The notes below the pieces were generated by a model that saw only the letters and a list, made by a program, of their open reading frames with translations, had not been told where the DNA came from and searched no databases. Of a stretch of 64,000 bases of DNA, positions 1 through 64,000 are shown piece after piece. The stretch is taken from positions 23,463 through 87,462 of the IMG/VR virus record IMGVR_UViG_3300028563_000014. One strand, 5' to 3'. The first letter of the stretch is position 1, and every line of letters starts with the position of its first letter. The translations under genes and the position numbers were made by a program. This stretch comes from a virus.

Positions 1-158
1 CCGGCGAGAACGTAGTCCTGGTATCCGCCGCCGCCGCCGTGAGCTGTTCCTCTCTTGACGAAAAACTCGATCGTGAAATCGCCGGATATCGACGGCGTGG
101 ACCCGAGGGCTACGTACTGGCCCTCGGTGTAGTCGAGTGGGAGTGCCCGGTTCGACAT
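1..158 (-). CDS. LamG/concanavalin-like domain protein, 5' part (runs off the window)
   Basis: ATG at 158 with GAGGAG RBS upstream. Translates MSNRALPLDYTEGQYVALGSTPSISGDFTIEFFVKR; 'DFTIEFFVK' is typical of LamG-like domains. Confidence 0.6.
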   Translation of the reverse strand, partial: MSNRALPLDYTEGQYVALGSTPSISGDFTIEFFVKRGTAHGGGGGYQDYVLA

Positions 159-164
159 GGCTCC

Positions 165-1952
165 TCAGAAGCCCCCGTACAAGAACAGGCCCGCGCGCCC
201 GACAGTGATCGTCGGTCCGCCGTTCAGCTGAGCCATCCCGAACCCAGCGCGCATGTAGTCGTTGATCGCCGCAGCCATCCACTGGGGATGAGGATTATTT
301 CTGGAGACCGTCCGAATCGCGGCCAGGTACCCGGCAGCATTCGTGAGCCCAATGCTGGCGGCGTAGCTGTCCAGGTTGCGGGACGGAGCAGGGAACGACG
401 TCGTCGCTGTCGACGGTCCGGCCTCGCTGCTCGCGCCGAGCCAGTTCGATCCGCCGCTGCTATAGCCGTGGTACGTCGAACCGTCCGTCCAGAAGTGCGA
501 CGTCGAGAGAAGCGAGTAGGTGTTCCCCGTGAACGTGAACGGCGTGAAGATCGCGCTGTCCACCTCGTAGGCCCCTTGGCCTTGGTCGGGGTCCTGGATG
601 ACGTTCGAGAAGATCTTGATGTTCGACCACGTCGGGCGCGCGGTGACGAGGATGCCCGTGTCGTGCATCCGATAGATCACGTTGTTGTCGATGTTCAGGT
701 TCCCGCTGAACTGCGTGCTAGTGTCGTCGTCGATGGCGATCGCGAAGGTCCCATTCGTGTAGCTGTAGTCGGTGAACAGGTTGTGCTCGATCACCGATCC
801 GTTGTTGTTTTTCATCTCGATGCCCCACCCGAGGCTGCGCCCGGTGGGGTTGCTCTGGTTCGTCTGGCTCAGGACGTTCCACGTGATGCTGCTGTTCGTG
901 ATGCACCCTGTCCCGTCGCACGACGATCCGGGCGTGCCGTTCGCCATGCTGATGCCGACCTCGCCCTGGAAGAAGAAATTATTGTAGGCGACGGTGTTGT
1001 TCGTGACCGTGATGTCCGTTCGCCCGTACTGAACGAATTTCAGACTCAGCGAGGATGACCTGCCAAAGATATTCCCACGAGCTGTTACGGCCGTGCTGTC
1101 CTCGATGTAGACGTGATGGTTGAAGACGTCGGCAGGTTGGCCGCCGGTCACGTTCCATGCGTTCATATCAAACCAGTTCTCTTCGAAGATGGTCCCAAAT
1201 GTTCCCGTGCTCGCCGCCGCGATGTACGCCCCTTGCGCGTGGCCACCGCAGCTTGACGGGTTTCCGTTGTACTGGTCGGTGATGACGTTGCGGCGGATCA
1301 CGATATCCGTCGGGTGGACGAGGCTGACGTAGGCGATATTGATCCCGTCCTCGAAGAAGTGGAACCAGTTGTCCTCGATGAGGAGGTCTGACCCCGCGTC
1401 GAAGATCGTGATTCCATTCGTACACGGGGCGGCTCCTCCCGATCCCCCGCCGGCACCCGCATAGTTGCCGCTCGCCGGGTCCTTGGCCGCGTCATAGAAA
1501 TCCAACCCGATGATGTAGACGTGGCTCAGCGTCCCCGACCCGCCCCGGCTGATGAACGAGCCTACGCTGCTGCTGCTGCTCGTCTGCAGCCGCGGCCTCG
1601 TCGTGCTGCCGGTGGAATAGCTCGATATCACGATGGGCTCGTCTGAGCCGCGACCGTTGAAGTTCGTCGGAAGGCCGAGACCTTCATCCGTCCACGTATC
1701 TCCAGCCTTCAGGTACAGGTGGTCAGGCTTGCCGTTGCGGATGAGCGCCAGCGCGTTCGAGAGGTGGCGCTTCGGAAGCGACGGGCTCAGGCCGCTGTTG
1801 CTGTCGCTGCCGCTGGTGCTGACGTAGACGTCGACCGTGTCGGAAGAGTCGGCCACCAGCGTGTAGCCGTTGCCATCGCGCGTGACGTTGGCAGCCCACG
1901 CAGAACTGCTGAGTCCCACGATGGCAACGACGATAGCGGCGTGAAGCCTCAC
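165..1952 (-). CDS. Secreted right-handed beta-helix protein (pectin-lyase-like fold; adhesin/depolymerase candidate)
   Basis: GTG at 1952 overlaps the upstream stop. Signal peptide VRLHAAIVVAIVGLSSSAWA. 'YVSTSGSDSNSGLSPSLPK...LYLKAGDTW' opening and repeated I-x-x-N rungs. Confidence 0.75.
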   Translation of the reverse strand: MRLHAAIVVAIVGLSSSAWAANVTRDGNGYTLVADSSDTVDVYVSTSGSDSNSGLSPSLPKRHLSNALALIRNGKPDHLYLKAGDTWTDEGLGLPTNFNGRGSDEPIVISSYSTGSTTRPRLQTSSSSSVGSFISRGGSGTLSHVYIIGLDFYDAAKDPASGNYAGAGGGSGGAAPCTNGITIFDAGSDLLIEDNWFHFFEDGINIAYVSLVHPTDIVIRRNVITDQYNGNPSSCGGHAQGAYIAAASTGTFGTIFEENWFDMNAWNVTGGQPADVFNHHVYIEDSTAVTARGNIFGRSSSLSLKFVQYGRTDITVTNNTVAYNNFFFQGEVGISMANGTPGSSCDGTGCITNSSITWNVLSQTNQSNPTGRSLGWGIEMKNNNGSVIEHNLFTDYSYTNGTFAIAIDDDTSTQFSGNLNIDNNVIYRMHDTGILVTARPTWSNIKIFSNVIQDPDQGQGAYEVDSAIFTPFTFTGNTYSLLSTSHFWTDGSTYHGYSSGGSNWLGASSEAGPSTATTSFPAPSRNLDSYAASIGLTNAAGYLAAIRTVSRNNPHPQWMAAAINDYMRAGFGMAQLNGGPTITVGRAGLFLYGGF

Positions 1953-2878
1953 AGCGCGCACCCGACAACCAGACCGACGCCATGCCTCGCTTGCCACCAC
2001 CCGGGGACACTCATGTCGATGACTTCGACCGGTCCCGGTGGGTGCAAACCGGCAAGCACACAAGGGGGAGTAGACCAGCCAAGTGCAAACATGAAAGCAT
2101 CGTAGTTCGTCGTCCCTCCTCCGTTGGGGTCGGCGTCGTTATTCGCCAGGATCGCCGAATTGTGAGACGTCGCTTCAGTAGAGCCGAGCGGATTGGACGG
2201 GTCATAAAATGCCGCATAGGAAATGTAACTCGGCAATGTCAACGTGGCGTAGTTGCTGAATAACAGCGCGTTCGATGACCACGTGCTCGAAGTTGAGTCG
2301 ACGGCTGACGCGGACGTCAACTCAGACGAAACCGTGGCGGTCAGCGCGCTTCCGTTGCGCCATGCCTTTATTCGAGACGCCGCCGCTTGCCCCGTGTCAA
2401 CGGCTACCTGCAATCGATTGCGCCCCGCCGCCCATGGGAATGAGTAGTTCCCATTAGACGAGTAGACCTCCAGCGCCGTCCCGGTTCCCGAGACGAACAC
2501 CAAGAAGACGTACGCGATATTCACGTTTCCTACCTCTGCGATGATGTCGAATGACGCCGGCGTGGTGTCATCGAATTCGCACTCGAAGTAGAGCTTCGTT
2601 GTGCCGCCGTATGCGGTCTGGAACTTCGTTCCGTTAAGCGCAGCTGACGTAGCCGTGGCAGCACCGGCAAAATTGTAATAACCACCCCCGCTGTTGCTGC
2701 CCCACGCTGAACTCCCGCCCGCAGTGATCGTTGCGGCGACCGGTGAAGCAGCGGAGTCACCGATGGTGGTCCCGGTTCCTTCGTTGAATTTATAGAGCGC
2801 CAGCGGTGTCGTCGCCGCTGCAGGCGCGGACGCCAGGAGCATGACCAGCGCGAGTAGGAGTTTCTGCAGCCGGCGCAT
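1949..2878 (-). CDS. Secreted LamG-like jelly-roll protein
   Basis: ATG at 2878 coupled to the upstream stop. Signal peptide MRRLQKLLLALVMLLASAPAAA, then 'LYKFNEGTGTTIGDS', a LamG-like start. Confidence 0.7.
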   Translation of the reverse strand: MRRLQKLLLALVMLLASAPAAATTPLALYKFNEGTGTTIGDSAASPVAATITAGGSSAWGSNSGGGYYNFAGAATATSAALNGTKFQTAYGGTTKLYFECEFDDTTPASFDIIAEVGNVNIAYVFLVFVSGTGTALEVYSSNGNYSFPWAAGRNRLQVAVDTGQAAASRIKAWRNGSALTATVSSELTSASAVDSTSSTWSSNALLFSNYATLTLPSYISYAAFYDPSNPLGSTEATSHNSAILANNDADPNGGGTTNYDAFMFALGWSTPPCVLAGLHPPGPVEVIDMSVPGWWQARHGVGLVVGCAL

Positions 2879-5169
2879 CAGTTCCACCCCACCGCGCTCT
2901 GACCGTAGGATCCATAGTAAGTGCTGTTGTAGTAGACGAACGTCACCCAGAATTGGGCGTTGGCCGCGGTCGGGATCGACGGCGCCGTGCCCTGCCACTT
3001 CACACCAGCTGGCCACGCGGGCAGCGAGAACCCTCCGGTGCCGTTCTGCAGGATGAGCAAACGCAAAACCGCGACTTGTCCGCTACCCAGCGTCGGCGCT
3101 GTGAACGTCGGCGTGCCGGACATGCTTCCGGTTGCTGTTGCGACGTAGACGTTCCCCGTGGTCCAGTCGGCCAAGAGCGGGTTCGCGCCAGTGATATTGC
3201 TGGCTCCGGCCTTGTACGAAGCGTCCTGGATATTGGTGATGTTGTTGCCGCCCATCGCGATGGGGCCGGACATCGTTCCGCCGGCGAGCGGCAGCGCCGA
3301 GCTGCTACCAGAGGCGACGGCCTGTCCGATGATCGTGGTCCCGTTGTAGGTGAAGTCGATGACGTCGCAGGCGTTGGGCGTCGGCGAGAGGACCGGCGCC
3401 GATCCGTCTCCCGCCCACACCAGCGTCGGCGACGTCGGCCAGGCCTGGTGTCGCGTTCCGGTCGCGTCCTGGCAGACCCAGGCCTCGAAGTGCTTGGCGC
3501 CGCCGATGGTCCAGGTCGGGGTCCCGGTAACGTCTCCGGTCAGGACCCAGAAATGGGTGTTGCAGGTGGTCGAGAAGTCGGCAAGGACGGGGGACGCGCC
3601 CGTCTTGTTGCCGTCATTGTGGTAGGTGGTCCCGCAGTCGATCGGGTTGTCGCCCAGGTTCAGCCGACCCGCCATGGTGGCGCCGGTCAACGTCGGGTTG
3701 AACGCGAAGCAAGCTGGGCCGGTCCCGGTCTCGTCTGTCAGACGCCCCGCCAGCGTCGAGGACGAGAACGTCGCCATGTCCGACATGGCCGCCGAGAACG
3801 CCAGTGCAGTCGCAGTCGTGTAGGCCACCACGCCAGCCGAGCTGATCCCGGTGGCGACCTGATTGGACCCCGCGGTGCTCGCGCGGACCGTGGTCCCGAT
3901 GTTCCCGCTCGAGTCCTTGTCGTGGAACCGGTGGTCCGTCGAGTCCGCCCAGCTGGCGAGATTCCCCGAGCCGGGCGTCCCCGGCGCAGAGCTCTCGGCC
4001 GTCGTGGCGGCGATGCCCGCGCCACCACCGGCTGGGACAGCCCACGCCCCATCAGCCCGCAGGAAGTTTGTAGTGCCGCCGCCGCTGGCCGGCGCCAGGC
4101 CCTTCAGGCTCGAGCTGAAGGCGTTCAGCGCCGCCGTCTGGGCGGAGGCGTCCACCAGTCCAGCCCAGGTCCGCCCGGCCGCCGAGCAGGTGTAGAGCGC
4201 GGCCGCGCCGGCACCGGTGAAATAGATGCACTTGTCGGCTGCCGTCGACAGGGCGGCGATCGCTGCCAGGTCGCTGTCGTACACCTGGACGTTCGTCCCC
4301 GGGACCAGCGATATGGCCGCCTGCGCTGCGGCGACGCTCGCTGCCGTTACCAGGCTCCGGCCGAGAGATGTGCTGTCAGTGATGGCCGTCGACCCGATCG
4401 CGATCGTCGAGCTCCCCGCCGCCGTCAGACGTCCATCGTTCCCGACCGTGTACGTGGCGACGTGCTGGCCATCGCCGTAGCCGCCAGGGCTGACGCCGGT
4501 GGGCGCCAAGCTCGGGTTCGGATAGTTATTGGCCAGCGACCCACCAGCCGGCCCACTGGGAGGTCCGCCGCCCCCTCCGCCGCCCGCCCCGGTGCCCAGG
4601 TACTGGTCCACCAGAGAGATCAGGTCGTTCACCAGGCCGTTCCCCGGGGCGCCGAGCCACCCGTTACTGTTCCCTGGGAAGTTGGCCTCGTTCGGAGAGT
4701 TGCCGAGCTTTCCCGTGGACGGGTCCGGGTTCGGCGGCGGGTCGATCTGGGGCGCTAGCTGGACGAGCCCTCGGTTCGGCCCAGGGACCGAGAACCACCG
4801 GATGTCCGTCACGCCGGGGTTCCCGCTGCGGTGGGAGGAGATCCAGAGCTTCTCGCGCACGCGGTAGGTCCCGACGACGTCAGGCGTGAACGTCGCCAGG
4901 GGCGTGTTCGACGTCTCGCCGTACGCCAGGACGCCGGTGGCGATGGCGCTGCCGCCGGGCACCCAGAGCATCTCGATCTGCCAGGATCCGATCCCCGTGG
5001 TCGTCCCGTTGCCCACCGAGACCACAGTCCCGGTCACGCCCTTCATCGCGAAACCGGCGGAGCCGACCGTGGCCCCCTGCGTGAACTTGATGCGGGCCAG
5101 CTGCGCCCGGGAGGCGCGCGGAACCAAGAGGACAGCTGCCACCAGGACAGCGACTGCGAGGCGCTTCAT
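2878..5169 (-). CDS. Tail-fibre-like protein with N-terminal signal peptide
   Basis: Gly/Ala/Ser/Thr-rich 763 aa. Fibre-type motifs (VQVYDSDLAAIAAL, NFLRADGAW, LPLAGGTMSGPIAMGGNNITN) and two C-terminal 'QDATG..WP..W..G.AP' repeats. N-terminus MKRLAVAVLVAAVLLVPRASRA. Confidence 0.7.
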   Translation of the reverse strand: MKRLAVAVLVAAVLLVPRASRAQLARIKFTQGATVGSAGFAMKGVTGTVVSVGNGTTTGIGSWQIEMLWVPGGSAIATGVLAYGETSNTPLATFTPDVVGTYRVREKLWISSHRSGNPGVTDIRWFSVPGPNRGLVQLAPQIDPPPNPDPSTGKLGNSPNEANFPGNSNGWLGAPGNGLVNDLISLVDQYLGTGAGGGGGGGPPSGPAGGSLANNYPNPSLAPTGVSPGGYGDGQHVATYTVGNDGRLTAAGSSTIAIGSTAITDSTSLGRSLVTAASVAAAQAAISLVPGTNVQVYDSDLAAIAALSTAADKCIYFTGAGAAALYTCSAAGRTWAGLVDASAQTAALNAFSSSLKGLAPASGGGTTNFLRADGAWAVPAGGGAGIAATTAESSAPGTPGSGNLASWADSTDHRFHDKDSSGNIGTTVRASTAGSNQVATGISSAGVVAYTTATALAFSAAMSDMATFSSSTLAGRLTDETGTGPACFAFNPTLTGATMAGRLNLGDNPIDCGTTYHNDGNKTGASPVLADFSTTCNTHFWVLTGDVTGTPTWTIGGAKHFEAWVCQDATGTRHQAWPTSPTLVWAGDGSAPVLSPTPNACDVIDFTYNGTTIIGQAVASGSSSALPLAGGTMSGPIAMGGNNITNIQDASYKAGASNITGANPLLADWTTGNVYVATATGSMSGTPTFTAPTLGSGQVAVLRLLILQNGTGGFSLPAWPAGVKWQGTAPSIPTAANAQFWVTFVYYNSTYYGSYGQSAVGWN

Positions 5170-5176
5170 GCGTCCG

Positions 5177-5206
5177 AGGATGCGTCCCCGGCGCCTTGCG
5201 CGTCAA
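5177..5206 (-). promoter_or_regulatory. Putative promoter TTGACG-N18-CATCCT, 7 nt before ATG (leaderless)
   Basis: Matches the recurring motif described in findings. Confidence 0.6.
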
Positions 5207-5216
5207 TCTTCGAGGG

Positions 5217-5627
5217 TCAGCCAGCGCGGCGGCGCGGCGGACGGGACTGCGGCCCGGAGACCGGGATCGGTGACCTCGGGTCGCTCTGGTCGTGGTGGAT
5301 CATTGGGAACACCGGAAGCGCCGGAGCCGGTGGAGCCGGCACATCGACGATCAGGACCTTCGCTTCGATCTCCACGATCTGCCACTCCGAGGACGAGAAC
5401 TCTTCCGGGGACGGGTTCCAGCCGTGGATCGCCACTCCGGTGTCCGTCACCACCGAAAAAGCGTACTTCTCCCCCGGGCGCTTGACCAGCGCCAGCGCAG
5501 TCGGCCCCACGAACTCCGGCGCCTTCGTCGGCTTGTTGGCCACCCACGTTGCGTGGTTCGCGTATCTCCCGGCGTGCAGGGCTTGCAGGACCTGCTTCCA
5601 GGTCTGCCTGGTCTTGAGGACCCTCAT
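5217..5627 (-). CDS. DUF2829/Tad2-like protein (possible Thoeris anti-defence sponge)
   Basis: Pattern 'TWKQVLQALHAGRYANHATW ... GWNPSPEEFSSSEWQIVE' resembles the DUF2829 consensus (F.EALEALK.G..V.R..W ... W.PS..D..A.DW.IVE). TG-TATAGT lies just upstream of the ATG. Confidence 0.5.
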   Translation of the reverse strand: MRVLKTRQTWKQVLQALHAGRYANHATWVANKPTKAPEFVGPTALALVKRPGEKYAFSVVTDTGVAIHGWNPSPEEFSSSEWQIVEIEAKVLIVDVPAPPAPALPVFPMIHHDQSDPRSPIPVSGPQSRPPRRRAG

Positions 5628-5647
5628 GGCAACCGACTATACACCGC

Positions 5648-6337
5648 TCAGCGGTACAGCTCGTCCGACCCCAGGCAGCGCACGTCGAAGTCTGGCCCGG
5701 CCCAGGCGTTCGACGTCCTGCTCTCCAGTGTCATGTGCGGCGCAGCTAGAGATCGCTCGCCGACGTGCTGGTATAGGCCCGGGTAATGGACCCCGATCAT
5801 CCATCCGCGTCGCTTCCCGATCGCCCGGATGCAGTCGTCAGATCCGCCGCCCTTCATGTTCTCCATCTCCGGACGCGCGTGCTCGAGCTCGCGCAGGGTG
5901 CGCAGCGGGATCTTCAGCGCCTGGCAGTAGCTGAAGATCTGCGCGGGGACGCGCCAGATGCTCCGCGGGAACCACTCGTCCCCCCACGGAGCGTAGAGCA
6001 TGACCAGGGCACAGTCGGACGGGACGACCAGCGAGCAGGCGCGCGCGGCCGCCCCGGGACTGCCGCGCGCGTCGTCTTCGAGGAACACCAGGTTCTCGCC
6101 TGCGCGCGCAGCCAGTTCGAGCGCGGCCCAGGTCGACCAACGGTTCTCACCAGGACGTGCCACCGCGGGCTTCGGCGCCAGGTGTATCTCCCAGCCATCG
6201 CGCACTGCCGCTGCCGGCGGCGCGTCCCCGTCTACCACGACCACGCGCCGCTCCTCGCGAGGGGCTGAGTCGTCTACCCCGGAGATCGTGGCAGCCAAGT
6301 AATCCGGCCGCCGCGGGTCGGTCAGGACGGCGATCAA
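5648..6337 (-). CDS. GT-A fold glycosyltransferase
   Basis: TTG start overlaps the upstream TGA. Motifs 'R..YLAATI', 'VVVVDG', 'LVFLEDD' (DxD-like) and C-terminal 'YQHVGERS'. Confidence 0.7.
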   Translation of the reverse strand: MIAVLTDPRRPDYLAATISGVDDSAPREERRVVVVDGDAPPAAAVRDGWEIHLAPKPAVARPGENRWSTWAALELAARAGENLVFLEDDARGSPGAAARACSLVVPSDCALVMLYAPWGDEWFPRSIWRVPAQIFSYCQALKIPLRTLRELEHARPEMENMKGGGSDDCIRAIGKRRGWMIGVHYPGLYQHVGERSLAAPHMTLESRTSNAWAGPDFDVRCLGSDELYR

Positions 6338-7524
6338 GACAGAGTGACCGTCGCCGTATAATTCAGGTTGAACGCCCCGTTCCCGAAGATCCCGAGACCG
6401 ATTGCCCGGTAACCGGCACGCGGCCCAGCCACATAGGGAGCGGGGATGGCAACGGTGACATCTGTGACACTGCCCGCGCTGCTGCTGCTGTAGCTGAAGA
6501 TCGTGCCAGCAATCGGGACGGTGGCCCCCGTCAGGTAGATGTTCGTCCCTCCGCCCGACGTGATCGCATTCATGAGGCCGACGTAGCGCATGGTCGTCGC
6601 GCCAGCGAGAACGCACTGGTCGATCGAATACTCCATGGGGTCGGAACTCGGGAGCGTCGCGTGCCCGCCGGGAAACCACTGGCTCAGGCTACCGGCCCCG
6701 TCGAGGACGCCACCGAACTGAAAGGTGCCAAGGATCTTCGCCGAGACGGTCGGGTTCGGGCCGCCGCCGCCCCCGGGCACGTTGATACCCGGGCCGGCTA
6801 GGATAGCGAGGACGCCGGTGTTGTTGACGATCGGGCTGGTCGCTGTCCCGGTGATCGAGATGCCGGTGCCCGCGCGGACAGACGTGACCACGCCGGTCAC
6901 GTTGATCACCGGGTTCTGCGCCGTACCGCTGATGGTGACGTTGGTCCCTGCCGTCGCGGACAGGACGCCGGTGTTGTTGACGATCGGGTTCGCGCCGGTT
7001 CCGGTAATGGAGATGCCGGGGCCGGAAGACACGGAGAGGACGCCCGTGTTGTTGATGATCGGGTTCGTGGACGTGCCCGTGATGCTGATGCCGGGCCCGG
7101 CGCTGACAGACGCCACGGCAGCTCCGGGGCCTACGCCGGCTACCTGGATCGCTGCCCCGACCGCATCGTCATAGACGAACCATGCCTTACCACCGGCGCC
7201 CGTGGTCGTGTCAGCTCCGGCCAGGAGCTGCATGGGCACGGTCCCACCCGGCGGTGACGCCGCGTTGTTCCCGAGCACCAGGGAGGACGGGAAGTAGAGC
7301 AGGAACTTTCGGCCGGGGAGCAGGTTGGTCGTCCCGATAAAATTGACCCGCGTCGCCCCGGTGACGTGGAAGTAGTCCTCGATCCCAGGGGTGACGATGG
7401 CCGCGGACGCGATGTCGGCGCCGCGCAGTGACTGCTGGAAGATCGGAAAGTCCGTGGCCACCGCCGCCGCCGCCGAGGCGTTGACGCCGTGGATCTTCTC
7501 TCCCTTGGTAAAAACGTAGCCCAT
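6334..7524 (-). CDS. Tail fibre / virion structural protein with 23-aa repeats
   Basis: About five copies of V(L/A)SV(S/T)(A/S)G.GISITGT..NPI(I/V)NNTG; located in the fibre cluster. Confidence 0.7.
   Translation of the reverse strand: MGYVFTKGEKIHGVNASAAAAVATDFPIFQQSLRGADIASAAIVTPGIEDYFHVTGATRVNFIGTTNLLPGRKFLLYFPSSLVLGNNAASPPGGTVPMQLLAGADTTTGAGGKAWFVYDDAVGAAIQVAGVGPGAAVASVSAGPGISITGTSTNPIINNTGVLSVSSGPGISITGTGANPIVNNTGVLSATAGTNVTISGTAQNPVINVTGVVTSVRAGTGISITGTATSPIVNNTGVLAILAGPGINVPGGGGGPNPTVSAKILGTFQFGGVLDGAGSLSQWFPGGHATLPSSDPMEYSIDQCVLAGATTMRYVGLMNAITSGGGTNIYLTGATVPIAGTIFSYSSSSAGSVTDVTVAIPAPYVAGPRAGYRAIGLGIFGNGAFNLNYTATVTLS
6760..7110 (-). repeat. 69-bp (23-aa) tandem coding repeat, about 5 copies
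   Basis: Repeated 'gtgttgttgacgatcggg...gccggg' units visible on the + strand. Confidence 0.85.
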
Positions 7525-7527
7525 GGG

Positions 7528-9849
7528 TCAGAAGCTCGCCCCGCCCGAGTCGTTGAGCATCGTCAGCGTGGAGAGGTCGACGATCGGGATCTGGCTGGCC
7601 AGGTAGTTGTTGCTCGTGTCGGAGAGGCCGATCCCAGCCAGGTTGACGAACCCCGGGCCAGACGTAGTCACGGTGATTCCGAGCTTGGGAAACTTGCTCC
7701 GTGAGCCCTTGCCGATGATCAGGTTGACGTAGATGTTTCCCGACCCGTACCAAAGGCTCTTGGTCCCGTCGTTGCCATCCGACCCGAAAATCTCCCCCGG
7801 CATCCCGGCATGCGTCGACAGCATGGCGATCGTTGGCCCATTCATTCCGAACTCTCCAATCTGACTCTCGTCGGTGACCTCGATCAGGAGTGGAGAATCT
7901 CCTGTCGCCCTCAGTCCAGCCCCGCTTCCGGTAGCCCCGACGAAGAGGACCTCGTCTAAAAAGATCATGCTCGTGCCACCCGCGAATATTGGCCCGGGGA
8001 CGATCAGCCCCACAGATGCCCAGGTGATCAGCCCGCCATAGAAGACATTCCCGTTCGATCCCCAGATCAGGCACCCGCTGATGCTGAGGTTTGCGGCGCC
8101 CGACAGTAGGAATCCGAACTCAAATGCGTCGAGGACGCCGGTCCCGAAGATGCATTGAGCCGCCGTCGCGAAGCCACTGCTGATGATGTTCTGGGGGAAG
8201 AACCCAGCGACGTTGCCGTCGAAGCGGAGCTGAGCCGCGTACGGGTACGCGACGCCGGCGGCAGGGAACGGCCACCCCAGGATCTTCACGAGGTCGAGGA
8301 TGTTCACGTGGTCGTTGACCGCGAAGTCGCTCACGTTCCACGTGTCGCTGCCGTTGATGCCAGAGGCGTTGTCGATGACCTGCGAGATCGAGAAGTGGTC
8401 CGCCGACTTCTGCCGCGTGATGAATGCCGTCTTCAGTCCGTCCGTCGTCTGGATCATCTTCCCGACGTAGCCCGGCTTCAGGCCGATCCCGGCGATCACG
8501 ATCTCGCGCTCCGTGTTCGTCGCCGGGACAGCCGGAGTAACTGCCGTGATCGTTCGGTTCGATGCGCTTCCGTCGACCGGCGAAGTGCCACCCCGGATGC
8601 GGATGAAATCGTTGGCGTCCGGGCTCGCCAGGTTGGTCAAAATCGCGAACTTCGTGGGGTCGACCAGATCGTCCATCAGGTGGATCGACAGCGACACGGT
8701 CGTCAGACCAGCCGCGCTGTTTACCTGATTCCACCCGACTAGGCGCCGGTTCAGCTCCTGGAAACTCTGGAGCGGATGCGCGTCGGCCGCCGCTTCCGAC
8801 GTCCCCCATCCCACATTCTGGTCATTCCCCGTCGCGGGCGAGACGGACCAGTACGTTGCCTGTAGGAACGCCTGGTTAGGGATGCCCATGCGCGCCCATT
8901 GGCCGCCACCCCCGCCAGTGTTGGTGACCACCGAGGTCCCGCTCACCGTCATCGTCGATCCGGGGACGTAGCGGTAGAAGTCCCCGACGGTGAGGACCTC
9001 GCAGATGTGAGCATCGGACGTGAGGAACCCAGAAGCGTCGATGCCCGCCATACCGGCGATGTTCGTCCGGCGGAACAGGGTCGGGTTAGCCCCGCCCGAT
9101 CCGCTACCCGCGGCGTTGATGATCGGATTCTGGATCGTGCCGGTGATGGAGACGTTAAGCCCTGCGGTGATCGACAGGATGCCCGTGTTGTTCACCACCG
9201 GGTTCGCGCCTGTTCCGGTGATCGAGATCCCCGTTCCACTCGTGACCGAAATGACGCCAGTGTTGTTGACGATCGGATCAGTCGACGTCCCGGTGATGGA
9301 GATACCGGGCCCCGCGTTGACCGTATTGACCGTGCCCCCTCCACCCGTGCCGGCGCCGCGCAGTCGCTCCAGCCAGCGGTTGAGCATGGTCGCCCAGCCC
9401 TCGCGCGTGTTCGGGACGGACGTGTCTTCGTACGTCTCCATGGGCCCGAGCTTCGCCAGGGGGAGCGTCGTGCCGTTCGGGCCGGGGATCGTCAGGCCGG
9501 TCAGGCGCCGAACGATGATCGTCTTCCGGGTCTCGCCGGGCGATCCGGGATTGATCGTGGCCTGCAGGACGTAGGTCCCATCGCGGTGGACGGCGGGCGG
9601 ACCCGCGTCGTCGGAGTCGATCGTCCATGCCGACTGGAGCCCGGTGCCGAGGTCCCACGGGTTGATCCCGGTACCGCCGGCGAGGGACAGCTCCGGGCGC
9701 CCGATGAGCTCCCAGTGGACCGAGCTGACGCCGATTTCGCTGGTCAGCGAGGCGACGACGACGTCCCCCTGGTGGACGTCGTCGCGATAGCCGACGATCG
9801 GGGAGGCCCCGTTGACCGTCGTCTGGATCTGGACGCTCTCGAATGCCAT
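7528..9849 (-). CDS. Tail fibre / receptor-binding protein
   Basis: PKD-like N-terminus (W.LIGRP...DGTYVLQATI), three 23-aa repeats, long beta-rich C-terminus; downstream of baseplate genes. Confidence 0.7.
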   Translation of the reverse strand: MAFESVQIQTTVNGASPIVGYRDDVHQGDVVVASLTSEIGVSSVHWELIGRPELSLAGGTGINPWDLGTGLQSAWTIDSDDAGPPAVHRDGTYVLQATINPGSPGETRKTIIVRRLTGLTIPGPNGTTLPLAKLGPMETYEDTSVPNTREGWATMLNRWLERLRGAGTGGGGTVNTVNAGPGISITGTSTDPIVNNTGVISVTSGTGISITGTGANPVVNNTGILSITAGLNVSITGTIQNPIINAAGSGSGGANPTLFRRTNIAGMAGIDASGFLTSDAHICEVLTVGDFYRYVPGSTMTVSGTSVVTNTGGGGGQWARMGIPNQAFLQATYWSVSPATGNDQNVGWGTSEAAADAHPLQSFQELNRRLVGWNQVNSAAGLTTVSLSIHLMDDLVDPTKFAILTNLASPDANDFIRIRGGTSPVDGSASNRTITAVTPAVPATNTEREIVIAGIGLKPGYVGKMIQTTDGLKTAFITRQKSADHFSISQVIDNASGINGSDTWNVSDFAVNDHVNILDLVKILGWPFPAAGVAYPYAAQLRFDGNVAGFFPQNIISSGFATAAQCIFGTGVLDAFEFGFLLSGAANLSISGCLIWGSNGNVFYGGLITWASVGLIVPGPIFAGGTSMIFLDEVLFVGATGSGAGLRATGDSPLLIEVTDESQIGEFGMNGPTIAMLSTHAGMPGEIFGSDGNDGTKSLWYGSGNIYVNLIIGKGSRSKFPKLGITVTTSGPGFVNLAGIGLSDTSNNYLASQIPIVDLSTLTMLNDSGGASF
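9110..9335 (-). repeat. 69-bp (23-aa) tandem coding repeat, about 3 copies, same unit as at 6760-7110
   Basis: NAGPGISITGTSTDPIVNNTG / TSGTGISITGTGANPVVNNTG / TAGLNVSITGTIQNPIINAAG. Confidence 0.85.
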
Positions 9850-9858
9850 CGCCGAGGG

Positions 9859-11292
9859 TCAGCCCCTGAGCCGCTGTACGTTGTGCTGGTACCCCTGTAC
9901 CTGAAAATTCGGTGCGATCGCGTTGGTAACGACGAACTGGAACAGGGGCGTCGTAATCGGGAGCCGCACGACGCGACGAAACAGAAGGGCGCTCGATGAC
10001 GAGCCACCCAATTCCTCGATGACGTACCCGGTTGCGCCTCCCGTGCCAGGAGCCCCCAGGGCATCCATGCCGATCGAGATCAACGTCTGGGGTCCGTTGG
10101 CGGTCAGGGCGACCCCCATCTCCACGGCACCGAACAACGCGGTGGCCGGGCATGAAGTGAGCGTCGCTGGAGACGTCGCGGATAGGAGGACCTCCAGCTC
10201 GTCGCGCCCGAACGTCCATTCGCCGGCCATGATCAGCGGCTGCCGGTGGGTCGTGTTCCGGAAGACGAATCCCAGACCGACGTACACGGCGCCGAGCTTC
10301 GTCGCCCCGCGCGGCGTGATGATGCTTGCCGTCGGGTGGCCGTCGGAGTCAGGGGGCGTCGTGCTCTCCATGAGAATGATCGGGTAGAAGGTCCCCGCGT
10401 TCGCGTAGCCCTGCGGCAGGTTGCGCCCGCCGCACAGATACACGTAATAGGGCCGCGACCACGTCAGGCCAGCAGCAGTCGCGAAGGGGTTCGCGGCGGT
10501 ATCCGTCGCCACAGGGGGGGAGCTACCCACCCACTCCACGACCTCGCCGTCGATCGCGATCTTGTGCTTCGAGGCCCCCACGAGCCCGATGGACGCGCTG
10601 GCCGCGGATGGGTCAACGGTAATGTCCCATGCCAGGACGCAGCCAGCTATCGGGCCGTTGCTGGCAGATCCTGGGTAGGCGGCTCTCCGCCAGAGGCACG
10701 GCGCCACCTGGAACGCTGTCGCGTCGGCTGCCAGCGCCGGCACGTAGACCTCTGCCACGGCGACCATGTGCGCGGGAACCGCAGGCGGGAGCGGAGTCGA
10801 CGCGGCGGTACCAGTAATCACGGTCAGCACGGATGCCGGCCCGGACGTCTTATAGACGTTCTGGGGGGAGATGGTCCGGGCGACCGGGTCGAGCAGGATG
10901 TTGCGGCTTTGCAGGTCCGTGTCCAGCTGCTGCGGGTCGGCCACGACCAGGTCGATGCGCGGGTTCGATCCGTTCGGATTTCCGAACGTGAGGAGCTGCG
11001 CCCCCCACCGCAGCGCCAGGAACGGGCTGTCGTCGCTCGTCAAGCCCGGGAACGCAGCGTCGTAGAACCACCCGCGGTTCGCTGCGATGTTCGCCGTGAA
11101 CCCGCCGACCACACCGGTCAGGGACAGCGCGTAATCCAGGGAGGAGATGGGGGACCCCAACTGGCTGGCAGATCCGCCCGCCATCTCTTCCTGGACCTCC
11201 CGGGACATCAGCCGGATCATCCGGACCAGATCCGAGCTCAGAAGCTGCTCGCGCGCGTTCTCTTTGACGGTCGAGAGGGGAGATCCACCCAT
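9859..11292 (-). CDS. Baseplate/tail fibre attachment structural protein
   Basis: 'NPRIDLVV...VITGT.ASTP.PPAVP...VAVAEVYV' motif common in phage minor tail proteins. Start placed at ATG 11292, 7 nt after the promoter motif. Confidence 0.65.
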   Translation of the reverse strand: MGGSPLSTVKENAREQLLSSDLVRMIRLMSREVQEEMAGGSASQLGSPISSLDYALSLTGVVGGFTANIAANRGWFYDAAFPGLTSDDSPFLALRWGAQLLTFGNPNGSNPRIDLVVADPQQLDTDLQSRNILLDPVARTISPQNVYKTSGPASVLTVITGTAASTPLPPAVPAHMVAVAEVYVPALAADATAFQVAPCLWRRAAYPGSASNGPIAGCVLAWDITVDPSAASASIGLVGASKHKIAIDGEVVEWVGSSPPVATDTAANPFATAAGLTWSRPYYVYLCGGRNLPQGYANAGTFYPIILMESTTPPDSDGHPTASIITPRGATKLGAVYVGLGFVFRNTTHRQPLIMAGEWTFGRDELEVLLSATSPATLTSCPATALFGAVEMGVALTANGPQTLISIGMDALGAPGTGGATGYVIEELGGSSSSALLFRRVVRLPITTPLFQFVVTNAIAPNFQVQGYQHNVQRLRG

Positions 11293-11299
11293 GGCGACC

Positions 11300-11329
11300 A
11301 CGGTAGCAGGGCGGGCCCGGCGCTGTCAC
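11300..11329 (-). promoter_or_regulatory. Putative promoter GTGACA-N18-TACCGT, leaderless
   Basis: Same geometry as the other copies. Confidence 0.5.
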
Positions 11330-11338
11330 GATACGGGG

Positions 11339-12739
11339 TCAGCCGGTGAAACCGACCAGAGAGTGCGCCAGGAAGGCTCCCACCAGGTTGACGGGCGTCG
11401 TCCCGTCGGATTGGACCATCCCGACGATCTGGGTGACCACCCGGCCGACTACCGGGATCCGCTGGGTGTCGGTGCCCGTGTACCACCCGGTGTCGTACAC
11501 GTCACCACCGAGGAACGCGAAGATCAGCTTGTGCTGCGCGCCCGGGACTGGGTTCGGGCTGTCGTGCCCGGCGCTCGCCTCGACCATCAGCCACGCCGTC
11601 CCGGAGGGCGGGGAGATCGCCCAGACGTTGGTCGGAAACGCGGGGGCCGCCGCCCCGACGCCGTAGAAGGCATCCGCCGAACGCATGTACGCGTCGAACA
11701 GCACCCCGCCCGCCTTGGTCGCGGCGACCGACTGGACCAGCGCCAGGAGCGCCGCCATAACGCGCGGAGGGTAGACCAGGAAGGCGTCCATGTACCCGTG
11801 CGCCGGGTCGTCGGAGAACCCGTCGTCCAAGAACAGCGCCTCGGAATCAGAGTCCTGGACGTATTCCTGGGCCTGCAGGCGAAAGTAAGCTCGGACGTCG
11901 CGGCGGTCGCCTAGCTCCGGCGTCACCAGCTCGTCCAGGAAGTCCGTGTCCGTGGCCAGCAGGTCGAACCCGCCCAGGCCGTGGAGGGCCTTCAGGTCAG
12001 CGCTGGCGCCGTCGTCGAAGGGCTCCAGGACCAGGAACGGCGGGACGCCCGGCACCTGGCTGGCCGCGGACACCAGGTCGCCCACCGCGATCGGCGAGAC
12101 CTTGTCCGGGACGTTGCGGACGCGCTGGCGGTAGTCGTCCTCGCGCTCGTTCGGCTGGCGCAGGATCCCCCGCTCGGACCCGTGCACCGACAGGTAGTCG
12201 GCGGCCCCGCCCGAGATCGGAGTGGCGGTCTCCACCGCGACGAACGTTGAGGCGGTGTTGCCGGCAGCGCCGTCGGGCGCGATCAGGTTCGAGACTCCGC
12301 CTATCGCCGGGACGGGCGCGGCCTGCGGATGGACCGCGAACGCCGGCTCGTCCACCGTGTTGACCAGCTCGGTCTCGCGTAGCGTCTTGACCGCCACGAT
12401 CAGCACCAGCTGGCCTACCGCTACCGGGAGCGGCAGCTGGGAGATCGCCTGGACGCCGCGGTCGTCGAGGAACCGGTAGCCGGTCGGGATGAGCCCAGAC
12501 GTGCTGCCGTCCCCGCGGCGCATCGTCAGGACGGACGTCCCCGCCTGGCCGGCGGACGACGCAGAGATCGTCGCCGCGTCGCGGTCGTGGATCGCCGCCT
12601 TCCAGGTGCGCGCGAAGATGGAGACGTCTGCACCCAGGAGCGCGGCGCTGTCCGGGTCATCCAGCAGCGGCTGCAGCCAACCGAAGTTGTCCGTCGTCCG
12701 CCGCAGCAGCGCGATCAGGTCGTCGAAGTCCTCCGCCAC
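11339..12739 (-). CDS. Baseplate wedge protein (J/I-like)
   Basis: 'GSERGILRQPNEREDDYRQRV' and 'ATKAGGV' wedge-type motifs; follows baseplate J. Confidence 0.65.
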   Translation of the reverse strand: MAEDFDDLIALLRRTTDNFGWLQPLLDDPDSAALLGADVSIFARTWKAAIHDRDAATISASSAGQAGTSVLTMRRGDGSTSGLIPTGYRFLDDRGVQAISQLPLPVAVGQLVLIVAVKTLRETELVNTVDEPAFAVHPQAAPVPAIGGVSNLIAPDGAAGNTASTFVAVETATPISGGAADYLSVHGSERGILRQPNEREDDYRQRVRNVPDKVSPIAVGDLVSAASQVPGVPPFLVLEPFDDGASADLKALHGLGGFDLLATDTDFLDELVTPELGDRRDVRAYFRLQAQEYVQDSDSEALFLDDGFSDDPAHGYMDAFLVYPPRVMAALLALVQSVAATKAGGVLFDAYMRSADAFYGVGAAAPAFPTNVWAISPPSGTAWLMVEASAGHDSPNPVPGAQHKLIFAFLGGDVYDTGWYTGTDTQRIPVVGRVVTQIVGMVQSDGTTPVNLVGAFLAHSLVGFTG

Positions 12740-12740
12740 G

Positions 12741-13112
12741 TCACCGGACCTCCCCGTTCGTGATGTAGCCGTGCCAGCACTCCGGGGGTCCCACGGCTAC
12801 GGACGGCGACAGGGTGAGGTCGTCCAGTCCGGTGCCGGTCATCTGCCACCGCGAGGGGCCCCCATTGCGCGACTGAGAACCGGCGTCAGCCGGCGCGGGC
12901 TGGCACCCGATCGGGTTGGCGAATGACACCTCGACCATATGCGGGCGCGCTCCGTCGATCGGGAACTCCGGCTTGCCGTACCCGCACGGGCACCAGAACC
13001 GAACTCCGTCAGCGCCCACGATGTTCAGCAGGTCGCCGTAGTAGGTCCCCTTCGCCGTGGTGTTGCGGATGAACCCGGCACTGAACCACGGGTTCGTCAG
13101 ACGCGCGATCAC
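12741..13112 (-). CDS. DUF6527-like small metal-binding protein
   Basis: 'FWCPCG ... W ... LTLSPSV ... CWHGYITNGEV' pattern. Confidence 0.6.
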   Translation of the reverse strand: MIARLTNPWFSAGFIRNTTAKGTYYGDLLNIVGADGVRFWCPCGYGKPEFPIDGARPHMVEVSFANPIGCQPAPADAGSQSRNGGPSRWQMTGTGLDDLTLSPSVAVGPPECWHGYITNGEVR

Positions 13113-14215
13113 GTGAAGCTCACGTCCTCCGGGCGCACCCGGATCAGGATGCTGTTCGACGTCGGGACGACGTCGCCGGCAGGGACCACCAGGGAGTCGT
13201 CGTTCACCAGGACGCCCGGCACGGCCTTCGCCGCCCCGATCATGTCCGCCCGCCGCAGGGGCTGCCCCGGGATCAGGAACTGCGCCACGGACACCGCCAC
13301 CGCGCGCACCTCGGCCTGGGCCTGCTGGGTGTCGATGCCGGTAGAGTAGGCCAGCTTGTAGGTGACCGGCTCGTAGCTGATGAGCCCCCCGGAGACGAAG
13401 ACCGGGATCCCGCAGGCCCGGAACTGCAGCAGGACGTCGCTCACGGCCTGGAGCATCGGGCCCGAGGCGTTGCCGGCGTCGTCCCCGATCACGAGCTCCA
13501 CCGCGCCCGCGGGCAGGCCGCTCCCCGGGTTGCTGATCTCGAACGCGCTCGATACGGACACCCCGGGGACCGTCAGCGCCGCGTACTGGATCGCGCCCAG
13601 CGTGGCGCGCCGGAGCGTGATGTAGTACCCGCGGATCCGCCCGCGGAACCTGGGATCGCTCTCCTGGACCGTCCCGCCCGCCGCCGGCTCTGGGTTCGTC
13701 ACCGTGATCGTCGGGTCGAACGCCTGGTCACCGAGCAGGGAGATCGCCCCGGCGGGGACGTTCTGGTCCGGCCCGACGATCGCCGCGACGACGTCCGCGG
13801 CGACCTCCAGGTCCGGCGCGTTGAACACCGCATCAGACATCAGCGAGAACGTCGACCCCTGCGCTGTCGTGAACCGGAACCCGGCCTGCAGGACCCCGCC
13901 CCCCGCCCCCGCCGTCGGGCGCGACAGGAGGACCCCGGTGGTGGCCGCGTTCGCCGGCTTGCGGGTGATGCCGAAGCGGTCGTAAGCGAGCCGGTCCAGG
14001 CCGTCCTGGCGGGCGGTGTCGACGAACAGGTCGCGCATGCAGCGCGCCCAGGCCGCGACCAGGTTCTCGCCCATCACCGAGGCCTGGCCGACGATGATGT
14101 TCGCGTCGCTGCCGGCGACGTCGACCACCTTCGGGTTGATGCGCGTGTTCGGCTGGCCCTTGATGTAGCGGCGCCCGACGGAGAATAAGTCCTGCCGGCT
14201 CGGAAGGTCAGCCAC
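13109..14215 (-). CDS. Baseplate J-like wedge protein
   Basis: 'DTARQDGLDRLAYDRFGITRKPANAA', 'VTNPEPAAGGTVQESDPRFRGR' and 'ALTVPGV' are baseplate J signatures. Confidence 0.9.
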   Translation of the reverse strand: MADLPSRQDLFSVGRRYIKGQPNTRINPKVVDVAGSDANIIVGQASVMGENLVAAWARCMRDLFVDTARQDGLDRLAYDRFGITRKPANAATTGVLLSRPTAGAGGGVLQAGFRFTTAQGSTFSLMSDAVFNAPDLEVAADVVAAIVGPDQNVPAGAISLLGDQAFDPTITVTNPEPAAGGTVQESDPRFRGRIRGYYITLRRATLGAIQYAALTVPGVSVSSAFEISNPGSGLPAGAVELVIGDDAGNASGPMLQAVSDVLLQFRACGIPVFVSGGLISYEPVTYKLAYSTGIDTQQAQAEVRAVAVSVAQFLIPGQPLRRADMIGAAKAVPGVLVNDDSLVVPAGDVVPTSNSILIRVRPEDVSFT

Positions 14216-14218
14216 CGG

Positions 14219-15166
14219 TTAGGCCCCCGCCGATACAGCGCCGTCGCTGGAGATCGAGGCGTTCAGGCGCACCTGGCGCCCGGAGCGCGTCTTGATCAGG
14301 CTGTTCACGAACGTCAGCCCGGTCCCGTCGATCGACGTCGTCACGCTGACCGCCGCTACCTCCGGCTCCTGGGAGATCTGATTGATGGCGTCGACCTTCA
14401 GCGCGGCGAGCTTGGACGTGCTGCCGATGCTCTTCAGGTCCACGGCCAGGCCGTAGCCGGGCAGGTGAGCGAAGCTGTTCTTGCGGGTGCCGAACCGGCG
14501 CAGGACCCGCTTCACCAGCCCGAGGTCCTCGGCCTCCGGCGCCGCGTCCCCGCTGTCGTCGATCTGCCAGCAGCCGATGGCCGGCGGGTTGGCGATGTCG
14601 ATCAGGTCCTGCCGGCGCTCCGGGAGCCGCGTCTCGGACAGCTGGGTCACCCCGTCGAACTGGGCATCGTACGGCGCGCCCAGGCCGCCCCCGAAGGCCG
14701 AGGCGACCTGCCGGACGTGCACCTGGTAGCGGATGCCCAGGACGAGCTGCCGGTCGACGCAGACGTCGATCCCGCGCTCGTAGGGCGCCAGCGGACTGGA
14801 CCCGTTGCCCACGCCCCAGGCGGGCCCGGCGACGACGTCCGTCAGGACCCCGACCGGGGTAGGCGCGGTCGCCGCGCCCGACACGACAGAGAAGCTGTAG
14901 TTGCTCGGGTTCAGCGCGTCGGCGCGCCCGGACGGGGTCCGGTGCTGCGGGGTCTCCGAGAACACCACCCGGACCACCTGGCCGGCGACCGCGACCGCGC
15001 GCAGCACGGACAGCGACCCGCCGCTGCCCATCGGGTCGCCGTAGGCCTCCCCGCCGTAGCCCCCATGGCGAGGGGGGATCGCGGACGGGCCCGTGGACTC
15101 GCTGTCCTCGTCGTCTGCCCCACCGACAGGGGCGCCGCCCAGGGGGGACCCGCCGGTTCCGCTCAT
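14219..15166 (-). CDS. Baseplate protein, C-terminal gp25/sheath-initiator-like
   Basis: C-terminal 'RRFGTRKNSFAHLPGYGL...QISQEPEV' resembles gp25; position between spike and baseplate J. Confidence 0.6.
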   Translation of the reverse strand: MSGTGGSPLGGAPVGGADDEDSESTGPSAIPPRHGGYGGEAYGDPMGSGGSLSVLRAVAVAGQVVRVVFSETPQHRTPSGRADALNPSNYSFSVVSGAATAPTPVGVLTDVVAGPAWGVGNGSSPLAPYERGIDVCVDRQLVLGIRYQVHVRQVASAFGGGLGAPYDAQFDGVTQLSETRLPERRQDLIDIANPPAIGCWQIDDSGDAAPEAEDLGLVKRVLRRFGTRKNSFAHLPGYGLAVDLKSIGSTSKLAALKVDAINQISQEPEVAAVSVTTSIDGTGLTFVNSLIKTRSGRQVRLNASISSDGAVSAGA

Positions 15167-15176
15167 GCGTTCGACT

Positions 15177-15920
15177 CTACTCGGATTTGGAGGTAACCGA
15201 CAAAAACGCGGTCGACTGCGCCTCGAACGCCTGCCACGCCGCCTGCAGCGCCTGTAGGCCCGGCTGGAGCGCCCCCAGGGGCCCCACCGCCACGGCGATG
15301 AGCGCGGCGAGCCCGGCCAAGATCGCCGCGCTCTGGGTCGCCTGCGCCTCCCGGTAGGCGTCTCCGAGCAGCAGGTGCTGCTGGGCGTCCTTGCCCAGGG
15401 AGATCTCCCCCTCCTTGCTGATCACGACCGCCTTCCCGGCGCTGGCCAGGGACGCCGAGCCGTCCGCCTCGAGGCGCAGGACCGCACCCGCCGCCGTCCG
15501 GACCTCGATCGGGACGCCGCGGGCGAAGATGCTCGCGCGGTCGTTCCGAAACACCGGCTTGCCGTCGGTCTCCACCGGCAGCGGCTCTGAGGCCCCCGCC
15601 ACCACGCACAGGACGTAGGGGATCATCGCCAGGTCCCCCCCGGGGATCGCCACCAGCACCTGGTTCCCTGGGCGGATCGGGAACAGGACGGAGACCGCGC
15701 CGGCCTGGTGCCCGTAGTGGCAGGTGATCGGCACCCCGGACGGCTCCAGGACCACGTCCACGTCCACGCCAGACGGCGAGATCACGACCGCGTTCGGGTC
15801 GGTGTAGTCGGGCTGCTCCCCGTTGACGGCGGCGACCGTTCCCCGGGAAACCCAGAACCGGGCGTCGATACCAGCCATCGTGAGCCCCGCCCCCAGGCGG
15901 AGCATGTCCGGGGACCTCAC
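15177..15920 (-). CDS. Baseplate central spike (gpV/gp5-like)
   Basis: OB-fold-like 'PIRPGNQVLVAIPGGD' followed by short beta repeats; follows the hub gene. Confidence 0.7.
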   Translation of the reverse strand: MRSPDMLRLGAGLTMAGIDARFWVSRGTVAAVNGEQPDYTDPNAVVISPSGVDVDVVLEPSGVPITCHYGHQAGAVSVLFPIRPGNQVLVAIPGGDLAMIPYVLCVVAGASEPLPVETDGKPVFRNDRASIFARGVPIEVRTAAGAVLRLEADGSASLASAGKAVVISKEGEISLGKDAQQHLLLGDAYREAQATQSAAILAGLAALIAVAVGPLGALQPGLQALQAAWQAFEAQSTAFLSVTSKSE

Positions 15921-18073
15921 CCGCCGCCCCCCACCGCCGCCTCGGCCAGGCGCACCAGCAGCTGGTCAGTGTTCGCCTGGATAGCGGCGGCGCGCCCGTC
16001 GGGCTTGGCGCCGGACACCGCAGCCTTCAGCCGGTCGTTCGTGGCCGCGTCCTGGGGCGCCAGGTTGGCCGGCAGGTTGCGCGCTTCCAGGAACCCGGAG
16101 AGCTCGATCGTCACCGAGAACCCCTCTCGCACGGACCACTGGTACTCGACCCGGCGGCAGTAGAACCAGTCGGTCAGCTTAGCCGAGGCGTAGGCCGCTT
16201 CGATCTTGGCCAGGGCTGACTCCAGCGCGGACTTCTGGCCTACGGCGATGAACGCCTTGCTGTTCGGGTTCTCGAGCAGCGCGCGCCGCAGGAAAGCCGG
16301 GTTGCTCCGCCGGCCGAACAGTTCGGACAGGCCGTTCACCACCAGGTCGGCGGACGGGTCGGAGACGGTGCTCCCGACCGTCACACGGCAGGGCGTCCCC
16401 GGCCGCAAGCGCAGGATGTCCGGGTTCTCGTTGTGCGTCTCCGGCCGGGTCGGGTCGAGGTAGCTGCACAGCTCGTTCGTCTCGATCGTGCACTGCAGCT
16501 CGTGCCGGCTGATGGAGTGGTAGAGGGCCACTGCAATCAGGTCCAGCGCCTCCTGCGACCGGATCTCCCGCACCTCCCGGACGATCTCCTCCTCGATCGG
16601 CTGGTGCCCGAGCGCCGAGCCGGCGCCGCCCGACCCCACGGCGCTGGGCTTCGTCGCGCGGTGCGTGCGCGGGAAGAACGCCTCCAGCGTCCGCTTCCCG
16701 GGCGGCCCGTCCGGGTTGTGGCAGATGACGCGAATGCGCGGCGCCCGGTTGCGCCCGTACTTCCGCGACATCTTCATCTTCTTGATGTTGGAGCCCCAGA
16801 CGAAGAACCGCACGTCGGTGTGGATGACGGATCCACCCACCGTGATGTCGCGACCGAACCCGTCGACCGGGCCACCCGGCACCACGATCCCGTCCTGCGG
16901 CGTCTCCTTGATGTTCTGCGGCGGCACCAGGAGGATGTTGTTGGCTCCGATCGGCGTCACCGAGCCGTCCGCCTCCTGGGCCACGATCGACGGGTCATAG
17001 ACTGGGATCATTCCGCCCAGCAGCGCCGCGCGCGTGACGATGTCCCAGATGGACACGTCGGTGGACGGGTTGATCGACGGCGGCTGCACGCCCGCAGGCT
17101 GCCCCCCGCCCGGGTCGGCCGCGGGGTCCATGCCGGGCGGCGGCCCCCCCTGGACGAGCCCGCCTGCCTGCGCGCGGCTGGCCGCCGTCTGGAGCGACCG
17201 CTTGAAACGCTGGGCGTCGATCCGGGGCTCCTTCGCCGGGTCGACGTTCGGGAAGTACCTGACGCCGATGGCGTCGCCCAGCTGGCCGTTGAACTCCGGC
17301 ACGGTCGAGATCACGCGCCGGATGTAATCGGCCAGCCCCTCGCCCCCGGGCGCCACCCGCAGCTCCTTGGCGAACGGGTTGACCTTCAGGGCGTTCAGGC
17401 GCCCCTCCAGTGAGTCGGCGCTGACGGAGATCTTCACGTCCTCCTCGTCCGCCTCCATGTCCTCGCTCTCGGCGTAGCCGCGGAACACCGGCGGCAGCCC
17501 CATCACCCGGGGGATCCAGCTGGCCGGGTCGGCATAGTCGTCGACCGCGGCGGTGCCGAAAAACACCTCCACGAACATCGCCCGGACAATCTCCGGGGCG
17601 ATCGGGAGGTCCGACAGCTGGACGCCGAACGTCAGCTTTGCCGCGGTGCGGAACCCGTCCAGGTTCAGCGTCAGGTCCACCGGGACGACGCAGATCTGCA
17701 CCGAGTTGTCCGTGCGCGATTTCCCGAGGGGAGCGGCCGCCGCGCCGGGCGCCGCCGTCCCCGCCGCGCTGGCGGCCGCGCGCCGGCTCGCCACCGCTGC
17801 CGCCGCGTCAGCCCCCAGGTCGCGCTCCCCGGACGCGCGCCGGACGGCCTGCAGGTTCGCCGCCGCCTGCGCCGCCGCCTGCGCCTTGGCCGCCGGGGAT
17901 TTCGGGGGGGAGCTCTCCGACTGCGCGCCGGCGCCGTCGTCGTTGGTGAAGTCCTCCAGCAAGATCGACAGGCGCAGCACCGCCGCTGGCCGGTAGACGT
18001 ACTTCACCCCGGCGGTGCCGGAGGAGAGCACCTCGGCGGATAGGGCGCGAGGGATCTGCGGGGTCAGCGCCAC
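15917..18073 (-). CDS. Baseplate hub protein (gp27/gpD-like)
   Basis: 718 aa. C-terminal 'LRPGTPCRV ... FYCRRVEYQWSVREGFSVTIEL' typical of hub proteins; synteny. Confidence 0.6.
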   Translation of the reverse strand: MALTPQIPRALSAEVLSSGTAGVKYVYRPAAVLRLSILLEDFTNDDGAGAQSESSPPKSPAAKAQAAAQAAANLQAVRRASGERDLGADAAAAVASRRAAASAAGTAAPGAAAAPLGKSRTDNSVQICVVPVDLTLNLDGFRTAAKLTFGVQLSDLPIAPEIVRAMFVEVFFGTAAVDDYADPASWIPRVMGLPPVFRGYAESEDMEADEEDVKISVSADSLEGRLNALKVNPFAKELRVAPGGEGLADYIRRVISTVPEFNGQLGDAIGVRYFPNVDPAKEPRIDAQRFKRSLQTAASRAQAGGLVQGGPPPGMDPAADPGGGQPAGVQPPSINPSTDVSIWDIVTRAALLGGMIPVYDPSIVAQEADGSVTPIGANNILLVPPQNIKETPQDGIVVPGGPVDGFGRDITVGGSVIHTDVRFFVWGSNIKKMKMSRKYGRNRAPRIRVICHNPDGPPGKRTLEAFFPRTHRATKPSAVGSGGAGSALGHQPIEEEIVREVREIRSQEALDLIAVALYHSISRHELQCTIETNELCSYLDPTRPETHNENPDILRLRPGTPCRVTVGSTVSDPSADLVVNGLSELFGRRSNPAFLRRALLENPNSKAFIAVGQKSALESALAKIEAAYASAKLTDWFYCRRVEYQWSVREGFSVTIELSGFLEARNLPANLAPQDAATNDRLKAAVSGAKPDGRAAAIQANTDQLLVRLAEAAVGGGG

Positions 18074-18074
18074 G

Positions 18075-19265
18075 TCAGCACTGCTGGCTGAGGTTGCCCG
18101 AGGACCCGTTCGCGGGCCGCGGGATCACGATGGACCGGCCCGGATCGTCGCTGGCCCCGTCCGGCGGCGCCGGCACGGCCGACCCGTCGATGTCGTTCTG
18201 GTTCGCGATCAGCCACCACATGTCCGGGTCCTGGTAGTAGCGCAGCGCCAGATCGCGCAGGTCCGTCCCGGCCGGCGCGTCGACCACGGCGATTACGTCC
18301 GGCTGGAAGCTCTCCTGCAGTCCGGCGCTGGCGTCCACGCACCGCTCGCGCGCCACGTCGACCTGCAGGAGCTGCGTGAACAGGTCGTCCTTCAGGGTCA
18401 GCAGGCCGAGCGCCGAGTCGCGCACCTCGATGAACAGGAGCGCCATGTTCAGCAGGTTCTGCTCCACCTGGCCCAGGGCCTCGACCGTCGCCGCGCACGC
18501 CCCGATCATCTGGAGCGCCGCCTGCGCCGGGACCTGGACTGATGACACGATCATGGCTGAGCCCGCTTGGATCGAGTCGAGGGCGCTGGCCACCTGCTCG
18601 TAGGCCTGGCCGATGCCGTTCGCGATCTGCTGCGGGATGCCGCCGGTCGAGACGGCCGGCCCCTGAGAGAACTCGTCCCACATCGCGGCGGACAACTGGG
18701 CGTCGTCCACCGCTTCGTTCATGTCCTGGCGCGGGTTCACCTTGGCCGTCGTGAGCGACGCCGGGGCCTGGCTCTGCGTCTTCGATCGCCACTCGAAGTC
18801 CGCTTCCCACTTGATGTCCTGGACGCGGGCGATCTCGAACTTGGCCCGGGAGACGATCCCCTGCCGGATGACGGGCGTCCCCGAGAGCACCGGCGCCCCG
18901 GTGTCCCCACCGATCGCCCCGCCCCAGCTCACCTCGACCGAGACCCCGCGGACCCTCAGCTCGTCGAGTAGCTCCATCAGGGCCCAGGCCGCGCCGTCGC
19001 CCAGGAAGCGGTCGTTCCACTCTCCGGCCACCGTGGTGGGCTTCTCCGTGGGCCCCAGGGCCTGCTGGGAGGCCACCGGGTTGCCGTTGTACCAGGTGGT
19101 GACCACCTTGTGCGTCCCTTCCAGGATCAGCGCCCCGGCGACGTTCTGACGCCCGACCAGCTGGATCACCCCGGGCGCCTGGTCCGGCTGCAGCTGAGCG
19201 ACGGACAGGTCGCCCTCCAGAACTCGGATCTGGAACGGACCAGCTTGGGAGGCGAAGTCGGCCAC
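18075..19265 (-). CDS. Tail tube initiator / DNA-circulation-like protein with C-terminal LysM-like motif
   Basis: 'DLRDLALRYYQDPDMWWLIANQNDI' LysM/gpX-like segment; immediately after the tape measure. Confidence 0.7.
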   Translation of the reverse strand: MADFASQAGPFQIRVLEGDLSVAQLQPDQAPGVIQLVGRQNVAGALILEGTHKVVTTWYNGNPVASQQALGPTEKPTTVAGEWNDRFLGDGAAWALMELLDELRVRGVSVEVSWGGAIGGDTGAPVLSGTPVIRQGIVSRAKFEIARVQDIKWEADFEWRSKTQSQAPASLTTAKVNPRQDMNEAVDDAQLSAAMWDEFSQGPAVSTGGIPQQIANGIGQAYEQVASALDSIQAGSAMIVSSVQVPAQAALQMIGACAATVEALGQVEQNLLNMALLFIEVRDSALGLLTLKDDLFTQLLQVDVARERCVDASAGLQESFQPDVIAVVDAPAGTDLRDLALRYYQDPDMWWLIANQNDIDGSAVPAPPDGASDDPGRSIVIPRPANGSSGNLSQQC

Positions 19266-19274
19266 GGGGAGATC

Positions 19275-21005
19275 TTAGTCCCCGAGGGGCTCCGCCGTCA
19301 TCGCCTGCGATCGGGCGTGCACCTGGTTCTCGAGATTGTCCCAGAAGCGCAGAAAGGCCCGGCCCGGGTCCTTCTCCTCGTTCTTCCACGTGACGTGGAT
19401 CCCCCCGTTGAAGTTGTAGACCGGCTTCGGCGGCTTCGTCCCGGGCACGCCCTCCGTCCGCGCCGCCTGGCGCACCACGGCCAGGTTCCGGCTCAACACC
19501 TCGGCCGCCGCCGCGCCCAGCAGCCCAGCGCTGGCGCCCGCGCCCAGGCCGGATGACTTGAACATCGCGGCGAACTTGTCCCGGTCGGCGCTGGCCATCG
19601 AGTCGACGATGCCGTTGAACTTCTCCATTGCGATCGCGCCGTTCTCGAACAGGCCCTTCTGCTTCAAGATCTCCGCCGCGGCGCTGGCGCGCACCGCCAT
19701 GTCCTTCTTCCCGGCCTCGATCTGCTCGTTCGTCAGCTCCGAGTTGTGCTTCTGCATGTAGGCCTGCGTCTTGGCGATCTCGCCCACGGTCGAGAAGAAA
19801 TCGCCCAGCTCGGATGCCTGCTTCTTCCGGCTCTGCCACTCGTCGTAGACGCCCTTCAGCGCGATGGCCGCCAGGCCGCCCGCCGTGACGATGGCGCCGA
19901 ACATCGGCGCCACGGCCCCGAGCGTGCCCAGGAGGCCACCCGCGCCCGACAGCGCGCTCCCCACGCCGCCCAGGGCCCCGATCCGTCCTACCCCGGCTCC
20001 CAGCCCCGCCAGGCCCCCGCCGAGCGACGCCGCCAGCTCCCCGACCTTCAGGCCGGCGAAGACCGCCCCGATCGCCACCCAGTGCTCGCGGATGAACCCG
20101 GAGATGCTCTGGAGCGTATGGAACCCGGCCACCAGCTTGCCGGCGAACGATTCGACCAGGCTCTTGCCGTCCTTGCCTACCTGGCTGATGTGCTTCGACC
20201 AGCCCTCCAGGCTCTTGGCGATCTCCTTGAATAGCGGGCCGGTGGCATCGCGCAGCAGCGCCGAGACCGTGATCTGGGCCCGGGTCAGCGCGCCTCCGAT
20301 CCCGCCCCCCATCGCCTCCGCGATGTCCTTCGAGCCCTTGAGCCCCTTCTGGATGCGCTCGTAGATCTGCGGCGCGGAGAGCTTGTGCAGGTCTCCAAGC
20401 GTCATACGCATGGCCAGGGAGAAGTCGTTCCCCGGACGGATCGCCTTCGTGGTCAGCGCGCGCGCAATGGTCTGGGCGGCTTCCTCACCGCTGACACCGT
20501 AGCGCTTGGCCGTGGCGATGGACGCCTCGGTCAGTCCCATCACCTTCTCCTGCGAGAGGCCCAGGCCCCCGGTCGCCACCAGGAGCTTCTTGTAGGCCGC
20601 GGTGACGTCGTCGAGCGGCATGACGTACTTGCCGGCGGACTCCTCCAGTTCCTCCGTCACGCCCTTGGCGATCTTCATCGACCGGGTGAACTGGTCGATC
20701 TCCGACGTCCCCTTGCCGAAGTCGAGGGCCGACGTCAGGACGCCCGCGATGCCCTTCTGCGTCTGGGCGAACTCGGTGTTCGCCTCCTTGATCTTCTCGA
20801 TCCAGGACCCGACCCCGTAGCCCAGCCCCAGCGCCGCCAGCGTCGTCAGCCCCTGCTCGCGCCGAAACTCGCCCACCCGCTCCCGCAGGTGGTCCAGGCG
20901 CTTCGCCCCACCCTCGAAGGCCGAGGCCATGCGCATCACCGTCGCGCCTACGCCGGCGTCGCGCGCGGTGAACTCGGTCCTGACCTCTCGGCCGATGGTC
21001 TCCAT
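19275..21005 (-). CDS. Tape measure protein
   Basis: 576 aa, helical Ala/Gly-rich with a hydrophobic central segment; directly after the frameshifted chaperone genes. Confidence 0.8.
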   Translation of the reverse strand: METIGREVRTEFTARDAGVGATVMRMASAFEGGAKRLDHLRERVGEFRREQGLTTLAALGLGYGVGSWIEKIKEANTEFAQTQKGIAGVLTSALDFGKGTSEIDQFTRSMKIAKGVTEELEESAGKYVMPLDDVTAAYKKLLVATGGLGLSQEKVMGLTEASIATAKRYGVSGEEAAQTIARALTTKAIRPGNDFSLAMRMTLGDLHKLSAPQIYERIQKGLKGSKDIAEAMGGGIGGALTRAQITVSALLRDATGPLFKEIAKSLEGWSKHISQVGKDGKSLVESFAGKLVAGFHTLQSISGFIREHWVAIGAVFAGLKVGELAASLGGGLAGLGAGVGRIGALGGVGSALSGAGGLLGTLGAVAPMFGAIVTAGGLAAIALKGVYDEWQSRKKQASELGDFFSTVGEIAKTQAYMQKHNSELTNEQIEAGKKDMAVRASAAAEILKQKGLFENGAIAMEKFNGIVDSMASADRDKFAAMFKSSGLGAGASAGLLGAAAAEVLSRNLAVVRQAARTEGVPGTKPPKPVYNFNGGIHVTWKNEEKDPGRAFLRFWDNLENQVHARSQAMTAEPLGD

Positions 21006-21007
21006 GC

Positions 21008-21241
21008 TTACGAGCGCTCCAGCTTCCTCATGGCGGCGATCCCCTCCAGATAGGCGGCCATGTCCCGCTGGGTCATGGCGTACAGGTGCGGGAGCTGCTG
21101 CCGGCCGTGGACCGTCGCCTGGGCGAACTGGAGCCAGATGTTGCGCTCGATCTTCCGGCAGATCGAAGCGTCCTGGAGTTTCTCCAGTTCGCCGTACACT
21201 AGCCCGTTGGCTAGACGGACTGCTTCATGCTGTCTAAAAAA
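21008..21241 (-). CDS. Tail assembly chaperone, -1 frameshift extension (gpT-like part)
   Basis: The -1 frame is open from the slippery site (RQHEAVRLANGLVYGELEKLQ...KLERS) to a stop just before the tape measure ATG. Confidence 0.75.
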   Translation of the reverse strand, partial: FFRQHEAVRLANGLVYGELEKLQDASICRKIERNIWLQFAQATVHGRQQLPHLYAMTQRDMAAYLEGIAAMRKLERS

Positions 21242-21588
21242 GCTTTGCCGTCCGCCTCGGACGGGAAGTTGATCTTGTTCAGCGCGCGGCAGAGCAGGCG
21301 CAGCACCGGCGGCGAGCACTTGTCCAGCCAGTCGCCGCCCTGGTCCGCGGCCTTCCCGTTTACCTTGATGACTGATCGGCGCACCAGCTCGTACTCCAGG
21401 GCCTGGGCAGCGCCCGTGGCATTGGCGGCGCGCGCGGCATCGATCTCCTGGCCCATGGTGTAGGCCTGCATCACGACCGACGTCGGGTCCGAGTCCGGGA
21501 AGATCCGAGCCCCATCTGGGATCGTGAACGTGTAGGTGGCTCGCTCCAGGGTGGCCGGATTGAGGACGGACGCTGCGCTCGTGGTCAT
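21211..21588 (-). CDS. Tail assembly chaperone (gpG-like)
   Basis: Between tube and tape measure; AGGAG RBS; ends just after the slippery site. Confidence 0.8.
   Translation of the reverse strand: MTTSAASVLNPATLERATYTFTIPDGARIFPDSDPTSVVMQAYTMGQEIDAARAANATGAAQALEYELVRRSVIKVNGKAADQGGDWLDKCSPPVLRLLCRALNKINFPSEADGKAFLDSMKQSV
21235..21241 (-). other. -1 programmed ribosomal frameshift slippery heptamer T TTT TTA
   Basis: In-frame GCT TTT TTA (X XXY YYZ) in a high-GC gene; the -1 frame continues into ORF 21008-21319. Confidence 0.8.
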
Positions 21589-21629
21589 CGCTGTCTCCTG
21601 CCGGTCGGGTTATGACGGCAGGGGCGATG

Positions 21630-22076
21630 CTACACCAGCGACAGTTTGAAGTCCTCGGCCTCTCCGGTCAGCTTCTCACCCACGTACGAGTCCCGCCCGG
21701 CGATCGTCAGGGACGGGTTCGAGAACTTCAGGTCCCCGATCGTCACGCGCGGGCGCTGGCCGTTCGGGAAGTTCAGGACGCACGCGACGCCGATCTTGAA
21801 GTTCGCGGCGTTCGTCCGCTTCGAGGCGCGGTCGCGGATTACGCCCAGGAGGATGATCCCCTCGTTGCTCTCCGGGTCGAACTCGAGGTCGAACCCGACG
21901 CCCTTGTAGATCTCGTCCTTCCGTTCCGACCCCTCGCCAAGGTAGCCCTTCGAGAGGATGTCGGACTTGACCGTCAGGGTCATGCTGGAGACGGCGGTGA
22001 TCGTCCGGAGCAGGACCCCGGCGGAAGTGATCCGGAGCTGGGTGTCCTGCCCCTTGAGTCGCTGTTCTTCGGCCAT
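21630..22076 (-). CDS. Tail tube protein
   Basis: 148 aa, beta-rich, immediately downstream of the sheath. Confidence 0.75.
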   Translation of the reverse strand: MAEEQRLKGQDTQLRITSAGVLLRTITAVSSMTLTVKSDILSKGYLGEGSERKDEIYKGVGFDLEFDPESNEGIILLGVIRDRASKRTNAANFKIGVACVLNFPNGQRPRVTIGDLKFSNPSLTIAGRDSYVGEKLTGEAEDFKLSLV

Positions 22077-22104
22077 GGTCTGCTATCGCTCCTTCCGGCG
22101 CAGG

Positions 22105-23793
22105 TTAACCGACGGCCGCCGCGGTCGCAGACGGGATGATCACCGTCTCGCCGATCTGGGTGTTGAACACGATGTAATCCATCGACGGCAGGAGCCGCAC
22201 GTAGGTGATGATCACGAAGATCCCGAGCGCCGTCAGCTGGTCGGTGTTGCCGCTCGACGGGTCCAGGTAGTAGTCGACGATGCGCTGGGCCGCCGGGACG
22301 TTCGGGCTCTTCAGCCCCTCCAGGAACGCCTCCGCTGCGGCGACGAAAGCGTCTACGCGCTCCGTGGTCCCGGGGAGCTTCTGGTAGGGCGCGGCCACCT
22401 CCGCCAGCGTGTCCTGGATCAGGTCCGCCATCCGGCGGCGCTTGATCGGCGTCCGCGTCGGGTAGACCGCCGAGTTGGCCGCGGTCACGCCCTGCATCCA
22501 CTGCCAGCCGGTCGCCCGATCGTTGTAGAGCACGCAGACGCCCGCCGCGATCAGGTTCGCGTAGTCCTGCTTCGCCAGCGGGGAAGTCACGAAGGCGTCC
22601 TCGACCTGGACGATGTCCGTCATGTACTCGTTGGCCACGCCCGGGTTGATCTCCTCGGACAGGTTCGAGAGCAGGCCCGCCATCCAGCTGGTCGCGTCGA
22701 TCGAGACCGCGATGTTGCCGAGGTCGACCGATTTGATCTTGGCCTTCGGGAACGTGACGATCACCCGGTCGGCCGGCTGGGCGTACCCGTCCGCCGCCGC
22801 CAGACCGATCGCCGCCGCCTTCGCCGTGGCCGCTGCCGCCGCCGTGTTCGCGGTGGCCGGGTCGGCGCCGACGATCACGATGCGGCCTCGCCCCATCTCG
22901 CTACAGGCCACCGCGTTCGCCGCCAGCGCCTGGCGGATGGCCTGGGTGCGCCGCGCTGCCCAGAGGACGACGATGGCGCTGGTGACGTCGGACCCGGGCT
23001 GGGTCTTCCCGATCGCCGCCACGTACTGAGCCTCGAGGCGCGCTGCCAGCGTGGTCCCGGTCCCCTGGGGCCAGAGCGTCGTCGCGTTGTTGACCGCGGA
23101 GATCGTGGTCGTCGCGGCGACGTTGTCGATGGCCGGGTCGAGCACGTTGACGATGGCGGCGACGGCCGTGGCCACCACCGGCTCGACCACCCGGATCGGA
23201 AAGCACGGGATCGTGAGCGTCAGCGCGTTGGACGTCACCAGGGTCCCGATCGGGACGACCGTGTCGCCGGATGCCGCGTAGACCGCGGTCGCGCTCCCGA
23301 AGGCCGCGTTGTTGGCGAAGCGCGTGCCCGCCTTCACCACGATCACCTTGTTCGTTTTGCTGGAGACGTCCTGGTCGGCCGCGGCTACCGTCACCGTGAC
23401 GGTCAGGGCTCCCTTGGTCGTGCCCTGGTCGGTCGTAACCGCTTCGTGGTCGACACGGACGATCGCCAGCCGGCGGAAGGTCCGCCCGAGCAGCATCAGG
23501 TTGCCGTTGCCGTTGTACTTCCCGGACCCGCCCTGGCTGCCGTCCTGGATGTCAGCGGCCGACTGGCTGAAGTACGGGTACACCTTGGGCCCGTAGAGCG
23601 CCTGGGCCTCGCCCCCGCTGCCGACCTCGGTCGGGTCGAAGGGGCCGGACACGAACTCGCCGATCATGCAGGCCGAGCCGGGCGACGTCCCGAGCGTGAC
23701 GGCCGGGCCGGTCTGGTCGACGATCACGATCTGCGGGACCGCCGTGATCTCGGCCAGCGACGGCATCTGGTTCCGGCGCAAGAAGAATGCCAT
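22105..23793 (-). CDS. Contractile tail sheath protein
   Basis: N-terminal 'GEFVSGPFDPTEV' and C-terminal 'RRRMADLI...VRLLPSMDYIVFNTQIG' sheath motifs. Confidence 0.9.
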   Translation of the reverse strand: MAFFLRRNQMPSLAEITAVPQIVIVDQTGPAVTLGTSPGSACMIGEFVSGPFDPTEVGSGGEAQALYGPKVYPYFSQSAADIQDGSQGGSGKYNGNGNLMLLGRTFRRLAIVRVDHEAVTTDQGTTKGALTVTVTVAAADQDVSSKTNKVIVVKAGTRFANNAAFGSATAVYAASGDTVVPIGTLVTSNALTLTIPCFPIRVVEPVVATAVAAIVNVLDPAIDNVAATTTISAVNNATTLWPQGTGTTLAARLEAQYVAAIGKTQPGSDVTSAIVVLWAARRTQAIRQALAANAVACSEMGRGRIVIVGADPATANTAAAAATAKAAAIGLAAADGYAQPADRVIVTFPKAKIKSVDLGNIAVSIDATSWMAGLLSNLSEEINPGVANEYMTDIVQVEDAFVTSPLAKQDYANLIAAGVCVLYNDRATGWQWMQGVTAANSAVYPTRTPIKRRRMADLIQDTLAEVAAPYQKLPGTTERVDAFVAAAEAFLEGLKSPNVPAAQRIVDYYLDPSSGNTDQLTALGIFVIITYVRLLPSMDYIVFNTQIGETVIIPSATAAAVG

Positions 23794-23821
23794 CTAGGCG
23801 GCCCTCACCTTCATGCGGACC

Positions 23822-23851
23822 ATGCTGCGGCCGCGCGTGCCCGGAGGTCAA
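23822..23851 (-). promoter_or_regulatory. Putative promoter TTGACC-N18-CAGCAT upstream of the sheath
   Basis: Recurring motif, preceded by GATTC. Confidence 0.55.
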
Positions 23852-24507
23852 GAATCGGTGGGACGCGGGATCGGGCCCTCGCAGACCTTCATGACCGTCT
23901 TCAGCGTGAACGGCGCCACCGGCCCCAGCATCACGTGCTTCGCCTCAGCCCGGACGACGAACGTCGCCTCGTTCTGGTTCCGCGCGGCCGTGTCCTGGTC
24001 GTCGTGCTTCTGGCTGGACAGGAACGTCAGCCGGCACGGGATACCGAAGTACCCGGGCATTGGGACGAAGACGCCGTTGCGCGCCCCCCGGCGCCACATG
24101 AGCAGGCGCGGGTCCTGGAACGTCGTCTCGATGCCCGCCAGCAGCGCCTGGCGCTCCGCGGACGTCGGCGCTCGGACCACCACCTCGACGTCCCTGGTGG
24201 CCTCCTGGAGCTCGTAGAGCCCGAACCCGAGCTGCCCCTGCGGCTCCCAGGTCTCCTCGAGCAGCCGCGGGGTCGGGTGGGACGGCCCGTAGACCAGGGG
24301 CGGGTCCGGCAGGATGCACCCGGAGGGCCGCTCGAACTCGTCGTTGAACGTCGGCCAGTCCGTGAACACCCGCTTCAGCTGGATCGTCCCCTGCCCGCCC
24401 GGGCCCGGCCAAGCGCAGGCGGTCAGCCGATCGGCGATGGCCTGGGACATGGCCGTCGTCAGGTCGACGGTCTGCTTCCGGCTGTAGTCCTCGCGGCTGA
24501 ACGCCAT
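23848..24507 (-). CDS. Tail terminator / tail completion protein
   Basis: Position just before the sheath; size and alpha/beta pattern. Confidence 0.55.
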   Translation of the reverse strand: MAFSREDYSRKQTVDLTTAMSQAIADRLTACAWPGPGGQGTIQLKRVFTDWPTFNDEFERPSGCILPDPPLVYGPSHPTPRLLEETWEPQGQLGFGLYELQEATRDVEVVVRAPTSAERQALLAGIETTFQDPRLLMWRRGARNGVFVPMPGYFGIPCRLTFLSSQKHDDQDTAARNQNEATFVVRAEAKHVMLGPVAPFTLKTVMKVCEGPIPRPTDS

Positions 24508-24516
24508 GCGATTAGC

Positions 24517-25020
24517 TTACTCGCCGGCGCCCGCGCGCCCCAACCTTCGCTCCAGCGCCTGGCGGACGATCGGCTCCAGGCGCCGCGACGCCAGCTGCAG
24601 GACGTGCCGCGCCGGCAGGCCGCGCCGCTTGATGGCGCGGGCGATCAGGAACGCCGCCTGGCGGATCTCCGCCTCCGCTGCCCGCCCGCTCCCGCGCACC
24701 AGCTTCTTCCTGCGCACCCAGTCGGCGATCACAGCTATCGGCGGCGCCTTCGCTCCGGGCCGGCGCCCCTCCTCGATGATCGCCCCGTGCTTCGAGTAGT
24801 TGTAGATCACCGCCCCGTGCGGGATGTCCTCGAACTTCCAGGACCGGCGGTAGATCGTCCGGTCAACCGGAGGCGGAGAAATGCTTGCGATCTCCTCCTG
24901 CACCAGACGCGGCCCGTGGAGCTTCACCGTCCGCCGGATCTCCGCTACCGCGTCCTCCACCACCATCCCCTCCTGGCGCCGGAAGTCGCGCGCCAGGTCC
25001 GAGAACGAGACCACCTTCAC
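24517..25020 (-). CDS. Neck / tail-completion protein (HK97 gp10-like)
   Basis: 'PVDRTIYRRSW...NYSKHGAIIEEGRRPG..PP...IADWV...FLIARAIKRRG' matches gp10-like proteins. GTG start overlaps the upstream stop. Confidence 0.7.
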   Translation of the reverse strand: MKVVSFSDLARDFRRQEGMVVEDAVAEIRRTVKLHGPRLVQEEIASISPPPVDRTIYRRSWKFEDIPHGAVIYNYSKHGAIIEEGRRPGAKAPPIAVIADWVRRKKLVRGSGRAAEAEIRQAAFLIARAIKRRGLPARHVLQLASRRLEPIVRQALERRLGRAGAGE

Positions 25021-25619
25021 GGCGTCTCTTCGTAGCGCCCGGCGTCGTAGTCCTGCTTCGTGAGCGTCACCCGCCACGACATGCCGTCGCGCGACAGGAC
25101 CGGCACCTTGGACGGCGGACTGAAGCGCCGCACCGGAGGCGGCGGCGTGCTCGGCCGCAGTTCCCGGATCTCCCAGAAGAACTCCACGTTGCGCTTCGAG
25201 GTGCGCGGGAGCAGCGGGTCCCGCAGGTCCGGCGTCCGCCCGGTCAGGTCGTCCTCCGGGATGCGCGCGCTGATCTGGTCGATCACCACGTCGCCCTCCT
25301 CCGTCAGCCCGGTGGAGTGGACGTTCCGGTTGACGCTGTCGATGTCTCGCACGCGCGGCGGGGGCAAGATCTCCCGCCGCGACGTGACCCGCGCCAGCCC
25401 CTCCCCAACCTGGTTCCCTGTCCACACGGCGTGGACCAGGAACACCCGGTAGGGCCGCAGCCCGAGCTCGGCTGCGATCCCACGGACGCTGTCGACCACG
25501 CCCACCAGGTCGAACCCCAGCGTCGCCGGCGCCGCGTACGGCTCCGGCCCGCGGAGATCCCCGGCCAGCTCGGGGATGTCCGCCGCCGGGGTCCCCGACT
25601 GGACGCGGTCGTCGGCCAC
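25017..25619 (-). CDS. Head closure / neck protein
   Basis: Synteny between adaptor and gp10-like gene. Confidence 0.5.
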   Translation of the reverse strand: MADDRVQSGTPAADIPELAGDLRGPEPYAAPATLGFDLVGVVDSVRGIAAELGLRPYRVFLVHAVWTGNQVGEGLARVTSRREILPPPRVRDIDSVNRNVHSTGLTEEGDVVIDQISARIPEDDLTGRTPDLRDPLLPRTSKRNVEFFWEIRELRPSTPPPPVRRFSPPSKVPVLSRDGMSWRVTLTKQDYDAGRYEETP

Positions 25620-25622
25620 GCC

Positions 25623-26117
25623 TTAGCCCGGGAGCGCCGCCGACGGATCCAGGATCGGAGACCAGCGGATCAGCAGCCAGGTGCTCACGTTCAGCGTGGT
25701 CGGGAGGTACCCGCTATTGGTCGTGTGCTTCACGCCCAGGCTGTCGCCCTTGTAGAAGGCCACCGGCTTGACGAAGTCCTGCGTCCCCTTGAGCGCCGCC
25801 GCGAAGTTCACGTTGTCGCCCACGATGGTCCCGGCGATCGTCGCGTTAACGACGCCCGTGCCAGCAGTCACCGCGGCGGAGGTCTGCCAGACGAGGCCGA
25901 TGATGTGCCCGGCGCGCCCAGCTACGACCGCGTTCGGAGCGGCAGCGTCCACGGCCTGGAAGGTCTCCGCGACCCCGGCCTGGCTGGCAGCGAGGGCGGC
26001 GACCCGGAAGGCCCCGACCTGGTCGAAGCGCGCGTTTGGCGTCTCGATCGCCGCCGCGTTGCTCACAAGGGTCCGGGTCTTCCCCTGGCCCAGATCCGTT
26101 ACCTCGTAATTGTTCAT
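25623..26117 (-). CDS. Virion structural protein (decoration-like)
   Basis: Ala/Val/Thr-rich beta protein in the head-neck cluster; GGGAG RBS. Confidence 0.45.
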   Translation of the reverse strand: MNNYEVTDLGQGKTRTLVSNAAAIETPNARFDQVGAFRVAALAASQAGVAETFQAVDAAAPNAVVAGRAGHIIGLVWQTSAAVTAGTGVVNATIAGTIVGDNVNFAAALKGTQDFVKPVAFYKGDSLGVKHTTNSGYLPTTLNVSTWLLIRWSPILDPSAALPG

Positions 26118-26151
26118 GCTCTGCGTCTCCCTCGTGTTGGCTGTTCTCGGT

Positions 26152-26580
26152 TCAGGACCACGTCACGGGCCGCGCCATACTGCTGCGACCGGCCCCCGGC
26201 AGGTCCTGTGCGTACGGGTTGGGCACCACGCCCAGGACGTTCGCCAGGCGGTTCACCCAGCGCGTCCGCTCGCGCTCCAGGTCGTCGCCCGCCGTCGGGT
26301 TCAGCTTGATGCTGTCAACCTGGCTCACCCGCACCTGCCCCAGGACCTCGGTCAGCCGGGCGTCGATGGCGTCCAGTCGGCCGAGCAGCATCCGGACGAT
26401 CCCCGCTGCCGACACCGGCGTGTGCTCCAGCACCGAGTCCACCATGAAGGACGTCTGCGTCGCCGCCGGCACGCCCAGCGAGATGGACTGCGCCAGCTGG
26501 AGCACCTGGTAGCCCAGGTGGTACTTGATGCGCGTCTTCTCCTCCTGGGAGAAGACGACGCTCGGCTCGGCGTTGGACAC
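26152..26580 (-). CDS. Head-tail adaptor protein
   Basis: 'FSQEEKTRIKYHLGY...LANVLGV.PNPY' helical adaptor-like protein; synteny. Confidence 0.6.
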   Translation of the reverse strand: MSNAEPSVVFSQEEKTRIKYHLGYQVLQLAQSISLGVPAATQTSFMVDSVLEHTPVSAAGIVRMLLGRLDAIDARLTEVLGQVRVSQVDSIKLNPTAGDDLERERTRWVNRLANVLGVVPNPYAQDLPGAGRSSMARPVTWS

Positions 26581-26589
26581 GACAGGGAG

Positions 26590-26619
26590 ACGGTAACAGG
26601 TACCGCCCCCCGCTGTGAA
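26590..26619 (-). promoter_or_regulatory. Putative promoter TTCACA-N18-TACCGT
   Basis: Same geometry as the other copies. Confidence 0.45.
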
Positions 26620-26635
26620 AGATCGGCCGGGTGCC

Positions 26636-26992
26636 CTACCCCTGAGCGCTCGTGAACCAGCCCGGCGGGTCGCACCGCTCCAGGCCGATCCCCGCGTTCC
26701 TCAGCTTCTCGAAGTCGTAGGCGCCGGCCCGCAGGGTCTCCCCGCCGGGGATCGTCATCACCCCGCCCTTGCGCGCGACGTCGCCCCCCTTCGTCACGCG
26801 GGCCCACTCCCAGCCCCGGACGTCGTCCGGCGCGAACGCCACCGCCGGCTCGTCGCTCTCCCCGGGCCCGGCGGGGAGCGTCGTCTGCGCTCTCGCGGGC
26901 GCCTTGGCGCCAGCCGCCGGCTTCGGACCGGGCTTGGAACCCGGCCCCACGCCGAGAGGGGAAGTGTTCACCTGGGTGTTCTCGTCGGACAT
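26636..26992 (-). CDS. Hypothetical head-region protein
   Basis: ATG at 26992 with GAGGAGG RBS. Confidence 0.6.
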   Translation of the reverse strand: MSDENTQVNTSPLGVGPGSKPGPKPAAGAKAPARAQTTLPAGPGESDEPAVAFAPDDVRGWEWARVTKGGDVARKGGVMTIPGGETLRAGAYDFEKLRNAGIGLERCDPPGWFTSAQG

Positions 26993-27003
26993 GGGCGCCT
27001 CCT

Positions 27004-27210
27004 CAGAAAAAAACCGCAGGCTGCAGCGAGAGAAATGGGAGCACAGGACCGAAGTCCCAGCCCCCCCGGCCAATACGTGGGCCGTACACGAGGTCTCGCT
27101 GCCGACCCGCGGATCCCGACGGCTCACCGGTTGAGGCCGAAGCCTGCCGTTTCTCGCCGTCAGGAAATCCCGGGCACCGCACCGCGCGGCGCCTCTTGTT
27201 CTCGTTCACG
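27004..27210 (-). ncRNA. Candidate structured RNA (ncRNA or long leader)
   Basis: Starts just after a TTGACC-N18-CAAGCT promoter (27217-27246). Two cUUCGg hairpins, long nested stems, ends in a T7 run. Confidence 0.45.
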
Positions 27211-27336
27211 CCTCTCAGCTTGCAGCCGGGCGGCCCCGCCGGTCAAGGGGGCCAGTCCTCGAGGTCCAGCCGGCACCTGGTGCAGCAGCGCAGAAGAGGC
27301 GGCAGCAGCACCAGGCACCGGAAGCAACTGGACAGG

Positions 27337-27828
27337 CTAGGGCGTGGTCGACGGCGCGCCCGAGGCGGCGGGCGTCGCGCTGGTATCGCTGGTGGGGGCC
27401 GTGGTCCCGGTGCTGGCGGGCGGGGCGGCGGGGGTGTTCGCCACGACCGCGGTCGTCAGGTCCGACTTCTTGGCTGCCAGCGCGGCGGAAGCGGCCTTGA
27501 TCTTCGCGCCCAGCGCTTGGATCGTCGCGCTGTCGGCGCCGGCAGCGGCGGTCACCTCGGAACCCGCGCTGTCCAGCAGCGCGACGGCGGCGTCGATGGT
27601 GGTGCTCAGACCCTCTTCCGCAGAGGTCAGGTCGGTGACCTCCGCGGTAAGGGTGTCGAGATCCTGGGTTACCTGGTCGAGTGCGTTGGACATGGCGGCT
27701 TCTCCCTTTGCGATCGGTTCGAGCAGCGCCAGGGCCCGCCGCATCATCGCGGCCAGGTCGTCTACCTTGCGCTCGATCCGCTGCATCCTCGAAGGCATCT
27801 CCAGCGCGAGGTCGACGGCGTTGCTCAT
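27337..27828 (-). CDS. Coiled-coil hypothetical protein
   Basis: Heptad-rich; leaderless ATG 7 nt after the promoter; a second possible start at MSNALDQ. Confidence 0.6.
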   Translation of the reverse strand: MSNAVDLALEMPSRMQRIERKVDDLAAMMRRALALLEPIAKGEAAMSNALDQVTQDLDTLTAEVTDLTSAEEGLSTTIDAAVALLDSAGSEVTAAAGADSATIQALGAKIKAASAALAAKKSDLTTAVVANTPAAPPASTGTTAPTSDTSATPAASGAPSTTP

Positions 27829-27835
27829 GCCGCCG

Positions 27836-27865
27836 ACGATGCGGCGACGGGGACAGCGGCGTCAA
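27836..27865 (-). promoter_or_regulatory. Putative promoter TTGACG-N18-CATCGT, leaderless
   Basis: Recurring motif immediately after the capsid terminator. Confidence 0.6.
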
Positions 27866-27869
27866 GCGG

Positions 27870-27911
27870 AAAAGAGAAAGGGCCGGGGAGGTTTCCCTCC
27901 GCCGGCCCTTT
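27870..27911 (-). terminator. Rho-independent terminator after the major capsid gene
   Basis: AAAGGGCCGGCGGAGG-GAAA-CCTCCCCGGCCCTTT followed by CTCTTTT. Confidence 0.85.
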
Positions 27912-28015
27912 CGGGCGTCATCCGCGTTGCCTCAATTTTTCCCCCCGGCCTCTTTGGCCGCGACGGTCCTGCGGAGGTCGCGTTACCCCGCTACAGCGGG
28001 GGCGCCTTCAAAGCC

Positions 28016-29398
28016 TTACTCGCCGTGGCAGATCACGACCGCGCGCTTGTAGCTGGCGGGGCTGGACGTGGCCAGCTCGTCCGTCGGGATCGGCCAGTCG
28101 CCCGAGATGCTCCAGGTCGACGCCGTCAGCTGCTGCAGGCGGTCCTGGGGCGCGCGGAGGATGAGCCGGATCCGCTCGGTCATGACCTGGACGCCGCCGT
28201 TCACCACGGCGAACTCCCCGATCTTGCCCATCACGCCGGCCTCGGAGATGTACTTGCTCTCGTCGAGGTACTTCTCCTCGATCCAACCCTGGCCCGTCAT
28301 GATCGGCCGGTGGACGTTCACGCCCGCGGCGTTCACCGTCTCGAACCCGTGCGTCGCGCCGGTCTGCGCGTCCGGGTCGCACGTAGTCACGTAGGGCGCC
28401 TCGTTGTTCCGGTAGAACGCGCAGTTCAGCAGGTAGCCGGCTGCGAACTGCCGGTAGTGGACGCCGTCCGGCATCGATGTATTCAGCACCCGGAACTCGT
28501 TGTCGGAGAAGATCTGCGACTCCGAGGTCGGGTCCAGGTGGACGTGGAACGAGCCGTCCTCGTGGGTCGGGACGTTGTTGAAGCGCATCTGAGCCACCGC
28601 CGAACGGATGTCCGCCAGGGTCAGCAGGTCGCTGCTCGAGATGTCGTCCACGCCCGCGCCGCCGCCGCTGTAGACCACGACGGAGCGCTTCGTCGACAGG
28701 ACGGGCGAGCGCGCCGGCACGTTGCCGGAGAGCGCCGGGGTGATGGTCAGCGTGCCCGCGTGGATCTCCGCGAACGGGTCGTTCGCGTTGTCCGGGGTGA
28801 ACGCCGTCACCTGGCCGACGTACGTCCCACCCACCTGGTTCGGGATCGTGATGTTGATCGGGTTGGACGAGGAGACCAGCGCCGGGCGGCCGTTGAACAG
28901 CGCGCGGGTGAACCCGGTCAGGTTCGCCACGTGGATCGAGGTCGCCGCGCTGTTCGCCAGCGTGTCCACCATGCCGTTGCCCGAGATGTAGGCGTTGTAG
29001 CCCTTGTCGCGGACGACGCGGTTGATGGACTGGCCGGAGTGCATGCCCAGCGCCTGCATGTTCGACAGATACTGGTTCGCCAGCGTCACGTAGCTGGTCG
29101 GCATGTGGGTATCGACCGTGTCCGACCACTGCGCCGCGGTGGCCTCCCACTGCTCGACGCCGACCGTCTTCGGCACCGGGTCCAGGCCGGGAGAGATCGG
29201 CCGAGTGGTGGGCTTGATCAGGCCGCGCCGGGTGAACGTCATGTTCGCGCCCAGGTTCACGGCCCACAGCTCGGGCACCGCTTCCATGCGGTACAGCAGG
29301 CGGGGGAACAGGGCGTCGCGGAAGGTCCGCTGCAGCGTGCGGTCCTGGATGCTCGAGACGACGCTGGGGTTGAACGCGACGCTGATTTGATCGGCCAT
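28016..29398 (-). CDS. Major capsid protein
   Basis: 460 aa after the scaffold; strong AAGGAG RBS; own promoter and terminator; HK97-fold-like layout. Confidence 0.85.
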   Translation of the reverse strand: MADQISVAFNPSVVSSIQDRTLQRTFRDALFPRLLYRMEAVPELWAVNLGANMTFTRRGLIKPTTRPISPGLDPVPKTVGVEQWEATAAQWSDTVDTHMPTSYVTLANQYLSNMQALGMHSGQSINRVVRDKGYNAYISGNGMVDTLANSAATSIHVANLTGFTRALFNGRPALVSSSNPINITIPNQVGGTYVGQVTAFTPDNANDPFAEIHAGTLTITPALSGNVPARSPVLSTKRSVVVYSGGGAGVDDISSSDLLTLADIRSAVAQMRFNNVPTHEDGSFHVHLDPTSESQIFSDNEFRVLNTSMPDGVHYRQFAAGYLLNCAFYRNNEAPYVTTCDPDAQTGATHGFETVNAAGVNVHRPIMTGQGWIEEKYLDESKYISEAGVMGKIGEFAVVNGGVQVMTERIRLILRAPQDRLQQLTASTWSISGDWPIPTDELATSSPASYKRAVVICHGE

Positions 29399-29422
29399 GT
29401 GCTCTTATCTCCTTGGTCCGCA

Positions 29423-29452
29423 ACTGTGCAGTGGCGCCGCGACGGCCGTCAA
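29423..29452 (-). promoter_or_regulatory. Putative promoter TTGACG-N18-CACAGT for the capsid gene
   Basis: Recurring motif, preceded by GATTC; short leader containing an SD sequence. Confidence 0.6.
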
Positions 29453-29483
29453 GAATCGGCGGCCGTCGCCACGGCCCGAGAGA

Positions 29484-30356
29484 TCAACTCCCGGTGAACT
29501 GGTACTTCCGACCCCGGTACTCCTTGAACTCTTCTTCGGTCATGTCGTCGACGGACTTGTCCGCCGGCGGGGTCACCTTCGTCTTCGCGTCGGGCGTCCC
29601 GCCGCCCGGGGTCGCGCTCTCCGGCGCCGCCGTCGCACCCGCCACCGGGACCGTCGTCGTTGGCTTCGGGGTCGCCGCGCCCGCGAACAGGTGCGGCCGC
29701 TTCGCCCGCAGCCCGGTGAAAAACGCCTCGGGCTCCGGGAGAGGCTGACCCTCCGGGACGGTCGCGCAGGTCCGGCGGAGCAGGTCCAGCACGTAGTCCG
29801 TCTCCTCTGCCAGAACCCCCGCCACCAGCGCCTTCCCGCGCATGCGCTCCTCGAAGACCTCGTCCCGGGCCTTCGCCCTCACCGACTGCAAGCGCCGCTT
29901 CTTCCGCTCGACGACGTCCTTCAGCCGCTTGATCTCGCGCTCCTGGCGCTCCTCGGCCTTCGACTTCCCAGTCGTCGCCGCGCTCGCCGCTGGTGTTCCG
30001 CCGCTGGCTGCTGCCGCTGCCGCCGCGGTCGCTGCCTTCTCCCGGTCGGCGATGATCTTCTTCGCCTCCTCCAGGCCGACCCCGAGTTGCTCCGAGACCA
30101 GCTTCTCCGCGTCGCGCCGTACGCGCTTCCTGAACTCGGCCTCCGGGATGGTGATGACCGGGCGCTTCTGCCCGCCCCCGCCCTGCCCACCAGCCGCTGC
30201 CGCGGGAGCCGCTCCGCCCGCCGGGGCGCCCGCGCCACCAGCTCCAGCGCCCGCCGCTGGGGTTCCGCCTGCGCCCGCCGCTCCGCCGCCCTCCGCGCCG
30301 GCTCCGCCGCCGGCTGCTCCGCCTTCTCCGCTTCCCTTGCCCTCTTCGTTCGCCAT
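29484..30356 (-). CDS. Capsid scaffolding protein
   Basis: Disordered Gly/Ala N-terminus, charged coiled coil, 'PHLF' motif and C-terminal 'DDMTEEEFKEYR' helix; directly before the capsid gene. Confidence 0.75.
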   Translation of the reverse strand: MANEEGKGSGEGGAAGGGAGAEGGGAAGAGGTPAAGAGAGGAGAPAGGAAPAAAAGGQGGGGQKRPVITIPEAEFRKRVRRDAEKLVSEQLGVGLEEAKKIIADREKAATAAAAAAASGGTPAASAATTGKSKAEERQEREIKRLKDVVERKKRRLQSVRAKARDEVFEERMRGKALVAGVLAEETDYVLDLLRRTCATVPEGQPLPEPEAFFTGLRAKRPHLFAGAATPKPTTTVPVAGATAAPESATPGGGTPDAKTKVTPPADKSVDDMTEEEFKEYRGRKYQFTGS

Positions 30357-30492
30357 GTCGCTCTCCTCTTCGTGTCCTCGCCGGTTAACCGCCCGGTGGT
30401 GGCGTAGGGGGAGGAATGCCCCCGGTTACTGCTCTGCGTTGCTACAGGACGCGCGCGGAGCCCACCTGGAGCCCCGGCGCGCGTCCGCGAAA

Positions 30493-30903
30493 CTACTTGT
30501 CGAGCTGGCCCAGCAGGCAGCTCGCCGCCTGGGTCAGGTCGGCCTTGCTGTACACCAGGTCGCAGGTGGTGTTCGCATCGGCGGTGTTGAATAGGAGCTT
30601 CGAGCCGCCGTCCCAGATCACCTCGCCCGGGAGGGGCACGAGCGCCCCGGTACCGGTGATGGCGCCCTGGCGCAGCTTCTTGGTGCCCGCCGTGCCGCCG
30701 ATGCCGTTCACCTGGAACACCGCCACCGCCGCCTGCGCCATAGTGCAGACGTGGGACGTGATGGTGGCGCCGGTCTCCGTCTTGGCCAGGCCGGAGATGA
30801 TCACCGACAGCAGCTCGCCGAAGCCCAGCAACCGCAGAGCGTCGGCGAGGCGGTTCAGGTTCGCTGAGTTGAGGGAATCTCGCTTCGTGGTCTCTGCGCT
30901 CAT
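30493..30903 (-). CDS. Virion structural / head decoration candidate
   Basis: AGGAG RBS; own promoter (30944-30973); head cluster. Confidence 0.5.
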   Translation of the reverse strand: MSAETTKRDSLNSANLNRLADALRLLGFGELLSVIISGLAKTETGATITSHVCTMAQAAVAVFQVNGIGGTAGTKKLRQGAITGTGALVPLPGEVIWDGGSKLLFNTADANTTCDLVYSKADLTQAASCLLGQLDK

Positions 30904-30943
30904 GGTCGTTGGTCTCCTACGAGGGGTTGCCTGTTCGCGGACC

Positions 30944-30973
30944 AGGATCGACCCGCGCGCGCGCCGCGGTCAA
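30944..30973 (-). promoter_or_regulatory. Putative promoter TTGACC-N18-GATCCT
   Basis: Recurring motif, preceded by GAATC. Confidence 0.55.
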
Positions 30974-30980
30974 GATTCGC

Positions 30981-31370
30981 CTACGTCGTGTCGCCCGCCA
31001 GCACCAGCTCGTAGTCCCCATTCCCGACGATCCCGATGGCCGTGAACTCGTCCCCGCCGTTCGGGTTGTGCACGAAGATCTGGTCGCTGACCGGCATCTT
31101 CTGCACCGCGCCGCCGTTCACGGACGTCAGCAGCAGCAGCATCGGGGCCCACTGCGCTCGGAACCAGAGGAACCGCACCGCGGTCAGCCCCTGGAGCGGC
31201 ACCGCGTACGGGCTCCCGATCGGCGCGTTCACCGACCCGCGGAAGGTGAACGCGCCCGAGTAAGCCGCGCATACCGCCAGCTGCCTGACCTCCTGCGCGG
31301 TCAGCCCGCACCCGGCCGCCGGGGAGAGCGACAGAACGCCCTGCAGCGAGACGAGCGCCGGCTGACCCAT
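30981..31370 (-). CDS. Hypothetical beta-rich virion protein
   Basis: Clean ORF in operon context. Confidence 0.55.
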   Translation of the reverse strand: MGQPALVSLQGVLSLSPAAGCGLTAQEVRQLAVCAAYSGAFTFRGSVNAPIGSPYAVPLQGLTAVRFLWFRAQWAPMLLLLTSVNGGAVQKMPVSDQIFVHNPNGGDEFTAIGIVGNGDYELVLAGDTT

Positions 31371-31376
31371 CGCGGG

Positions 31377-31541
31377 CTACTTGACTTCCCGCAGGCCGGT
31401 GAAGGCCGGGGCCGTCTCGCGGACAGGGTTCAGCTTCGTCCCCCAGGCGTCCGCCTCGTTCATCGGCTTCGCGTCCGGGACCGATCCCGGCGCCCCGTTC
31501 TTGCGATCGTACTCATCCAGCGGGTTCGCGTTCTCGGCCAT
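31377..31541 (-). CDS. Small protein (54 aa) with C-terminal NPV...PAFTGLREVK
   Basis: AAGGAG RBS; member of the four-gene array. Confidence 0.65.
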   Translation of the reverse strand: MAENANPLDEYDRKNGAPGSVPDAKPMNEADAWGTKLNPVRETAPAFTGLREVK

Positions 31542-31587
31542 GGTGCTGCTCCTTGAGTAAGAATTGAGTAACAATTCCCCGGCGGGC

Positions 31588-31743
31588 CTACCGGCCGCGG
31601 GTGATCTTGAACGGGACCGGGGCCGGCGGCTCGTTGTTGCTGCCGGGCTGGATGTTCGCCAGCTTGGCGAAGTCCGTGTCCTTCGCCGGGTCGCCCTGCT
31701 GCCGGACGATCTCCTCGTTCGGGTCCTCGCCTTTGACGTCCAT
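31588..31743 (-). CDS. Small protein (51 aa) MDVKGEDPNEE...EPPAPVPFKITRGR
   Basis: Translated by hand; below the ORF-track cutoff; packed directly against its neighbour. Confidence 0.6.
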   Translation of the reverse strand: MDVKGEDPNEEIVRQQGDPAKDTDFAKLANIQPGSNNEPPAPVPFKITRGR

Positions 31744-31744
31744 A

Positions 31745-31915
31745 TCAGCCCCCCTTCAGGTTCTTGCAGGGAGCCGGCGGCTCCGGCGGGTTGGTCGGGT
31801 TCGCGCGGTAGTCGCGCTCGGCGACTCGCTCGTCGTTCTTGCGGGCCATCTCCTCGGCCTCGACCGAGGAAATGCCCTTGTTCGTCTTCAGGGCGATCTC
31901 GCGCAGCGTCGGCAT
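31745..31915 (-). CDS. Small protein (56 aa) MPTLREIALK...NPPEPPAPCKNLKGG
   Basis: Translated by hand; GGAGG RBS; tightly packed. Confidence 0.6.
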   Translation of the reverse strand: MPTLREIALKTNKGISSVEAEEMARKNDERVAERDYRANPTNPPEPPAPCKNLKGG

Positions 31916-31917
31916 GT

Positions 31918-32130
31918 TCACTTCCTCCCGCGAAACGGATTCTTGTCGATGACCGGGCTCCCGCTCTCGGTCGGGTCGTCGGACAGCCCGCCGCTGGCCT
32001 GGCGGGAGATCTCGATGTACGAGTCGCGGCGACCGAGCCCCGGGTTGGCCTCGTCGGCGGTCACGCCGGCCGGCAGCCCGGGTACGTCCTCGATCACCTT
32101 TGCGGGCGGTGGGCCCTTCGATGCGGACAC
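31918..32130 (-). CDS. Small protein (70 aa) ending SPVIDKNPFRGRK
   Basis: ORF track; tightly packed. Confidence 0.6.
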   Translation of the reverse strand: MSASKGPPPAKVIEDVPGLPAGVTADEANPGLGRRDSYIEISRQASGGLSDDPTESGSPVIDKNPFRGRK

Positions 32131-32133
32131 GGC

Positions 32134-32559
32134 TCAGTCGTCCTTCTTCTCGTCTCCGCCACCGTCCTCGTCGTCTTCCTCGTCCTCGTCGTCGCCCGGT
32201 TTTTCGTCGGGCTCGTCGTCTTCGTGGGCCTCTTCGATCTCGTCGGCCAGGTCGTTCACTTCGGAGACCAGGTCGTCCGCCATCGACAGGACGTTCTTGA
32301 ACGCCTTCTTCGTGGCCTTGTCCTCGTCGCCCATCTCCTCGCCGCGCAGGTCCTTGAAGGCATCCTGGACGGTGGTCGCGGCCTCGCGGATCCGGCCCCA
32401 GAGATTGCTGGGGGCCTCGTCGCCGCCGGTCCCCTCGTCGTCGTCCGGATCGACCTCCTTGCCGCCCGTGCCGCCGCCAGCGTCCCCGCCGTCATCGGCG
32501 CCGCCATTGCTGCCCTTCGCCCAGTTGCGCAGATCGTTCTGGTCGGCGTCGTTTCCCAT
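32134..32559 (-). CDS. Highly acidic hypothetical protein
   Basis: Asp/Glu-rich; leaderless ATG after the TTGACA promoter. Confidence 0.65.
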   Translation of the reverse strand: MGNDADQNDLRNWAKGSNGGADDGGDAGGGTGGKEVDPDDDEGTGGDEAPSNLWGRIREAATTVQDAFKDLRGEEMGDEDKATKKAFKNVLSMADDLVSEVNDLADEIEEAHEDDEPDEKPGDDEDEEDDEDGGGDEKKDD

Positions 32560-32566
32560 GGCGCCG

Positions 32567-32596
32567 ATGATGCGCGGCGCGCGCGGCGGGTGTCAA
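32567..32596 (-). promoter_or_regulatory. Putative promoter TTGACA-N18-CATCAT, leaderless
   Basis: Perfect -35 box; ATG 7 nt after the -10. Confidence 0.65.
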
Positions 32597-32609
32597 GAAC
32601 GCCCGGGGA

Positions 32610-32888
32610 CTAGGACCAGGTCGAGATCTCGACCGTGGCCGGACCGCCGCTGACGGCGCGCAGCCAGATCTTCTGGATCGTCATGCTCTCGAAGCGGCGC
32701 GAGGACGCCTTCAGGTTCGCGCTGTCGAGGCGCCCGTGCTCGTTCTTGCCGTCGTAGGAGAAGGCGACCACGGACGCGGTCGAGACGTAGATCTCGAGGT
32801 TCTTCATCACCGCGCCCGCGTCGTAGTCGGGCAACGTGTTGTACGTCGTCGTCGCCGTGGTCGCTACCGATGCCGCGCTGGCTGCCAT
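32610..32888 (-). CDS. Hypothetical small beta protein
   Basis: Leaderless ATG after the promoter at 32896-32925. Confidence 0.6.
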   Translation of the reverse strand: MAASAASVATTATTTYNTLPDYDAGAVMKNLEIYVSTASVVAFSYDGKNEHGRLDSANLKASSRRFESMTIQKIWLRAVSGGPATVEISTWS

Positions 32889-32895
32889 GCCGGAG

Positions 32896-32925
32896 AGCCT
32901 ACGCGCCGGCAGAGCCGCGGGTCAA
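32896..32925 (-). promoter_or_regulatory. Putative promoter TTGACC-N18-TAGGCT, leaderless
   Basis: Recurring motif. Confidence 0.65.
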
Positions 32926-33030
32926 TTCGAGCGGCGAGCAGACCCCCGCCAGCCTGTGCACCTCGCGGTGCGCGCCGGCACGCCCTGAAGCGTGAAGCTC
33001 GGCAGCGGGAGCCAACCGCTGACGAAGCTA

Positions 33031-33951
33031 TCACAGCCCCGGGACGCGCGGGCGGACCGGACCCGCGTCGTCGAGCTGCGGCGAGGCCGGCCAGGAAGCG
33101 AGCCACGGAATAGTTACGGCACGATCCTGGGGCCGATTGGGGGGTTGGAAATACTCCACCACCTTGCCCGTCGGGACCCCGCGACTGTTCTTTACTACCC
33201 AGCGGAACGGCTTGTCGACGTCGACAGTTTGCCCGTTCAGTTCGATGGAGTCCTCGCCCGTCCGGTTGTCGATGGTCTCCACCAGGCGTTTCATCAGCCT
33301 CGGGACCTGCGCCTTCAGCGCCGCCATCCCAACCTGGTTCGACACCCCGTAGGCGTAGGACACCTCGGTGCGCACGATGCGCTCCGCCCGCCAACGCTGC
33401 TTAGCGAACACCCCGTCCGTGCCCGCCACCCGGTCCACCGCCTCGTCCACGCCCTCGCCCTGGAGCATGGAGAGCGTCAGCTCGTCCCGGATCTTCTTCA
33501 CCACCGGTGGCCCGTACAGCTCGCTCGACCGCTTGAAGTGGTCCAGGAGCGACGGCGCCTGGCCGCGGTAGGCGCGCTGGAACACCGCCGCCTGGCTGGG
33601 TTGGAGCACCGGGGCCAGGCCCCCGAAGTGCTTCTCCAGGGTTTCCACGGCGCCCACCAGGTGGCGGGGGGCGAGCTTGGCGGCGAGCCCGCCGGTGTCG
33701 TCCAGGTGCTCGGCGATCTCCCCCTGGAGCTCCCGCACGGTCGCCGAGACCTGGGCCAGCACCTGGCGCAGGTGCTGCGCGCCGAACGTCTGGCCCTTCC
33801 CCGCGCGCACCATCCCGGTCAGCTTCCGCTCGAGGTCCGTCCTCGACCGCTCGTAGAACTTTTGCAGGCGGCCCACCCCGCGCACCTCCGTCAGCCCGAA
33901 CAGCTGGCGCCGGTGCAGGTCAACCATGCGCATGACGGCGGAGACGGCCAC
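33031..33951 (-). CDS. Minor head morphogenesis protein (Mu gpF / SPP1 gp7-like)
   Basis: 'RAERIVRTEVSYAY', 'DNRTGEDS..LNGQ' and 'PPNRPQDR' motifs. Confidence 0.85.
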   Translation of the reverse strand: MAVSAVMRMVDLHRRQLFGLTEVRGVGRLQKFYERSRTDLERKLTGMVRAGKGQTFGAQHLRQVLAQVSATVRELQGEIAEHLDDTGGLAAKLAPRHLVGAVETLEKHFGGLAPVLQPSQAAVFQRAYRGQAPSLLDHFKRSSELYGPPVVKKIRDELTLSMLQGEGVDEAVDRVAGTDGVFAKQRWRAERIVRTEVSYAYGVSNQVGMAALKAQVPRLMKRLVETIDNRTGEDSIELNGQTVDVDKPFRWVVKNSRGVPTGKVVEYFQPPNRPQDRAVTIPWLASWPASPQLDDAGPVRPRVPGL

Positions 33952-33957
33952 GGCGGG

Positions 33958-34245
33958 TCAGCCCTCGTCTTCGCCGCCGTTGACGGCGTAGTCGGTCAGG
34001 TAGGCCGCGGTCATCGCGATCTGCGACCGCTTCACCGACCCGAACAAGTACATCCCGTCGAATCCGTCCTCGTCGATGGCGACGATGACGATCCCGGCCG
34101 GTTTCTCCTTCGCCGCCAGGAGCACGTGCAGGCGCTTCAGCGCGTCCTCCGGCTTGGCGGCGCCCGGGAAGGCCTCCATCTCCCCGGCCTTCCTCCGCCC
34201 GCGCCCAGCCTTCTTCCGCGGCGGCAGGGTCAGGACCTTGGCCAC
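33958..34245 (-). CDS. Hypothetical protein
   Basis: Operon packing. Confidence 0.5.
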   Translation of the reverse strand: MAKVLTLPPRKKAGRGRRKAGEMEAFPGAAKPEDALKRLHVLLAAKEKPAGIVIVAIDEDGFDGMYLFGSVKRSQIAMTAAYLTDYAVNGGEDEG

Positions 34246-34252
34246 GGGCTGG

Positions 34253-34795
34253 CTACCCGCCCCTCGGCAGGTCGGAGATCGCCGCCACCAGCCCGCCCCG
34301 CCCGAACGGGTTCTTGGGCGCCTCGACCCCCTCCTCGCCGGACGGGACCTGAACCGTGTTCGGGTCCCCGTCCAGCGCCAGGGCCTGGACGACGTGGGGC
34401 CCTACCCCGTAGGCCGAGGCCTGGCTGGGCGAGACGATGTCCGGGAGCGCGGCCAGCGCCTTGTCCCACGGATCTTCGACCGCGTGCCCGTCCACGGTCA
34501 GCGGCCGCACCAGCTGGGCGTTCCGGTGGCGCCGGATGGGCACCACGTTCGGGTACGCCTGGGGCGCTCCCGCTTGCGGCTGGTAGGGCGCGGGCGCCGG
34601 GACGAAGGCCTGCGGGGCGGGCGCCAGCTGCGCCAGCCTGAGGACGCCCTGCGCGTCCTGGACGTAGACGTAGCCTTCAGGGGCCGGCGGGAGCTGCGAG
34701 GAGGGGGACGGCGCCCGCGGGGCTGGGGCCTCCTCCCGGGTCGCCGCCGGCCTGCGGCCCCGGGAGGCCCAACGCCTGAGGTCGTCCTGGCTCAT
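34253..34795 (-). CDS. Pro-rich hypothetical protein
   Basis: Operon packing; TACAGT -10 just upstream of the ATG. Confidence 0.55.
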   Translation of the reverse strand: MSQDDLRRWASRGRRPAATREEAPAPRAPSPSSQLPPAPEGYVYVQDAQGVLRLAQLAPAPQAFVPAPAPYQPQAGAPQAYPNVVPIRRHRNAQLVRPLTVDGHAVEDPWDKALAALPDIVSPSQASAYGVGPHVVQALALDGDPNTVQVPSGEEGVEAPKNPFGRGGLVAAISDLPRGG

Positions 34796-35192
34796 GGGGC
34801 AACTGTACCCCCAGCTCCGCCGCCAGCGCTACGAAAGACGGAAACTCGGCCCGGTCGTCGACGAAGCGGTCGGCCCGCGGCTTCCCCGGGCCCTCCCACA
34901 CCGGCACCAGCCCCCACACCCCCTCGGCCCGCAGGAACGCCCTCATCTCGTCCAGGAGCGCCCACTGCTCCAACGCGTCCGGGTCGACCGCGCCGGTCTC
35001 CGCGTAGGCGTCGCCGGCGCCCGGCTCGCCCGGGCACGGGGTCGCCCGGCAGGTGTGGATCACGACCGGCACCCCGGCCACCACCGCGCCCAGCAGGAAC
35101 TCCCGCGCCCCGGGCCGCCAGCGCAGCGGCGCCGCGTCCTTCTCCACCAGCGTGCCGTCGAAGTCGACGGCCGCCGCGTACCAGCCGGGCAC
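34677..35192 (-). CDS. HAD-superfamily phosphatase-like protein
   Basis: Motif I 'VDFDGTL', motif II 'IHTCR', motifs III/IV 'GKPRADRFVDDRA'. Confidence 0.7.
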   Translation of the reverse strand: MPGWYAAAVDFDGTLVEKDAAPLRWRPGAREFLLGAVVAGVPVVIHTCRATPCPGEPGAGDAYAETGAVDPDALEQWALLDEMRAFLRAEGVWGLVPVWEGPGKPRADRFVDDRAEFPSFVALAAELGVQLPHEPGRPQALGLPGPQAGGDPGGGPSPAGAVPLLAAPAGP

Positions 35193-35195
35193 CGG

Positions 35196-36953
35196 CTACG
35201 CCTCCGCCTCGGGGCGCGGGCCCCGCCCGGTCCCCTCGCCCGTCAGCGCGCGCATCGACTCGCCCGTGACCCCGGCCTCGGCCGACGCCTCCGCCTGGGC
35301 CAGCATCTCCGCCTGCTCCCGCTCGACGTTCTGCTGCATCGAGGCCACGTCACGTACCTGGAAGATCGGCCCGGCCACGTGCTTGCTGGCCGTCTCCCGG
35401 TCCACCAGCTCGCCCGCCTTCGCCGCCACCGCGTTCTGGATGTCCAGGCCCTCCTCCTGCGGCGTCTTGCTGAAGTACGGACCCCACTGGATCGAGATCT
35501 GCCCGCCGGGCCCGAGCTCCTGCGGGACAGGCGTCACCTTGCCGTCCGCGCCCATCACCAGGCGGGGAGGCAGGCGCAGGTCGAATACGCCCACGCGCTT
35601 CTCCCCGTCCGGCCCGTCCGGCAATGGGATCGGCTCCGCCGACGTGAACTTGCGGACGATGGCCACGGCGATCTCCAGGGTGCGCACGATGGCCCCGCCG
35701 TACTGGTCGCGCAGCTCGTCCGCGCAGGTGAGCATCGGCTCGAACATGAGCTTGATCGCGAGCGAACTCACCGCCGATCCGCCGACCTCGGCCGGGTCGA
35801 CCATGATGCAGCGGGTGAGGGCCTGGATGCGCTTGTCGAGCTTGTCGGCGAGCTTGCCGGCCGCCTCGATGCCGGCGCCGGTGATCTCCAGGAACCCGGC
35901 CTTGCCGTCCTTGCCCAGCTCCAGCGCGCTTCCCGATCCGAGCGGCACCGGAGAGCCGGCTGCCGCTCCGGACTGCTTCGGGTCCGTGGCCGTCCACGGA
36001 GTCGGGTCGCAGGTCTGCAGGACGCCCTTGTTCATCTGGGAGAGCAGGCGGTCCAGGACGTCGATCATCTTCCAGGCGCCCTCGCAGTCGGCGTCGCCGT
36101 CCAGCTCCTCCTCGTCCTCGTGGTTCTGCACCCAGACGCCGGGGAAGAACCCGAGGTCGTGCTTCGTGTAGAGCGCCGGGTCCGGCGTCCACTCGAAGTC
36201 CTCCGGCTTCGCCCCCTCGGCGCGGACGGGCTTGTACACCACGTCTTCGATCTCCGTGATGATGCGGCGGTAGATCCACTCGACCTCTCTCACCCCGACC
36301 ACCTTGTTCGTCTTCTGGTCGATCACCGGCTCCTCGCGCAGGACCGACCAGGTCTTCAGCATCGCCGCCGGGGTCCAGGTGCGCCGGTCGCGCCAGAGCA
36401 CCTTGCAGTGCTTCGAGTTGTGGACCTCGAGCGCCATCTTGGAATCGCGCATGTGGACCGTGAGCGCGACCGACCCCACCGCGCCGCCCAGGTTGCGCGC
36501 CGAGCGCCACTTCGGCCAGAAGCGCATCTGCTTCCGCAGTTCCTCCAGGAGCGCCTCCGTCTGCGGGTCCTGCTCGACCATCACCTGAGGCAGGCGCTGC
36601 TCGCCGAACAGGAGCCCGGTGAGCCGCCGCACCACCGCCTTCGCCGTGTTCGTCTCGACGCTGGGCTTCTTCTGGCGCGTCGATAGGCCCTGCGCGATGA
36701 CCTCGAACCCGGGCGGCTGCTGCACCACCTGCGGCGACTGGGTCTCCCAGAGCTCCGGCGGCATGCCCCACCAGTCGTACTTCTGGTGGTCGTACTGCTC
36801 GCCTCGGTAGAACGCCTCGTATCGCTCCAACTGCTCGTAGCGCGGCCCGGCGTTGTAGGGCCCGGGGCTCGTCTTCTCCAGGAACTCGCGCGCCTGGATC
36901 TGGGTGAGCGCGAACGGGTCGAGAACTACCTTGCCTTCGGGTGAGTACGCCAC
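35196..36953 (-). CDS. Portal protein (SPP1-like)
   Basis: 585 aa; 'YEAFYRGEQYD', 'HDLGFFPGVWVQN', 'SSLAIKLMFEP', 'IQWGPYF'; upstream of the gpF-like gene. Confidence 0.85.
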   Translation of the reverse strand: MAYSPEGKVVLDPFALTQIQAREFLEKTSPGPYNAGPRYEQLERYEAFYRGEQYDHQKYDWWGMPPELWETQSPQVVQQPPGFEVIAQGLSTRQKKPSVETNTAKAVVRRLTGLLFGEQRLPQVMVEQDPQTEALLEELRKQMRFWPKWRSARNLGGAVGSVALTVHMRDSKMALEVHNSKHCKVLWRDRRTWTPAAMLKTWSVLREEPVIDQKTNKVVGVREVEWIYRRIITEIEDVVYKPVRAEGAKPEDFEWTPDPALYTKHDLGFFPGVWVQNHEDEEELDGDADCEGAWKMIDVLDRLLSQMNKGVLQTCDPTPWTATDPKQSGAAAGSPVPLGSGSALELGKDGKAGFLEITGAGIEAAGKLADKLDKRIQALTRCIMVDPAEVGGSAVSSLAIKLMFEPMLTCADELRDQYGGAIVRTLEIAVAIVRKFTSAEPIPLPDGPDGEKRVGVFDLRLPPRLVMGADGKVTPVPQELGPGGQISIQWGPYFSKTPQEEGLDIQNAVAAKAGELVDRETASKHVAGPIFQVRDVASMQQNVEREQAEMLAQAEASAEAGVTGESMRALTGEGTGRGPRPEAEA

Positions 36954-37105
36954 CCCGTCAGCCTACGCGCCGAAGCCCGAGGCCCGCAATATGCGCCACA
37001 GGAGCTGGCGGATCCGTCCGGGCGGTGGCAGCGGCGGCTCCAGCGCGTACTGGGACGGCTCCACGTCGGCGTAGCCGTCCCAGCCCGCCGTGCTGGCGGG
37101 GATGG

Positions 37106-37552
37106 CTACGACCGTCGGCTGGCGCGCTGCAGGGCCACCCGGCGCTCCGCCTTCGAGACGCTCCGGTTCGCCATCAGCTGCCGCTCCAGTTTCTTTCCGG
37201 TCGCCCATCGGTCGAAGTCCTCCGGTGTCAGGAACTGGGCCAGCAGGTCCGTGGGCGTGAACGCCATCTTCGCCCGCGCGTTGCGCCACTGGCCCTCGTG
37301 CGGGAGCCCCGCGGCCGCGCTGCCGACGTTCACCGGTACCCGCTCGGGCGGCCACCAGACGAACCCGTGCGCCTCCATCGCGCGGGCGTAGGCCTCCGCC
37401 TTCCGCCCGTCCGCTACGCGCGCCACCACGTCGGCGTGCTCCAGCAGGTCGAAGGCCGGGCGCTGATCTACGCTGCCAGCGTCCGTGCCCGCCTTGATGC
37501 GGTTCATCGCCTCGCGCAGCGCGCCCTCGTCGAAGTTGAAGATCTTCGGCAT
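37106..37552 (-). CDS. Hypothetical protein
   Basis: Start at MPKIFNF; plausible composition. Confidence 0.55.
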   Translation of the reverse strand: MPKIFNFDEGALREAMNRIKAGTDAGSVDQRPAFDLLEHADVVARVADGRKAEAYARAMEAHGFVWWPPERVPVNVGSAAAGLPHEGQWRNARAKMAFTPTDLLAQFLTPEDFDRWATGKKLERQLMANRSVSKAERRVALQRASRRS

Positions 37553-37721
37553 CACCAGGTCCTGGTGTCGCTCTCGTCCTGCAGCTGCGCCCGCGCGCCG
37601 CCCTCCCGCCACGCCGCCTGCTCCCTGTCCGCGGCCAGGGCCCGCTCGCGCCCCTGGCGCAGCGCCCGGCTGACGTCGCGGTGCCACCGGTACCAGGCGA
37701 GCAGCCGGCGAAAGAGCGCGA

Positions 37722-38216
37722 TCACTTCCAGGCGCCCGCCCGCTTGTCCAGCCGGGCCGACCCGGACATCTCGCGCTGGCGCGCCATCATCTCCGGGTGC
37801 GTCTCCTGCCCCGGCTTGGCCACCATCATGAAGTCGTACCCCGGCGCCTCCTCCCGCGCCGCCTTCACCTCGTCCGAGAACTGCGCGGACATCGGGTCCG
37901 TCGCCCGCACCGGCACCCGCCGGAACTCCTCGGGCTTGGCCGCGTGCGCGCCGGCCGAGGTCTTGATCAGCAGCACCACCTCGAACGCCTCCAGGCGCTG
38001 GGGCGGGATCTTCGGCTCGGCGCTGCCGCCGCCTTCGGACGAGAGGGGCTTGCTCATGCCGGGCAGGATATCACGCGAGACGGGCACGCCGGGGTAGAGC
38101 TTGGCGATCTCCTCCGCGCTGAGCCTTCGCCCCTTCGACGTGCGCGGGTCACGCCACGGCTTCAGGCTCGGGGCGTCCTTCATGTCGCGGTAGTGGAACC
38201 TGGTCCGCGCCATCAC
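37722..38216 (-). CDS. Hypothetical protein (alternative start at 38057 after TG-A-TATCCT)
   Basis: ORF track; an extended -10 lies 7 nt before MSKPL. Confidence 0.5.
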   Translation of the reverse strand: MMARTRFHYRDMKDAPSLKPWRDPRTSKGRRLSAEEIAKLYPGVPVSRDILPGMSKPLSSEGGGSAEPKIPPQRLEAFEVVLLIKTSAGAHAAKPEEFRRVPVRATDPMSAQFSDEVKAAREEAPGYDFMMVAKPGQETHPEMMARQREMSGSARLDKRAGAWK

Positions 38217-38662
38217 CCCTCGCCCGCTGCCGGGTCCTCCGCCTCCGGCGGCGGCGCGCGCTCCGGGTCCACCACCACCGGAGGGATCCGCACACGCGCC
38301 CGGCCCTGCTTCCCGGCCCCCTCCGGCGGCTGGCGGATCTCGTAGACCGTCATCCGCGCCCCGGGCTGGACCACCAGGAACATCGCCTGGTGCGGGTAGA
38401 TCAGATCGCCCGCCTGCTGCGCGGCGCGCTCCACCTGCGTCAGCGACATCTTCGCGCGATCCTCCGAGGACAGGACGAAGACGAACGCACGCTGGTCCTG
38501 CCCCAGGTCGAAGGCGTAGGAGCGCAGCGGCGCGGCGATGTCGAGCCGGTCGGGCTCGAACGTCTCCAGCACCATCTGGCGCCGGTCCTTTTTCTTTGGC
38601 TTCGGGCGGTCCCCCGGCGGCGCGGGGACGGGCTTGGTCGCTTGGCTCATGCTGGTCATCAC
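38213..38662 (-). CDS. Hypothetical protein
   Basis: Translationally coupled to the TerL nuclease gene. Confidence 0.55.
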   Translation of the reverse strand: MMTSMSQATKPVPAPPGDRPKPKKKDRRQMVLETFEPDRLDIAAPLRSYAFDLGQDQRAFVFVLSSEDRAKMSLTQVERAAQQAGDLIYPHQAMFLVVQPGARMTVYEIRQPPEGAGKQGRARVRIPPVVVDPERAPPPEAEDPAAGEG

Positions 38663-39447
38663 CTCATGTTCAGGTCTCGCCGCCCGTCACCGGCGATGCG
38701 CCGGTTCCCCCACTGGTCGATCGCGGACTTGCAGAACCACGCCGCCATCACCCCGTCCGTGGTGCTGTACTTCGGATAGAGCGAGAACTGCCTGAAGAAC
38801 ACGCACCAGGAGCAATCGTGCCCCTCCGGGTGCCCCTCCCATTCGCCCGACGGGAAGGACCACGCCCGGTTCGAGAACTCCACCTCGAGCCCCGGCAGAC
38901 CGAACGCCGGGTCCGCCTTGTTCTTCCCGGTCGTGTGCGCCTCGACCTTCATCCAGAGAGACGGGTAGGCGGTCTTGCCCTTCTGGATCCAGTCGATCAG
39001 CGAGCCCTGGTACGCGTTGTTCTCGACCATCACGTATTGCACGTTGTGCCGGCCGCAGACGTCCGCCAGCATCATCGCCGTCTCCGGGCTCGACCAGGCG
39101 CCGTGCACCACCTCCGCCACGATCCGCCGCCGCGTGGTCGGCTCCACCACTACCACCACGATGAAGTTGCCCGGACGGGTGGCGGAGGACAGGTCGACCC
39201 CGACGTAGGCCGGCCACATGCGCCGGCGCACCTCGGAGACGATCAGGCCCGGCTCGCAGCAAAGCTTGAAGCTCGGGAACTTCAGGTCGCCGGGCTTGAT
39301 CACCTGCATCCGGAACCCCTGCAGCCACATGGCGTGGCCGCCCTCGTCGCCGCCGCGCGCCTTCTGCTCCAGGACGTCGCGCGGGAACTTGCTCTCCCAC
39401 AGCGGCAGGTCCGGGAGCTTCTGAACGCTGACGGCGCGAGGGCTCAC
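38659..39447 (-). CDS. Terminase large subunit, C-terminal RNase H-like nuclease domain (stand-alone gene)
   Basis: Linker 'PLWESKFPRDVLEQK', 'YVGVDLS' (first catalytic Asp), 'VMVENNAYQ', 'GKNK' and terminal 'TTDGVMAAW'. No ATPase domain. Confidence 0.8.
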   Translation of the reverse strand: MSPRAVSVQKLPDLPLWESKFPRDVLEQKARGGDEGGHAMWLQGFRMQVIKPGDLKFPSFKLCCEPGLIVSEVRRRMWPAYVGVDLSSATRPGNFIVVVVVEPTTRRRIVAEVVHGAWSSPETAMMLADVCGRHNVQYVMVENNAYQGSLIDWIQKGKTAYPSLWMKVEAHTTGKNKADPAFGLPGLEVEFSNRAWSFPSGEWEGHPEGHDCSWCVFFRQFSLYPKYSTTDGVMAAWFCKSAIDQWGNRRIAGDGRRDLNMR

Positions 39448-39608
39448 GTTCTAGCGCCCCACCTCGACCATGCCCTTGAAGCTGCAGCCGCCGTGGAAGT
39501 AGGCGCCCGCGTCCGCGTTCGGGAACTTCTCTCCAGGCTTGGTCTCCATCGGGCCTCCTTGTCGTTCTCGGATCTGCTCTTCTCCAGTCACTGCCAAAAT
39601 AGGCGGCT

Positions 39609-41075
39609 TCACCGGTCCACCGGCCCCGGCAACACCACCGGCCGCTCGACCACCGTGACCGCATCCGCGGCGAACGCGGCCTCTGCCGGCGCCGGGTCGA
39701 CCACCGAGAACGTTGGCACCACCACCGGCGGCGGGCAGGCCCGCAGGAACCGCTCGCCCGCCGCGCCCCAGTCCAGGTTCCGGAACCACGCCTCCACCGC
39801 CAGGTGCTGCCCGGCCCCGCCGTGGTCCGGGACGTACGCGTGCTCGTGGCAGCAGCAGGCGAAGACCACGGGCCAGCCGGCCGGCGCGCCGCCATCGTTC
39901 AGCGCCAGGTTGCGCAGGCGCCCCTCGCCAGGATCCCAGCACGTCAGCGCCCAGGCGTCGGCGCCCATCGCGAGCTGCCGCAGGTCCGCCTGCCAGTCGT
40001 CAACCGAGCCGTACGCGAGAGCCAGCGCAGCCTGCAGCGGCGCCGCGCTGGCTCCTCCGGCTGTCACTCCCGCTACCGCGCCGCCCGCTCCCGCCAGCCC
40101 CTGGAAGAAAATCTCATGCAGGACGGCATCTTGCGCGGCCTCCGTCTCCTCTCGCGCCACCTGCGCGCGCTCCGGCGGCGTCACCTTGGGTTTTCCCAGG
40201 TAATCGGCCACGGTTCCCGCCAGGCGGGTAAACGGCTCCTGGTAGCCGGGCAGGCTGGTGGCGGGGTCGCCGTAGAACAGGCCGAGGCCCGTGACCATTA
40301 GCGCCACCGTCTCCAGCTTGAAGGCGGCGCGCGAGTCCTCCTGGTAGCCCTCCGTGTCCCCGCCGAGCCAGGCGGCGAAGGTCTCGGCCCAGTCCTCGTC
40401 CGGGTGCTTCTGGGCGTAATGGGCCATCTGGCCCTGGCCCGGCCGGTCGAGGTTCCGGACGTAGTCGGCGGCGCGGGCGGGGTCCGGCTCATAGGCGTCG
40501 AGGTACGGGCGAGCGAAGTCCCCGAAGGCGGTGCGCCACTCCGGGTGGGTCCAGCGCTGGTAGGCGTAGAGCAGCGCGTGGCCCGTCTCGTGGCGCAGGA
40601 CCCGCATCTTCTCCTCGTCCGTCAGCGGGTCGCAGAGCGCCGCGGTGACCGGGGAGCCCAGGTACCAGGGCAGGTTCACCGAGCAGGCGCGGTCCGTCGT
40701 CCAGTAGTCGTTGGTCCCCAGGTAGAAGCCGGGGACCCAGGCGATGCCCTTCGCCTGTAGCTCCTCCTGGAGGCGGGTGAGCAGGCCGTTCGCCGGCTCC
40801 TGGAGCAGGGTCAGGTTCAGCAGGGAGACCGGCGTCTCCAGGGTCATCTGCACCTCCTCGGGCGGGAACGCGGCGGCGGCCGGCGGCAGCTTCCAGGCCA
40901 TCGCCTGGCGCCGCTGGCGCGCGCTGGCGAGGCGGGCCTGGGCCCGGGCGAGGACCGCCAGGTGCTGCCGCAGGGCCGCGTCGCTCGTGCCGGTGAGGGT
41001 TCCTACGAGCCTGGCTTCCAGTGACGTCGCATCCTGCATCCAGGCCAGCGTCTCGCGGAGCCGATCTCTTTGCAA
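39609..41075 (-). CDS. Fusion: HExxH zinc metallopeptidase-like domain plus Fe/Mn superoxide dismutase-like C-terminal domain
   Basis: 'LRHETGHA...YAQKHPDEDWAETFAAWL', then 'LHEIFFQGL...YGSVDDW...WALTCWD...CCHEHAY..DHG...VEAWFRNLDW'. Start codon uncertain. Confidence 0.7.
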   Translation of the reverse strand: MQRDRLRETLAWMQDATSLEARLVGTLTGTSDAALRQHLAVLARAQARLASARQRRQAMAWKLPPAAAAFPPEEVQMTLETPVSLLNLTLLQEPANGLLTRLQEELQAKGIAWVPGFYLGTNDYWTTDRACSVNLPWYLGSPVTAALCDPLTDEEKMRVLRHETGHALLYAYQRWTHPEWRTAFGDFARPYLDAYEPDPARAADYVRNLDRPGQGQMAHYAQKHPDEDWAETFAAWLGGDTEGYQEDSRAAFKLETVALMVTGLGLFYGDPATSLPGYQEPFTRLAGTVADYLGKPKVTPPERAQVAREETEAAQDAVLHEIFFQGLAGAGGAVAGVTAGGASAAPLQAALALAYGSVDDWQADLRQLAMGADAWALTCWDPGEGRLRNLALNDGGAPAGWPVVFACCCHEHAYVPDHGGAGQHLAVEAWFRNLDWGAAGERFLRACPPPVVVPTFSVVDPAPAEAAFAADAVTVVERPVVLPGPVDR

Positions 41076-41098
41076 GCGCGATTACGCGCCCGAGCTGG

Positions 41099-41881
41099 TC
41101 AGCCCGCGGGACGGAGCCGGATCTCGGACCAGCGGATCTTCGCGTCGTACCGCCCGTCAGGCTTCGTCTGCGGCGAGATGCACCAGGGCCACTTCCGCGA
41201 GAACGCGTCGACCATCGCCCGCTCCCGGCCGCTGGTCGCGTACACCGGCGCCAGCCCGCCGTCGTTCGACCCGTTCTTCGGGGCGGCGAACCCGACCTGG
41301 CAGGCGCGGACGGCGTCGTACCCGCTGGCGATAACCTGGACGGTGTAGTCCCGGTCCCCCTTCAGCTCGAGCGACGGGTCGTACGCCACCCCGTGGCTCT
41401 GCCCCAGACTGACCCGGTTCGCCACGACCACGTCACAGTAGCCGTTCCGCTTCGCCGGCTTCTTCGCAGCCCAGGAGAACTGCTGGTACTCCAGGGCGAC
41501 CTGGCCCACGTCCTCCGTGATGAGCGCCTGGGCCTCCAGCAGGGCCTCCCGAGCAGACGTCGGCGCGTTCTTGCCGTCGCGCGCTCGGAAGAACCCGGAG
41601 ACGTCGTCGTCGATCATCCACAGCCACTCCAGGCCCTGCGCGCGCCCCAGCGCCATGACGCTGCTCCGGCTGAACGGGAGTCCCCGCCCGTTCCCCGCCA
41701 GGACCACCAGCTTGTGGTCCGGCTGCGCCAGCCGGTACGCCTTCTCCTCGGCCGGCTCGACGACGACGTTCGCCTTGATTCCCTGCTCCGCCAGGAGCGG
41801 CAGCAGCTTGGAGATCTTGGCGCGCCCCTTGGACGGGACGAAGATCGGGAACAGGTCGGTCGCCGGCGTGGCCTTCTTCAT
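41099..41881 (-). CDS. TET/JBP-associated GT-A glycosyltransferase
   Basis: 'PIFVPSKGRA', 'WMIDDDV', 'GDRDY..Q' and 'GSNDGG' motifs; ATG overlaps the dioxygenase stop. Confidence 0.8.
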   Translation of the reverse strand: MKKATPATDLFPIFVPSKGRAKISKLLPLLAEQGIKANVVVEPAEEKAYRLAQPDHKLVVLAGNGRGLPFSRSSVMALGRAQGLEWLWMIDDDVSGFFRARDGKNAPTSAREALLEAQALITEDVGQVALEYQQFSWAAKKPAKRNGYCDVVVANRVSLGQSHGVAYDPSLELKGDRDYTVQVIASGYDAVRACQVGFAAPKNGSNDGGLAPVYATSGRERAMVDAFSRKWPWCISPQTKPDGRYDAKIRWSEIRLRPAG

Positions 41882-42699
41882 ACTTTCTTTTCCGCGGCCC
41901 GGTCGACCGCGCGCTTCGTCTTCACCCGCTGGATGCGCAGGAGCTCGTCCGCCATCGGCAGGCAGTTGCACATGGCCTTCATCGCGTAGAAGACCACCGA
42001 GTAGCGGTAGGACATGCTCGACCGCCGCACGATCGGCGTCACCCCGTGGGCCACGTCGGCACCGTCGAACATGATCAGCGCCGGCTTCTGGAACGAGAAC
42101 CCGAGGCCCAGCTCCGGCATGGCCAGGACCCCGCCTTCCGTATCGAAGCAGAGCGCGTACATCGCCGACCACAGGCCCTTGAAGTTGCCGGAGTCGCGGT
42201 GGTACCGGAGCGTATTGTTCCGGTTGGCGATCCCGGACGTGAACGCGGTCCCGGGGATCCGCCACTCCGGCAGCACCGCCGACACCGCCTGCTCCTGGTG
42301 CGCGTAGCGCCCAGGGTTCGTCGCCCGGTAGACCGCGTCCGCCTTCCGAGCGTACTCGCACAGCACCTCGTGCTGCGCCGGGTGCTGCGTGGCCATCGAC
42401 GCCTTGGTGCAGAAGTCGCGGCGGAGCGTCACCCGGGGCAGCGACCCGAACGTCCGGCTCTCCGTCACCAGCCCGTCCGTACGTGCCGTGTTCTGGAACT
42501 CGATCGCGTTGCAGGCGTTGCGCAGGCCCCACACGTCAGCCGGCTTCATCATCCGGAAGGCAACCACCAGCTCGCCCCCCACCAGGACGTCCTCGTCCTC
42601 CTCCACCAGGCGCTCGTAGTCACTCGCCTGCGCCCCCCGAAACTTCAACGCCTTCACGTCGACGGCGCGCCGCTGGACCTCAGTCCTTCTTCTTCTCAT
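41878..42699 (-). CDS. 2OG-Fe(II) dioxygenase, TET/JBP family
   Basis: 'FTSGIANRN..LRYHRDSGN' (HxD), 'HGVTP' (distal His), 'RYSVVFY' (2OG-binding Arg). Confidence 0.85.
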   Translation of the reverse strand: MRRRRTEVQRRAVDVKALKFRGAQASDYERLVEEDEDVLVGGELVVAFRMMKPADVWGLRNACNAIEFQNTARTDGLVTESRTFGSLPRVTLRRDFCTKASMATQHPAQHEVLCEYARKADAVYRATNPGRYAHQEQAVSAVLPEWRIPGTAFTSGIANRNNTLRYHRDSGNFKGLWSAMYALCFDTEGGVLAMPELGLGFSFQKPALIMFDGADVAHGVTPIVRRSSMSYRYSVVFYAMKAMCNCLPMADELLRIQRVKTKRAVDRAAEKKV

Positions 42700-43372
42700 A
42701 CGTCTCCAAGAGCAGCACCAGGGCGGCGGAGTGGTTGTCGACCTTGCCCAGCTGCATCACGCGGGCGAGCCGGGCCAAGATCTTCCCCATGGCCGCGTCC
42801 TTGAACGGGAAGACGATCTGCCGGATGACCCCCTCGCCGGCCACCCCGGGCGCCAGCGTCGTGTCCGAGCTGCCGCCCGAGGACGCCGCCCTCAGCCGTG
42901 CGAAGGCGTCCTCGTCCCACCCGACGCGCGCCAGGCCCGCCGGCCCCGAAGCCTCGTGCAGGCGCTGCAGCACTGGCGCCAGATCCGCCTGACTCCAGCC
43001 GCCGATCTCCACCCAGCGGTTATCGGCCAGCAGGTAGCCCTCTGCCTCCTGCTCGTTCTTGAACGCCACCCCGCGCAGGACAGGCGCCATCCACTCGCCT
43101 GTCTTCGGGTCGCGCCGGATGTACTTCGGTGGTCGTTCCGCGTCCTCGGCCACGAGGTGCTCCAGCGCCTCCAGCCGGCCGTGGCCCGCCACCAGGCGCC
43201 CGGTCCGCGCGTTCTCGATCAGCACCTCGGCGAACCCGTGCTCCCGGATCGAAGACGCGATCCCAGGGATGTCGTGCTTCTTCGGGTTGCGCTTCGCGCG
43301 CTTGATCTCGGAGAGCCGGACGTACTCGACCAGCGGCATGTCCTCGCCGGCCACCGCGACGGCGGCGGTCAC
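42680..43372 (-). CDS. ParB/Srx-like N-terminal domain protein (paralog 2)
   Basis: 'NPKKHD...IASSIREHGF...LVAGHGRLEAL...YLLADNR'. Start is GTG 43372 or ATG 43339. Confidence 0.8.
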   Translation of the reverse strand: MTAAVAVAGEDMPLVEYVRLSEIKRAKRNPKKHDIPGIASSIREHGFAEVLIENARTGRLVAGHGRLEALEHLVAEDAERPPKYIRRDPKTGEWMAPVLRGVAFKNEQEAEGYLLADNRWVEIGGWSQADLAPVLQRLHEASGPAGLARVGWDEDAFARLRAASSGGSSDTTLAPGVAGEGVIRQIVFPFKDAAMGKILARLARVMQLGKVDNHSAALVLLLETYEKKKD

Positions 43373-44139
43373 GCCGCACCTCGCAGAGGCTTCAGCTTCC
43401 GCACCTGCTCGAAGCGCGAGATCAGCCGCTCCAGCGCCTCTGAGTTGGAGCCCACCTTCTCTCGGCGCATCACGCGCGACAGGCGCCCCAGGATCGCCTC
43501 CGTCTCCGCCGCCGGGAAGTAGACCACGATCTGCTTCACCGCCCCGGCGTTGTACCCCTCGGCCAGACCAGCGGGCGTCTTCCCGCGCGCCGCCGTGCTG
43601 GCGTCGAAGTCGGACAGGTACCGGCCGATGGCCTTCTCGGACCAGCCGATCGCTGCCAGCTCTCCCTTGTCGGCGCGCTGGGACAGGCGCTCGAGCATCG
43701 GCACCAGCAGTTCCGGATCCCACCCGCCCTTCTCCACCCAGCGGTTGACCGCGATCAGGTACTCCTCCGCGGCCTGCTCACTGGGGAAGGTGATGCCCTT
43801 CAGCACCGGGATCATCCACTCGCCATCGGGGGCGAGCTTCACGAACCGCGGGACCTCCTTCGGGTCCTCCGTGTAGAGCTGGCGCGCCGCCGCCAGGCGC
43901 CCGTGGCCGGCGGCGATGCGGCCGGACTCGGCGTTCTCCACGAGGGGGGCGACGAAACCGTAGCGCCGGATGGAGGCCGCGATCCCCTCCTCGTCGTGCT
44001 CCTTCGGGTTGCGCAGCGCCGTCCGGATCTCCGACAGCCTGACGTGCTCGACCCAGGAGCCGTCGCCCGCCGAGGGACTAGTTAGTACCGGCTCGCCGGC
44101 GGGGCTACTCGGCTTCTTCTTAGTCGCGGTCTTTGCCAT
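43369..44139 (-). CDS. ParB/Srx-like N-terminal domain protein (paralog 1)
   Basis: 'NPKEHD...IAASIRRYGFVAP...IAAGHGRLAAA...YLIAVNR'; TGG-TACCGT -10 upstream. Confidence 0.8.
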   Translation of the reverse strand: MAKTATKKKPSSPAGEPVLTSPSAGDGSWVEHVRLSEIRTALRNPKEHDEEGIAASIRRYGFVAPLVENAESGRIAAGHGRLAAARQLYTEDPKEVPRFVKLAPDGEWMIPVLKGITFPSEQAAEEYLIAVNRWVEKGGWDPELLVPMLERLSQRADKGELAAIGWSEKAIGRYLSDFDASTAARGKTPAGLAEGYNAGAVKQIVVYFPAAETEAILGRLSRVMRREKVGSNSEALERLISRFEQVRKLKPLRGAA

Positions 44140-44165
44140 GAACGATTACGGTACCACCGAACCCA

Positions 44166-46901
44166 TCACGGCCCGAACGTCCCGAACAGATCCGCCGGGT
44201 GCGGGTTTCCCGCCCCCACCGCCCCGACGTCCGTATTGCGGGCCCCTACGTCGTCCGCCGGGTCGCCGCTGTCGATGACCGGGCTTCCAGCGGTCGGCGT
44301 GTACATCGCGCGATAGGCGGCGAGCACCTGGGCTACCGTCGTGCAACGGGACCAGATCGCTCCGTCGGCGTAGGCGAACGGGACCTGCCGCGCCTGGGCG
44401 AACTGCGGGTCTGTGCTGGCGCCGCCGCCGATGTCGTGGGCACCGAGGCCAGTGTCCGCGTAGGGCGTGAGCAGCGTGGTGTCGGGGTTCCAGAAGCCGT
44501 TGTAGTCGGCGCTGGCCACGGACCCGGGACCGAAGACAGCCACGGGGTTCCAGAAGTCGAAACCGACGAACAGGTTGTTCCTCGCGCTCGTCAACTGCCA
44601 ACCGTTCCCCGGCGCGAACGGCGAGTAGTGCCAGCCCAGCAGCGCGCCCCCGGCGTCGACCGTGTTGTTGTAGAACGACCCGGTCGACAGCGTGATGCCG
44701 CCGCTCGGGTAATACGGCGAAGCGAACCCAACGTTCGCCAGCACATTGTGGTGAACGGATGCGTTCTGCGCGCCGCGGAGGAACGCCTCGCTGAGGCCGT
44801 CGACCATCAGGTTGAAGCGCGCCTCGCCGGCCAAGTCCTGGATCATCCAAGATCCGCCGCGCAGCAGGTTGTGCTCCAGCAGCGACGGCGCCTGCGAGAA
44901 AGTGTTGACAAAATCGACCACGTGCCCCTGCGACCAACCGTAGGGGTAGCGGTGATAGACGACGTTCCCGCTGATGACGTCGCTGCTGCTGTCGTCGAAC
45001 TCCAAGCCGGCTCGGACGCCGATGAGGACGTTTCCTGCCGCGCTCGTCGATCCACCAACGAGCCAGCCGCTGGTGGCGTCGAACCGCACGAAGCTGACGC
45101 CCACGTTGTTGCCGCTGAAGGTCTTGGCTCCGGTCGAGTTGCCCGAGAGCGTGAGGCTCGGGTGGCTGCCGTCGTAGTCGGGCGTGGCGTTGACGGTCGT
45201 CAGGATGTTCGCCGCCAACGTGTTGCCGCTGAAGGTGATCGGAGCGGAACCCTCGGCGCCCAGCGCCAGCGGGCCGGTGCGGTCGAACACCGATCCGCTG
45301 ACCTCCAGCGGGGCGGTGCCGACGACGTCCACGGCGATGCTGGACACGTCCATCGAACCGAGCCCGATCACGTCGACATTGCGCAGGATGAGGTGCCCCG
45401 TCCACCCCGTGGCGCTCCGAATGCGCGAGCCGTTGCTGCTCGTGAGTAGCGCCCGTGCACCTGGCGATCCGATGAACTCGAAGTCGGTCGACCCGGACAA
45501 AACGAGGTCGCTGGCCAGATCCATGTTGGGGCCCGCGTGCGGGCCGACATCAACGACCGTGATCGGCACGTACTGGCTCTCGACGGTGCCGCTGGCCATC
45601 CGGCTGCGCGCGTAGACGTCGTACGTTCCCGCGGCCACGCCCGTCACGTCCACCTGGTAGTAGTCGTAGGGGCTGCTCGTGGTCGCGTGCACGCTGCTGA
45701 CCAGCGTCGACCCAAGGTAGATGTCCACGTCGGGCGAGTAGTTGTTCACGCCATCGCTTCCGTAGTCGGGGGCGTGCGCCCAAATCCTGATGGTCGCCGG
45801 GGCGAAATAGGTCATGCCGGCCACGGGGGTCATCACTCTGACGTAGGGGACGGCCGCGGTGAAGTACGGCTCGACCGGCCACGATGTGCAGGCCACGCCG
45901 CCCGTTCCAGCTGATCCACCGACGCCTCCCGCGCCGCCAGTACCAGCAGATCCGCCAGCGCCAGCCGATCCGCCCGTTCCCATCGAACCGCCGGTCGACC
46001 CGCAGGTGACCACTCCTCCGGTGCCCACGCCAGCGACGCCCGCGGTCCCGCCGCCTACAGACCCACCCGCCGAGCCGCCCGCCGCACCGCCGACTGACCC
46101 ACCGGCTCCTACGACGGAGCCGCCCGCGCTTCCTCCGACGCTCCCAGCCGCGCCACCGGCACCGCCGCCACCGGCGACGAGCGGCGTGCTCGCGTCCGTC
46201 TGCAGCTCGGCCAACGCTAACGCCCGCTTGTAGATGCGCAGGTCGTCGACCCGCCCGTGGAAGAAATCGCCGAACACGGCGTTGCCTCCGATCGTCAGCG
46301 CGTCGTTGGTCTGGACGATCGAGATCGCCGATGCCTTGCTGCCCACCTGCGATACCGTGCCCGCGGTCGCCTCGAAGAGCCTGAGGGTGGCGTGGTCGTA
46401 GGTCATCGCGACGTAGGTCCACTGGCCCGCGGCGGGCATGGTGCCGGCCGCCAGGTCGACGTCGGAGGCGGACGCGATCCGGGCGAGCGGCTGGGTCGAG
46501 TTCCACCCGTAGAGGCCATAGGCCAGCGCGCTCGGGCGCCCCTTGGAGACCACGTCCTGCCACGATCCGCCGGTGCCGTCCGGGGCGATCCAAGCTGAGA
46601 TCGTCAGGCCCGTCGAGAGGTCCAGCGGGCTGCCGGTCCCGGGATCTGCCACGGTGATCAGGCCGGCGCCGTCGAAGGCCAGCGCGCCGCCGTACTTGCC
46701 AGTGGCCCACGTCTGGTGCGCGGTGACGACGCCGTCGAGGTGGTTCGTGGTCACATCGTGGAGGGCCGAGCCGGCCCCCTCGTCGAAGTTGTAGCCGGCG
46801 ACCAACGCGGCATCGAGCGCGCTACGAGCAGACTGAAGAGTGTCGCCCGACCTGCACGACGCGATCACGAGGCACCCCAAGAGGACGACGATACGTTTCA
46901 T
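44166..46901 (-). CDS. Large lipoprotein: LamG domain, Gly-rich linker, Ig-like domain, beta-helix
   Basis: ATGA-coupled start MKRIVVLLGCLVIASC (lipobox). 'YNFDEGAG...FHGRVDDLRIYKRAL' LamG. GTGGSAGAGG linker. C-terminal 'GSPVIDSGDP...DVGAV'. Confidence 0.8.
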   Translation of the reverse strand: MKRIVVLLGCLVIASCRSGDTLQSARSALDAALVAGYNFDEGAGSALHDVTTNHLDGVVTAHQTWATGKYGGALAFDGAGLITVADPGTGSPLDLSTGLTISAWIAPDGTGGSWQDVVSKGRPSALAYGLYGWNSTQPLARIASASDVDLAAGTMPAAGQWTYVAMTYDHATLRLFEATAGTVSQVGSKASAISIVQTNDALTIGGNAVFGDFFHGRVDDLRIYKRALALAELQTDASTPLVAGGGGAGGAAGSVGGSAGGSVVGAGGSVGGAAGGSAGGSVGGGTAGVAGVGTGGVVTCGSTGGSMGTGGSAGAGGSAGTGGAGGVGGSAGTGGVACTSWPVEPYFTAAVPYVRVMTPVAGMTYFAPATIRIWAHAPDYGSDGVNNYSPDVDIYLGSTLVSSVHATTSSPYDYYQVDVTGVAAGTYDVYARSRMASGTVESQYVPITVVDVGPHAGPNMDLASDLVLSGSTDFEFIGSPGARALLTSSNGSRIRSATGWTGHLILRNVDVIGLGSMDVSSIAVDVVGTAPLEVSGSVFDRTGPLALGAEGSAPITFSGNTLAANILTTVNATPDYDGSHPSLTLSGNSTGAKTFSGNNVGVSFVRFDATSGWLVGGSTSAAGNVLIGVRAGLEFDDSSSDVISGNVVYHRYPYGWSQGHVVDFVNTFSQAPSLLEHNLLRGGSWMIQDLAGEARFNLMVDGLSEAFLRGAQNASVHHNVLANVGFASPYYPSGGITLSTGSFYNNTVDAGGALLGWHYSPFAPGNGWQLTSARNNLFVGFDFWNPVAVFGPGSVASADYNGFWNPDTTLLTPYADTGLGAHDIGGGASTDPQFAQARQVPFAYADGAIWSRCTTVAQVLAAYRAMYTPTAGSPVIDSGDPADDVGARNTDVGAVGAGNPHPADLFGTFGP

Positions 46902-47437
46902 TGACGGATTCCCTTCTGGTTCGTTGTGTACTGAGCGGGCAGGATCTTCTTCGTTGCTGGCGGCGGCGTCCACTGCGGCAGCGGGATGGCCATCTCCGGG
47001 AACGTCGCGCGGTAGGTCGCCAGGTCGCAAGCCCCGACGAACGTCCGTGGCTTCCACCCTCGGTCGGCCAGGCGCTTGGTGACACCCAGCTTCCGCGAGG
47101 CGATCGTCGCGATGCCCCGGTCGACCTGCACCACCCAGGCGCACGGGTCGTCCAGGATGACTGGGCGCTTCACCTCGACGTCGCCCGCCACCATGTCGAA
47201 CACCGCTTCGCACTCCAGCGGCCGGGTCGACGACGCGCAGCCGTCGCGGTTCCCCGACGCGATTGCCATGGCTTCGGCCAGCTCATCGTGCGCGTCGATG
47301 CAGGCGCGGTCGTTCGCCGCGCACTCCGGCACGTCAGGGTCCGGGAGCGCCGGCCCGTAGACCGGGCGCGGGTCAGGGCGGAAGTAGGGCAGCGGGTCGA
47401 CGGCGAGGACCCCCAACAGGACAGCGAGCAGCGTCAT
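46898..47437 (-). CDS. Hypothetical exported Cys-containing protein
   Basis: Hydrophobic N-terminus; coupled to both neighbours. Confidence 0.5.
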   Translation of the reverse strand: MTLLAVLLGVLAVDPLPYFRPDPRPVYGPALPDPDVPECAANDRACIDAHDELAEAMAIASGNRDGCASSTRPLECEAVFDMVAGDVEVKRPVILDDPCAWVVQVDRGIATIASRKLGVTKRLADRGWKPRTFVGACDLATYRATFPEMAIPLPQWTPPPATKKILPAQYTTNQKGIRQ

Positions 47438-47961
47438 GGTGTTCCTTTCTCTTCTGGCATCCTTCGCGTCGACCCGAACGGGACCGTCGCGTTGAAGACC
47501 CGTGGCTCCATCGCCGCGTACCGCTCTCGGTCACTGGCATATGCCCTGTCGACCAGTCGCTGGTCGGCCTCCGAGATCATGCGTCCCTGCTTCGTCTGGC
47601 AACGCAGATAGAACACCAGCCCCCACTCTCGCTCGGTCAACGCCGATGGCTCCTCCGGAGCGACGTCGATCGGGATTTCGACCTCCTTGCATCTACGGAC
47701 GTTGTGGGTCGTGCTGCCGCAGCGGGAGCAGGTTCTTCTGGTCGTCCTGGTCATCGCTCGTCGGTTCAAGAGACCGGTGTCCATGATGCCGTGGATATCC
47801 GTCACCACCCGTACTCGCTTGATGCCACGCGAGATGTGCTCAGCGTCGAGAGCTCCCGACATCCCCAGCACCGCCTTCTGCACGTACTCGGCAAGAACGA
47901 CATGTTCATCTTCCGACAGTCGGTCGACCCAGATCTCCACGGCGCAAATGAACTTGCTCAA
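47434..47961 (-). CDS. Hypothetical protein with zinc knuckle (CSRCGSTTHNVRRC)
   Basis: CCHC motif; coupled start and stop. Confidence 0.55.
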   Translation of the reverse strand: MSKFICAVEIWVDRLSEDEHVVLAEYVQKAVLGMSGALDAEHISRGIKRVRVVTDIHGIMDTGLLNRRAMTRTTRRTCSRCGSTTHNVRRCKEVEIPIDVAPEEPSALTEREWGLVFYLRCQTKQGRMISEADQRLVDRAYASDRERYAAMEPRVFNATVPFGSTRRMPEEKGTP

Positions 47962-48485
47962 AATGGCACGTCGTCGTTGTCATCGATTCCGCCAGACCGA
48001 GCGTCAGTGCCGACGTTCGGCTTCTCCTCCTCGTCGCGCGCCGCCGCGCCAGACCCGCGCCAGCCCTTCATCTTCGCGAGCCATGGGAATACGTGGAGCT
48101 CGCCGCGGTCGCCGTCCCCCTGGACCGGGCTGTCCTTGTGGATCCCCTTCGTCGGGCACCACTCCTCGGACCCGCTGGGCAGCCGGATCTTCAGGGCCTT
48201 CGCGCTCTCCTTCAGGCACACCACGTCGGCCAGGACGACTACGTCCGGCGGTGCATCGTCCTCCTCGGCCCACTGGTCGACGATCCACTGGCTGACCTCT
48301 AGGTCGAACGGCACGCCCTCGTCCGGGAACTCGAAGTCCGCCGGCACCTGGGAGCGCGGGACGAACCGCTCCGTCCCGTCAGCAAAGCGGCAGAGCATCG
48401 ACCGCTCCTGCTTCTCCGGCGGGCGCCGGTCGATCACCTGCACGTTCTCGAACTCGACCGTAGGGTCTCCGTCTTTCAGCGGCAT
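47958..48485 (-). CDS. Tandem-domain protein with SSB-like acidic tail (DDNDDVPF)
   Basis: Two similar ~60-aa beta domains; C-terminus mimics the SSB-Ct motif DDDIPF. Confidence 0.55.
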   Translation of the reverse strand: MPLKDGDPTVEFENVQVIDRRPPEKQERSMLCRFADGTERFVPRSQVPADFEFPDEGVPFDLEVSQWIVDQWAEEDDAPPDVVVLADVVCLKESAKALKIRLPSGSEEWCPTKGIHKDSPVQGDGDRGELHVFPWLAKMKGWRGSGAAARDEEEKPNVGTDARSGGIDDNDDVPF

Positions 48486-48522
48486 CGCGTTTTTCCCTTC
48501 ACGAGGATCATTGTCCGACGAG

Positions 48523-48789
48523 TCACCGGCTGCCCACTATCTGCCCGACCCACGCGCTGCGGCCGCCCGTCTTGCACCCGGGGCACGGGTGCTCGACCAC
48601 GAACAGACTGCGCAGGTCGTTCGTCCTCCTAGGCGGGTCGACCGCACCGCAGAACGCGACCCGCGCCTCGCCCGCCCGGTGCGCCGGCAGGATGCGCGGT
48701 ACCCAGTGCATCGGCTCCGGCGGCGGGGCCGGCGGCGCCTGGCGCGGCTTTCCGCGGAACAGGCGCGCCAGGAAGGACGGGAGCTTCAC
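48523..48789 (-). CDS. Small Cys-containing protein (MKLPSFLARLFR...)
   Basis: GTG overlaps the upstream stop. Confidence 0.5.
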   Translation of the reverse strand: MKLPSFLARLFRGKPRQAPPAPPPEPMHWVPRILPAHRAGEARVAFCGAVDPPRRTNDLRSLFVVEHPCPGCKTGGRSAWVGQIVGSR

Positions 48790-49070
48790 TGATCCGCCCT
48801 CCCCTCTTCCGCCGCGCGGCACGTCCTGCAGTGCAGGCGGCAATACTCCTTATGCCCGGGCGCGGTCCCTGCGGACAACGGGCACCCGGCCTCGGAGCAC
48901 GCTCCGCCCTCCCGGCCTTCTAATATCCTGGATCCGCACGTGCACGGCGGTAACGACGTGATGTCTCGCCGGCCGCACCTGCGGCAGAGCCAGTAATCGT
49001 GGTCTGCGTTGATTCCGTCGCCCGTCATACGACGCCGGAAGAAGCGCGCCAGGAAGCCTGGGAGCTTCAC
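48786..49070 (-). CDS. Small Cys-rich protein (MKLPGFLARFFR...)
   Basis: GTG overlaps the methylase stop. Confidence 0.5.
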   Translation of the reverse strand: MKLPGFLARFFRRRMTGDGINADHDYWLCRRCGRRDITSLPPCTCGSRILEGREGGACSEAGCPLSAGTAPGHKEYCRLHCRTCRAAEEGRADQ

Positions 49071-49549
49071 TCGGGCCTCTTCCAGTCCAGCCAGCGCCAG
49101 GGCTCGAGGCCCGAATACCCCTCGGGCGTGAACAGGGACAGCATCAGGTCCTTCGGGTACGGGTCCTTCTCGCCCGCGAACGTCAGGCGCGGCGCGATCC
49201 CGAAGACGTACGCCTTGCCGTGCACGTGCTCCCGGTACCAGGCGGAGCCGATGCTGGCCGGGGTGAGCATCGCGATCTTGGCGCCGCGCGCGCTCTCCTC
49301 CGCGCATTTCTTCGCCCAAGGGGCGATGTCGGCGAACGGAGGGTTCAGCCAGAGCAGCCTCCCGCCTCTCCAGTGCAGCGCCCACGGATACGAGAGCGCA
49401 TCGTCCTTCTCGGTGTAATAGCTGGCGTGGACGGCGTTCTCGTGGCTCGCGGCGAGGTCATGGACGATCTCTCCGAACCGCCGTTGCACCGCGTCCAGGA
49501 ACGGCCTCGGCGTCCCGTAGTCTTGTCGACTTTGCCCCCGCTTGCTCAT
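49067..49549 (-). CDS. Phage DNA N6-adenine methyltransferase (Dam-like family)
   Basis: 'DYGTPRPF...DLAASHENA...YYT..DDAL...WLNPPF...WAKK' with catalytic NPPF. Confidence 0.85.
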   Translation of the reverse strand: MSKRGQSRQDYGTPRPFLDAVQRRFGEIVHDLAASHENAVHASYYTEKDDALSYPWALHWRGGRLLWLNPPFADIAPWAKKCAEESARGAKIAMLTPASIGSAWYREHVHGKAYVFGIAPRLTFAGEKDPYPKDLMLSLFTPEGYSGLEPWRWLDWKRPE

Positions 49550-50181
49550 GCGTCTACCTCCAGCGAGGCTAGGATCCGGTCGCGCGCCACGTTCAGTTCC
49601 TTCAGCTTTTCCTCCGCCGCCTTCTTCGCGGCGTCGCAACTCGCCTGGTCCGGGTGCCCGTAGAACATCACCAGCGCCCGGTGCGCCGCCTTCACCAACG
49701 CGGCCGGCGCGGACGGGAGCAGGTGCAGCGCGCGCCAGTCCTCCGGCTGGACGGCGTTCCCGCGGCGCGGAGGAGGCGGGGGCGCCTGACGTTTTTGGCG
49801 CACGTAGCTGTCGGCGAAGTCGGCGAATCCGTGGAAGCGAGGACCAGGAGGCGGATCGTTGAACGGGCCGCGACTTGCCCCCCCGAACGGGTCCTCGTCG
49901 TCGACGCCGGACTTCTTCTGCTCGGCGACCACCCGCTTGCCGAGAAGCGGGTCGCGCATCAGCTCCCACCCGTGCAGCTCCGCCCCCTCACCCAGCAACG
50001 TGTGAAACGCCTCCCAGACAGAATCTCTTACGAACCAGACGCAGAGGCCCGGCCACCACATACGGCTCTTCGCCGGCACCGCCTTGAACATCGCGACTAG
50101 CCGCTGGTCGAACCGGAAGGCGTAGGCCGTCCACTTCTCCCCGTCATTCAGCTTCACCCGCGACCACCGGATCGTCATCAC
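49546..50181 (-). CDS. J-domain protein (C-terminal, HPD motif) with HARP-like N-terminus
   Basis: 'WRALHL.PSA....VKAAHRAL...HPD...EEKLKELNVA'; N-terminal 'FRFDQRLVAMFKAVP...W.....W'. Confidence 0.75.
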   Translation of the reverse strand: MMTIRWSRVKLNDGEKWTAYAFRFDQRLVAMFKAVPAKSRMWWPGLCVWFVRDSVWEAFHTLLGEGAELHGWELMRDPLLGKRVVAEQKKSGVDDEDPFGGASRGPFNDPPPGPRFHGFADFADSYVRQKRQAPPPPPRRGNAVQPEDWRALHLLPSAPAALVKAAHRALVMFYGHPDQASCDAAKKAAEEKLKELNVARDRILASLEVDA

Positions 50182-50834
50182 GGCCTAGTGACCTCCGCCC
50201 GCGGCGTGATTCCCCATCGCGCGCGCCGGAAGTCGTCCTCCTGTTTCGCCAGCTCGGCATCGGACGCCAACTCGAGCGGCGGCCCCTCTGCAGGCTGCCA
50301 GTCGCCGCGCTCGTAGCGCAGGAAGAACGTCGCCGCCTGGAACGCGTCGCGCGCCAAGACGACCTGGCGGAACGTCTTCACGTCGTAGATCTTCCAGGCC
50401 GCATCAGCCGAGGGCGGCGCCGCCACGACGCAGACGCGGAGCCCCAGCACCGCGCCGACCCGCATGAGCGTCCGGCAGACCAGCTCGACGAACTCGAACC
50501 CGGTGCCCGCCTGGTCCCACCGCGGGTGCAGGTGGTGCCCGCGCCGGTCGACCACGTTCAAGTGCGGCCGGCTCCACGAGTCGTACCAGCGCCCGTCATC
50601 GATGGCCAGCAGGAACCCGTCCTCGAACCCACTCCGCCGCTGCGGATTCCAGGCAGCGTCAGCCAGGACGAACCGAGCTGCGCGCCGGGCGATCCCGCGC
50701 AGCGTCCGACACCGCTCGGCGCCCCAGCGCGCGAGCGCCGCGGGCGCGTCCTCCAAGTACTCGCGTCCCTCCTCCGCGCCCAGCTCCTTCCCGTTCTCGC
50801 GGTCGAAGCGCGGGTCGATGCGGCCCCGGCTCAC
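50178..50834 (-). CDS. Hypothetical protein
   Basis: Coupled start and stop. Confidence 0.5.
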   Translation of the reverse strand: MSRGRIDPRFDRENGKELGAEEGREYLEDAPAALARWGAERCRTLRGIARRAARFVLADAAWNPQRRSGFEDGFLLAIDDGRWYDSWSRPHLNVVDRRGHHLHPRWDQAGTGFEFVELVCRTLMRVGAVLGLRVCVVAAPPSADAAWKIYDVKTFRQVVLARDAFQAATFFLRYERGDWQPAEGPPLELASDAELAKQEDDFRRARWGITPRAEVTRP

Positions 50835-51076
50835 GGGGAGACCTCGCCCTCGGTTTCAACCCGGTTCCGGCTGCGGAGCCCGTCCTCTAGCACGCCCAGG
50901 ACGCGCACCTGCTCCTTGTGCCCGGCGCCGTACGCGGCCAGCTGGCCCAGCAGCCACTCCTTGCAGCCGGCCGGCCAGCCGCCGGCACCGAACTTGAACT
51001 CCTTGTGTCCGCCGACGGTCAGGTTCCAGCTCGTCTTCCCGCCCGGGGACTTCTCGACGATGACCGGAATCTTCAC
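50831..51076 (-). CDS. Hypothetical protein
   Basis: Coupled start and stop. Confidence 0.5.
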   Translation of the reverse strand: MKIPVIVEKSPGGKTSWNLTVGGHKEFKFGAGGWPAGCKEWLLGQLAAYGAGHKEQVRVLGVLEDGLRSRNRVETEGEVSP

Positions 51077-51399
51077 CGGTCCACCGCCACGCGCACGGCC
51101 AAGTGAAACAGGCCCGGGTGGGCGAAGTCGCCCGCGTCGCAGTCGCTGGCGGGCTTCCCGGTCACGTCGAGACGCGCGTCCACCAGCTTGCCGATCACGA
51201 AGCCCGGACCGTCGTTGGCGTCCTCCGGGCGGTTCACCCGAACGTGGACCCAGTATTGCCCGTCCGTCGTCCGGACCACGTCCACGTCGCCCCCGGGGAA
51301 CGCCACCCGGAAGCTCTCCGGCTCCGGGTTGCGCTTGTCGCCGCAGAGCCGCACGCCCTGGACCTTCGAGCCGAAGTCCTGGACCACCAGACGCTTCAC
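51073..51399 (-). CDS. Hypothetical protein
   Basis: GTG start at VKRLVVQ; coupled to the downstream gene. Confidence 0.5.
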   Translation of the reverse strand: MKRLVVQDFGSKVQGVRLCGDKRNPEPESFRVAFPGGDVDVVRTTDGQYWVHVRVNRPEDANDGPGFVIGKLVDARLDVTGKPASDCDAGDFAHPGLFHLAVRVAVDR

Positions 51400-51893
51400 G
51401 AGAACACCGCCACCAGGAGCCCGAGAGCGCGAGCCCCCAGATCGCCGAGCTCCTCCACCAAGCCGAGCGCGAGCACCGCGCCGGCTACGATCGCCAGTTT
51501 TTTCATGTCCCTTCCTACCTTTCGAGAGCGTGTCCACCGCTCCAGCCGAACCCGGGGCACCGCCTTGATGGAATCCCCGGGGCCGGCTGCAACGCTAGGA
51601 TCCTTGCCAGCTCCTACGGGGCGTTACCCCCTTGGGCGCCTTGCGGCTCCCGCTGTGGACCGCCCGGGGGGGAAAGGACAGACCTCTCGCCGGACGTGCA
51701 AGACCGAAACTCAGGGATGCCGGCGCGCCGGTCGGCCGCCGCCTGCGCCGCCTCTAAGTCCTCCAGGACGGCGTGGACCCATGACGGGAGCGGCTCGCCG
51801 TCCATTACCCCACCTCCGTTTCTGCCAGCAATCGCTTGAGGCGGGCGGCGACGTCCAGTCCCTCCGGCCAGGCGCGGACAGCGCAGGGGGCCA

Positions 51894-52181
51894 TTACGCC
51901 ACCGCCTCCGCGTCAACTGAATAGTCCTGGTAGGCGCCGGCGCAAAAGGCGTCCCAGAGCTCGACCTGGACCTGCTGAACAATCGAGTCTCGGTCGTCGG
52001 ACTCCGTCGCCGCGTCCCACTCGTACAACCACGCGCCGGTGCGTGGCCCCTCGGATACCTCGATCTCTGCGCCAGGGAATTGTTTCGCCAGCTCAGTCGC
52101 GACGAATTCCGGATAGTGCTCGGCCTCGGGAAACGCGACGTCTCCGTCGTAGGCGGTGGTCTCAACGCTGATCTTCTTCAT
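51894..52181 (-). CDS. Acidic hypothetical protein
   Basis: GAGAGG RBS; downstream of an AT-rich promoter. Confidence 0.55.
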   Translation of the reverse strand: MKKISVETTAYDGDVAFPEAEHYPEFVATELAKQFPGAEIEVSEGPRTGAWLYEWDAATESDDRDSIVQQVQVELWDAFCAGAYQDYSVDAEAVA

Positions 52182-52224
52182 GGTCCTCTCTACCTTTCCG
52201 GGGTCCGGGTCCAACCGGCCCAAC

Positions 52225-52268
52225 GGATCTATATCTACCGTAATTAAAACCTAAACGCAAACAAAATC
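52225..52268 (-). promoter_or_regulatory. AT-rich sigma70-like promoter region
   Basis: TTTTGTTTGCGTTTAGGTTTTAATTACGGTAGATATAGAT, the most AT-rich patch seen in the window. Confidence 0.55.
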
Positions 52269-52276
52269 GTCAGGGC

Positions 52277-52307
52277 GCCGGGGGGAGCCGTTTGTAGCTC
52301 CCCCGGC
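52277..52307 (-). terminator. GC-rich hairpin, probable terminator
   Basis: GCCGGGGGAGC-loop-GCTCCCCCCGGC downstream of ORF 52328-52771, followed by a T-rich stretch. Confidence 0.55.
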
Positions 52308-52327
52308 TGACCCGCCCAGGCCGCGCC

Positions 52328-52771
52328 CTACTCCTTCACCTTCTTCGGGCGCCCGCGCTTTTTCGGGGCCGGCTCCTCGTCCTCGCCGCCGCCATCGCCC
52401 GAGGCGCCGTCGAACATCTCGTCCTGCGTCTCCTCGATCGACATCGTCCGCTCGGTGCCCGGAACCATCTCGCCCGTGTCCGCGCGCTCGATGTGCACCT
52501 TCTTCCGACGGAAGTCCTTCACCGTCACGCAGTCGACCTTGCGCTCCTCCGTCTCCGCGTCCAGCTCATCGAGCAGGACGTCGAGCTCGGCCACCACCAG
52601 GGACAGCTTCTCTTTGTGGCCGCGCGTGGCCTCCTTCATGTCGGCCTTGATCTTCTCGCGGTCCTTTTTTAGCTTCCCCGCTTTCTTGGACTTCTTGCGG
52701 ATCTCCGCTTCGGTGAGCGGGACCGGACAGGGGTGCTTGAAGGGCTTGGACATGGTGATGTCGTCGGGCAT
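52328..52771 (-). CDS. Hypothetical coiled-coil phage protein
   Basis: Charged helical protein; GAGGAG RBS. Confidence 0.6.
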   Translation of the reverse strand: MPDDITMSKPFKHPCPVPLTEAEIRKKSKKAGKLKKDREKIKADMKEATRGHKEKLSLVVAELDVLLDELDAETEERKVDCVTVKDFRRKKVHIERADTGEMVPGTERTMSIEETQDEMFDGASGDGGGEDEEPAPKKRGRPKKVKE

Positions 52772-52878
52772 GGGACCGTCTCCTCTCGTTCTGGGTTCTC
52801 TAGCCAGCGGATGATCTCCCCGACCTCGCCGGCGCGCAATTGCAATTCAGGACAGCGCTCTGTGTAAAACGGAGCGGC

Positions 52879-53262
52879 TCACGACCGTGTCCGGCGGTGC
52901 TCTTCCTCGACCGCACGCTGGACGTTGTCCGCCACGCGCTGGACCCAGAACTCGCCTACCGCCTTCCCCGCCTGGAACAGCCGGCCCCGGACGTCCTCCT
53001 CCGGGTGGCCCTCGCAGATCGCCGCCAGCGCCCCCTGCACCATCACCGCGATCACCGCGTTGACGTCCATGGTGTTCTTGCCGACCTTGAAGTGCCCCTC
53101 GACCTCCTTGGTCAGCGACGACGCCTGCTCGAGCACGGAGGAGACGACGCCGAGCATGACGTCCTCCCGGTCCAGTTCCGGCACCAGCTCTTTCACCCGG
53201 GCGCCCAGGGCCATCGCCCGAGCCGCCTGCCGCTCGTTCACTTCCTTCGAATCTTCTTCCAT
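52879..53262 (-). CDS. Hypothetical helical protein
   Basis: Directly after the TerL ATPase gene; no nuclease motifs. Confidence 0.55.
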   Translation of the reverse strand: MEEDSKEVNERQAARAMALGARVKELVPELDREDVMLGVVSSVLEQASSLTKEVEGHFKVGKNTMDVNAVIAVMVQGALAAICEGHPEEDVRGRLFQAGKAVGEFWVQRVADNVQRAVEEEHRRTRS

Positions 53263-53269
53263 GCCCAGA

Positions 53270-54097
53270 TCATTGTCCGTCCACCAGCATGTCAGCCATC
53301 ATCGCCGCGACCTCGCCCCGGTAGTCGCTGCCGGCGTTGTAGACCTCCTGCTCGTAGCCGGTCAGGTCCTCCTTCACTCGCTGCTCCAGCCAGACGAAGT
53401 CCCCCCGGGAGCGCATGGTGTAGCTGGCGTCGTCCAGGTCCCACGGGGTGGCGATCCAGAGCACCTTCCCCCGGGGCTCGAGACGGCTCATCCAGAGCGT
53501 CTCTACCTGGTGCTTGACCCGCTTCCGTTTCTCGTAGGTGGTGCAGTTCTCGATGTCGACGACGTCGTCGAACAAGATCGTCGTCGCGCGGCCGCCCGTC
53601 CCCTTCGAGTAGACGCCACGGGACTCCAGCGTCGGGTCGATGCCGTGGCCAACGCGCTCGGCGTAGAGCATGTGGTCGTTCCACTTCTCGCCGCGCTCGA
53701 CCCCCGGGAAGACAGCGCCGTAGGCCGGGCTCTCGATGATCTTCCGGCAGGACTGGAGCCGCTGGCTGGCGTGGCCGTCGCCGCTGCAGACGATCTTCAC
53801 CCGTTCCTGCGGATCCCGACCGACCAAGTACGTGATCAGTGGCACGCCGAAGCCCGACGATTTTCCAGACCCGAAATGGCTGAAGATCCCGGCGTGGAGC
53901 CCGCGCGACCAGGCGTAGCTCACGTGGGCGATCCAGGCCAGGTGCAGGTGGCTGTACTCGATCGGCTTGCCCTCGGCCGCGTCCCGGACGACCGTCGGCC
54001 CGAACCGGTGGAACCGCTCGCGCGCCGCCTTCAGCACGAGCTGCCGCCGGGCCTCGATCATCCGACCCCAGTCGGGGCCGACCGCCGGGGCGCTCAC
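53270..54097 (-). CDS. Terminase large subunit, N-terminal ATPase domain (stand-alone gene)
   Basis: Walker A 'SHFGSGKS', 'GTGGRA', Walker B 'TILFDDVVD', 'SRLEP', coupling motif 'IATPWDLDD'. Stops at 275 aa. Confidence 0.85.
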   Translation of the reverse strand: MSAPAVGPDWGRMIEARRQLVLKAARERFHRFGPTVVRDAAEGKPIEYSHLHLAWIAHVSYAWSRGLHAGIFSHFGSGKSSGFGVPLITYLVGRDPQERVKIVCSGDGHASQRLQSCRKIIESPAYGAVFPGVERGEKWNDHMLYAERVGHGIDPTLESRGVYSKGTGGRATTILFDDVVDIENCTTYEKRKRVKHQVETLWMSRLEPRGKVLWIATPWDLDDASYTMRSRGDFVWLEQRVKEDLTGYEQEVYNAGSDYRGEVAAMMADMLVDGQ

Positions 54098-54162
54098 GAG
54101 CTTGGTATCCTGCTTCGCATCCGACCGACGATCGTAACCGACCAGACGCCCAGGAGGATCAC

Positions 54163-54627
54163 ATGCCGTTGACCAGCGCCCACTTCACCCTGGCCGAATT
54201 TGCCTGCCACTCCGGCGACCCGTACCCGCCCGAGTGGGTCGACGCCCGGCTCCAGACCCTGTGCCGCGTCCTTGACGCCCTCCGCGACGCCTGGGGCGGC
54301 CCGCTGACCGTCGTGTCCGGTTACCGCTCTCCCGCCTTCAACGCGGCCCTGTACGCCGCCAGCGCGGCCAGGAACGGCGGGGTGAGCGGGGTCGCGCAGA
54401 ACAGCCAGCACATCGAGGGTCGCGCCGCCGACGTCCGCCCGGCCGACCCGACGCCCGAGCGCTGCGCCCAGCTCCATGCCCTGGCGCGCCGGCTGTTCGA
54501 CCAGGGCGCGATCCCGGACCTGGGCGGCCTGGGCGTCTACCCTGGATGGGTCCACCTGGACGTGCGCCCGAAGGTCAACGGCCGCCTGGCTACCTGGACC
54601 GGCGCCGGAGCCGGCTCCGCGCCCTAG
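54163..54627 (+). CDS. Peptidase M15 family Zn D-Ala-D-Ala peptidase (probable endolysin)
   Basis: 'HFTLAEFAC', 'SGYRS', 'SQHIEGRAAD', 'GLGVYPGWVHLDVR'; AGGAGG RBS. Confidence 0.9.
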   Translation: MPLTSAHFTLAEFACHSGDPYPPEWVDARLQTLCRVLDALRDAWGGPLTVVSGYRSPAFNAALYAASAARNGGVSGVAQNSQHIEGRAADVRPADPTPERCAQLHALARRLFDQGAIPDLGGLGVYPGWVHLDVRPKVNGRLATWTGAGAGSAP

Positions 54628-54859
54628 ATCCAGCCCTCTAGCAGCGCCTCGACCACGCCCAGGGCGAGGCGAAAGCGGCAGGTATCGCAGGGCGGGTCCC
54701 CGAATCCGATCGCGCGCTGAAGGTTGCAGCTGCATTCCCTCCCAGCGTCCTGACGCTTCAGCTCCTCCAAGGCGATGTTCACGGCTCGCTGGCGGTTCTC
54801 AGCAGCGACGAATCGCCTCTGGGCGCGGATCATCCGACGGGTCGCCGGAAACGTCGCTC

Positions 54860-55159
54860 TCACAGCTTGTACCCGTCGGGCTTCTTCGGCAGGGCCCCGA
54901 GCGGGTCGGCCACCGCCGGCCGAACCCCCACCGCGGCCGGGGCCTCGGGCGCCACCTCCTCGTCCGGGCAGGTCTGGCAGATCCGAACCACTGCCGAGGC
55001 TCGCACCGATGCCTCGAACGTCGGGACCGAGACCCCTTCCCCAGAACAGATCACAGTCGCGACGTGCCCGCACACCAGGTCGATGTCCATCTGCAGGAAC
55101 GGCGCCGTCGCCCCCCCCAGCATCCTCACGGACACGCCTTTAACCGCGCGCATCCGCAT
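54860..55159 (-). CDS. Hypothetical Cys-containing protein
   Basis: ORF track; operon packing. Confidence 0.4.
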   Translation of the reverse strand: MRMRAVKGVSVRMLGGATAPFLQMDIDLVCGHVATVICSGEGVSVPTFEASVRASAVVRICQTCPDEEVAPEAPAAVGVRPAVADPLGALPKKPDGYKL

Positions 55160-55227
55160 CAGCGTAGGGCCTCGACCTGATATTTAGCCGCACCAGCTCC
55201 CGCGTCCGTGGTTATATTTGCTTCGTT

Positions 55228-55410
55228 ATGGCTGCCAGTGCCGCACCGCTCTACCCGATCGAACGGGTCCTCACCGTGGAGGAAGCCGTCGCCGCGCGCC
55301 CGACGCAGCTGGTCCGCATCGGTGGCTACGTGTTCGCGCAGCTGGACCGCTGCTGGGTGCTGGTCGACCCGGCCTCCGACAACGGCCGCCGCGAAGTCGA
55401 CGACGCCTGA
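55228..55410 (+). CDS. Possible small + strand protein
   Basis: Natural-looking composition; TGGT-TATATT-TGCTTCG upstream resembles the TGG-TATCCT-GCTTCG upstream of the M15 gene. Confidence 0.4.
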   Translation: MAASAAPLYPIERVLTVEEAVAARPTQLVRIGGYVFAQLDRCWVLVDPASDNGRREVDDA

Positions 55411-55502
55411 CCGCCGGCTCTCCAGCTGCTCGACCGTGAGCGCGGACGCTACCAGGAACGCGCCCACCAGGGCCAGCAGCGCCACCGCGGCGGGTACCGG
55501 CT

Positions 55503-55787
55503 TCACGGCGCCTCCGTGGGCAGTGCGCGCACCGGGAACCGCTCGGCCAGCCACTCGTCGAACGCGGCATGGTCCTCGGTGGACAGGAACGTCGGGTCCT
55601 TCCCGGTGAGCGCCAGCCACTCGCGCCAGAGTGGCCCCGCCCAGGTGATGAACCCGGCCATCACCCCGCCGGGCCACCGCGCGCGGTCGCGCTCGAGCAC
55701 GACGCCCGGGGCATCGCCCTGGCAGTAGGCCAGGTAGCGCCAATTCCAGCCGGCCGCGTTCGCCTGCTCCGGAGTGACGCCGTTCAC
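55503..55787 (-). CDS. Hypothetical protein
   Basis: Trp-rich small phage protein; coupled. Confidence 0.5.
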   Translation of the reverse strand: MNGVTPEQANAAGWNWRYLAYCQGDAPGVVLERDRARWPGGVMAGFITWAGPLWREWLALTGKDPTFLSTEDHAAFDEWLAERFPVRALPTEAP

Positions 55788-56003
55788 TGGCGCCGCCCCG
55801 CCCGAACGACGACCGCCGGCAGCGGCCTCAGCCCCGGATCGCCCACCAGATCCTGCAGCTCCAACGCCTGATCGGCGAGGTTGTAGATCTGCGCCAGGTC
55901 ATCCGTCGCGCCCTGCCGCGTGTCTTCCCCGGCGAGCGCCGTGATCATCCGCAACGCGCGCCGCAAGTGCTCCGACTCCGGGCACGAGCACCGCTCGATC
56001 TTC

Positions 56004-56519
56004 TTACCCATTTCCGACCTCCTTGTGCTCCCCGCATCGCGCCCGCGCCCGCGCCGCCGAATCGCGCAGGTCAGCACCGTCCTCCACGTACGCCGCGTTC
56101 TTGCACCCCCCTACCGCGCACGGGAGCGCCTCCGACGTGGCACTGGCCACCAGGCCGATCGGCAGGACGAAGTCCCTCTCCGGGATCGGCGCCGAGACCA
56201 TGCCGCCGAGCGGGCTCCAGGCCAACTCCCCGAGGGCGTGCACGGCAACCCCCAGCAGGCTGAGACCGCTCCCGCAGGCCTCCCTCGTCTCCAGCTTCTT
56301 CGGACGAGCGCCTCGCTCGCCGATGGCCAGGCGAAGAAAGTGCCTCACCTCCTCCAGCTTGGGAACCAGCCCGCGCAGGTCATCGACCCACCCGGCCACC
56401 ACGTTCGCCGCCGGCCGCCCGCACCGCGGACACGGCATGTCGGCTGCCACCCGCAGTGGTACCTCGACGTCCGGGACCTGCCCCAGGGCGTCGCGCCACC
56501 TGTCAATCAGCTTTGCCAT
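56004..56519 (-). CDS. Hypothetical Cys-containing protein
   Basis: GAGGAGG RBS. Confidence 0.5.
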   Translation of the reverse strand: MAKLIDRWRDALGQVPDVEVPLRVAADMPCPRCGRPAANVVAGWVDDLRGLVPKLEEVRHFLRLAIGERGARPKKLETREACGSGLSLLGVAVHALGELAWSPLGGMVSAPIPERDFVLPIGLVASATSEALPCAVGGCKNAAYVEDGADLRDSAARARARCGEHKEVGNG

Positions 56520-56838
56520 CGGTTCCCTCCTCTTTCCCGATCTGCACCGTCGCCGGCCAGAATGCCTCGCCCGTCACCCCGTCCACCACCACCTCCGGGT
56601 GCGCCTTCAGAAAGCGCTTGGTGGCGCACTTGCACGGCCGGGCCTTCCCCTCCACCAGCCCGAGCGTCCCGCGCCCGCGGCACGGCTGGTGCCCGGATAG
56701 CGCGTAGCCGGAGATGTCCCCGACCGTCACCGGGCGCCCGCGCGGCACCCCGGGGTTGCGCGCCGCCAGCTCCTGGATGCGCTGGGCCACCGCCTCGCGC
56801 CGCTGCTGGCGCAGGTCCTTCCCGTGTCTCTGCGTCAT
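56503..56838 (-). CDS. Hypothetical protein with Zn-finger-like C.G.G...C.C motif
   Basis: Coupled start. Confidence 0.5.
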   Translation of the reverse strand: MTQRHGKDLRQQRREAVAQRIQELAARNPGVPRGRPVTVGDISGYALSGHQPCRGRGTLGLVEGKARPCKCATKRFLKAHPEVVVDGVTGEAFWPATVQIGKEEGTDGKAD

Positions 56839-57299
56839 CGCTCCTCGCTTCCCGGGCCGGCGGACCCCAGCAGCAGCGGCCCCCGGACCTTCCCGTTCTC
56901 GTACGCGGACGCCAGGCCCGCCACCACGCTCTCGTAGAGCGTCCGGTTATCAGGCATCACCACGTCGGCCAGGAACTCCTCCTCCATCGACCGAACCTGC
57001 CCGGCCACCGCCGCCAGCTTGGCCTTGATCAGCAGCCCCAGGCAGCGCCAGCGGCGCCGGTACTCCTTGGCCACCAGGTTGTCGAGGTTCGGAGTCTTCT
57101 TGCGCTGGGCCTTCGCCCAGGCGTGGTCCGGCCGAATGACCTTGAACCGGACCAGGCGCTCGCCGAGCCGGGCGCCGATGACGTCGCCGTCGTCCAGCTC
57201 GCCCACGTAGAACTGGCGCGCCCCGGCGCCCTTCAGCATCCGCTCGACCTCCTGCTTGGTCTGCGAGACCGGGACGTGCGTGTCCTCCGCGTACGACAT
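56835..57299 (-). CDS. Conserved phage hypothetical protein
   Basis: 'YAEDTHVPVSQT..EVERML...IKAKL..V......EEEFL' pattern recalled from phage proteins. Confidence 0.6.
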   Translation of the reverse strand: MSYAEDTHVPVSQTKQEVERMLKGAGARQFYVGELDDGDVIGARLGERLVRFKVIRPDHAWAKAQRKKTPNLDNLVAKEYRRRWRCLGLLIKAKLAAVAGQVRSMEEEFLADVVMPDNRTLYESVVAGLASAYENGKVRGPLLLGSAGPGSEER

Positions 57300-57889
57300 C
57301 AGCGGATCCCCAGCGCCGCCTTCATCGCCTCGGCGAACTTCGCCTTAAGGACGTCGTCGACCGCCGCCTGGAACTTGGCCTTGGCCTCGGTGACGATGCT
57401 TCCGAATGAGGTGCTCAAGTGCGCCTGGACGGTCTCCCGGGCCACGCGCTCGACGAACGTCGTCTCGGGCTTGTTGTAGCCCTCGCTGGTCTTCTTGGTC
57501 AGCAGGGCCTCGACCATTTTCCGTAGCGTCACCGGCTCGCCCTCTGGCCTCCCGTTGTACGTGTTGAACGACCGGAACCCCTCGCCCATGGCACGCTCGA
57601 CCTCTGCCCGCACCAGCTGCTCTAGGTGCTCCCCGCCGACCTTGGTAACGAGCTTCGCGACGGCCTCGCCCATGACCCGGTCGAACTTCCCCTCGATGCC
57701 GTCGCCGATGTTGCTGCGCCGGTAGAAGTACCCCTCGACGGCCCCCTCCAGGATGGACTGGATCGAGGCGACCGTCAGGCCGGTGATCGTCACCGGGGAA
57801 TTCAGCGCCTCCTGCCGTTCGTAATGCGCGCGCTCCTCCTCGGGGTCTGGCTCAGGCGGATCTGACGGGTCGAAAGCGGACATGGGCAT
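57299..57889 (-). CDS. Hypothetical helical protein
   Basis: AGGAG RBS; coupled. Confidence 0.6.
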   Translation of the reverse strand: MPMSAFDPSDPPEPDPEEERAHYERQEALNSPVTITGLTVASIQSILEGAVEGYFYRRSNIGDGIEGKFDRVMGEAVAKLVTKVGGEHLEQLVRAEVERAMGEGFRSFNTYNGRPEGEPVTLRKMVEALLTKKTSEGYNKPETTFVERVARETVQAHLSTSFGSIVTEAKAKFQAAVDDVLKAKFAEAMKAALGIR

Positions 57890-57940
57890 TCTCCTGGTTC
57901 AGGGTGACGTTTCTTCCTTGCACCAGGATCATTGTCCGTC

Positions 57941-58723
57941 TCACCCCTCGCCGAGCATCTCCACCGTGACCCCGGGGGGCAGCCGGCCCTCGTTCTTGGC
58001 CATGTACACCAGCTGCTCGTCGGACAGGTCCCACTTCTTCCCGGGGTCCCCGCCCTTCGGGGGCTTCGCCATCAGGGCCTCGATCTCGCCGGCGCCCGTC
58101 TTGGCCAGAGCCGACGCCACGTCCGCCAAGCTGGCCGTCACTTTGTGGATGGAGGGGGGCGCCTGAACGTCGACCATCAGGGTCCGGGGGATCCGCCGCG
58201 TCACCTTCCCCTTCGCGTCCAGGACCTCCTCGTAGTGCACCTGGCGCACCTGGACCGTCTGCGTCGCCACCGCGTCCTCCACGCTGCGCAGGAGCGATAG
58301 GACCGCCTTGGCGATGACGCTGCGCACGCCGAGCGAGATGTCCAGGTACTGGCGCTTCATGACCACCCAGGACGCCGCCGCCTGCTCGCGGTCCTTGTTC
58401 GCCGGGTTCCCGGTCGCCTCCCGGTGCATCCGGTCCCACATCTCCGCCCGCTCGCTCAGTGGGGGCCAGGGCGGCGACTTGTCAGGCCAGCCCCGCTTGA
58501 TGGCCTTCTGGGCCGTCTGGTGCGCGACGTTGCACTTCACCGCCACCTCGTTCGCCGTGCGCGCGCCCCGGAGGTAGACGTCCGCCATCTGCTCGTAGAG
58601 CTCGTGGCTGATCAGCCGGAGGCGATCGGGCGCCTTTCGCGGCTTCTTGCGGTTGTCAGGCGGGACCGACCGGAGGACCGGGGGCTGCTCGGCGGGAGGC
58701 TGCTGGTCGTCTTCGTTGCTCAC
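57941..58723 (-). CDS. Probable terminase small subunit (N-terminal HTH)
   Basis: 'VYLRGARTANEVAVKCNVAHQTAQKAIKRGW' HTH, then helix, beta-hairpin, helix; architecture only. Confidence 0.5.
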   Translation of the reverse strand: MSNEDDQQPPAEQPPVLRSVPPDNRKKPRKAPDRLRLISHELYEQMADVYLRGARTANEVAVKCNVAHQTAQKAIKRGWPDKSPPWPPLSERAEMWDRMHREATGNPANKDREQAAASWVVMKRQYLDISLGVRSVIAKAVLSLLRSVEDAVATQTVQVRQVHYEEVLDAKGKVTRRIPRTLMVDVQAPPSIHKVTASLADVASALAKTGAGEIEALMAKPPKGGDPGKKWDLSDEQLVYMAKNEGRLPPGVTVEMLGEG

Positions 58724-59207
58724 CCCTTGAGGGTAGCCGCGAGCGGCCTGCCCGCGCTACCGCTTCCGTCCCCGCCGCGCCGGCCGGTAGAACTCCGGGC
58801 ACGACGCCTCGATCAGCTTCGCCGCCACGGCCGGCGGCGTCCCCGGCTTCATGTTCCGCACTACCACTACCTCCGGCGTCCCCAGCGACGACGCGGTGAT
58901 CAGCTCATCGATGGTCTTGGCCGGCCGCTCGGCCGGGTAGAGCTCGCGGCGAAACGGCACGGCTACCCGCCCCCCTTCCCGCCGTCCGCCCCGGGCGCTG
59001 CTTTCATGGCGCGAACAATCTGCGCGGCATGCTCAGGTGATTCCGCCTCTCGTTCGATGGCGACGGCTGCATCTTCGAGCGCATCGTTTGCGACCACGTC
59101 GAACAGCACGGCGAGGCCAGCGACCCGTGGCTCGTTGCTGACGCCATCGTCCGGACGGCGAGCGAACCTCAGCGCCTCAGCGGCTAGCGCCTTGCGGTCG
59201 GTGCCCA

Positions 59208-59693
59208 TCACTTCACCGCCCCGGGCGCTGCCTTCACTGACCCAGGCGCCCACCAGCGGCGTTTTGGAAGCGGGTCAATAGCCGCCTTCCTGGGACGGTT
59301 CACGCGGGAATGCTCACCGCCAGACGTCAGTCCGCCGTCGGTCCATCCACTGGCCTTCAGGCTCGTCGCGTGCTCGTCCAGGTGCGTGTGCGTATCCATG
59401 GACGTAACCCCCATCGCGCGAGCTGCGCGCCACGCCGCGCCGTAGAGCATCGAGCAGGCGTTCGGGTAGCCTTCCTTGACCGCCACGCGCAGGACGCGCA
59501 GGTGGTCCATCTCGTCGGTCGTCTGTTCCTGCGATGGCCAGCCGACTAGGGCCACGCCGACGATGTCAGCGCCGCTCCGAACCGACACGCACCACATGGC
59601 GCCTTGGATTTTCGGCAACCGACGGTGAACCTGATGGACGAACTCCAGCGAGTCGGCGCGCTTCACGGTCCATGGGCGAAGGTGCAGCTTCAC
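59208..59693 (-). CDS. XF1762-family GNAT/Mom-like protein
   Basis: 'FV..VHR...VGVALVG.P...L.V.R....G..NACSMLYGAAWRAARAMG...T.T...E...SLKASGW'. Confidence 0.75.
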   Translation of the reverse strand: MKLHLRPWTVKRADSLEFVHQVHRRLPKIQGAMWCVSVRSGADIVGVALVGWPSQEQTTDEMDHLRVLRVAVKEGYPNACSMLYGAAWRAARAMGVTSMDTHTHLDEHATSLKASGWTDGGLTSGGEHSRVNRPRKAAIDPLPKRRWWAPGSVKAAPGAVK

Positions 59694-60607
59694 GGCTTCA
59701 CCGCCCCTGGCGCTGGTGCGCCGCTGCGCAACAGGTCCTGAAAGTCGGTCGAGTCCATGTCGCCTTCGGGCGGCACGTGGTTGACGTAGCGCCGGAACGC
59801 ATCGGCAGCCCGGTTGTTCGCGGCGTCGACGGCCGCCTTGATGGCGTCGGCCGCAGCCGCAACGGCACGGTCCCTCTCCGCGTGGTGGTACGCGATGGCC
59901 TCCCCGCGCTCAGACCGCTCATCTTCGAGTGCGCGCTTCGCCTCGTCTCGCTCCTTCCCGTTCGCCACGCACTGCTTGGCCCACGACTCGATGACCCTCT
60001 CGGCGGTGGCGAGCGCGGCGGCCTGCCGAACAATCTCGGCGCCCTGCTTGACAGAGTACCCGTGAGAAAAGGCCAGCTCGGCTTCCAGTGCGGCGACCGC
60101 TTCGCTCGCCTCGACGGGAGACAGGTCGGTCAGCATCGCCTGCGATAGCGGCACCTTCGCCGGCTCGCTCGCCTTCGCGGGTGCGGCTGGCGGAGGGGTC
60201 GGCTTCCCAGCGTGCCGGCACCACGGCTGATGAACGCCTCCGTCCCCGCAGTCGGGCGTCAGGTCCGGCGCGTCGTCACTGGGCTCGCTCGCCTTCGCCT
60301 CGCCCTGCTGTACCTCGGGGGCGGGGCGGGCATCCTCGGCCGTCTCGACGATGGACACCCAGCAATAATCGCCATCGCCGATGTGATACCGGCCATCGAC
60401 ATGTCCCATTGGCAGCCTGCACCGGGTGCCGTCGTTTGCCACGGCGGGGCACGTTGGCGCCTCCACCGGAACGGGGCCGGGCGGGACCTCCGGGAAGTGC
60501 TCGTGCCTCCACCCGTCCGTGGTCGCCACCGGCTGGTCAACGTATGACCTCTTGATGCGCTGACCGCAACGGGTGCAGATAGTGTTCTCCTTTTTCCATT
60601 CATCCAT
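59690..60607 (-). CDS. Hypothetical protein (Cys/His motifs plus coiled coil)
   Basis: Coupled to neighbours. Confidence 0.5.
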   Translation of the reverse strand: MDEWKKENTICTRCGQRIKRSYVDQPVATTDGWRHEHFPEVPPGPVPVEAPTCPAVANDGTRCRLPMGHVDGRYHIGDGDYCWVSIVETAEDARPAPEVQQGEAKASEPSDDAPDLTPDCGDGGVHQPWCRHAGKPTPPPAAPAKASEPAKVPLSQAMLTDLSPVEASEAVAALEAELAFSHGYSVKQGAEIVRQAAALATAERVIESWAKQCVANGKERDEAKRALEDERSERGEAIAYHHAERDRAVAAAADAIKAAVDAANNRAADAFRRYVNHVPPEGDMDSTDFQDLLRSGAPAPGAVKP

Positions 60608-60932
60608 ATTTCAGTGCCTCCTCGACTGACGCGCGCAGGACATCCACGCTTGCCTCCCTCTCCGCCGGTCCCCACACTTCCGGTCCGCCGGCACCCCTCC
60701 ACAAGATCGCGTAGATCGCAGAGAGCCCAGGCGGGACGTCCTCGAACGCCGACAGCGGCCCCGCGACGTCCTTCGACAGCGCCATCGCCGCCAGGCACGC
60801 CGCCCCGCTCTCCGTCACGTACCAATCAGGATCGGCGCAGAACGGCGTCCCGGCTGCCAGGTGGAACCGCAGGTTCGCCTTCGCCGCCTTGCCCAGCTCG
60901 CGCAGGCCGGCTACCAGGGTCGCGTCGAACAT
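60600..60932 (-). CDS. Hypothetical protein
   Basis: AGGAG RBS. Confidence 0.5.
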   Translation of the reverse strand: MFDATLVAGLRELGKAAKANLRFHLAAGTPFCADPDWYVTESGAACLAAMALSKDVAGPLSAFEDVPPGLSAIYAILWRGAGGPEVWGPAEREASVDVLRASVEEALKYG

Positions 60933-60975
60933 CAGCCGGCGCTCCTGTCCGGCTGCGGGTAGTCCTTCTTCGGCA

Positions 60976-62652
60976 TCACACCACCTCCACGGAAGACAGC
61001 CCCCCAGCCTTCGACACCGCCATGACCGTCCCAGAGCGTAGCCGGTCCACTAGCCGCTGGGCGTGGGTAATCACCACCACCTGGCGCGACCGGGCCATCT
61101 CGACCAGGAGGTCCGCCACGAGCTCGATACCCTCGTCATCCAGCGGGTCGAACACCTCGTCGAACACCTGGAGCCCGGTGTCCCGGGACAGGCGGGACAG
61201 CGCCAGCATCATGGCCACGTCCACCCGGGTCCGCTCCCCGCCGGACGCGGCGCGGTACTGCCCGCCCGGATCCCCGTCCTGGACCAGGACCTGCATCGTC
61301 ACCTCCTCGACCTTGGCCCCCGAGGCGAGCTGCCGGTCCCCGGAGACCTTCACCTCGGCCGGGATCCCCAGCCGGCGCAGGACCGCGTTCGTCCCGGCCT
61401 CCAGCCGCTTCAGTGCCTCCGCGAACACCCGCACGCGCGCTCCCTGGCGGCCCAGGACGCGTAGGGCGGCCTCCGCGACCTTCAGGCGGGCCTGCGCCGC
61501 CAGGACGTCGTGCCCGTACCTCTCCACGCGCGCCTCGTCCTGGGAGACCATCTTCCTCAGGCGCTCCGCGTCAGCCTGCTGGCTCTCTGCGACCCGGAGC
61601 CGAGAGACCAGCTCGCCGTGCTTCCGGCGCGCCGCATCGGCGTCCTGGGCCTCCTCGTCCGCTGCCAGCCGCATAGACCGAGCGTCCTCCTGCAGTTCCT
61701 CCACGTCAGCCGCCCCGGCGTCCAGCTCGGCCCGGATGACGGCGATCTCTTCTTCGGTCGCCTCGCAGATGGCGCGCCGCCGCTCCGCCACGCGCTTGAC
61801 CTCCGCCGGTCCCACCGGCCGCAGGCACACCGGGCACTCGCCCCCAGCCGGCGCCGCCTCGGCCTCCGCCTCCTCCGAGCGCAGGCGCTTCTCCAACCTG
61901 GCGACCTCCTCCTGGCGCCGCCGGCGCGCGTCCCTGGCGCCGTCCCACGTGCGCCGCGCCGCCGCCGCCAGCGCGTCCGCCCTCGCGGCCCTGACGTTCG
62001 CCGCCTCCAGCTCCTCCGCGGCGGCGCCCGCCAGCGCCCGGACGGCGCCGACGTCCTCCGTAACCGCCGCGCCCTTCACTGCATCCCGGGCGCGCGTCAG
62101 CGCCGCCCCCGCCGCGTTCAGGTCGTTCTTGGCGTTGCCGACCTTGCCCACCCGGGTCGCCTCCTCGGCCTTCGCCAGCTTCTCCGCCCGGGTGAACTGC
62201 TCCAGCCCCAGCAGCCCCTCCAGGAGCTTCTGGCGCTCGGCGTTGGTGGCGACCGAGAACCGCGCCGCCAGCTCCCGCGAGAACACCCGCGTCGCCGCGA
62301 ACCGGCGCCAGTCCCCGAACAGCCGGTTGATCTTGGCCTGGGTCTCGGTGGTGGTCTGGCCGGCGTGGTCCTTGCCGTCGCTTCCGCGCAGCAGCAGCTG
62401 CACCAGGCGCCGCTTCCGAACCTCCCTGGTCACCATGTAGGCGCCGACCTTCACCGTGGCCAGGCCGTCTGGGATCGGGTCCATGCCGCGGACGGTCTCG
62501 CCCCAGAGCACCCAGGGCACCACCTCCACACCCATCGCGCTCTTGCCGGCGCCGTTCTCCCCTACCAGGACCGTCAGCCCTTCCATCGCGAGGTCGACCG
62601 CCGTGTCGCGGTAGGTGAAGAGGTCGCCGATCTTGAGCTCAGTGACGTTCAC
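60976..62652 (-). CDS. SbcC/Rad50-like (gp46-like) ABC ATPase
   Basis: Walker A GENGAGKS, coiled coil with CPVC zinc hook, signature ASGGE, Walker B VFDEVFDPLD, ITH. Confidence 0.92.
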   Translation of the reverse strand: MNVTELKIGDLFTYRDTAVDLAMEGLTVLVGENGAGKSAMGVEVVPWVLWGETVRGMDPIPDGLATVKVGAYMVTREVRKRRLVQLLLRGSDGKDHAGQTTTETQAKINRLFGDWRRFAATRVFSRELAARFSVATNAERQKLLEGLLGLEQFTRAEKLAKAEEATRVGKVGNAKNDLNAAGAALTRARDAVKGAAVTEDVGAVRALAGAAAEELEAANVRAARADALAAAARRTWDGARDARRRRQEEVARLEKRLRSEEAEAEAAPAGGECPVCLRPVGPAEVKRVAERRRAICEATEEEIAVIRAELDAGAADVEELQEDARSMRLAADEEAQDADAARRKHGELVSRLRVAESQQADAERLRKMVSQDEARVERYGHDVLAAQARLKVAEAALRVLGRQGARVRVFAEALKRLEAGTNAVLRRLGIPAEVKVSGDRQLASGAKVEEVTMQVLVQDGDPGGQYRAASGGERTRVDVAMMLALSRLSRDTGLQVFDEVFDPLDDEGIELVADLLVEMARSRQVVVITHAQRLVDRLRSGTVMAVSKAGGLSSVEVV

Positions 62653-63008
62653 CGCGCCCCGCCCGCCACGGCTGCCGCCCGCGCCTGCTGCGCCCCGCGG
62701 GCTTCGAGGTCCTGGATCCAGCGGACGCAGCAGGCAGCTACCTGCACCAGCTCCAGTCGGAGCTTCTCCGGGTCCTCCTCCGTCAGGACCTCCAGCACCT
62801 CCTCCTCGAACACCAGAGCGTGCGTAACGCGCCTCTCGCGCGCGGCGATCTCCACCATCTGCCGCGCGTGCGCCAGCTGCACCAGGTGGCCGCCGCCGTG
62901 GCGCGTCCCGTCCGGCATCGACTCCTCCGCCGGCCAGACCTCCGCGATCCGGGCCCGCTCCTCCAAGATCGGGACGACCACGCCCCGGTCCATGTCCTCG
63001 TTCGCCAT
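62649..63008 (-). CDS. MazG-like all-alpha NTP pyrophosphatase-fold protein
   Basis: 'EEEVLEV......LRLELVQVAACCVRWI' motif. Confidence 0.55.
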   Translation of the reverse strand: MANEDMDRGVVVPILEERARIAEVWPAEESMPDGTRHGGGHLVQLAHARQMVEIAARERRVTHALVFEEEVLEVLTEEDPEKLRLELVQVAACCVRWIQDLEARGAQQARAAAVAGGAR

Positions 63009-63009
63009 C

Positions 63010-64000
63010 TCAGGCTCCCTTCTTCCAGAGGTCACTCACCAGGTCGACCACCGCCTGGCGGTCCGCCCCGTCTTCCAATTCCATCTCCTGCGCGAACTTC
63101 ACGACCGCGGCCAGCGGGTCGTCCGCTGGCGCGAATAGTTCTTGTTTTTCTTCCTCATCGGAGGAACCGAAACCGGAAGCGTCGCCGGCCGGGACGTACT
63201 CGTAGCCGCCCAACTTCTCGGTCGCGGCCCCTGTCGCCTCGACCCCGCCGACCTGGCGCACGAAGTAGGTGTTCTTGTCCTGGGGAACACCCCACTCCGT
63301 GTGCTTTTCCAGTACGATCTCGAACCGCGGACCAGGGATCGCGACCATCTTCGTAATTGATGCGTCACCTAGCGCCATCAGCCCGTGCTTCCCCGGCTTC
63401 GAGTCCCCGAACCCGGTCGGGCAGAGCGCCCCCACCTGGCAGATCGTCAGGCCGTTCCGCTCCCAGATCTTGTGCTCGTGGTAGTTGCCTACGAACGCGG
63501 CCCCGATCCCCATCTTCTCCATCAGGTCGAATAGCATCGGCGCCGAGATGCCGTCGCGCGCGCCGCGCGTCCACTTCGGCGAGTCGGCGTCCCACACCCC
63601 GACGTGCGTCACCAGGATCCGCCGGCCTCGCGGGACGGCCTTCCCCTCGCACTTCGGCAGCGAGCCCTCCAGCACGCGCGCCAGGTGCAACGCCATCGGG
63701 ACAGTCGACTCGTACGGGATGCTCAGCACGAAGTCTGACGCCTTGCCGTTCAAGCAGCGGTGCCATTCCGGCTCCCTGACCACGTGCGCCTCATCCCAGA
63801 GCGGCGCGCAGGCCGTGTTCCCGCCCGCGGCGGACGAGTCCAGCATGTCGTGGTTCCCGGGCACCACGACCACGAGCATGGGGTCAGCTTCGGCAAAAAC
63901 CCGCTGCACCTCCGCGATCAGGGCCGGCTCCGGGCGCCGGCTATGGAACAGGTCGCCGGCCACGAACAGGGTATCCGCCCCAGCCGCCCCAGCCGCCTTC
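63010..64000 (-). CDS. SbcD/Mre11-like (gp47-like) metallophosphoesterase nuclease, 5' end outside the window
   Basis: 'AGDLFH', 'PGNHD', 'VTHVG', 'FVGNYH'; adjacent to the SbcC-like gene. Confidence 0.88.
   Translation of the reverse strand, partial: KAAGAAGADTLFVAGDLFHSRRPEPALIAEVQRVFAEADPMLVVVVPGNHDMLDSSAAGGNTACAPLWDEAHVVREPEWHRCLNGKASDFVLSIPYESTVPMALHLARVLEGSLPKCEGKAVPRGRRILVTHVGVWDADSPKWTRGARDGISAPMLFDLMEKMGIGAAFVGNYHEHKIWERNGLTICQVGALCPTGFGDSKPGKHGLMALGDASITKMVAIPGPRFEIVLEKHTEWGVPQDKNTYFVRQVGGVEATGAATEKLGGYEYVPAGDASGFGSSDEEEKQELFAPADDPLAAVVKFAQEMELEDGADRQAVVDLVSDLWKKGA

Follow-up and report, generated by a model that had tools for sequence, protein, structure and literature searches.

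The large terminase (TerL) of the soil phage analysed here is encoded by two separate genes, and we consider it very probable that the enzyme is a non-covalent assembly of two separately translated polypeptides, an ATPase chain (TerL-N) and an RNase H-like nuclease chain (TerL-C). The genes lie in a 64,000-nt stretch of DNA, called the window in the following. The phage is uncultured and known from rhizosphere metagenomes, and it carries a tail-sheath gene. Both ORFs were found where an earlier sequence-only reading had placed them, on the minus strand and with GTG starts, and all motifs quoted there are present in the translations (SHFGSGKS, ILFDD and ATPW in TerL-N; PLWESKFP, GVD, ENNAYQ and the Asp of a late TTDG in TerL-C). 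The start of TerL-N is uncertain, either the GTG at 54097 or an ATG 11 codons downstream. The halves had been described as complementary, non-overlapping and apparently intact. A profile of 18 one-chain relatives (fused-TerL profile, 513 positions) bears this out and shows nothing missing: TerL-N covers positions 19-261 (E 1e-76) and TerL-C positions 266-502 (E 8e-79).

TerL-N contains the Walker A motif FGSGKS (K79), the Walker B motif ILFDDVVD (D177/D178) and the coupling motif ATPW. It matches PHROG 38 at profile positions 266-469 of 760 (E 4e-24). Its AlphaFold model has a pLDDT of 90.5, and the top Foldseek matches in the PDB are TerL ATPases, with 8dgc_E in first place (E 2.7e-9) and T4 gp17 (2o0j), P74-26 (4znk) and D6E (5oeb) among the further ones. 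Comparison of the ATPase profile with PDB sequences yielded T7 gp19 (4bij) and PhiV-1 TerL (8dgc), both with E about 1e-8.

TerL-C is predicted to be a nuclease from its match to PHROG 38 (positions 486-698 of 760, E 2e-11), its fused relatives, its motifs and its predicted secondary structure. The acidic triad consists of D85 (GVD), E142 (VENN) and D231 (TTDG), and the model, with a pLDDT of 71.7, shows the order beta-beta-beta-alpha-beta-alpha-beta. Of 150 retrieved relatives, 50 have a C-terminal half that TerL-C matches; a search of the PDB by sequence gave no match. The motif LPxLPxW at its N-terminus is a remnant of the interdomain linker. Recognition of the two halves by terminase profiles, which had been proposed as a check, was confirmed for PHROG 38 but not for Pfam, where the ATPase half had no match and the nuclease half reached Terminase_6C (E 0.03) and a T7 RNaseH-like family (E 0.069) only below the cut-off. 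Both halves also stayed far under the 150-bit cut-off of NCBIfam NF033889, the T7-type TerL (E 7e-13 and 0.14 for the ATPase and the nuclease half). Neither half fits a non-terminase family of Pfam, PHROG or NCBIfam better.

Table 1. Positions of the terminase genes and of neighbouring features in the window.
Feature	Position	Strand	Remarks
Tail sheath	22105-23793		downstream of portal
Major capsid	28016-29398		downstream of portal
Mu gpF-like gene	33031-33951		downstream of portal
Portal gene	35196..36953	-	PHROG portal families 145, 64, 533
ORFs between nuclease half and portal	37106-37555, 37552-37725, 37722-38216, 38213-38662		
TerL-C, stand-alone RNase H-like nuclease chain (predicted)	38659..39447	-	262 aa, GTG start; PHROG 38, fused-TerL profile
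Inter-half block	39448..53269	-	13,822 nt, about 19 mostly minus-strand genes
32-codon ORF	39450..39548	-	strong AAGGAGG ribosome-binding site, read from sequence
Peptidase_Mx/SOD-C fusion	39609-41075		in block
GT-like gene	41099-41881		in block
Tet_JBP dioxygenase	41878-42699		in block
Two ParB-like genes	42680-44139		in block
LamG/ConA-like protein	44166-47213		1015 aa; in block
TerL-N, stand-alone large-terminase ATPase chain	53270..54097	-	275 aa; PHROG 38, fused-TerL profile, model
Candidate TerS	57941..58723	-	260 aa; 3.8 kb upstream of ATPase gene

The block between the halves was fairly described as about 20 unrelated genes; besides those listed in Table 1 it consists of small genes of unassigned function. 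Part of the block is syntenic in G001 and G002, the closest two genomes, with 8-9 common genes in conserved order; in more distant split genomes its content differs. Downstream of the nuclease half come four small ORFs and, at a distance of 1.7 kb, the portal gene; the nuclease half thus occupies the usual place of TerL, at the start of the morphogenesis block. The end of the 32-codon ORF lies 3 nt ahead of the nuclease gene's GTG, and translation of this gene may therefore be driven by coupling. An M15 peptidase gene in divergent orientation precedes the ATPase gene, which appears to be the first gene of a separate run. Further upstream lies the candidate small terminase (TerS). Its proposed assignment is plausible: in three relatives (G006, G004 and G003) the ATPase half has a homologue of this protein, with 21-26% identity, immediately upstream, but the candidate itself has no match in Pfam, PHROG or NCBIfam. 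Its neighbours in a language-model atlas, phage and bacterial HTH DNA-binding proteins, serve as a lead only.

The same arrangement was found in related phages. Using the fused-TerL profile on 50 of 65 related IMG/VR records, we detected separate frames 5.5-17 kb apart in seven (G001, G002, G005, G006, G007, G008 and G021), as had been sought, the reversed order with the nuclease upstream of the ATPase in one (G004), adjacent separate frames in five, and the ATPase alone in one, on a contig that is 92% complete. The remaining 36 records encode a one-frame TerL. The split genomes span 47% to 71% GC, and every sufficiently complete one examined carries one copy of each half. The identities of the two halves to those of the window track each other (59/67, 57/63, 42/48, 40/42, 43/48, 42/42, 36/38 and 32/39%), which fits co-inheritance. 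Walker A and B motifs are kept in all ten ATPase copies from phage genomes, the residues D85, E142 and D231 are invariant in all ten nuclease copies, and L11 and P15 of the linker remnant are kept in at least 90% of the nuclease copies. In addition, 60 stand-alone nuclease-only proteins match the nuclease half at E <= 1e-10; they comprise 146-371 aa, mostly about 250-260, and several are encoded on 83-96-kb contigs.

A tree of the ATPase domain was built from 144 of 160 sequences, after removal of 16 whose domain was partial. The window falls into a clade of 22 sequences, all of them ATPase-only, with a support of 0.998. Outside this clade ATPase-only and fused forms interleave (26 parsimony changes on 137 labelled tips), and part of this interleaving may be due not to true fissions but to frameshifts or errors of gene calling in the metagenomic proteins.

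Both halves of the TerL are thus identified, complete and conserved, and the occurrence of the same split in related phages points to an inherited two-piece design. That the chains act in trans is indicated indirectly, because both halves and their catalytic residues are conserved in relatives and because a cultured phage has two annotated genes. We propose that the break falls exactly at the interdomain linker, that TerL-N, an ASCE ATPase, would form the DNA-pumping ring on the portal, and that TerL-C would join this motor non-covalently and make the initiation and termination cuts. A likely contact point is the conserved N-terminal segment LPxLPxW...RGFRM of TerL-C, which is of low confidence when the chain is modelled alone. 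The fission would be old; in the 22-member clade of the window it would have come before the phages whose copies it contains (52-71% GC) diverged. The gap would then have gathered other genes, here DNA-modification and accessory genes, leaving the ATPase gene at the head of its own run and the nuclease gene beside the portal. That cleavage is regulated separately, as suggested before, is speculation.

It is unlikely that the two chains diverged in function after the fission, so that only TerL-N serves in the motor, like a phi29-type ATPase without its own cutter, and TerL-C is a free DNA-processing enzyme that, without docking on the motor, might for instance resolve concatemers, degrade host DNA or act in recombination. 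Such a separation would agree with the different neighbourhoods of the genes, 13.8 kb apart, with the ATPase gene apparently leading a run of its own, and with the free gene order in relatives (reversed in G004, gaps of 0 to 17 kb), which suggests that tight co-expression is not needed. Moreover, in six of the cluster representatives nearest to the window (P0001, P0007, P0008, P0009, P0012 and P0023) Walker A GK[ST] is absent and Walker B degraded; an ATPase-only protein of this clade is therefore not always an active motor, and the halves can evolve independently. Against a free nuclease stand the retained gene position just upstream of the portal, the single copy of each half with matched divergence, and the lack of any other terminase nuclease for packaging cuts in the genome. 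The conserved linker remnant is also hard to explain for a free enzyme.

We regard it as quite improbable that another, unrecognised packaging ATPase or terminase does the work and the TerL-like pair are relics or have other roles. Many genes of the genome have no family match and a minority of its ORFs was scanned; however, the genome is 87.5 kb long and apparently complete (CheckV 100%; the 144 nt at its beginning recur at its end with one mismatch), and six-frame searches of all of it with PHROG 38 and the family-specific profile yielded the two halves only. Four Pfam terminase ATPase families (PF03237, PF03354, PF04466 and PF05876) gave no match in a six-frame search of the whole genome. 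A full-length TerL elsewhere in the genome, which was considered as an objection from the beginning, is thus absent in these searches.

Still less probable is a rejoining of the halves to a one-chain TerL by excision or inversion of the block, RNA trans-splicing or protein trans-splicing. There are precedents: group I intron splicing is reported to restore a split terL in Jug jumbo phages (PMC12880540) and the Twort terminase is described as three coding sequences (PMC13729910). Inteins are also common in the TerL family; among the ATPase-only relatives Intein_splicing exceeds the Pfam cut-off in P0002, together with LAGLIDADG, and in P0011, and stays below it in P0005. In the window, by contrast, both halves start and stop with codons of their own, a feature kept across relatives. 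At the break only about 14 residues of one chain and about 12 of the other are surplus, which leaves too little room for the halves of a split intein. A search of the window with Rfam brought neither an intron nor any other family to the gathering score, and neither direct nor inverted repeats were found at the block ends. Among the contigs of four runs none connects the halves, the sole joints having sides of 20-24 nt, and the gap is filled with protein-coding genes. The claim of a two-gene TerL lacking intein and intron features was therefore upheld, and these searches point to nothing that would rejoin its halves as DNA, RNA or protein.

The split is neither misassembly nor decay in a defective element, the least credible alternative: although this is a metagenomic assembly with ends classed 'linear' in IMG/VR and a branch in the Logan unitig graph (39482-39755) adjoins the nuclease gene, the distant split recurs in seven other independently assembled genomes and on several 83-96-kb contigs, the catalytic residues stay the same in copies with 32-67% identity, there is a complete structural module, and contigs from a run that is probably the source sample, and hence not independent evidence, tile 38000-55000 at an even depth of 33-42. 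This also disposes of the assembly break that had been named as a possible objection.

One-chain large terminases (T7 gp19, 4BIJ; PhiV-1, 8DGC; NF033889; T4 gp17, P74-26 and D6E) have the ATPase fold and motifs in common with the window and the same order of nuclease motifs, and in the window's family the one-chain relatives can be aligned with the two halves over their whole length. In contrast to these enzymes, the domains reside here on separate polypeptides. The terL genes of Jug and Twort and those of P0002 and P0011 are likewise in pieces; there, however, splicing of RNA or protein reunites the pieces, whose breakpoints lie within domains, whereas in the window the division follows the domain boundary and the searches revealed no splicing element. 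T4 vs.8, as mentioned in Evans et al. 2026 (PMC13601566), is a stand-alone TerL-ATPase homologue with Walker A and B motifs, but T4 also has the full gp17, so that vs.8 is an extra paralogue, while TerL-N is the sole terminase ATPase of its genome.

The closest counterpart is the Arthrobacter phage KellEzio (KU647626, cluster AT), in which GenBank annotates gene 4 as 'terminase large subunit, ATPase domain' and gene 10 as 'terminase large subunit, nuclease domain'; the separate genes are mentioned in Klyczek et al. 2017 (PMC5513430). The uniqueness implied by calling TerL normally one polypeptide is therefore not supported in that form, and the novelty of the present finding is limited. As in the window, the ATPase (about 260 aa) and the nuclease of KellEzio are encoded by ORFs of their own on a single strand, with unrelated genes between them and the nuclease gene nearer the portal. 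The gap is 1.8 kb with 5 genes in KellEzio. Its halves are only remotely similar to those of the window (identities of 24% over 102 aa and 35% over 68 aa), so the split there probably arose independently, in a different TerL lineage. The literature searches brought up no functional work on the two KellEzio proteins. KellEzio is a cultured, plaque-forming siphovirus, in contrast to the uncultured tail-sheath phage studied here, and it shows that the layout is compatible with viability, not that the pair of the window works. The window is an extreme case of a layout that is already annotated in a few cultured phages.

Both reading frames that the sequence-only reading had assigned to a divided large terminase are present on the minus strand, and every motif it had quoted is found in their translations. 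The first encodes the ATPase half (TerL-N) and the second the RNase H-like nuclease half (TerL-C). TerL-N contains the Walker A motif FGSGKS with K79 and the motifs ILFDDVVD and ATPW, all of which are kept in 10 of 10 phage-genome copies; the roles of the Walker A lysine, the Walker B acidic pair and the coupling motif in TerL proteins are well established. The protein was matched by PHROG 38 (positions 266-469 of 760, E 4e-24), by PHROG 4758 (E 5e-14) and by NCBIfam NF033889 (E 7e-13, 48 bits against a cut-off of 150 bits). A Pfam search with TerL-N returned no family at E <= 1, and its sequence profile matches T7 gp19 and the PhiV-1 TerL. The structure model of TerL-N (pLDDT 90.5) was compared with known structures using Foldseek, and terminases made up 23 of the first 25 matches listed. 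The top match was PhiV-1 (8dgc_E, E 2.7e-9, TM 0.62), followed by T4 gp17, P74-26, D6E, T7, HK97 and Sf6. As modelled, the predicted fold thus resembles the solved TerL ATPase domains.

All 10 stand-alone copies of TerL-C share the acidic residues D85, E142 and D231, in the order D...E...D, and the equivalent columns do not vary among 18 fused relatives. By analogy with known TerL nucleases this triad is predicted to be catalytic. PHROG 38 covers the protein with positions 486-698 of 760 (E 2e-11). Terminase_6C (E 0.03) and the T7 RNaseH-like family (E 0.069) stayed below the Pfam cut-off, NF033889 gave an E value of 0.14, and a PDB sequence search with TerL-C yielded no match. The model has a pLDDT of 71.7 and the predicted secondary-structure order beta-beta-beta-alpha-beta-alpha-beta, which is compatible with an RNase H-like fold. 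Residues 1-50, which include the linker remnant, were of low confidence when the chain was modelled alone (pLDDT 46-64). Sixty stand-alone nuclease-only proteins (P0151-P0210) match TerL-C at E <= 1e-10, several of them from contigs of 83-96 kb; in public sources they carry no Pfam domain, and any name given is 'hypothetical protein'.

The two halves are complementary. An exhaustive protein search with the ATPase half found 1,734 proteins at E <= 0.001, and 50 of the best 150 of these relatives also matched TerL-C in their C-terminal halves. A profile built from 18 such one-chain relatives (fused-TerL profile) gave two matches only in the genome, one with positions 19-261 to the ATPase ORF (E 1e-76) and one with positions 266-502 to the nuclease ORF (E 8e-79). 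Therefore the protein is cut exactly at the interdomain linker, with nothing missing. The halves lie 13,822 nt apart as two ORFs, each with its own start and stop, and do not form the single chain of a canonical TerL.

The 87,462-bp record was rated 100% complete by CheckV. Its positions 1-144 are identical to 87319-87462 (63857-64000 of the window) save for one mismatch, and the record, although classed as 'linear', probably represents a complete map that is circular or permuted. The G+C content is 69% and the genes lie almost all on the minus strand. A full-length TerL elsewhere in the genome, which the sequence-only reading had named as an argument against a split, was absent from six-frame searches of the whole genome. 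Neither a fused copy (fused-relative profile and PHROG 38) nor any other terminase (PHROG 38, the family profile, Terminase_6N, TerL_ATPase, Terminase_3 and GpA_ATPase) was detected. A second terminase in the genome was accordingly rejected, the whole-genome profile searches having recovered the two halves only.

Features around the two terminase genes (window positions)
Feature	Position	Strand	Remarks
Candidate TerS	58723-57941	-	first in transcription order
Small genes			~3.8 kb, between candidate TerS and ATPase gene
Peptidase_M15 (endolysin-like) gene	54163-54627	+	among the few plus-strand genes
TerL-N (ATPase half)	53270-54097	-	275 aa
Gap between ATPase and nuclease genes	39448-53269		13,822 nt, ~19 genes
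LamG-domain protein			1015 aa, in gap
Small genes without assigned function			in gap
GT-like gene, Tet_JBP 2OG-Fe(II) dioxygenase, two ParB-like genes, in a row	41099-44139	-	in gap
Peptidase_Mx-like zinc peptidase with Fe/Mn superoxide dismutase C-terminal domain	39609-41075	-	488 aa, in gap
32-codon ORF with strong Shine-Dalgarno site			ends 3 nt before nuclease start
TerL-C (nuclease half)	38659-39447	-	262 aa
Four small ORFs			between nuclease gene and portal
Portal, gpF-like gene, major capsid, tail sheath			beyond the four small ORFs

In this order the nuclease half has kept the usual terminase position, and it is the ATPase half that has been displaced. The endolysin-like gene diverges from the ATPase half across a spacer of 65 nt. 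Homologues of the Peptidase_Mx/superoxide dismutase protein (Peptidase_Mx/SOD-C) occur upstream of the nuclease half in the related IMG/VR records G001, G002, G005, G006 and G004; the homologue adjoins the nuclease half in G006 and lies 0.9-4 kb off in the other four. This protein is a conserved neighbour of the nuclease half. The row of GT-like, Tet_JBP and ParB-like genes resembles a cassette for DNA hypermodification; the Tet_JBP and ParB homologues of G006 are found on the opposite side of the nuclease gene. The motif TTGAC-N20-A-N3-T was found nine times in the window against 1.44 matches expected, and eight of the nine lie on the minus strand between 5177 and 32925, in the region of the structural genes. 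No minus-strand match occurs at 33-64 kb or near either terminase half, and the motif probably represents a late-promoter class that covers neither half. A promoter linking the two halves was also sought with the sigma-70 consensus, and a scan of 37-56 kb revealed no sites.

Rejoining of the halves by an intron, an intein or excision was considered and rejected. The lack of intein and intron features claimed from the sequence alone was borne out: no Rfam family reached the gathering score in the 64-kb window, and neither chain has room at the break for the half of a split intein, with only about 14 residues past the ATPase domain and about 12 ahead of the nuclease-domain match. Repeats flanking the block between the halves were absent, and no contig of four runs joins the halves; the apparent joints among Logan contigs had sides of 20-24 nt only and were flagged as typical of other organisms or repeats. 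No RNA run is among the 19 runs listed, which is uninformative on expression.

Misassembly was addressed by the proposed check of coverage across the region, using Logan contigs from four rhizosphere runs. Overlapping contigs of one run tile positions 38000-55000 at a depth of 33-42; this run is the probable source sample and so does not provide independent evidence. The further runs X2-X4 contributed low-depth fragments only, and their uncovered parts are uninformative. Since the layout recurs in other assemblies and the contigs tile the region evenly, misassembly was rejected. Decay into a pseudogene was dismissed on the conservation of the catalytic motifs. In the probable source run the unitigs branch at 39482-39755, with a 274-nt unitig at depth 26 and an alternative at depth 12, and in run X2 substitutions cluster at 39663-39723. 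Both observations point to microdiversity in the population immediately upstream of the nuclease gene.

A pattern scan of IMG/VR gave 65 related loci; 50 records were searched with the fused-TerL profile and 15 contigs of at most 11.4 kb were left out. The search for related phages with the same split was successful, as 7 of the 50 records contain separate frames far apart (G001, 15.7 kb; G002, 16.9 kb; G005, 15.8 kb; G006, 15.1 kb; G008, 14.1 kb; G021, 13.0 kb; G007, 5.5 kb). Adjacent separate frames were found in five records (G044, G009, G010, G030 and G031), and in one (G004) the nuclease gene lies about 1 kb upstream of the ATPase gene. The only record with an ATPase gene alone, G003, is a 92%-complete contig in which a partner at the usual spacing would fall past the contig end; 36 records have both domains or one long frame in a single ORF. 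The G+C content of the split genomes ranges from 47% to 71%, and the divergence of the two halves runs in step across genomes. The content of the gap is partly syntenic with the window in G001 and G002 but different in the other split genomes. In the 82-kb record G004 (68002-70524; locus L084, 7999-10348) the order is nuclease, TerS-like gene, ATPase, opposite to that in the window. The first 33 residues of the match to its nuclease fall in a piece with one TAG, which could reflect a frameshift, an alternative start or a sequencing error.

A tree of the ATPase domain was calculated with FastTree (LG+gamma, midpoint root) from 144 of 160 sequences after 16 partial domains had been dropped. The window falls within a clade (support 0.998) whose 22 sequences are all ATPase-only. 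Outside this clade ATPase-only and fused forms are intermixed, and 26 changes were counted over 137 labelled tips; some of these changes may be gene-calling artefacts.

Two groups of ATPase-only relatives deviate in sequence. Six of the nearest cluster representatives (P0001, P0007, P0008, P0009, P0012 and P0023) lack the Walker A signature GK[ST] with its lysine and have a degraded Walker B motif in which the acidic residues are lost; they are full length and keep many other conserved residues. Scans of viral contigs and metagenomes located them on contigs of at most 2.8 kb only (e.g. L090:583-1491), and they may act as adaptors or decoys or be paralogues without activity. Four others, P0002, P0011, P0005 and the ATPase of G021 (L082, 34362-36314), contain inserts of 130-440 aa at or near the P-loop. 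The inserts of P0002 and P0011 are inteins above the Pfam cut-off, one of them also with a LAGLIDADG domain, and the insert in G021 is intein-sized. These genes are therefore targets of mobile elements, and the presence of inteins may mark the ATPase genes as essential.

In tblastn searches of GenBank phages, neither half had a match at the limits of E <= 1e-5 and 1e-3. When the limit was relaxed to E <= 1, the ATPase half matched 124 records, all with at most 29% identity over about half of the query; they belonged to T7-like cyanophages, Caulobacter jumbo phages and Microbacterium phages, and no Arthrobacter phage was among the 40 of the 124 that were listed. The lineage is therefore without a cultured close relative in the GenBank phage collection searched. 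Species-representative genomes were scanned twice, first with no match and then with three fused-form relatives in MAGs labelled Candidatus Xenobia, Conexibacter and Methanomicrobia, which is too weak for naming a host.

Taken together, a non-covalent two-chain terminase is the best-supported reading. The two chains presumably associate physically: TerL-N would form the translocating ATPase ring and TerL-C would act as the cutter, recruited via the conserved linker remnant at its own N-terminus. That the fission was adaptive and not neutral, uncoupling dose and timing of the nuclease from the motor and removing the single-chain two-domain surface clasped by immune sensors of the Avs3 type, appears unlikely to us. 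According to the excerpted text of PMC13601566, SeAvs3 makes extensive contacts with the native nuclease domain, and what it recognises are active-site residues of the terminase and the ATP ligand bound there; for EcAvs2 the same text states that the ATPase domain alone suffices. If the fission were adaptive, cutting would be limited to initiation and headful termination, and the relatives with a dead ATPase (P0001 group) could have arisen from the free ATPase chain as decoys or adaptors. Cargo for counter-defence and DNA modification, here the Tet/JBP, ParB-like and GT genes, would then land preferentially between the halves.

Models of the terminase motor (T4 gp17 and P74-26, with phi29 for comparison) assume that ATPase and nuclease are tethered in one chain, and they debate how cutting is restrained during translocation and switched on at its end. 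The lineage, with its two activities long encoded as separate proteins, offers a ready-made system for testing the need of a tether, the recruitment of the nuclease and the stoichiometry, within a natural series from fused to adjacent to swapped genes and to halves up to 17 kb apart. Because the nuclease chain is a 'hypothetical protein' without Pfam domain and the ATPase is without a Pfam match, such genomes will be scored as lacking a terminase or having a truncated one by pipelines for marker-based phage classification and completeness.

In the part of a review consulted (PMC7824862) the C-terminal nuclease domain is stated to be universal in TerL. Full-text searches yielded no paper that deals with how a naturally two-gene TerL functions; the sole mention was a remark on the two terminase genes of cluster AT by Klyczek et al. 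2017 (PMC5513430), and split terL genes appeared otherwise only as intron-interrupted genes. The cultured Arthrobacter cluster AT phage KellEzio (KU647626) has two annotated terminase genes separated by 1.8 kb: gene 4 is named 'terminase large subunit, ATPase domain' and gene 10 'terminase large subunit, nuclease domain'. Its proteins are remotely similar to those of the window in BLASTP (24% over 102 aa, E 8e-4, and 35% over 68 aa, E 2e-7). The two-gene state of KellEzio is known by annotation, whereas here it is seen in ORFs cut at the linker, in the conservation of both and in the lack of any other TerL. The sequence-only reading of a packaging motor encoded by two genes was right in substance, but the KellEzio annotation means that the arrangement is not unprecedented. 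The window belongs to a distinct uncultured lineage that is the most extreme form of an already annotated two-gene layout.

Follow-up and report, generated by a model that had tools for sequence, protein, structure and literature searches.

A predicted ParB-dependent thymine hypermodification cassette with a glycosyltransferase gene in a complete high-G+C phage genome

We identified four genes in a high-GC phage (IMG/VR record IMGVR_UViG_3300028563_000014; 87,462 bp, rated 100% complete, G+C content of about 70%) that together probably hypermodify the phage DNA after its replication, as a cassette of the published type in which a phage thymine dioxygenase depends on ParB, with 5-hydroxymethyluracil (5hmU) and then glycosyl-5hmU as the predicted products. 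Unless stated otherwise, coordinates refer to the window, which is the whole stretch of 64,000 nucleotides that was analysed (record positions 23,463 to 87,462). In the proposed pathway, an Fe(II)/2-oxoglutarate dioxygenase would hydroxylate the C5-methyl group of thymine in double-stranded phage DNA to give 5hmU, and this enzyme would require ParB-like activators on duplex DNA, here two diverged paralogs that probably act as dimers. A GT-A glycosyltransferase would then add a sugar to the new hydroxyl group, resulting in a glycosyl-5hmU like trypanosome base J that would protect the phage genome from host nucleases. Thymine as the likely substrate and the presumed activation by ParB are carried over from published work on relatives; the transfer of a sugar onto 5hmU, the kind of sugar and the function of the modification are purely inferred.

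An earlier note on this DNA had described a ParB-ParB-dioxygenase-glycosyltransferase set at positions 41099-44139, and all four genes were indeed found there on the minus strand, co-directional and closely packed so that they fill this interval. ParB-a (43369..44139, minus strand; 256 amino acids) consists of a ParB/Srx-fold nucleotide-binding domain, a helical middle part and a C-terminal beta-alpha-alpha domain, and its tandem paralog ParB-b (42680..43339, minus strand; 219 amino acids) has the identical domain order. The two genes are separated by a gap of 29 nt. ParB-b overlaps by 20 nt with the gene for a 5-methylpyrimidine dioxygenase (TET/JBP, 5mYOX; 41878..42699, minus strand; 273 amino acids), a predicted ParB-dependent thymine hydroxylase, which in turn shares the start and stop codons of a 4-nt ATGA overlap with the gene for a TET-associated glycosyltransferase (TAGT; 41099..41881, minus strand; 260 amino acids), a protein with a GT-A fold that is predicted to glycosylate 5hmU in DNA. 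For ParB-b we used the ATG before MPLVEYV as the start rather than that of the longest open reading frame, and for the glycosyltransferase the ATG before MKKATP. The location of the operon between two terminase halves was borne out, as the regions 53270-54097 and 38659-39447 match different stretches of the phrog_38 TerL profile (positions 266-469 and 486-698, respectively).

The assignment of the dioxygenase as a 2OG-Fe(II) enzyme with an HxD...H...R motif is well founded. Residues 97-241 match the Pfam Tet_JBP profile PF12851 with 51.7 bits, above the cut-off of 34.9 (7.5e-14; profile positions 17-164 of 164), this being the only PF12851 match in the whole record, and the protein also matches phrog_6059 (3.2e-37). 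The motif residues H167, D169, H218 and R232 are invariant in all 31 aligned homologs, and likewise in the 12 closest. In a comparison that covers ParB-linked homologs only, a tail of 27 residues follows the near-invariant C246 and carries the conserved residues E252, R255 and R267. A C-terminal extension past the last cysteine conserved in both subclasses has been described as a feature of ParB-dependent enzymes by O'Toole et al. (PNAS 2026, PMC13229309; bioRxiv 10.1101/2025.08.14.668559), and the tail seen here is consistent with it. According to the same source, ParB-linked phage 5mYOX enzymes hydroxylate thymine and yield 5hmU in Escherichia coli only together with their ParB, and 5mYOX176 requires ParB on double-stranded DNA; it should be noted that many ParB/5mYOX pairs gave less than 5% 5hmU despite the presence of their own ParB.

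With respect to the substrate, the earlier note had left the choice between thymine and host-methylated cytosine, and the present data give the better support to thymine and hence to a base J-like glycosyl-5hmU. The note had seen an NPPF-type enzyme as the only methylase, and this finding stands: the Dam-type N6-adenine methylase at 49178-49531 (PF05869) is the sole methylase found in the record. When the search for a C5-cytosine methyltransferase was extended to the complete 87,462-bp record, as the note had proposed, no PF00145 match was obtained, nor was there a match to PF00303 for a thymidylate-synthase-type hydroxymethylase, or to PF01555 or PF02086. A phage-encoded route to 5mC or 5hmC is thus absent. 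Among the 50 longest of 80 related records, only three contained a C5-methyltransferase above the cut-off, and a figure of only 6% of pathways has been published (PMC13229309). Host-methylated cytosine could be a side substrate, because the published thymine dioxygenases also oxidise 5mC in vitro (PMC13229309). A stronger version of this idea, in which the dioxygenase acts on 5mC made by a Dcm-like host methyltransferase and glycosyl-5hmC arises at limited host-methylated sites, seems improbable to us. It finds a precedent in the phage TET enzymes of clades A and B, which are 5mC dioxygenases followed by glycosyltransferases (Burke et al., PNAS 2021, PMC8256090), and the host may methylate cytosine. 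Against it are the lack of a PF00145 match and the rarity of C5-methyltransferases in related records described above, the linkage of all relatives to ParB, which marks the thymine-oxidising subclass, and the observation of Burke et al. that enzymes of clades C1, C2 and D are inactive or almost inactive on 5mC.

The two ParB-like proteins match phrog_620, 'ParB-like partition protein' (1e-21 for ParB-a and 1.6e-19 for ParB-b), and neither has a Pfam match at E<=0.01. A profile built from 46 such ParBs matched the N-domains of Spo0J/ParB/Noc proteins in the PDB at E 5.6e-13, and the AF2 model of ParB-a (pLDDT 84.3) retrieved Noc, ParB and KorB with Foldseek. The modelled N-domain resembles ParB nucleotide-binding domains (VIA, Z 9.4-11); residues ~28-137 align with ParB of M. 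xanthus, C. crescentus and B. subtilis and with Noc at Z 9.4-9.7 and an rmsd of 2.1-2.3 A over 87-90 residues. Unlike segregation ParBs, the published ParBs of this subclass have no helix-turn-helix domain for DNA binding (PMC13229309). In ParB-a, the helices at 142-198 (pLDDT 62-84) align loosely (rmsd 3.3-5.6 A) with what comes after the N-domain in KorB, pNOB8 ParB, Noc and C. crescentus ParB, a similarity that fits equally with the presence and with the lack of a degenerate DNA-binding domain. The model sets residues ~200-250 apart as a beta-alpha-alpha domain of their own, for which VIA gave CopG/NikR-like matches (Z 4-5.1). This C-terminal domain looks like a ribbon-helix-helix domain, of which we found no mention in the main text of PMC13229309. 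The conserved residues of ParB-a are N44, G78, R81, N132 and Q203. Over 218 residues, ParB-b and ParB-a are 46% identical (E 1e-61); ParB-b lacks the 26-residue N-terminal tail of ParB-a and shares with it the motif residues N, P, K, G, H, R and N. In a tree of ParB proteins the two are sisters (support 0.989).

We also examined related loci. An upstream ParB reading frame on the same strand was present in 78 of 80 IMG/VR loci; in the two others (L044 and L064), no more than about 730 bases separate the locus start from the dioxygenase. Clustering of 174 loci at 90% identity gave 64 clusters with adequate flanks, and in every one of these 64 a ParB gene adjoins the dioxygenase gene, at least 13 having two or more ParB genes. 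Tandem duplication of ParB is seen repeatedly, in at least six lineages and apparently independently. ParB duplication, tandem paralogs and heterodimers are absent from the main text of O'Toole et al. (PMC13229309).

The earlier note stated that such loci often include ParB-like genes near terminases, and such genes are indeed present here; a bystander role does not fit, as their published counterparts activate the dioxygenase when the DNA is double-stranded (PMC13229309). We nevertheless considered that the ParB-like genes might function in partition, in the recognition of packaging sites or as nucleases, and adjoin the dioxygenase gene by chance or only for co-regulation. The genes do lie inside the packaging region between two TerL genes, and phages commonly encode ParB-fold proteins close to their terminases. 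The pairing with the dioxygenase in every one of the 64 clusters is difficult to reconcile with such separate functions, since it extends across phages whose terminase genes fail to match the TerL halves of the window at E 1e-4. In the published work, a stable ParB-5mYOX complex was not detected, but the genetic data point to activation, for which the cognate ParB is preferred (PMC13229309). We therefore regard independent functions of the ParB-like genes as very improbable and retain the view that they would act as activators. Modification may also be coupled to packaging, as judged solely from the position of the genes. In a more elaborate scenario, which is speculative and to which we attach rather little probability, the two paralogs would form a heterodimeric activator whose ribbon-helix-helix-like domains make the contact with DNA that published work failed to find. 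Acting as a clamp, it would place both enzymes, dioxygenase and glycosyltransferase, on DNA that is being readied for packaging, leading to virion DNA with base J-like glycosyl-5hmU. If true, the repeated ParB duplication would reflect selection for a two-subunit activator, and the inactivity of some single ParB/5mYOX pairs in E. coli might be explained.

The claim of a linked GT-A enzyme was likewise upheld by a profile match and a structural model. Residues 11-197 match the Pfam TAGT profile PF20691 at 58.5 bits against a cut-off of 27.5 (1.1e-15), and the protein matches phrog_842 (9.4e-20). The AF2 model (pLDDT 89.3, pTM 0.88) has a GT-A fold with 422 Foldseek matches to the PDB at E<=0.001; those to AvpGT, TarP, TarS, PcManGT and RmlT had E values of 2.5e-8 to 5e-7 and TM scores of 0.48-0.56. 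Of the R...DDD...EDY/F motif, R20 is kept in 29 of 29 relatives, and D91, D92 and D93 in 22, 29 and 23 of them, respectively. The third element reads G175-D176-R177 in this protein; among the 29 relatives, 28 keep D176, 21 have E at the first position and 25 have Y or F at the last. By sequence, this enzyme deviates from the motif at its third element and retains only the central D176 there.

These features bear on whether DNA is the acceptor. The dioxygenase might make 5hmU while the glycosyltransferase takes a polymer of the cell envelope, or some protein, as its acceptor; the final base would then be 5hmU itself or a product of its further oxidation. The inclusion of TarP and TarS among the closest solved structures, with wall-teichoic-acid and small-molecule glycosyltransferases as the best PDB folds, is in line with this, as is the altered EDY/F motif; furthermore, the literature searched contained no report of a phage TAGT that glycosylates 5hmU and no chemical demonstration of phage glycosyl-5hmU made by a 5mYOX enzyme and a glycosyltransferase. 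Yet a TarP match was also seen for GT-A enzymes that glycosylate 5hmC in DNA (Pyle et al., bioRxiv 2023.12.21.572611), and the TAGT match lies above the cut-off. The start-stop overlap with the dioxygenase gene also speaks against this idea, as does the finding that a glycosyltransferase gene of the same type, on the same strand, adjoins the dioxygenase gene in 41 of the 64 clusters (with a glycosyltransferase present in 46 of the 80 loci). An acceptor other than DNA is accordingly rather unlikely, and glycosylation of 5hmU in DNA is the reading that we prefer. The dioxygenase-glycosyltransferase operon for DNA hypermodification proposed earlier thus agrees with the families, the catalytic residues, the GT-A fold and the synteny.

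Among known systems, the closest to the present genes are the ParB-dependent phage thymine dioxygenases (5mYOX clade C1, such as 5mYOX176/ParB176), in which the TET/JBP gene also directly follows a ParB-like gene. Further likenesses are a ParB with an N-terminal ParB/CTPase-fold domain and a C-terminal domain, the lack of a C5-methyltransferase, the proximity of terminase genes and possibly the conserved dioxygenase tail past the last conserved cysteine. In contrast to that system, ParB is represented by two paralogs that have diverged to 46% identity, where the published loci have one, and the predicted partner enzyme is a GT-A glycosyltransferase and not a kinase, amidotransferase or amino-acid transferase. 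The ParB-dependent subclass is mostly associated with the latter three types of enzyme, and glycosyltransferases mostly occur with the ParB-independent clade C2 (PMC13229309). The C5-MT/TET/GT clusters of clades A and B share with the present cassette a post-replicative order of phage TET/JBP and then glycosyltransferase, but there the substrate is Gp5mC and the enzymes depend on a C5-cytosine methyltransferase encoded next to them (PMC8256090); the present genome is without such a gene. With the pathway for trypanosome base J (the thymine hydroxylases JBP1/JBP2 and the glucosyltransferase JGT), the cassette is predicted to share a two-step chemistry, in which a TET/JBP enzyme converts thymine to 5hmU and a GT-A enzyme then O-glycosylates it; unlike that pathway, the genes described here have a phage context and a putative ParB-like activator, and no J-binding or SNF2 domain. 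Pyle et al. report that, in structure, phage GT-A DNA glycosyltransferases come closest to JGT; they resemble T. cruzi JGT at a sequence identity of only about 9%.

Earlier publications already cover this recently defined class, its usual neighbours (glycosyltransferases, ParBs and terminases) and how rarely C5-methyltransferases accompany it, and this phage is a further complete-genome example. Here, at ~70% G+C, a predicted ParB-activated thymine dioxygenase is joined by a GT-A glycosyltransferase; the predicted product, if confirmed, would give bacterial viruses a counterpart to trypanosome base J. Variants with tandem ParB genes would in that case also offer a handle on how a ParB fold activates an Fe/2OG enzyme. 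A cultured representative of this variant is Arthrobacter phage Kharcho (genes 72-77, GenBank OQ938578.1; gene order ParB, ParB, oxidoreductase, kinase, TerS, TerL), in which, as here, two tandem ParB-like genes directly precede a 5mYOX gene (annotated 'oxidoreductase') and adjoin the terminase genes. The Kharcho dioxygenase has 38.7% identity over 70% of the query; its gene is followed by an adenylate-kinase-like gene rather than by a glycosyltransferase gene, and TerL is a single gene in that phage. Rhodococcus phage Tonitrus, likewise cultured, follows a comparable logic with the order ParB, hypothetical, Tet-like JBP, two small hypotheticals, aGPT-Pplase2 and kinase.

The virus record to which the window belongs (bases 23463-87462 of 87,462 bp) has a CheckV completeness of 100%. 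The G+C content of the window is about 70%, and nearly all of its high-GC3 genes are located on the minus strand. This strand also carries the four genes that the earlier note had read as two ParB-like proteins, a TET/JBP dioxygenase and a glycosyltransferase (GT), and family matches confirmed this set at 41099-44139, a range whose two ends are exactly the GT stop and the start of the leading ParB-like gene. The cassette consists of ParB-a (43369-44139, 256 aa), ParB-b (42680-43339, 219 aa), the dioxygenase (41878-42699, 273 aa) and the GT (41099-41881, 260 aa). A 29-nt gap separates the two ParB genes, the ParB-b and dioxygenase genes overlap by 20 nt, and the dioxygenase and GT genes share an ATGA overlap. 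The whole cassette is situated inside the 13.8-kb stretch that parts the two genes of the large terminase (TerL), the ATPase part (53270-54097, minus strand) matching positions 266-469 of phrog_38 and the nuclease part (38659-39447, minus strand) positions 486-698 of the same profile. A consensus scan of 38000-55000 detected no promoter-like sites, and the 9 terminator-like sites in this region represent no excess over shuffled sequences (6.9 ± 3.4). Operon boundaries could therefore not be set.

The dioxygenase matched Pfam Tet_JBP with 51.7 bits (cut-off 34.9). In an alignment of 31 homologs, the HxD...H iron ligands H167, D169 and H218 and the 2-oxoglutarate arginine R232 were invariant, and the 27 residues beyond a near-invariant C246 formed a conserved tail that includes E252, R255 and R267. 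An extra C-terminus on ParB-dependent dioxygenases has been described in the text of O'Toole et al. (PMC13229309). The GT matched Pfam TAGT with 58.5 bits (cut-off 27.5), and its model (pLDDT 89.3) has a GT-A fold, with AvpGT, TarP, TarS and PcManGT as top PDB matches. R20 and D91-D92-D93 are conserved, whereas the third motif is G-D-R, which retains only the central Asp of the EDY/F motif of phage DNA GT-A enzymes.

Neither ParB paralog matched a Pfam family at E≤0.01. Both matched PHROG ParB families, and a profile of 46 such ParBs recognised PDB entries of Spo0J, ParB and Noc by their N-domains (E 5.6e-13). The AF2 model of ParB-a (pLDDT 84.3) aligned with the nucleotide-binding domains of the ParB proteins of M. 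xanthus, C. crescentus and B. subtilis with Z 9.4-9.7 and an rmsd of 2.1-2.3 Å. We also considered that the paralogs might be canonical segregation proteins. Both keep the residues that are near-invariant in the family (N44, P45, K/R46, G78, R81 and N132), and the Glu position of the GERR box of B. subtilis ParB is occupied by N or H in 45 of the 46 family sequences. Residues 200-250 of ParB-a form a small beta-alpha-alpha unit in the model, with the ribbon-helix-helix proteins CopG, NikR and CdbA as best structural matches (Z 4-5.1 over 42-45 residues). We tentatively regard this predicted C-terminal domain as ribbon-helix-helix-like, its strand not being DSSP-assigned in the monomer model.

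ParB-a and ParB-b are 46% identical over their full length, and in the ParB tree they are sisters (support 0.989), the single ParB of L097, the nearest contig with context, falling outside them. The pairs of L020, L083 (Arthrobacter phage Kharcho), L091, L026 and L014 likewise group with themselves (support 0.90-0.99), while the L035/L080 and L060/L107 pairs represent older, shared duplications. Either the gene was duplicated repeatedly and independently, or gene conversion has acted on the tandem copies. The terms 'two ParB', 'paralog', 'tandem', 'duplicat' and 'heterodimer' are absent from the main text of O'Toole et al. (PMC13229309). What we describe here as not in print refers to literature searches and to word searches in PMC13229309 and PMC12704722, the supplements of which may contain tandem-ParB neighbourhoods or GT pairings.

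The closest database homologs are at most 69% identical. Since a scan of IMG/VR with the dioxygenase alone found no relative, an alignment query was needed, which yielded 557 relatives, the best 80 loci being 35-44% identical. Single-sequence tblastn with the window proteins detected ParB in only some of these 80 loci, and an iterated HMM on ORFs raised this number to 78, the ParB gene being located upstream on the same strand. In the two loci without a detected ParB (L044 and L064) the dioxygenase lies no more than about 730 bases from where the locus begins. Of the 80 loci, 46 had a TAGT-like GT and 17 had more than one ParB ORF, some of these ORFs being overlapping or fragmentary (e.g. in L005 and L073). 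When metagenome, genome and GenBank loci were added and the dioxygenases clustered at 90% identity, 174 loci collapsed into 103 clusters, 64 of which offered flanks of at least 2 kb on the upstream and 1.5 kb on the downstream side. A ParB was encoded in all 64, and a GT in the majority (41/64). Two or more ParBs were counted in at least 13, and two ParBs together with a GT in at least 7. The count of clusters with two or more ParBs is a lower bound, as L096, a strain variant of the window that has both ParBs by blastn, is missing from it, probably because an overlap filter removed one over-extended ORF. Besides the window, the order ParB-ParB-dioxygenase-GT was found in 4 further clusters.

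The same arrangement occurs in cultured phages: Kharcho encodes the dioxygenase behind a tandem pair of ParB-like genes and ahead of a kinase, TerS and TerL, and in Rhodococcus phage Tonitrus a small gene separates ParB from a 'Tet-like J-binding protein', which is followed by two small hypothetical genes, an aGPT-Pplase2 and a kinase. The scan of genome contigs gave 12 loci, all with 32-42% identity, none of which was a close relative or pointed to a host. No homologs of either TerL half, the portal or the LamG and Peptidase_Mx/SOD proteins that flank the cassette were detected in the 80 IMG/VR loci (tblastn, E 1e-4), and the cassette therefore travels without those neighbours. In L097 (dioxygenase 47% identical), positions 26-7286 encode the TerL end, a single ParB, the dioxygenase, the GT and the portal, so that, relative to the window, the cassette lies on the opposite flank of the TerL nuclease region. 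The link to the packaging module persists while the exact position moves.

C5-methyltransferases were rare in these relatives: of the 50 related records with the longest contigs, 3 had one above the cut-off, and of the 19 rated at least 90% complete, 3 gave a match at E≤0.001, only that of a jumbo phage being above the cut-off. This phage (L024/L028, a 327,295-bp IMG/VR record) has two copies of the dioxygenase (5mYOX), at 4492-5262 and 7010-7744 of the locus, with three ParB ORFs interspersed, the C5-methyltransferase being located about 26 kb away. In L004 (5266-7252), the dioxygenase is followed on the same strand by another ParB-like ORF and by a match to C5-methyltransferases; the open frame with this match is 497 aa long and may encode a ParB-methyltransferase fusion.

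The whole record of the present phage contains no C5-cytosine methyltransferase (PF00145), no thymidylate-synthase-type enzyme (PF00303) and no N6_N4 or D12-class methylases. The sole DNA methylase found among the five families searched is a Dam-family N6-adenine methyltransferase (PF05869, phrog_111; 49178-49531, minus strand). Within these families, the earlier observation that the window has only an NPPF-type methylase and no C5-methyltransferase thus holds for the entire phage. A pre-replicative route via a dUMP/dCMP hydroxymethylase was rejected because PF00303 is absent.

On every feature testable here, the cassette fits the ParB-dependent thymine dioxygenases of O'Toole et al. (PMC13229309). 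As their text reports, the 5hmU level for this subclass is 0.5-1% in the absence of ParB and rises to as much as 25-35% when the cognate ParB is present, the ParB requirement of 5mYOX176 applying to dsDNA only. In their mined contigs the commonest neighbours were GTs (31%), ParBs (27%) and terminases (19.2%), and C5-methyltransferases were present in only 6%. The role of ParB in such systems is already explained in print. For this subclass, the text of O'Toole et al. stresses a kinase or transferase set, whereas the window combines the ParB-dependent type with a GT. Pyle et al. (bioRxiv 2023.12.21.572611) report in their text that phage GT-A enzymes, which resemble the T. cruzi JGT, glycosylate DNA, and that many methylase-free 5mYOX pathways probably make 5hmU. 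In the mechanism that we propose, the ParB paralogs would activate the dioxygenase, which would convert T in phage dsDNA to 5hmU, and the GT would then add a sugar to give a base J-like base. The published enzymology of relatives and the genome-wide absence of a 5mC route argue for the first step, and family membership, fold and conserved synteny are consistent with sugar transfer. Our literature searches found no paper on phage glycosyl-5hmU made by a dioxygenase and a GT. Of the two substrates envisaged in the earlier note, thymine and host-methylated C, the former is better supported, and the coupling of modification to packaging is only positional. The cassette belongs to a published class, and its slightly unusual features are the tandem ParBs, the GT pairing, the site between the TerL halves and the shifted position in L097.

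The strain variant L096, a metagenome contig, is 96.2% identical to the window over 39609-46953, and the prefix of its contig name (Ga0265338) is shared with the 327-kb phage contig. Selection on the cassette was not measurable with L096, because its four genes differ at only 2 of 3,036 nt. Directly upstream of ParB-a, the gene of a 1015-aa LamG/Big_7 protein (44166-47213, minus strand) reaches only 91% identity and shows 19 gap openings, in contrast to the near-identity of the cassette next to it. This protein looks fast-evolving and is possibly involved in receptor binding. The gene located 23 nt downstream of the GT (39609-41075, minus strand) encodes a 488-aa protein with a Peptidase_Mx zinc-peptidase-like region (1.7e-6) and a C-terminal Fe/Mn superoxide dismutase domain (1.5e-7) that had no PHROG match. 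It differs from L096 by 11 synonymous and 11 non-synonymous codon changes, and it might conceivably assist the Fe(II) dioxygenase as a redox helper. Between this gene and that of the TerL nuclease part, L096 (7346-8226) carries about 880 bp that are absent from the window (39512-39608). The gap between the terminase halves appears prone to the gain and loss of genes.
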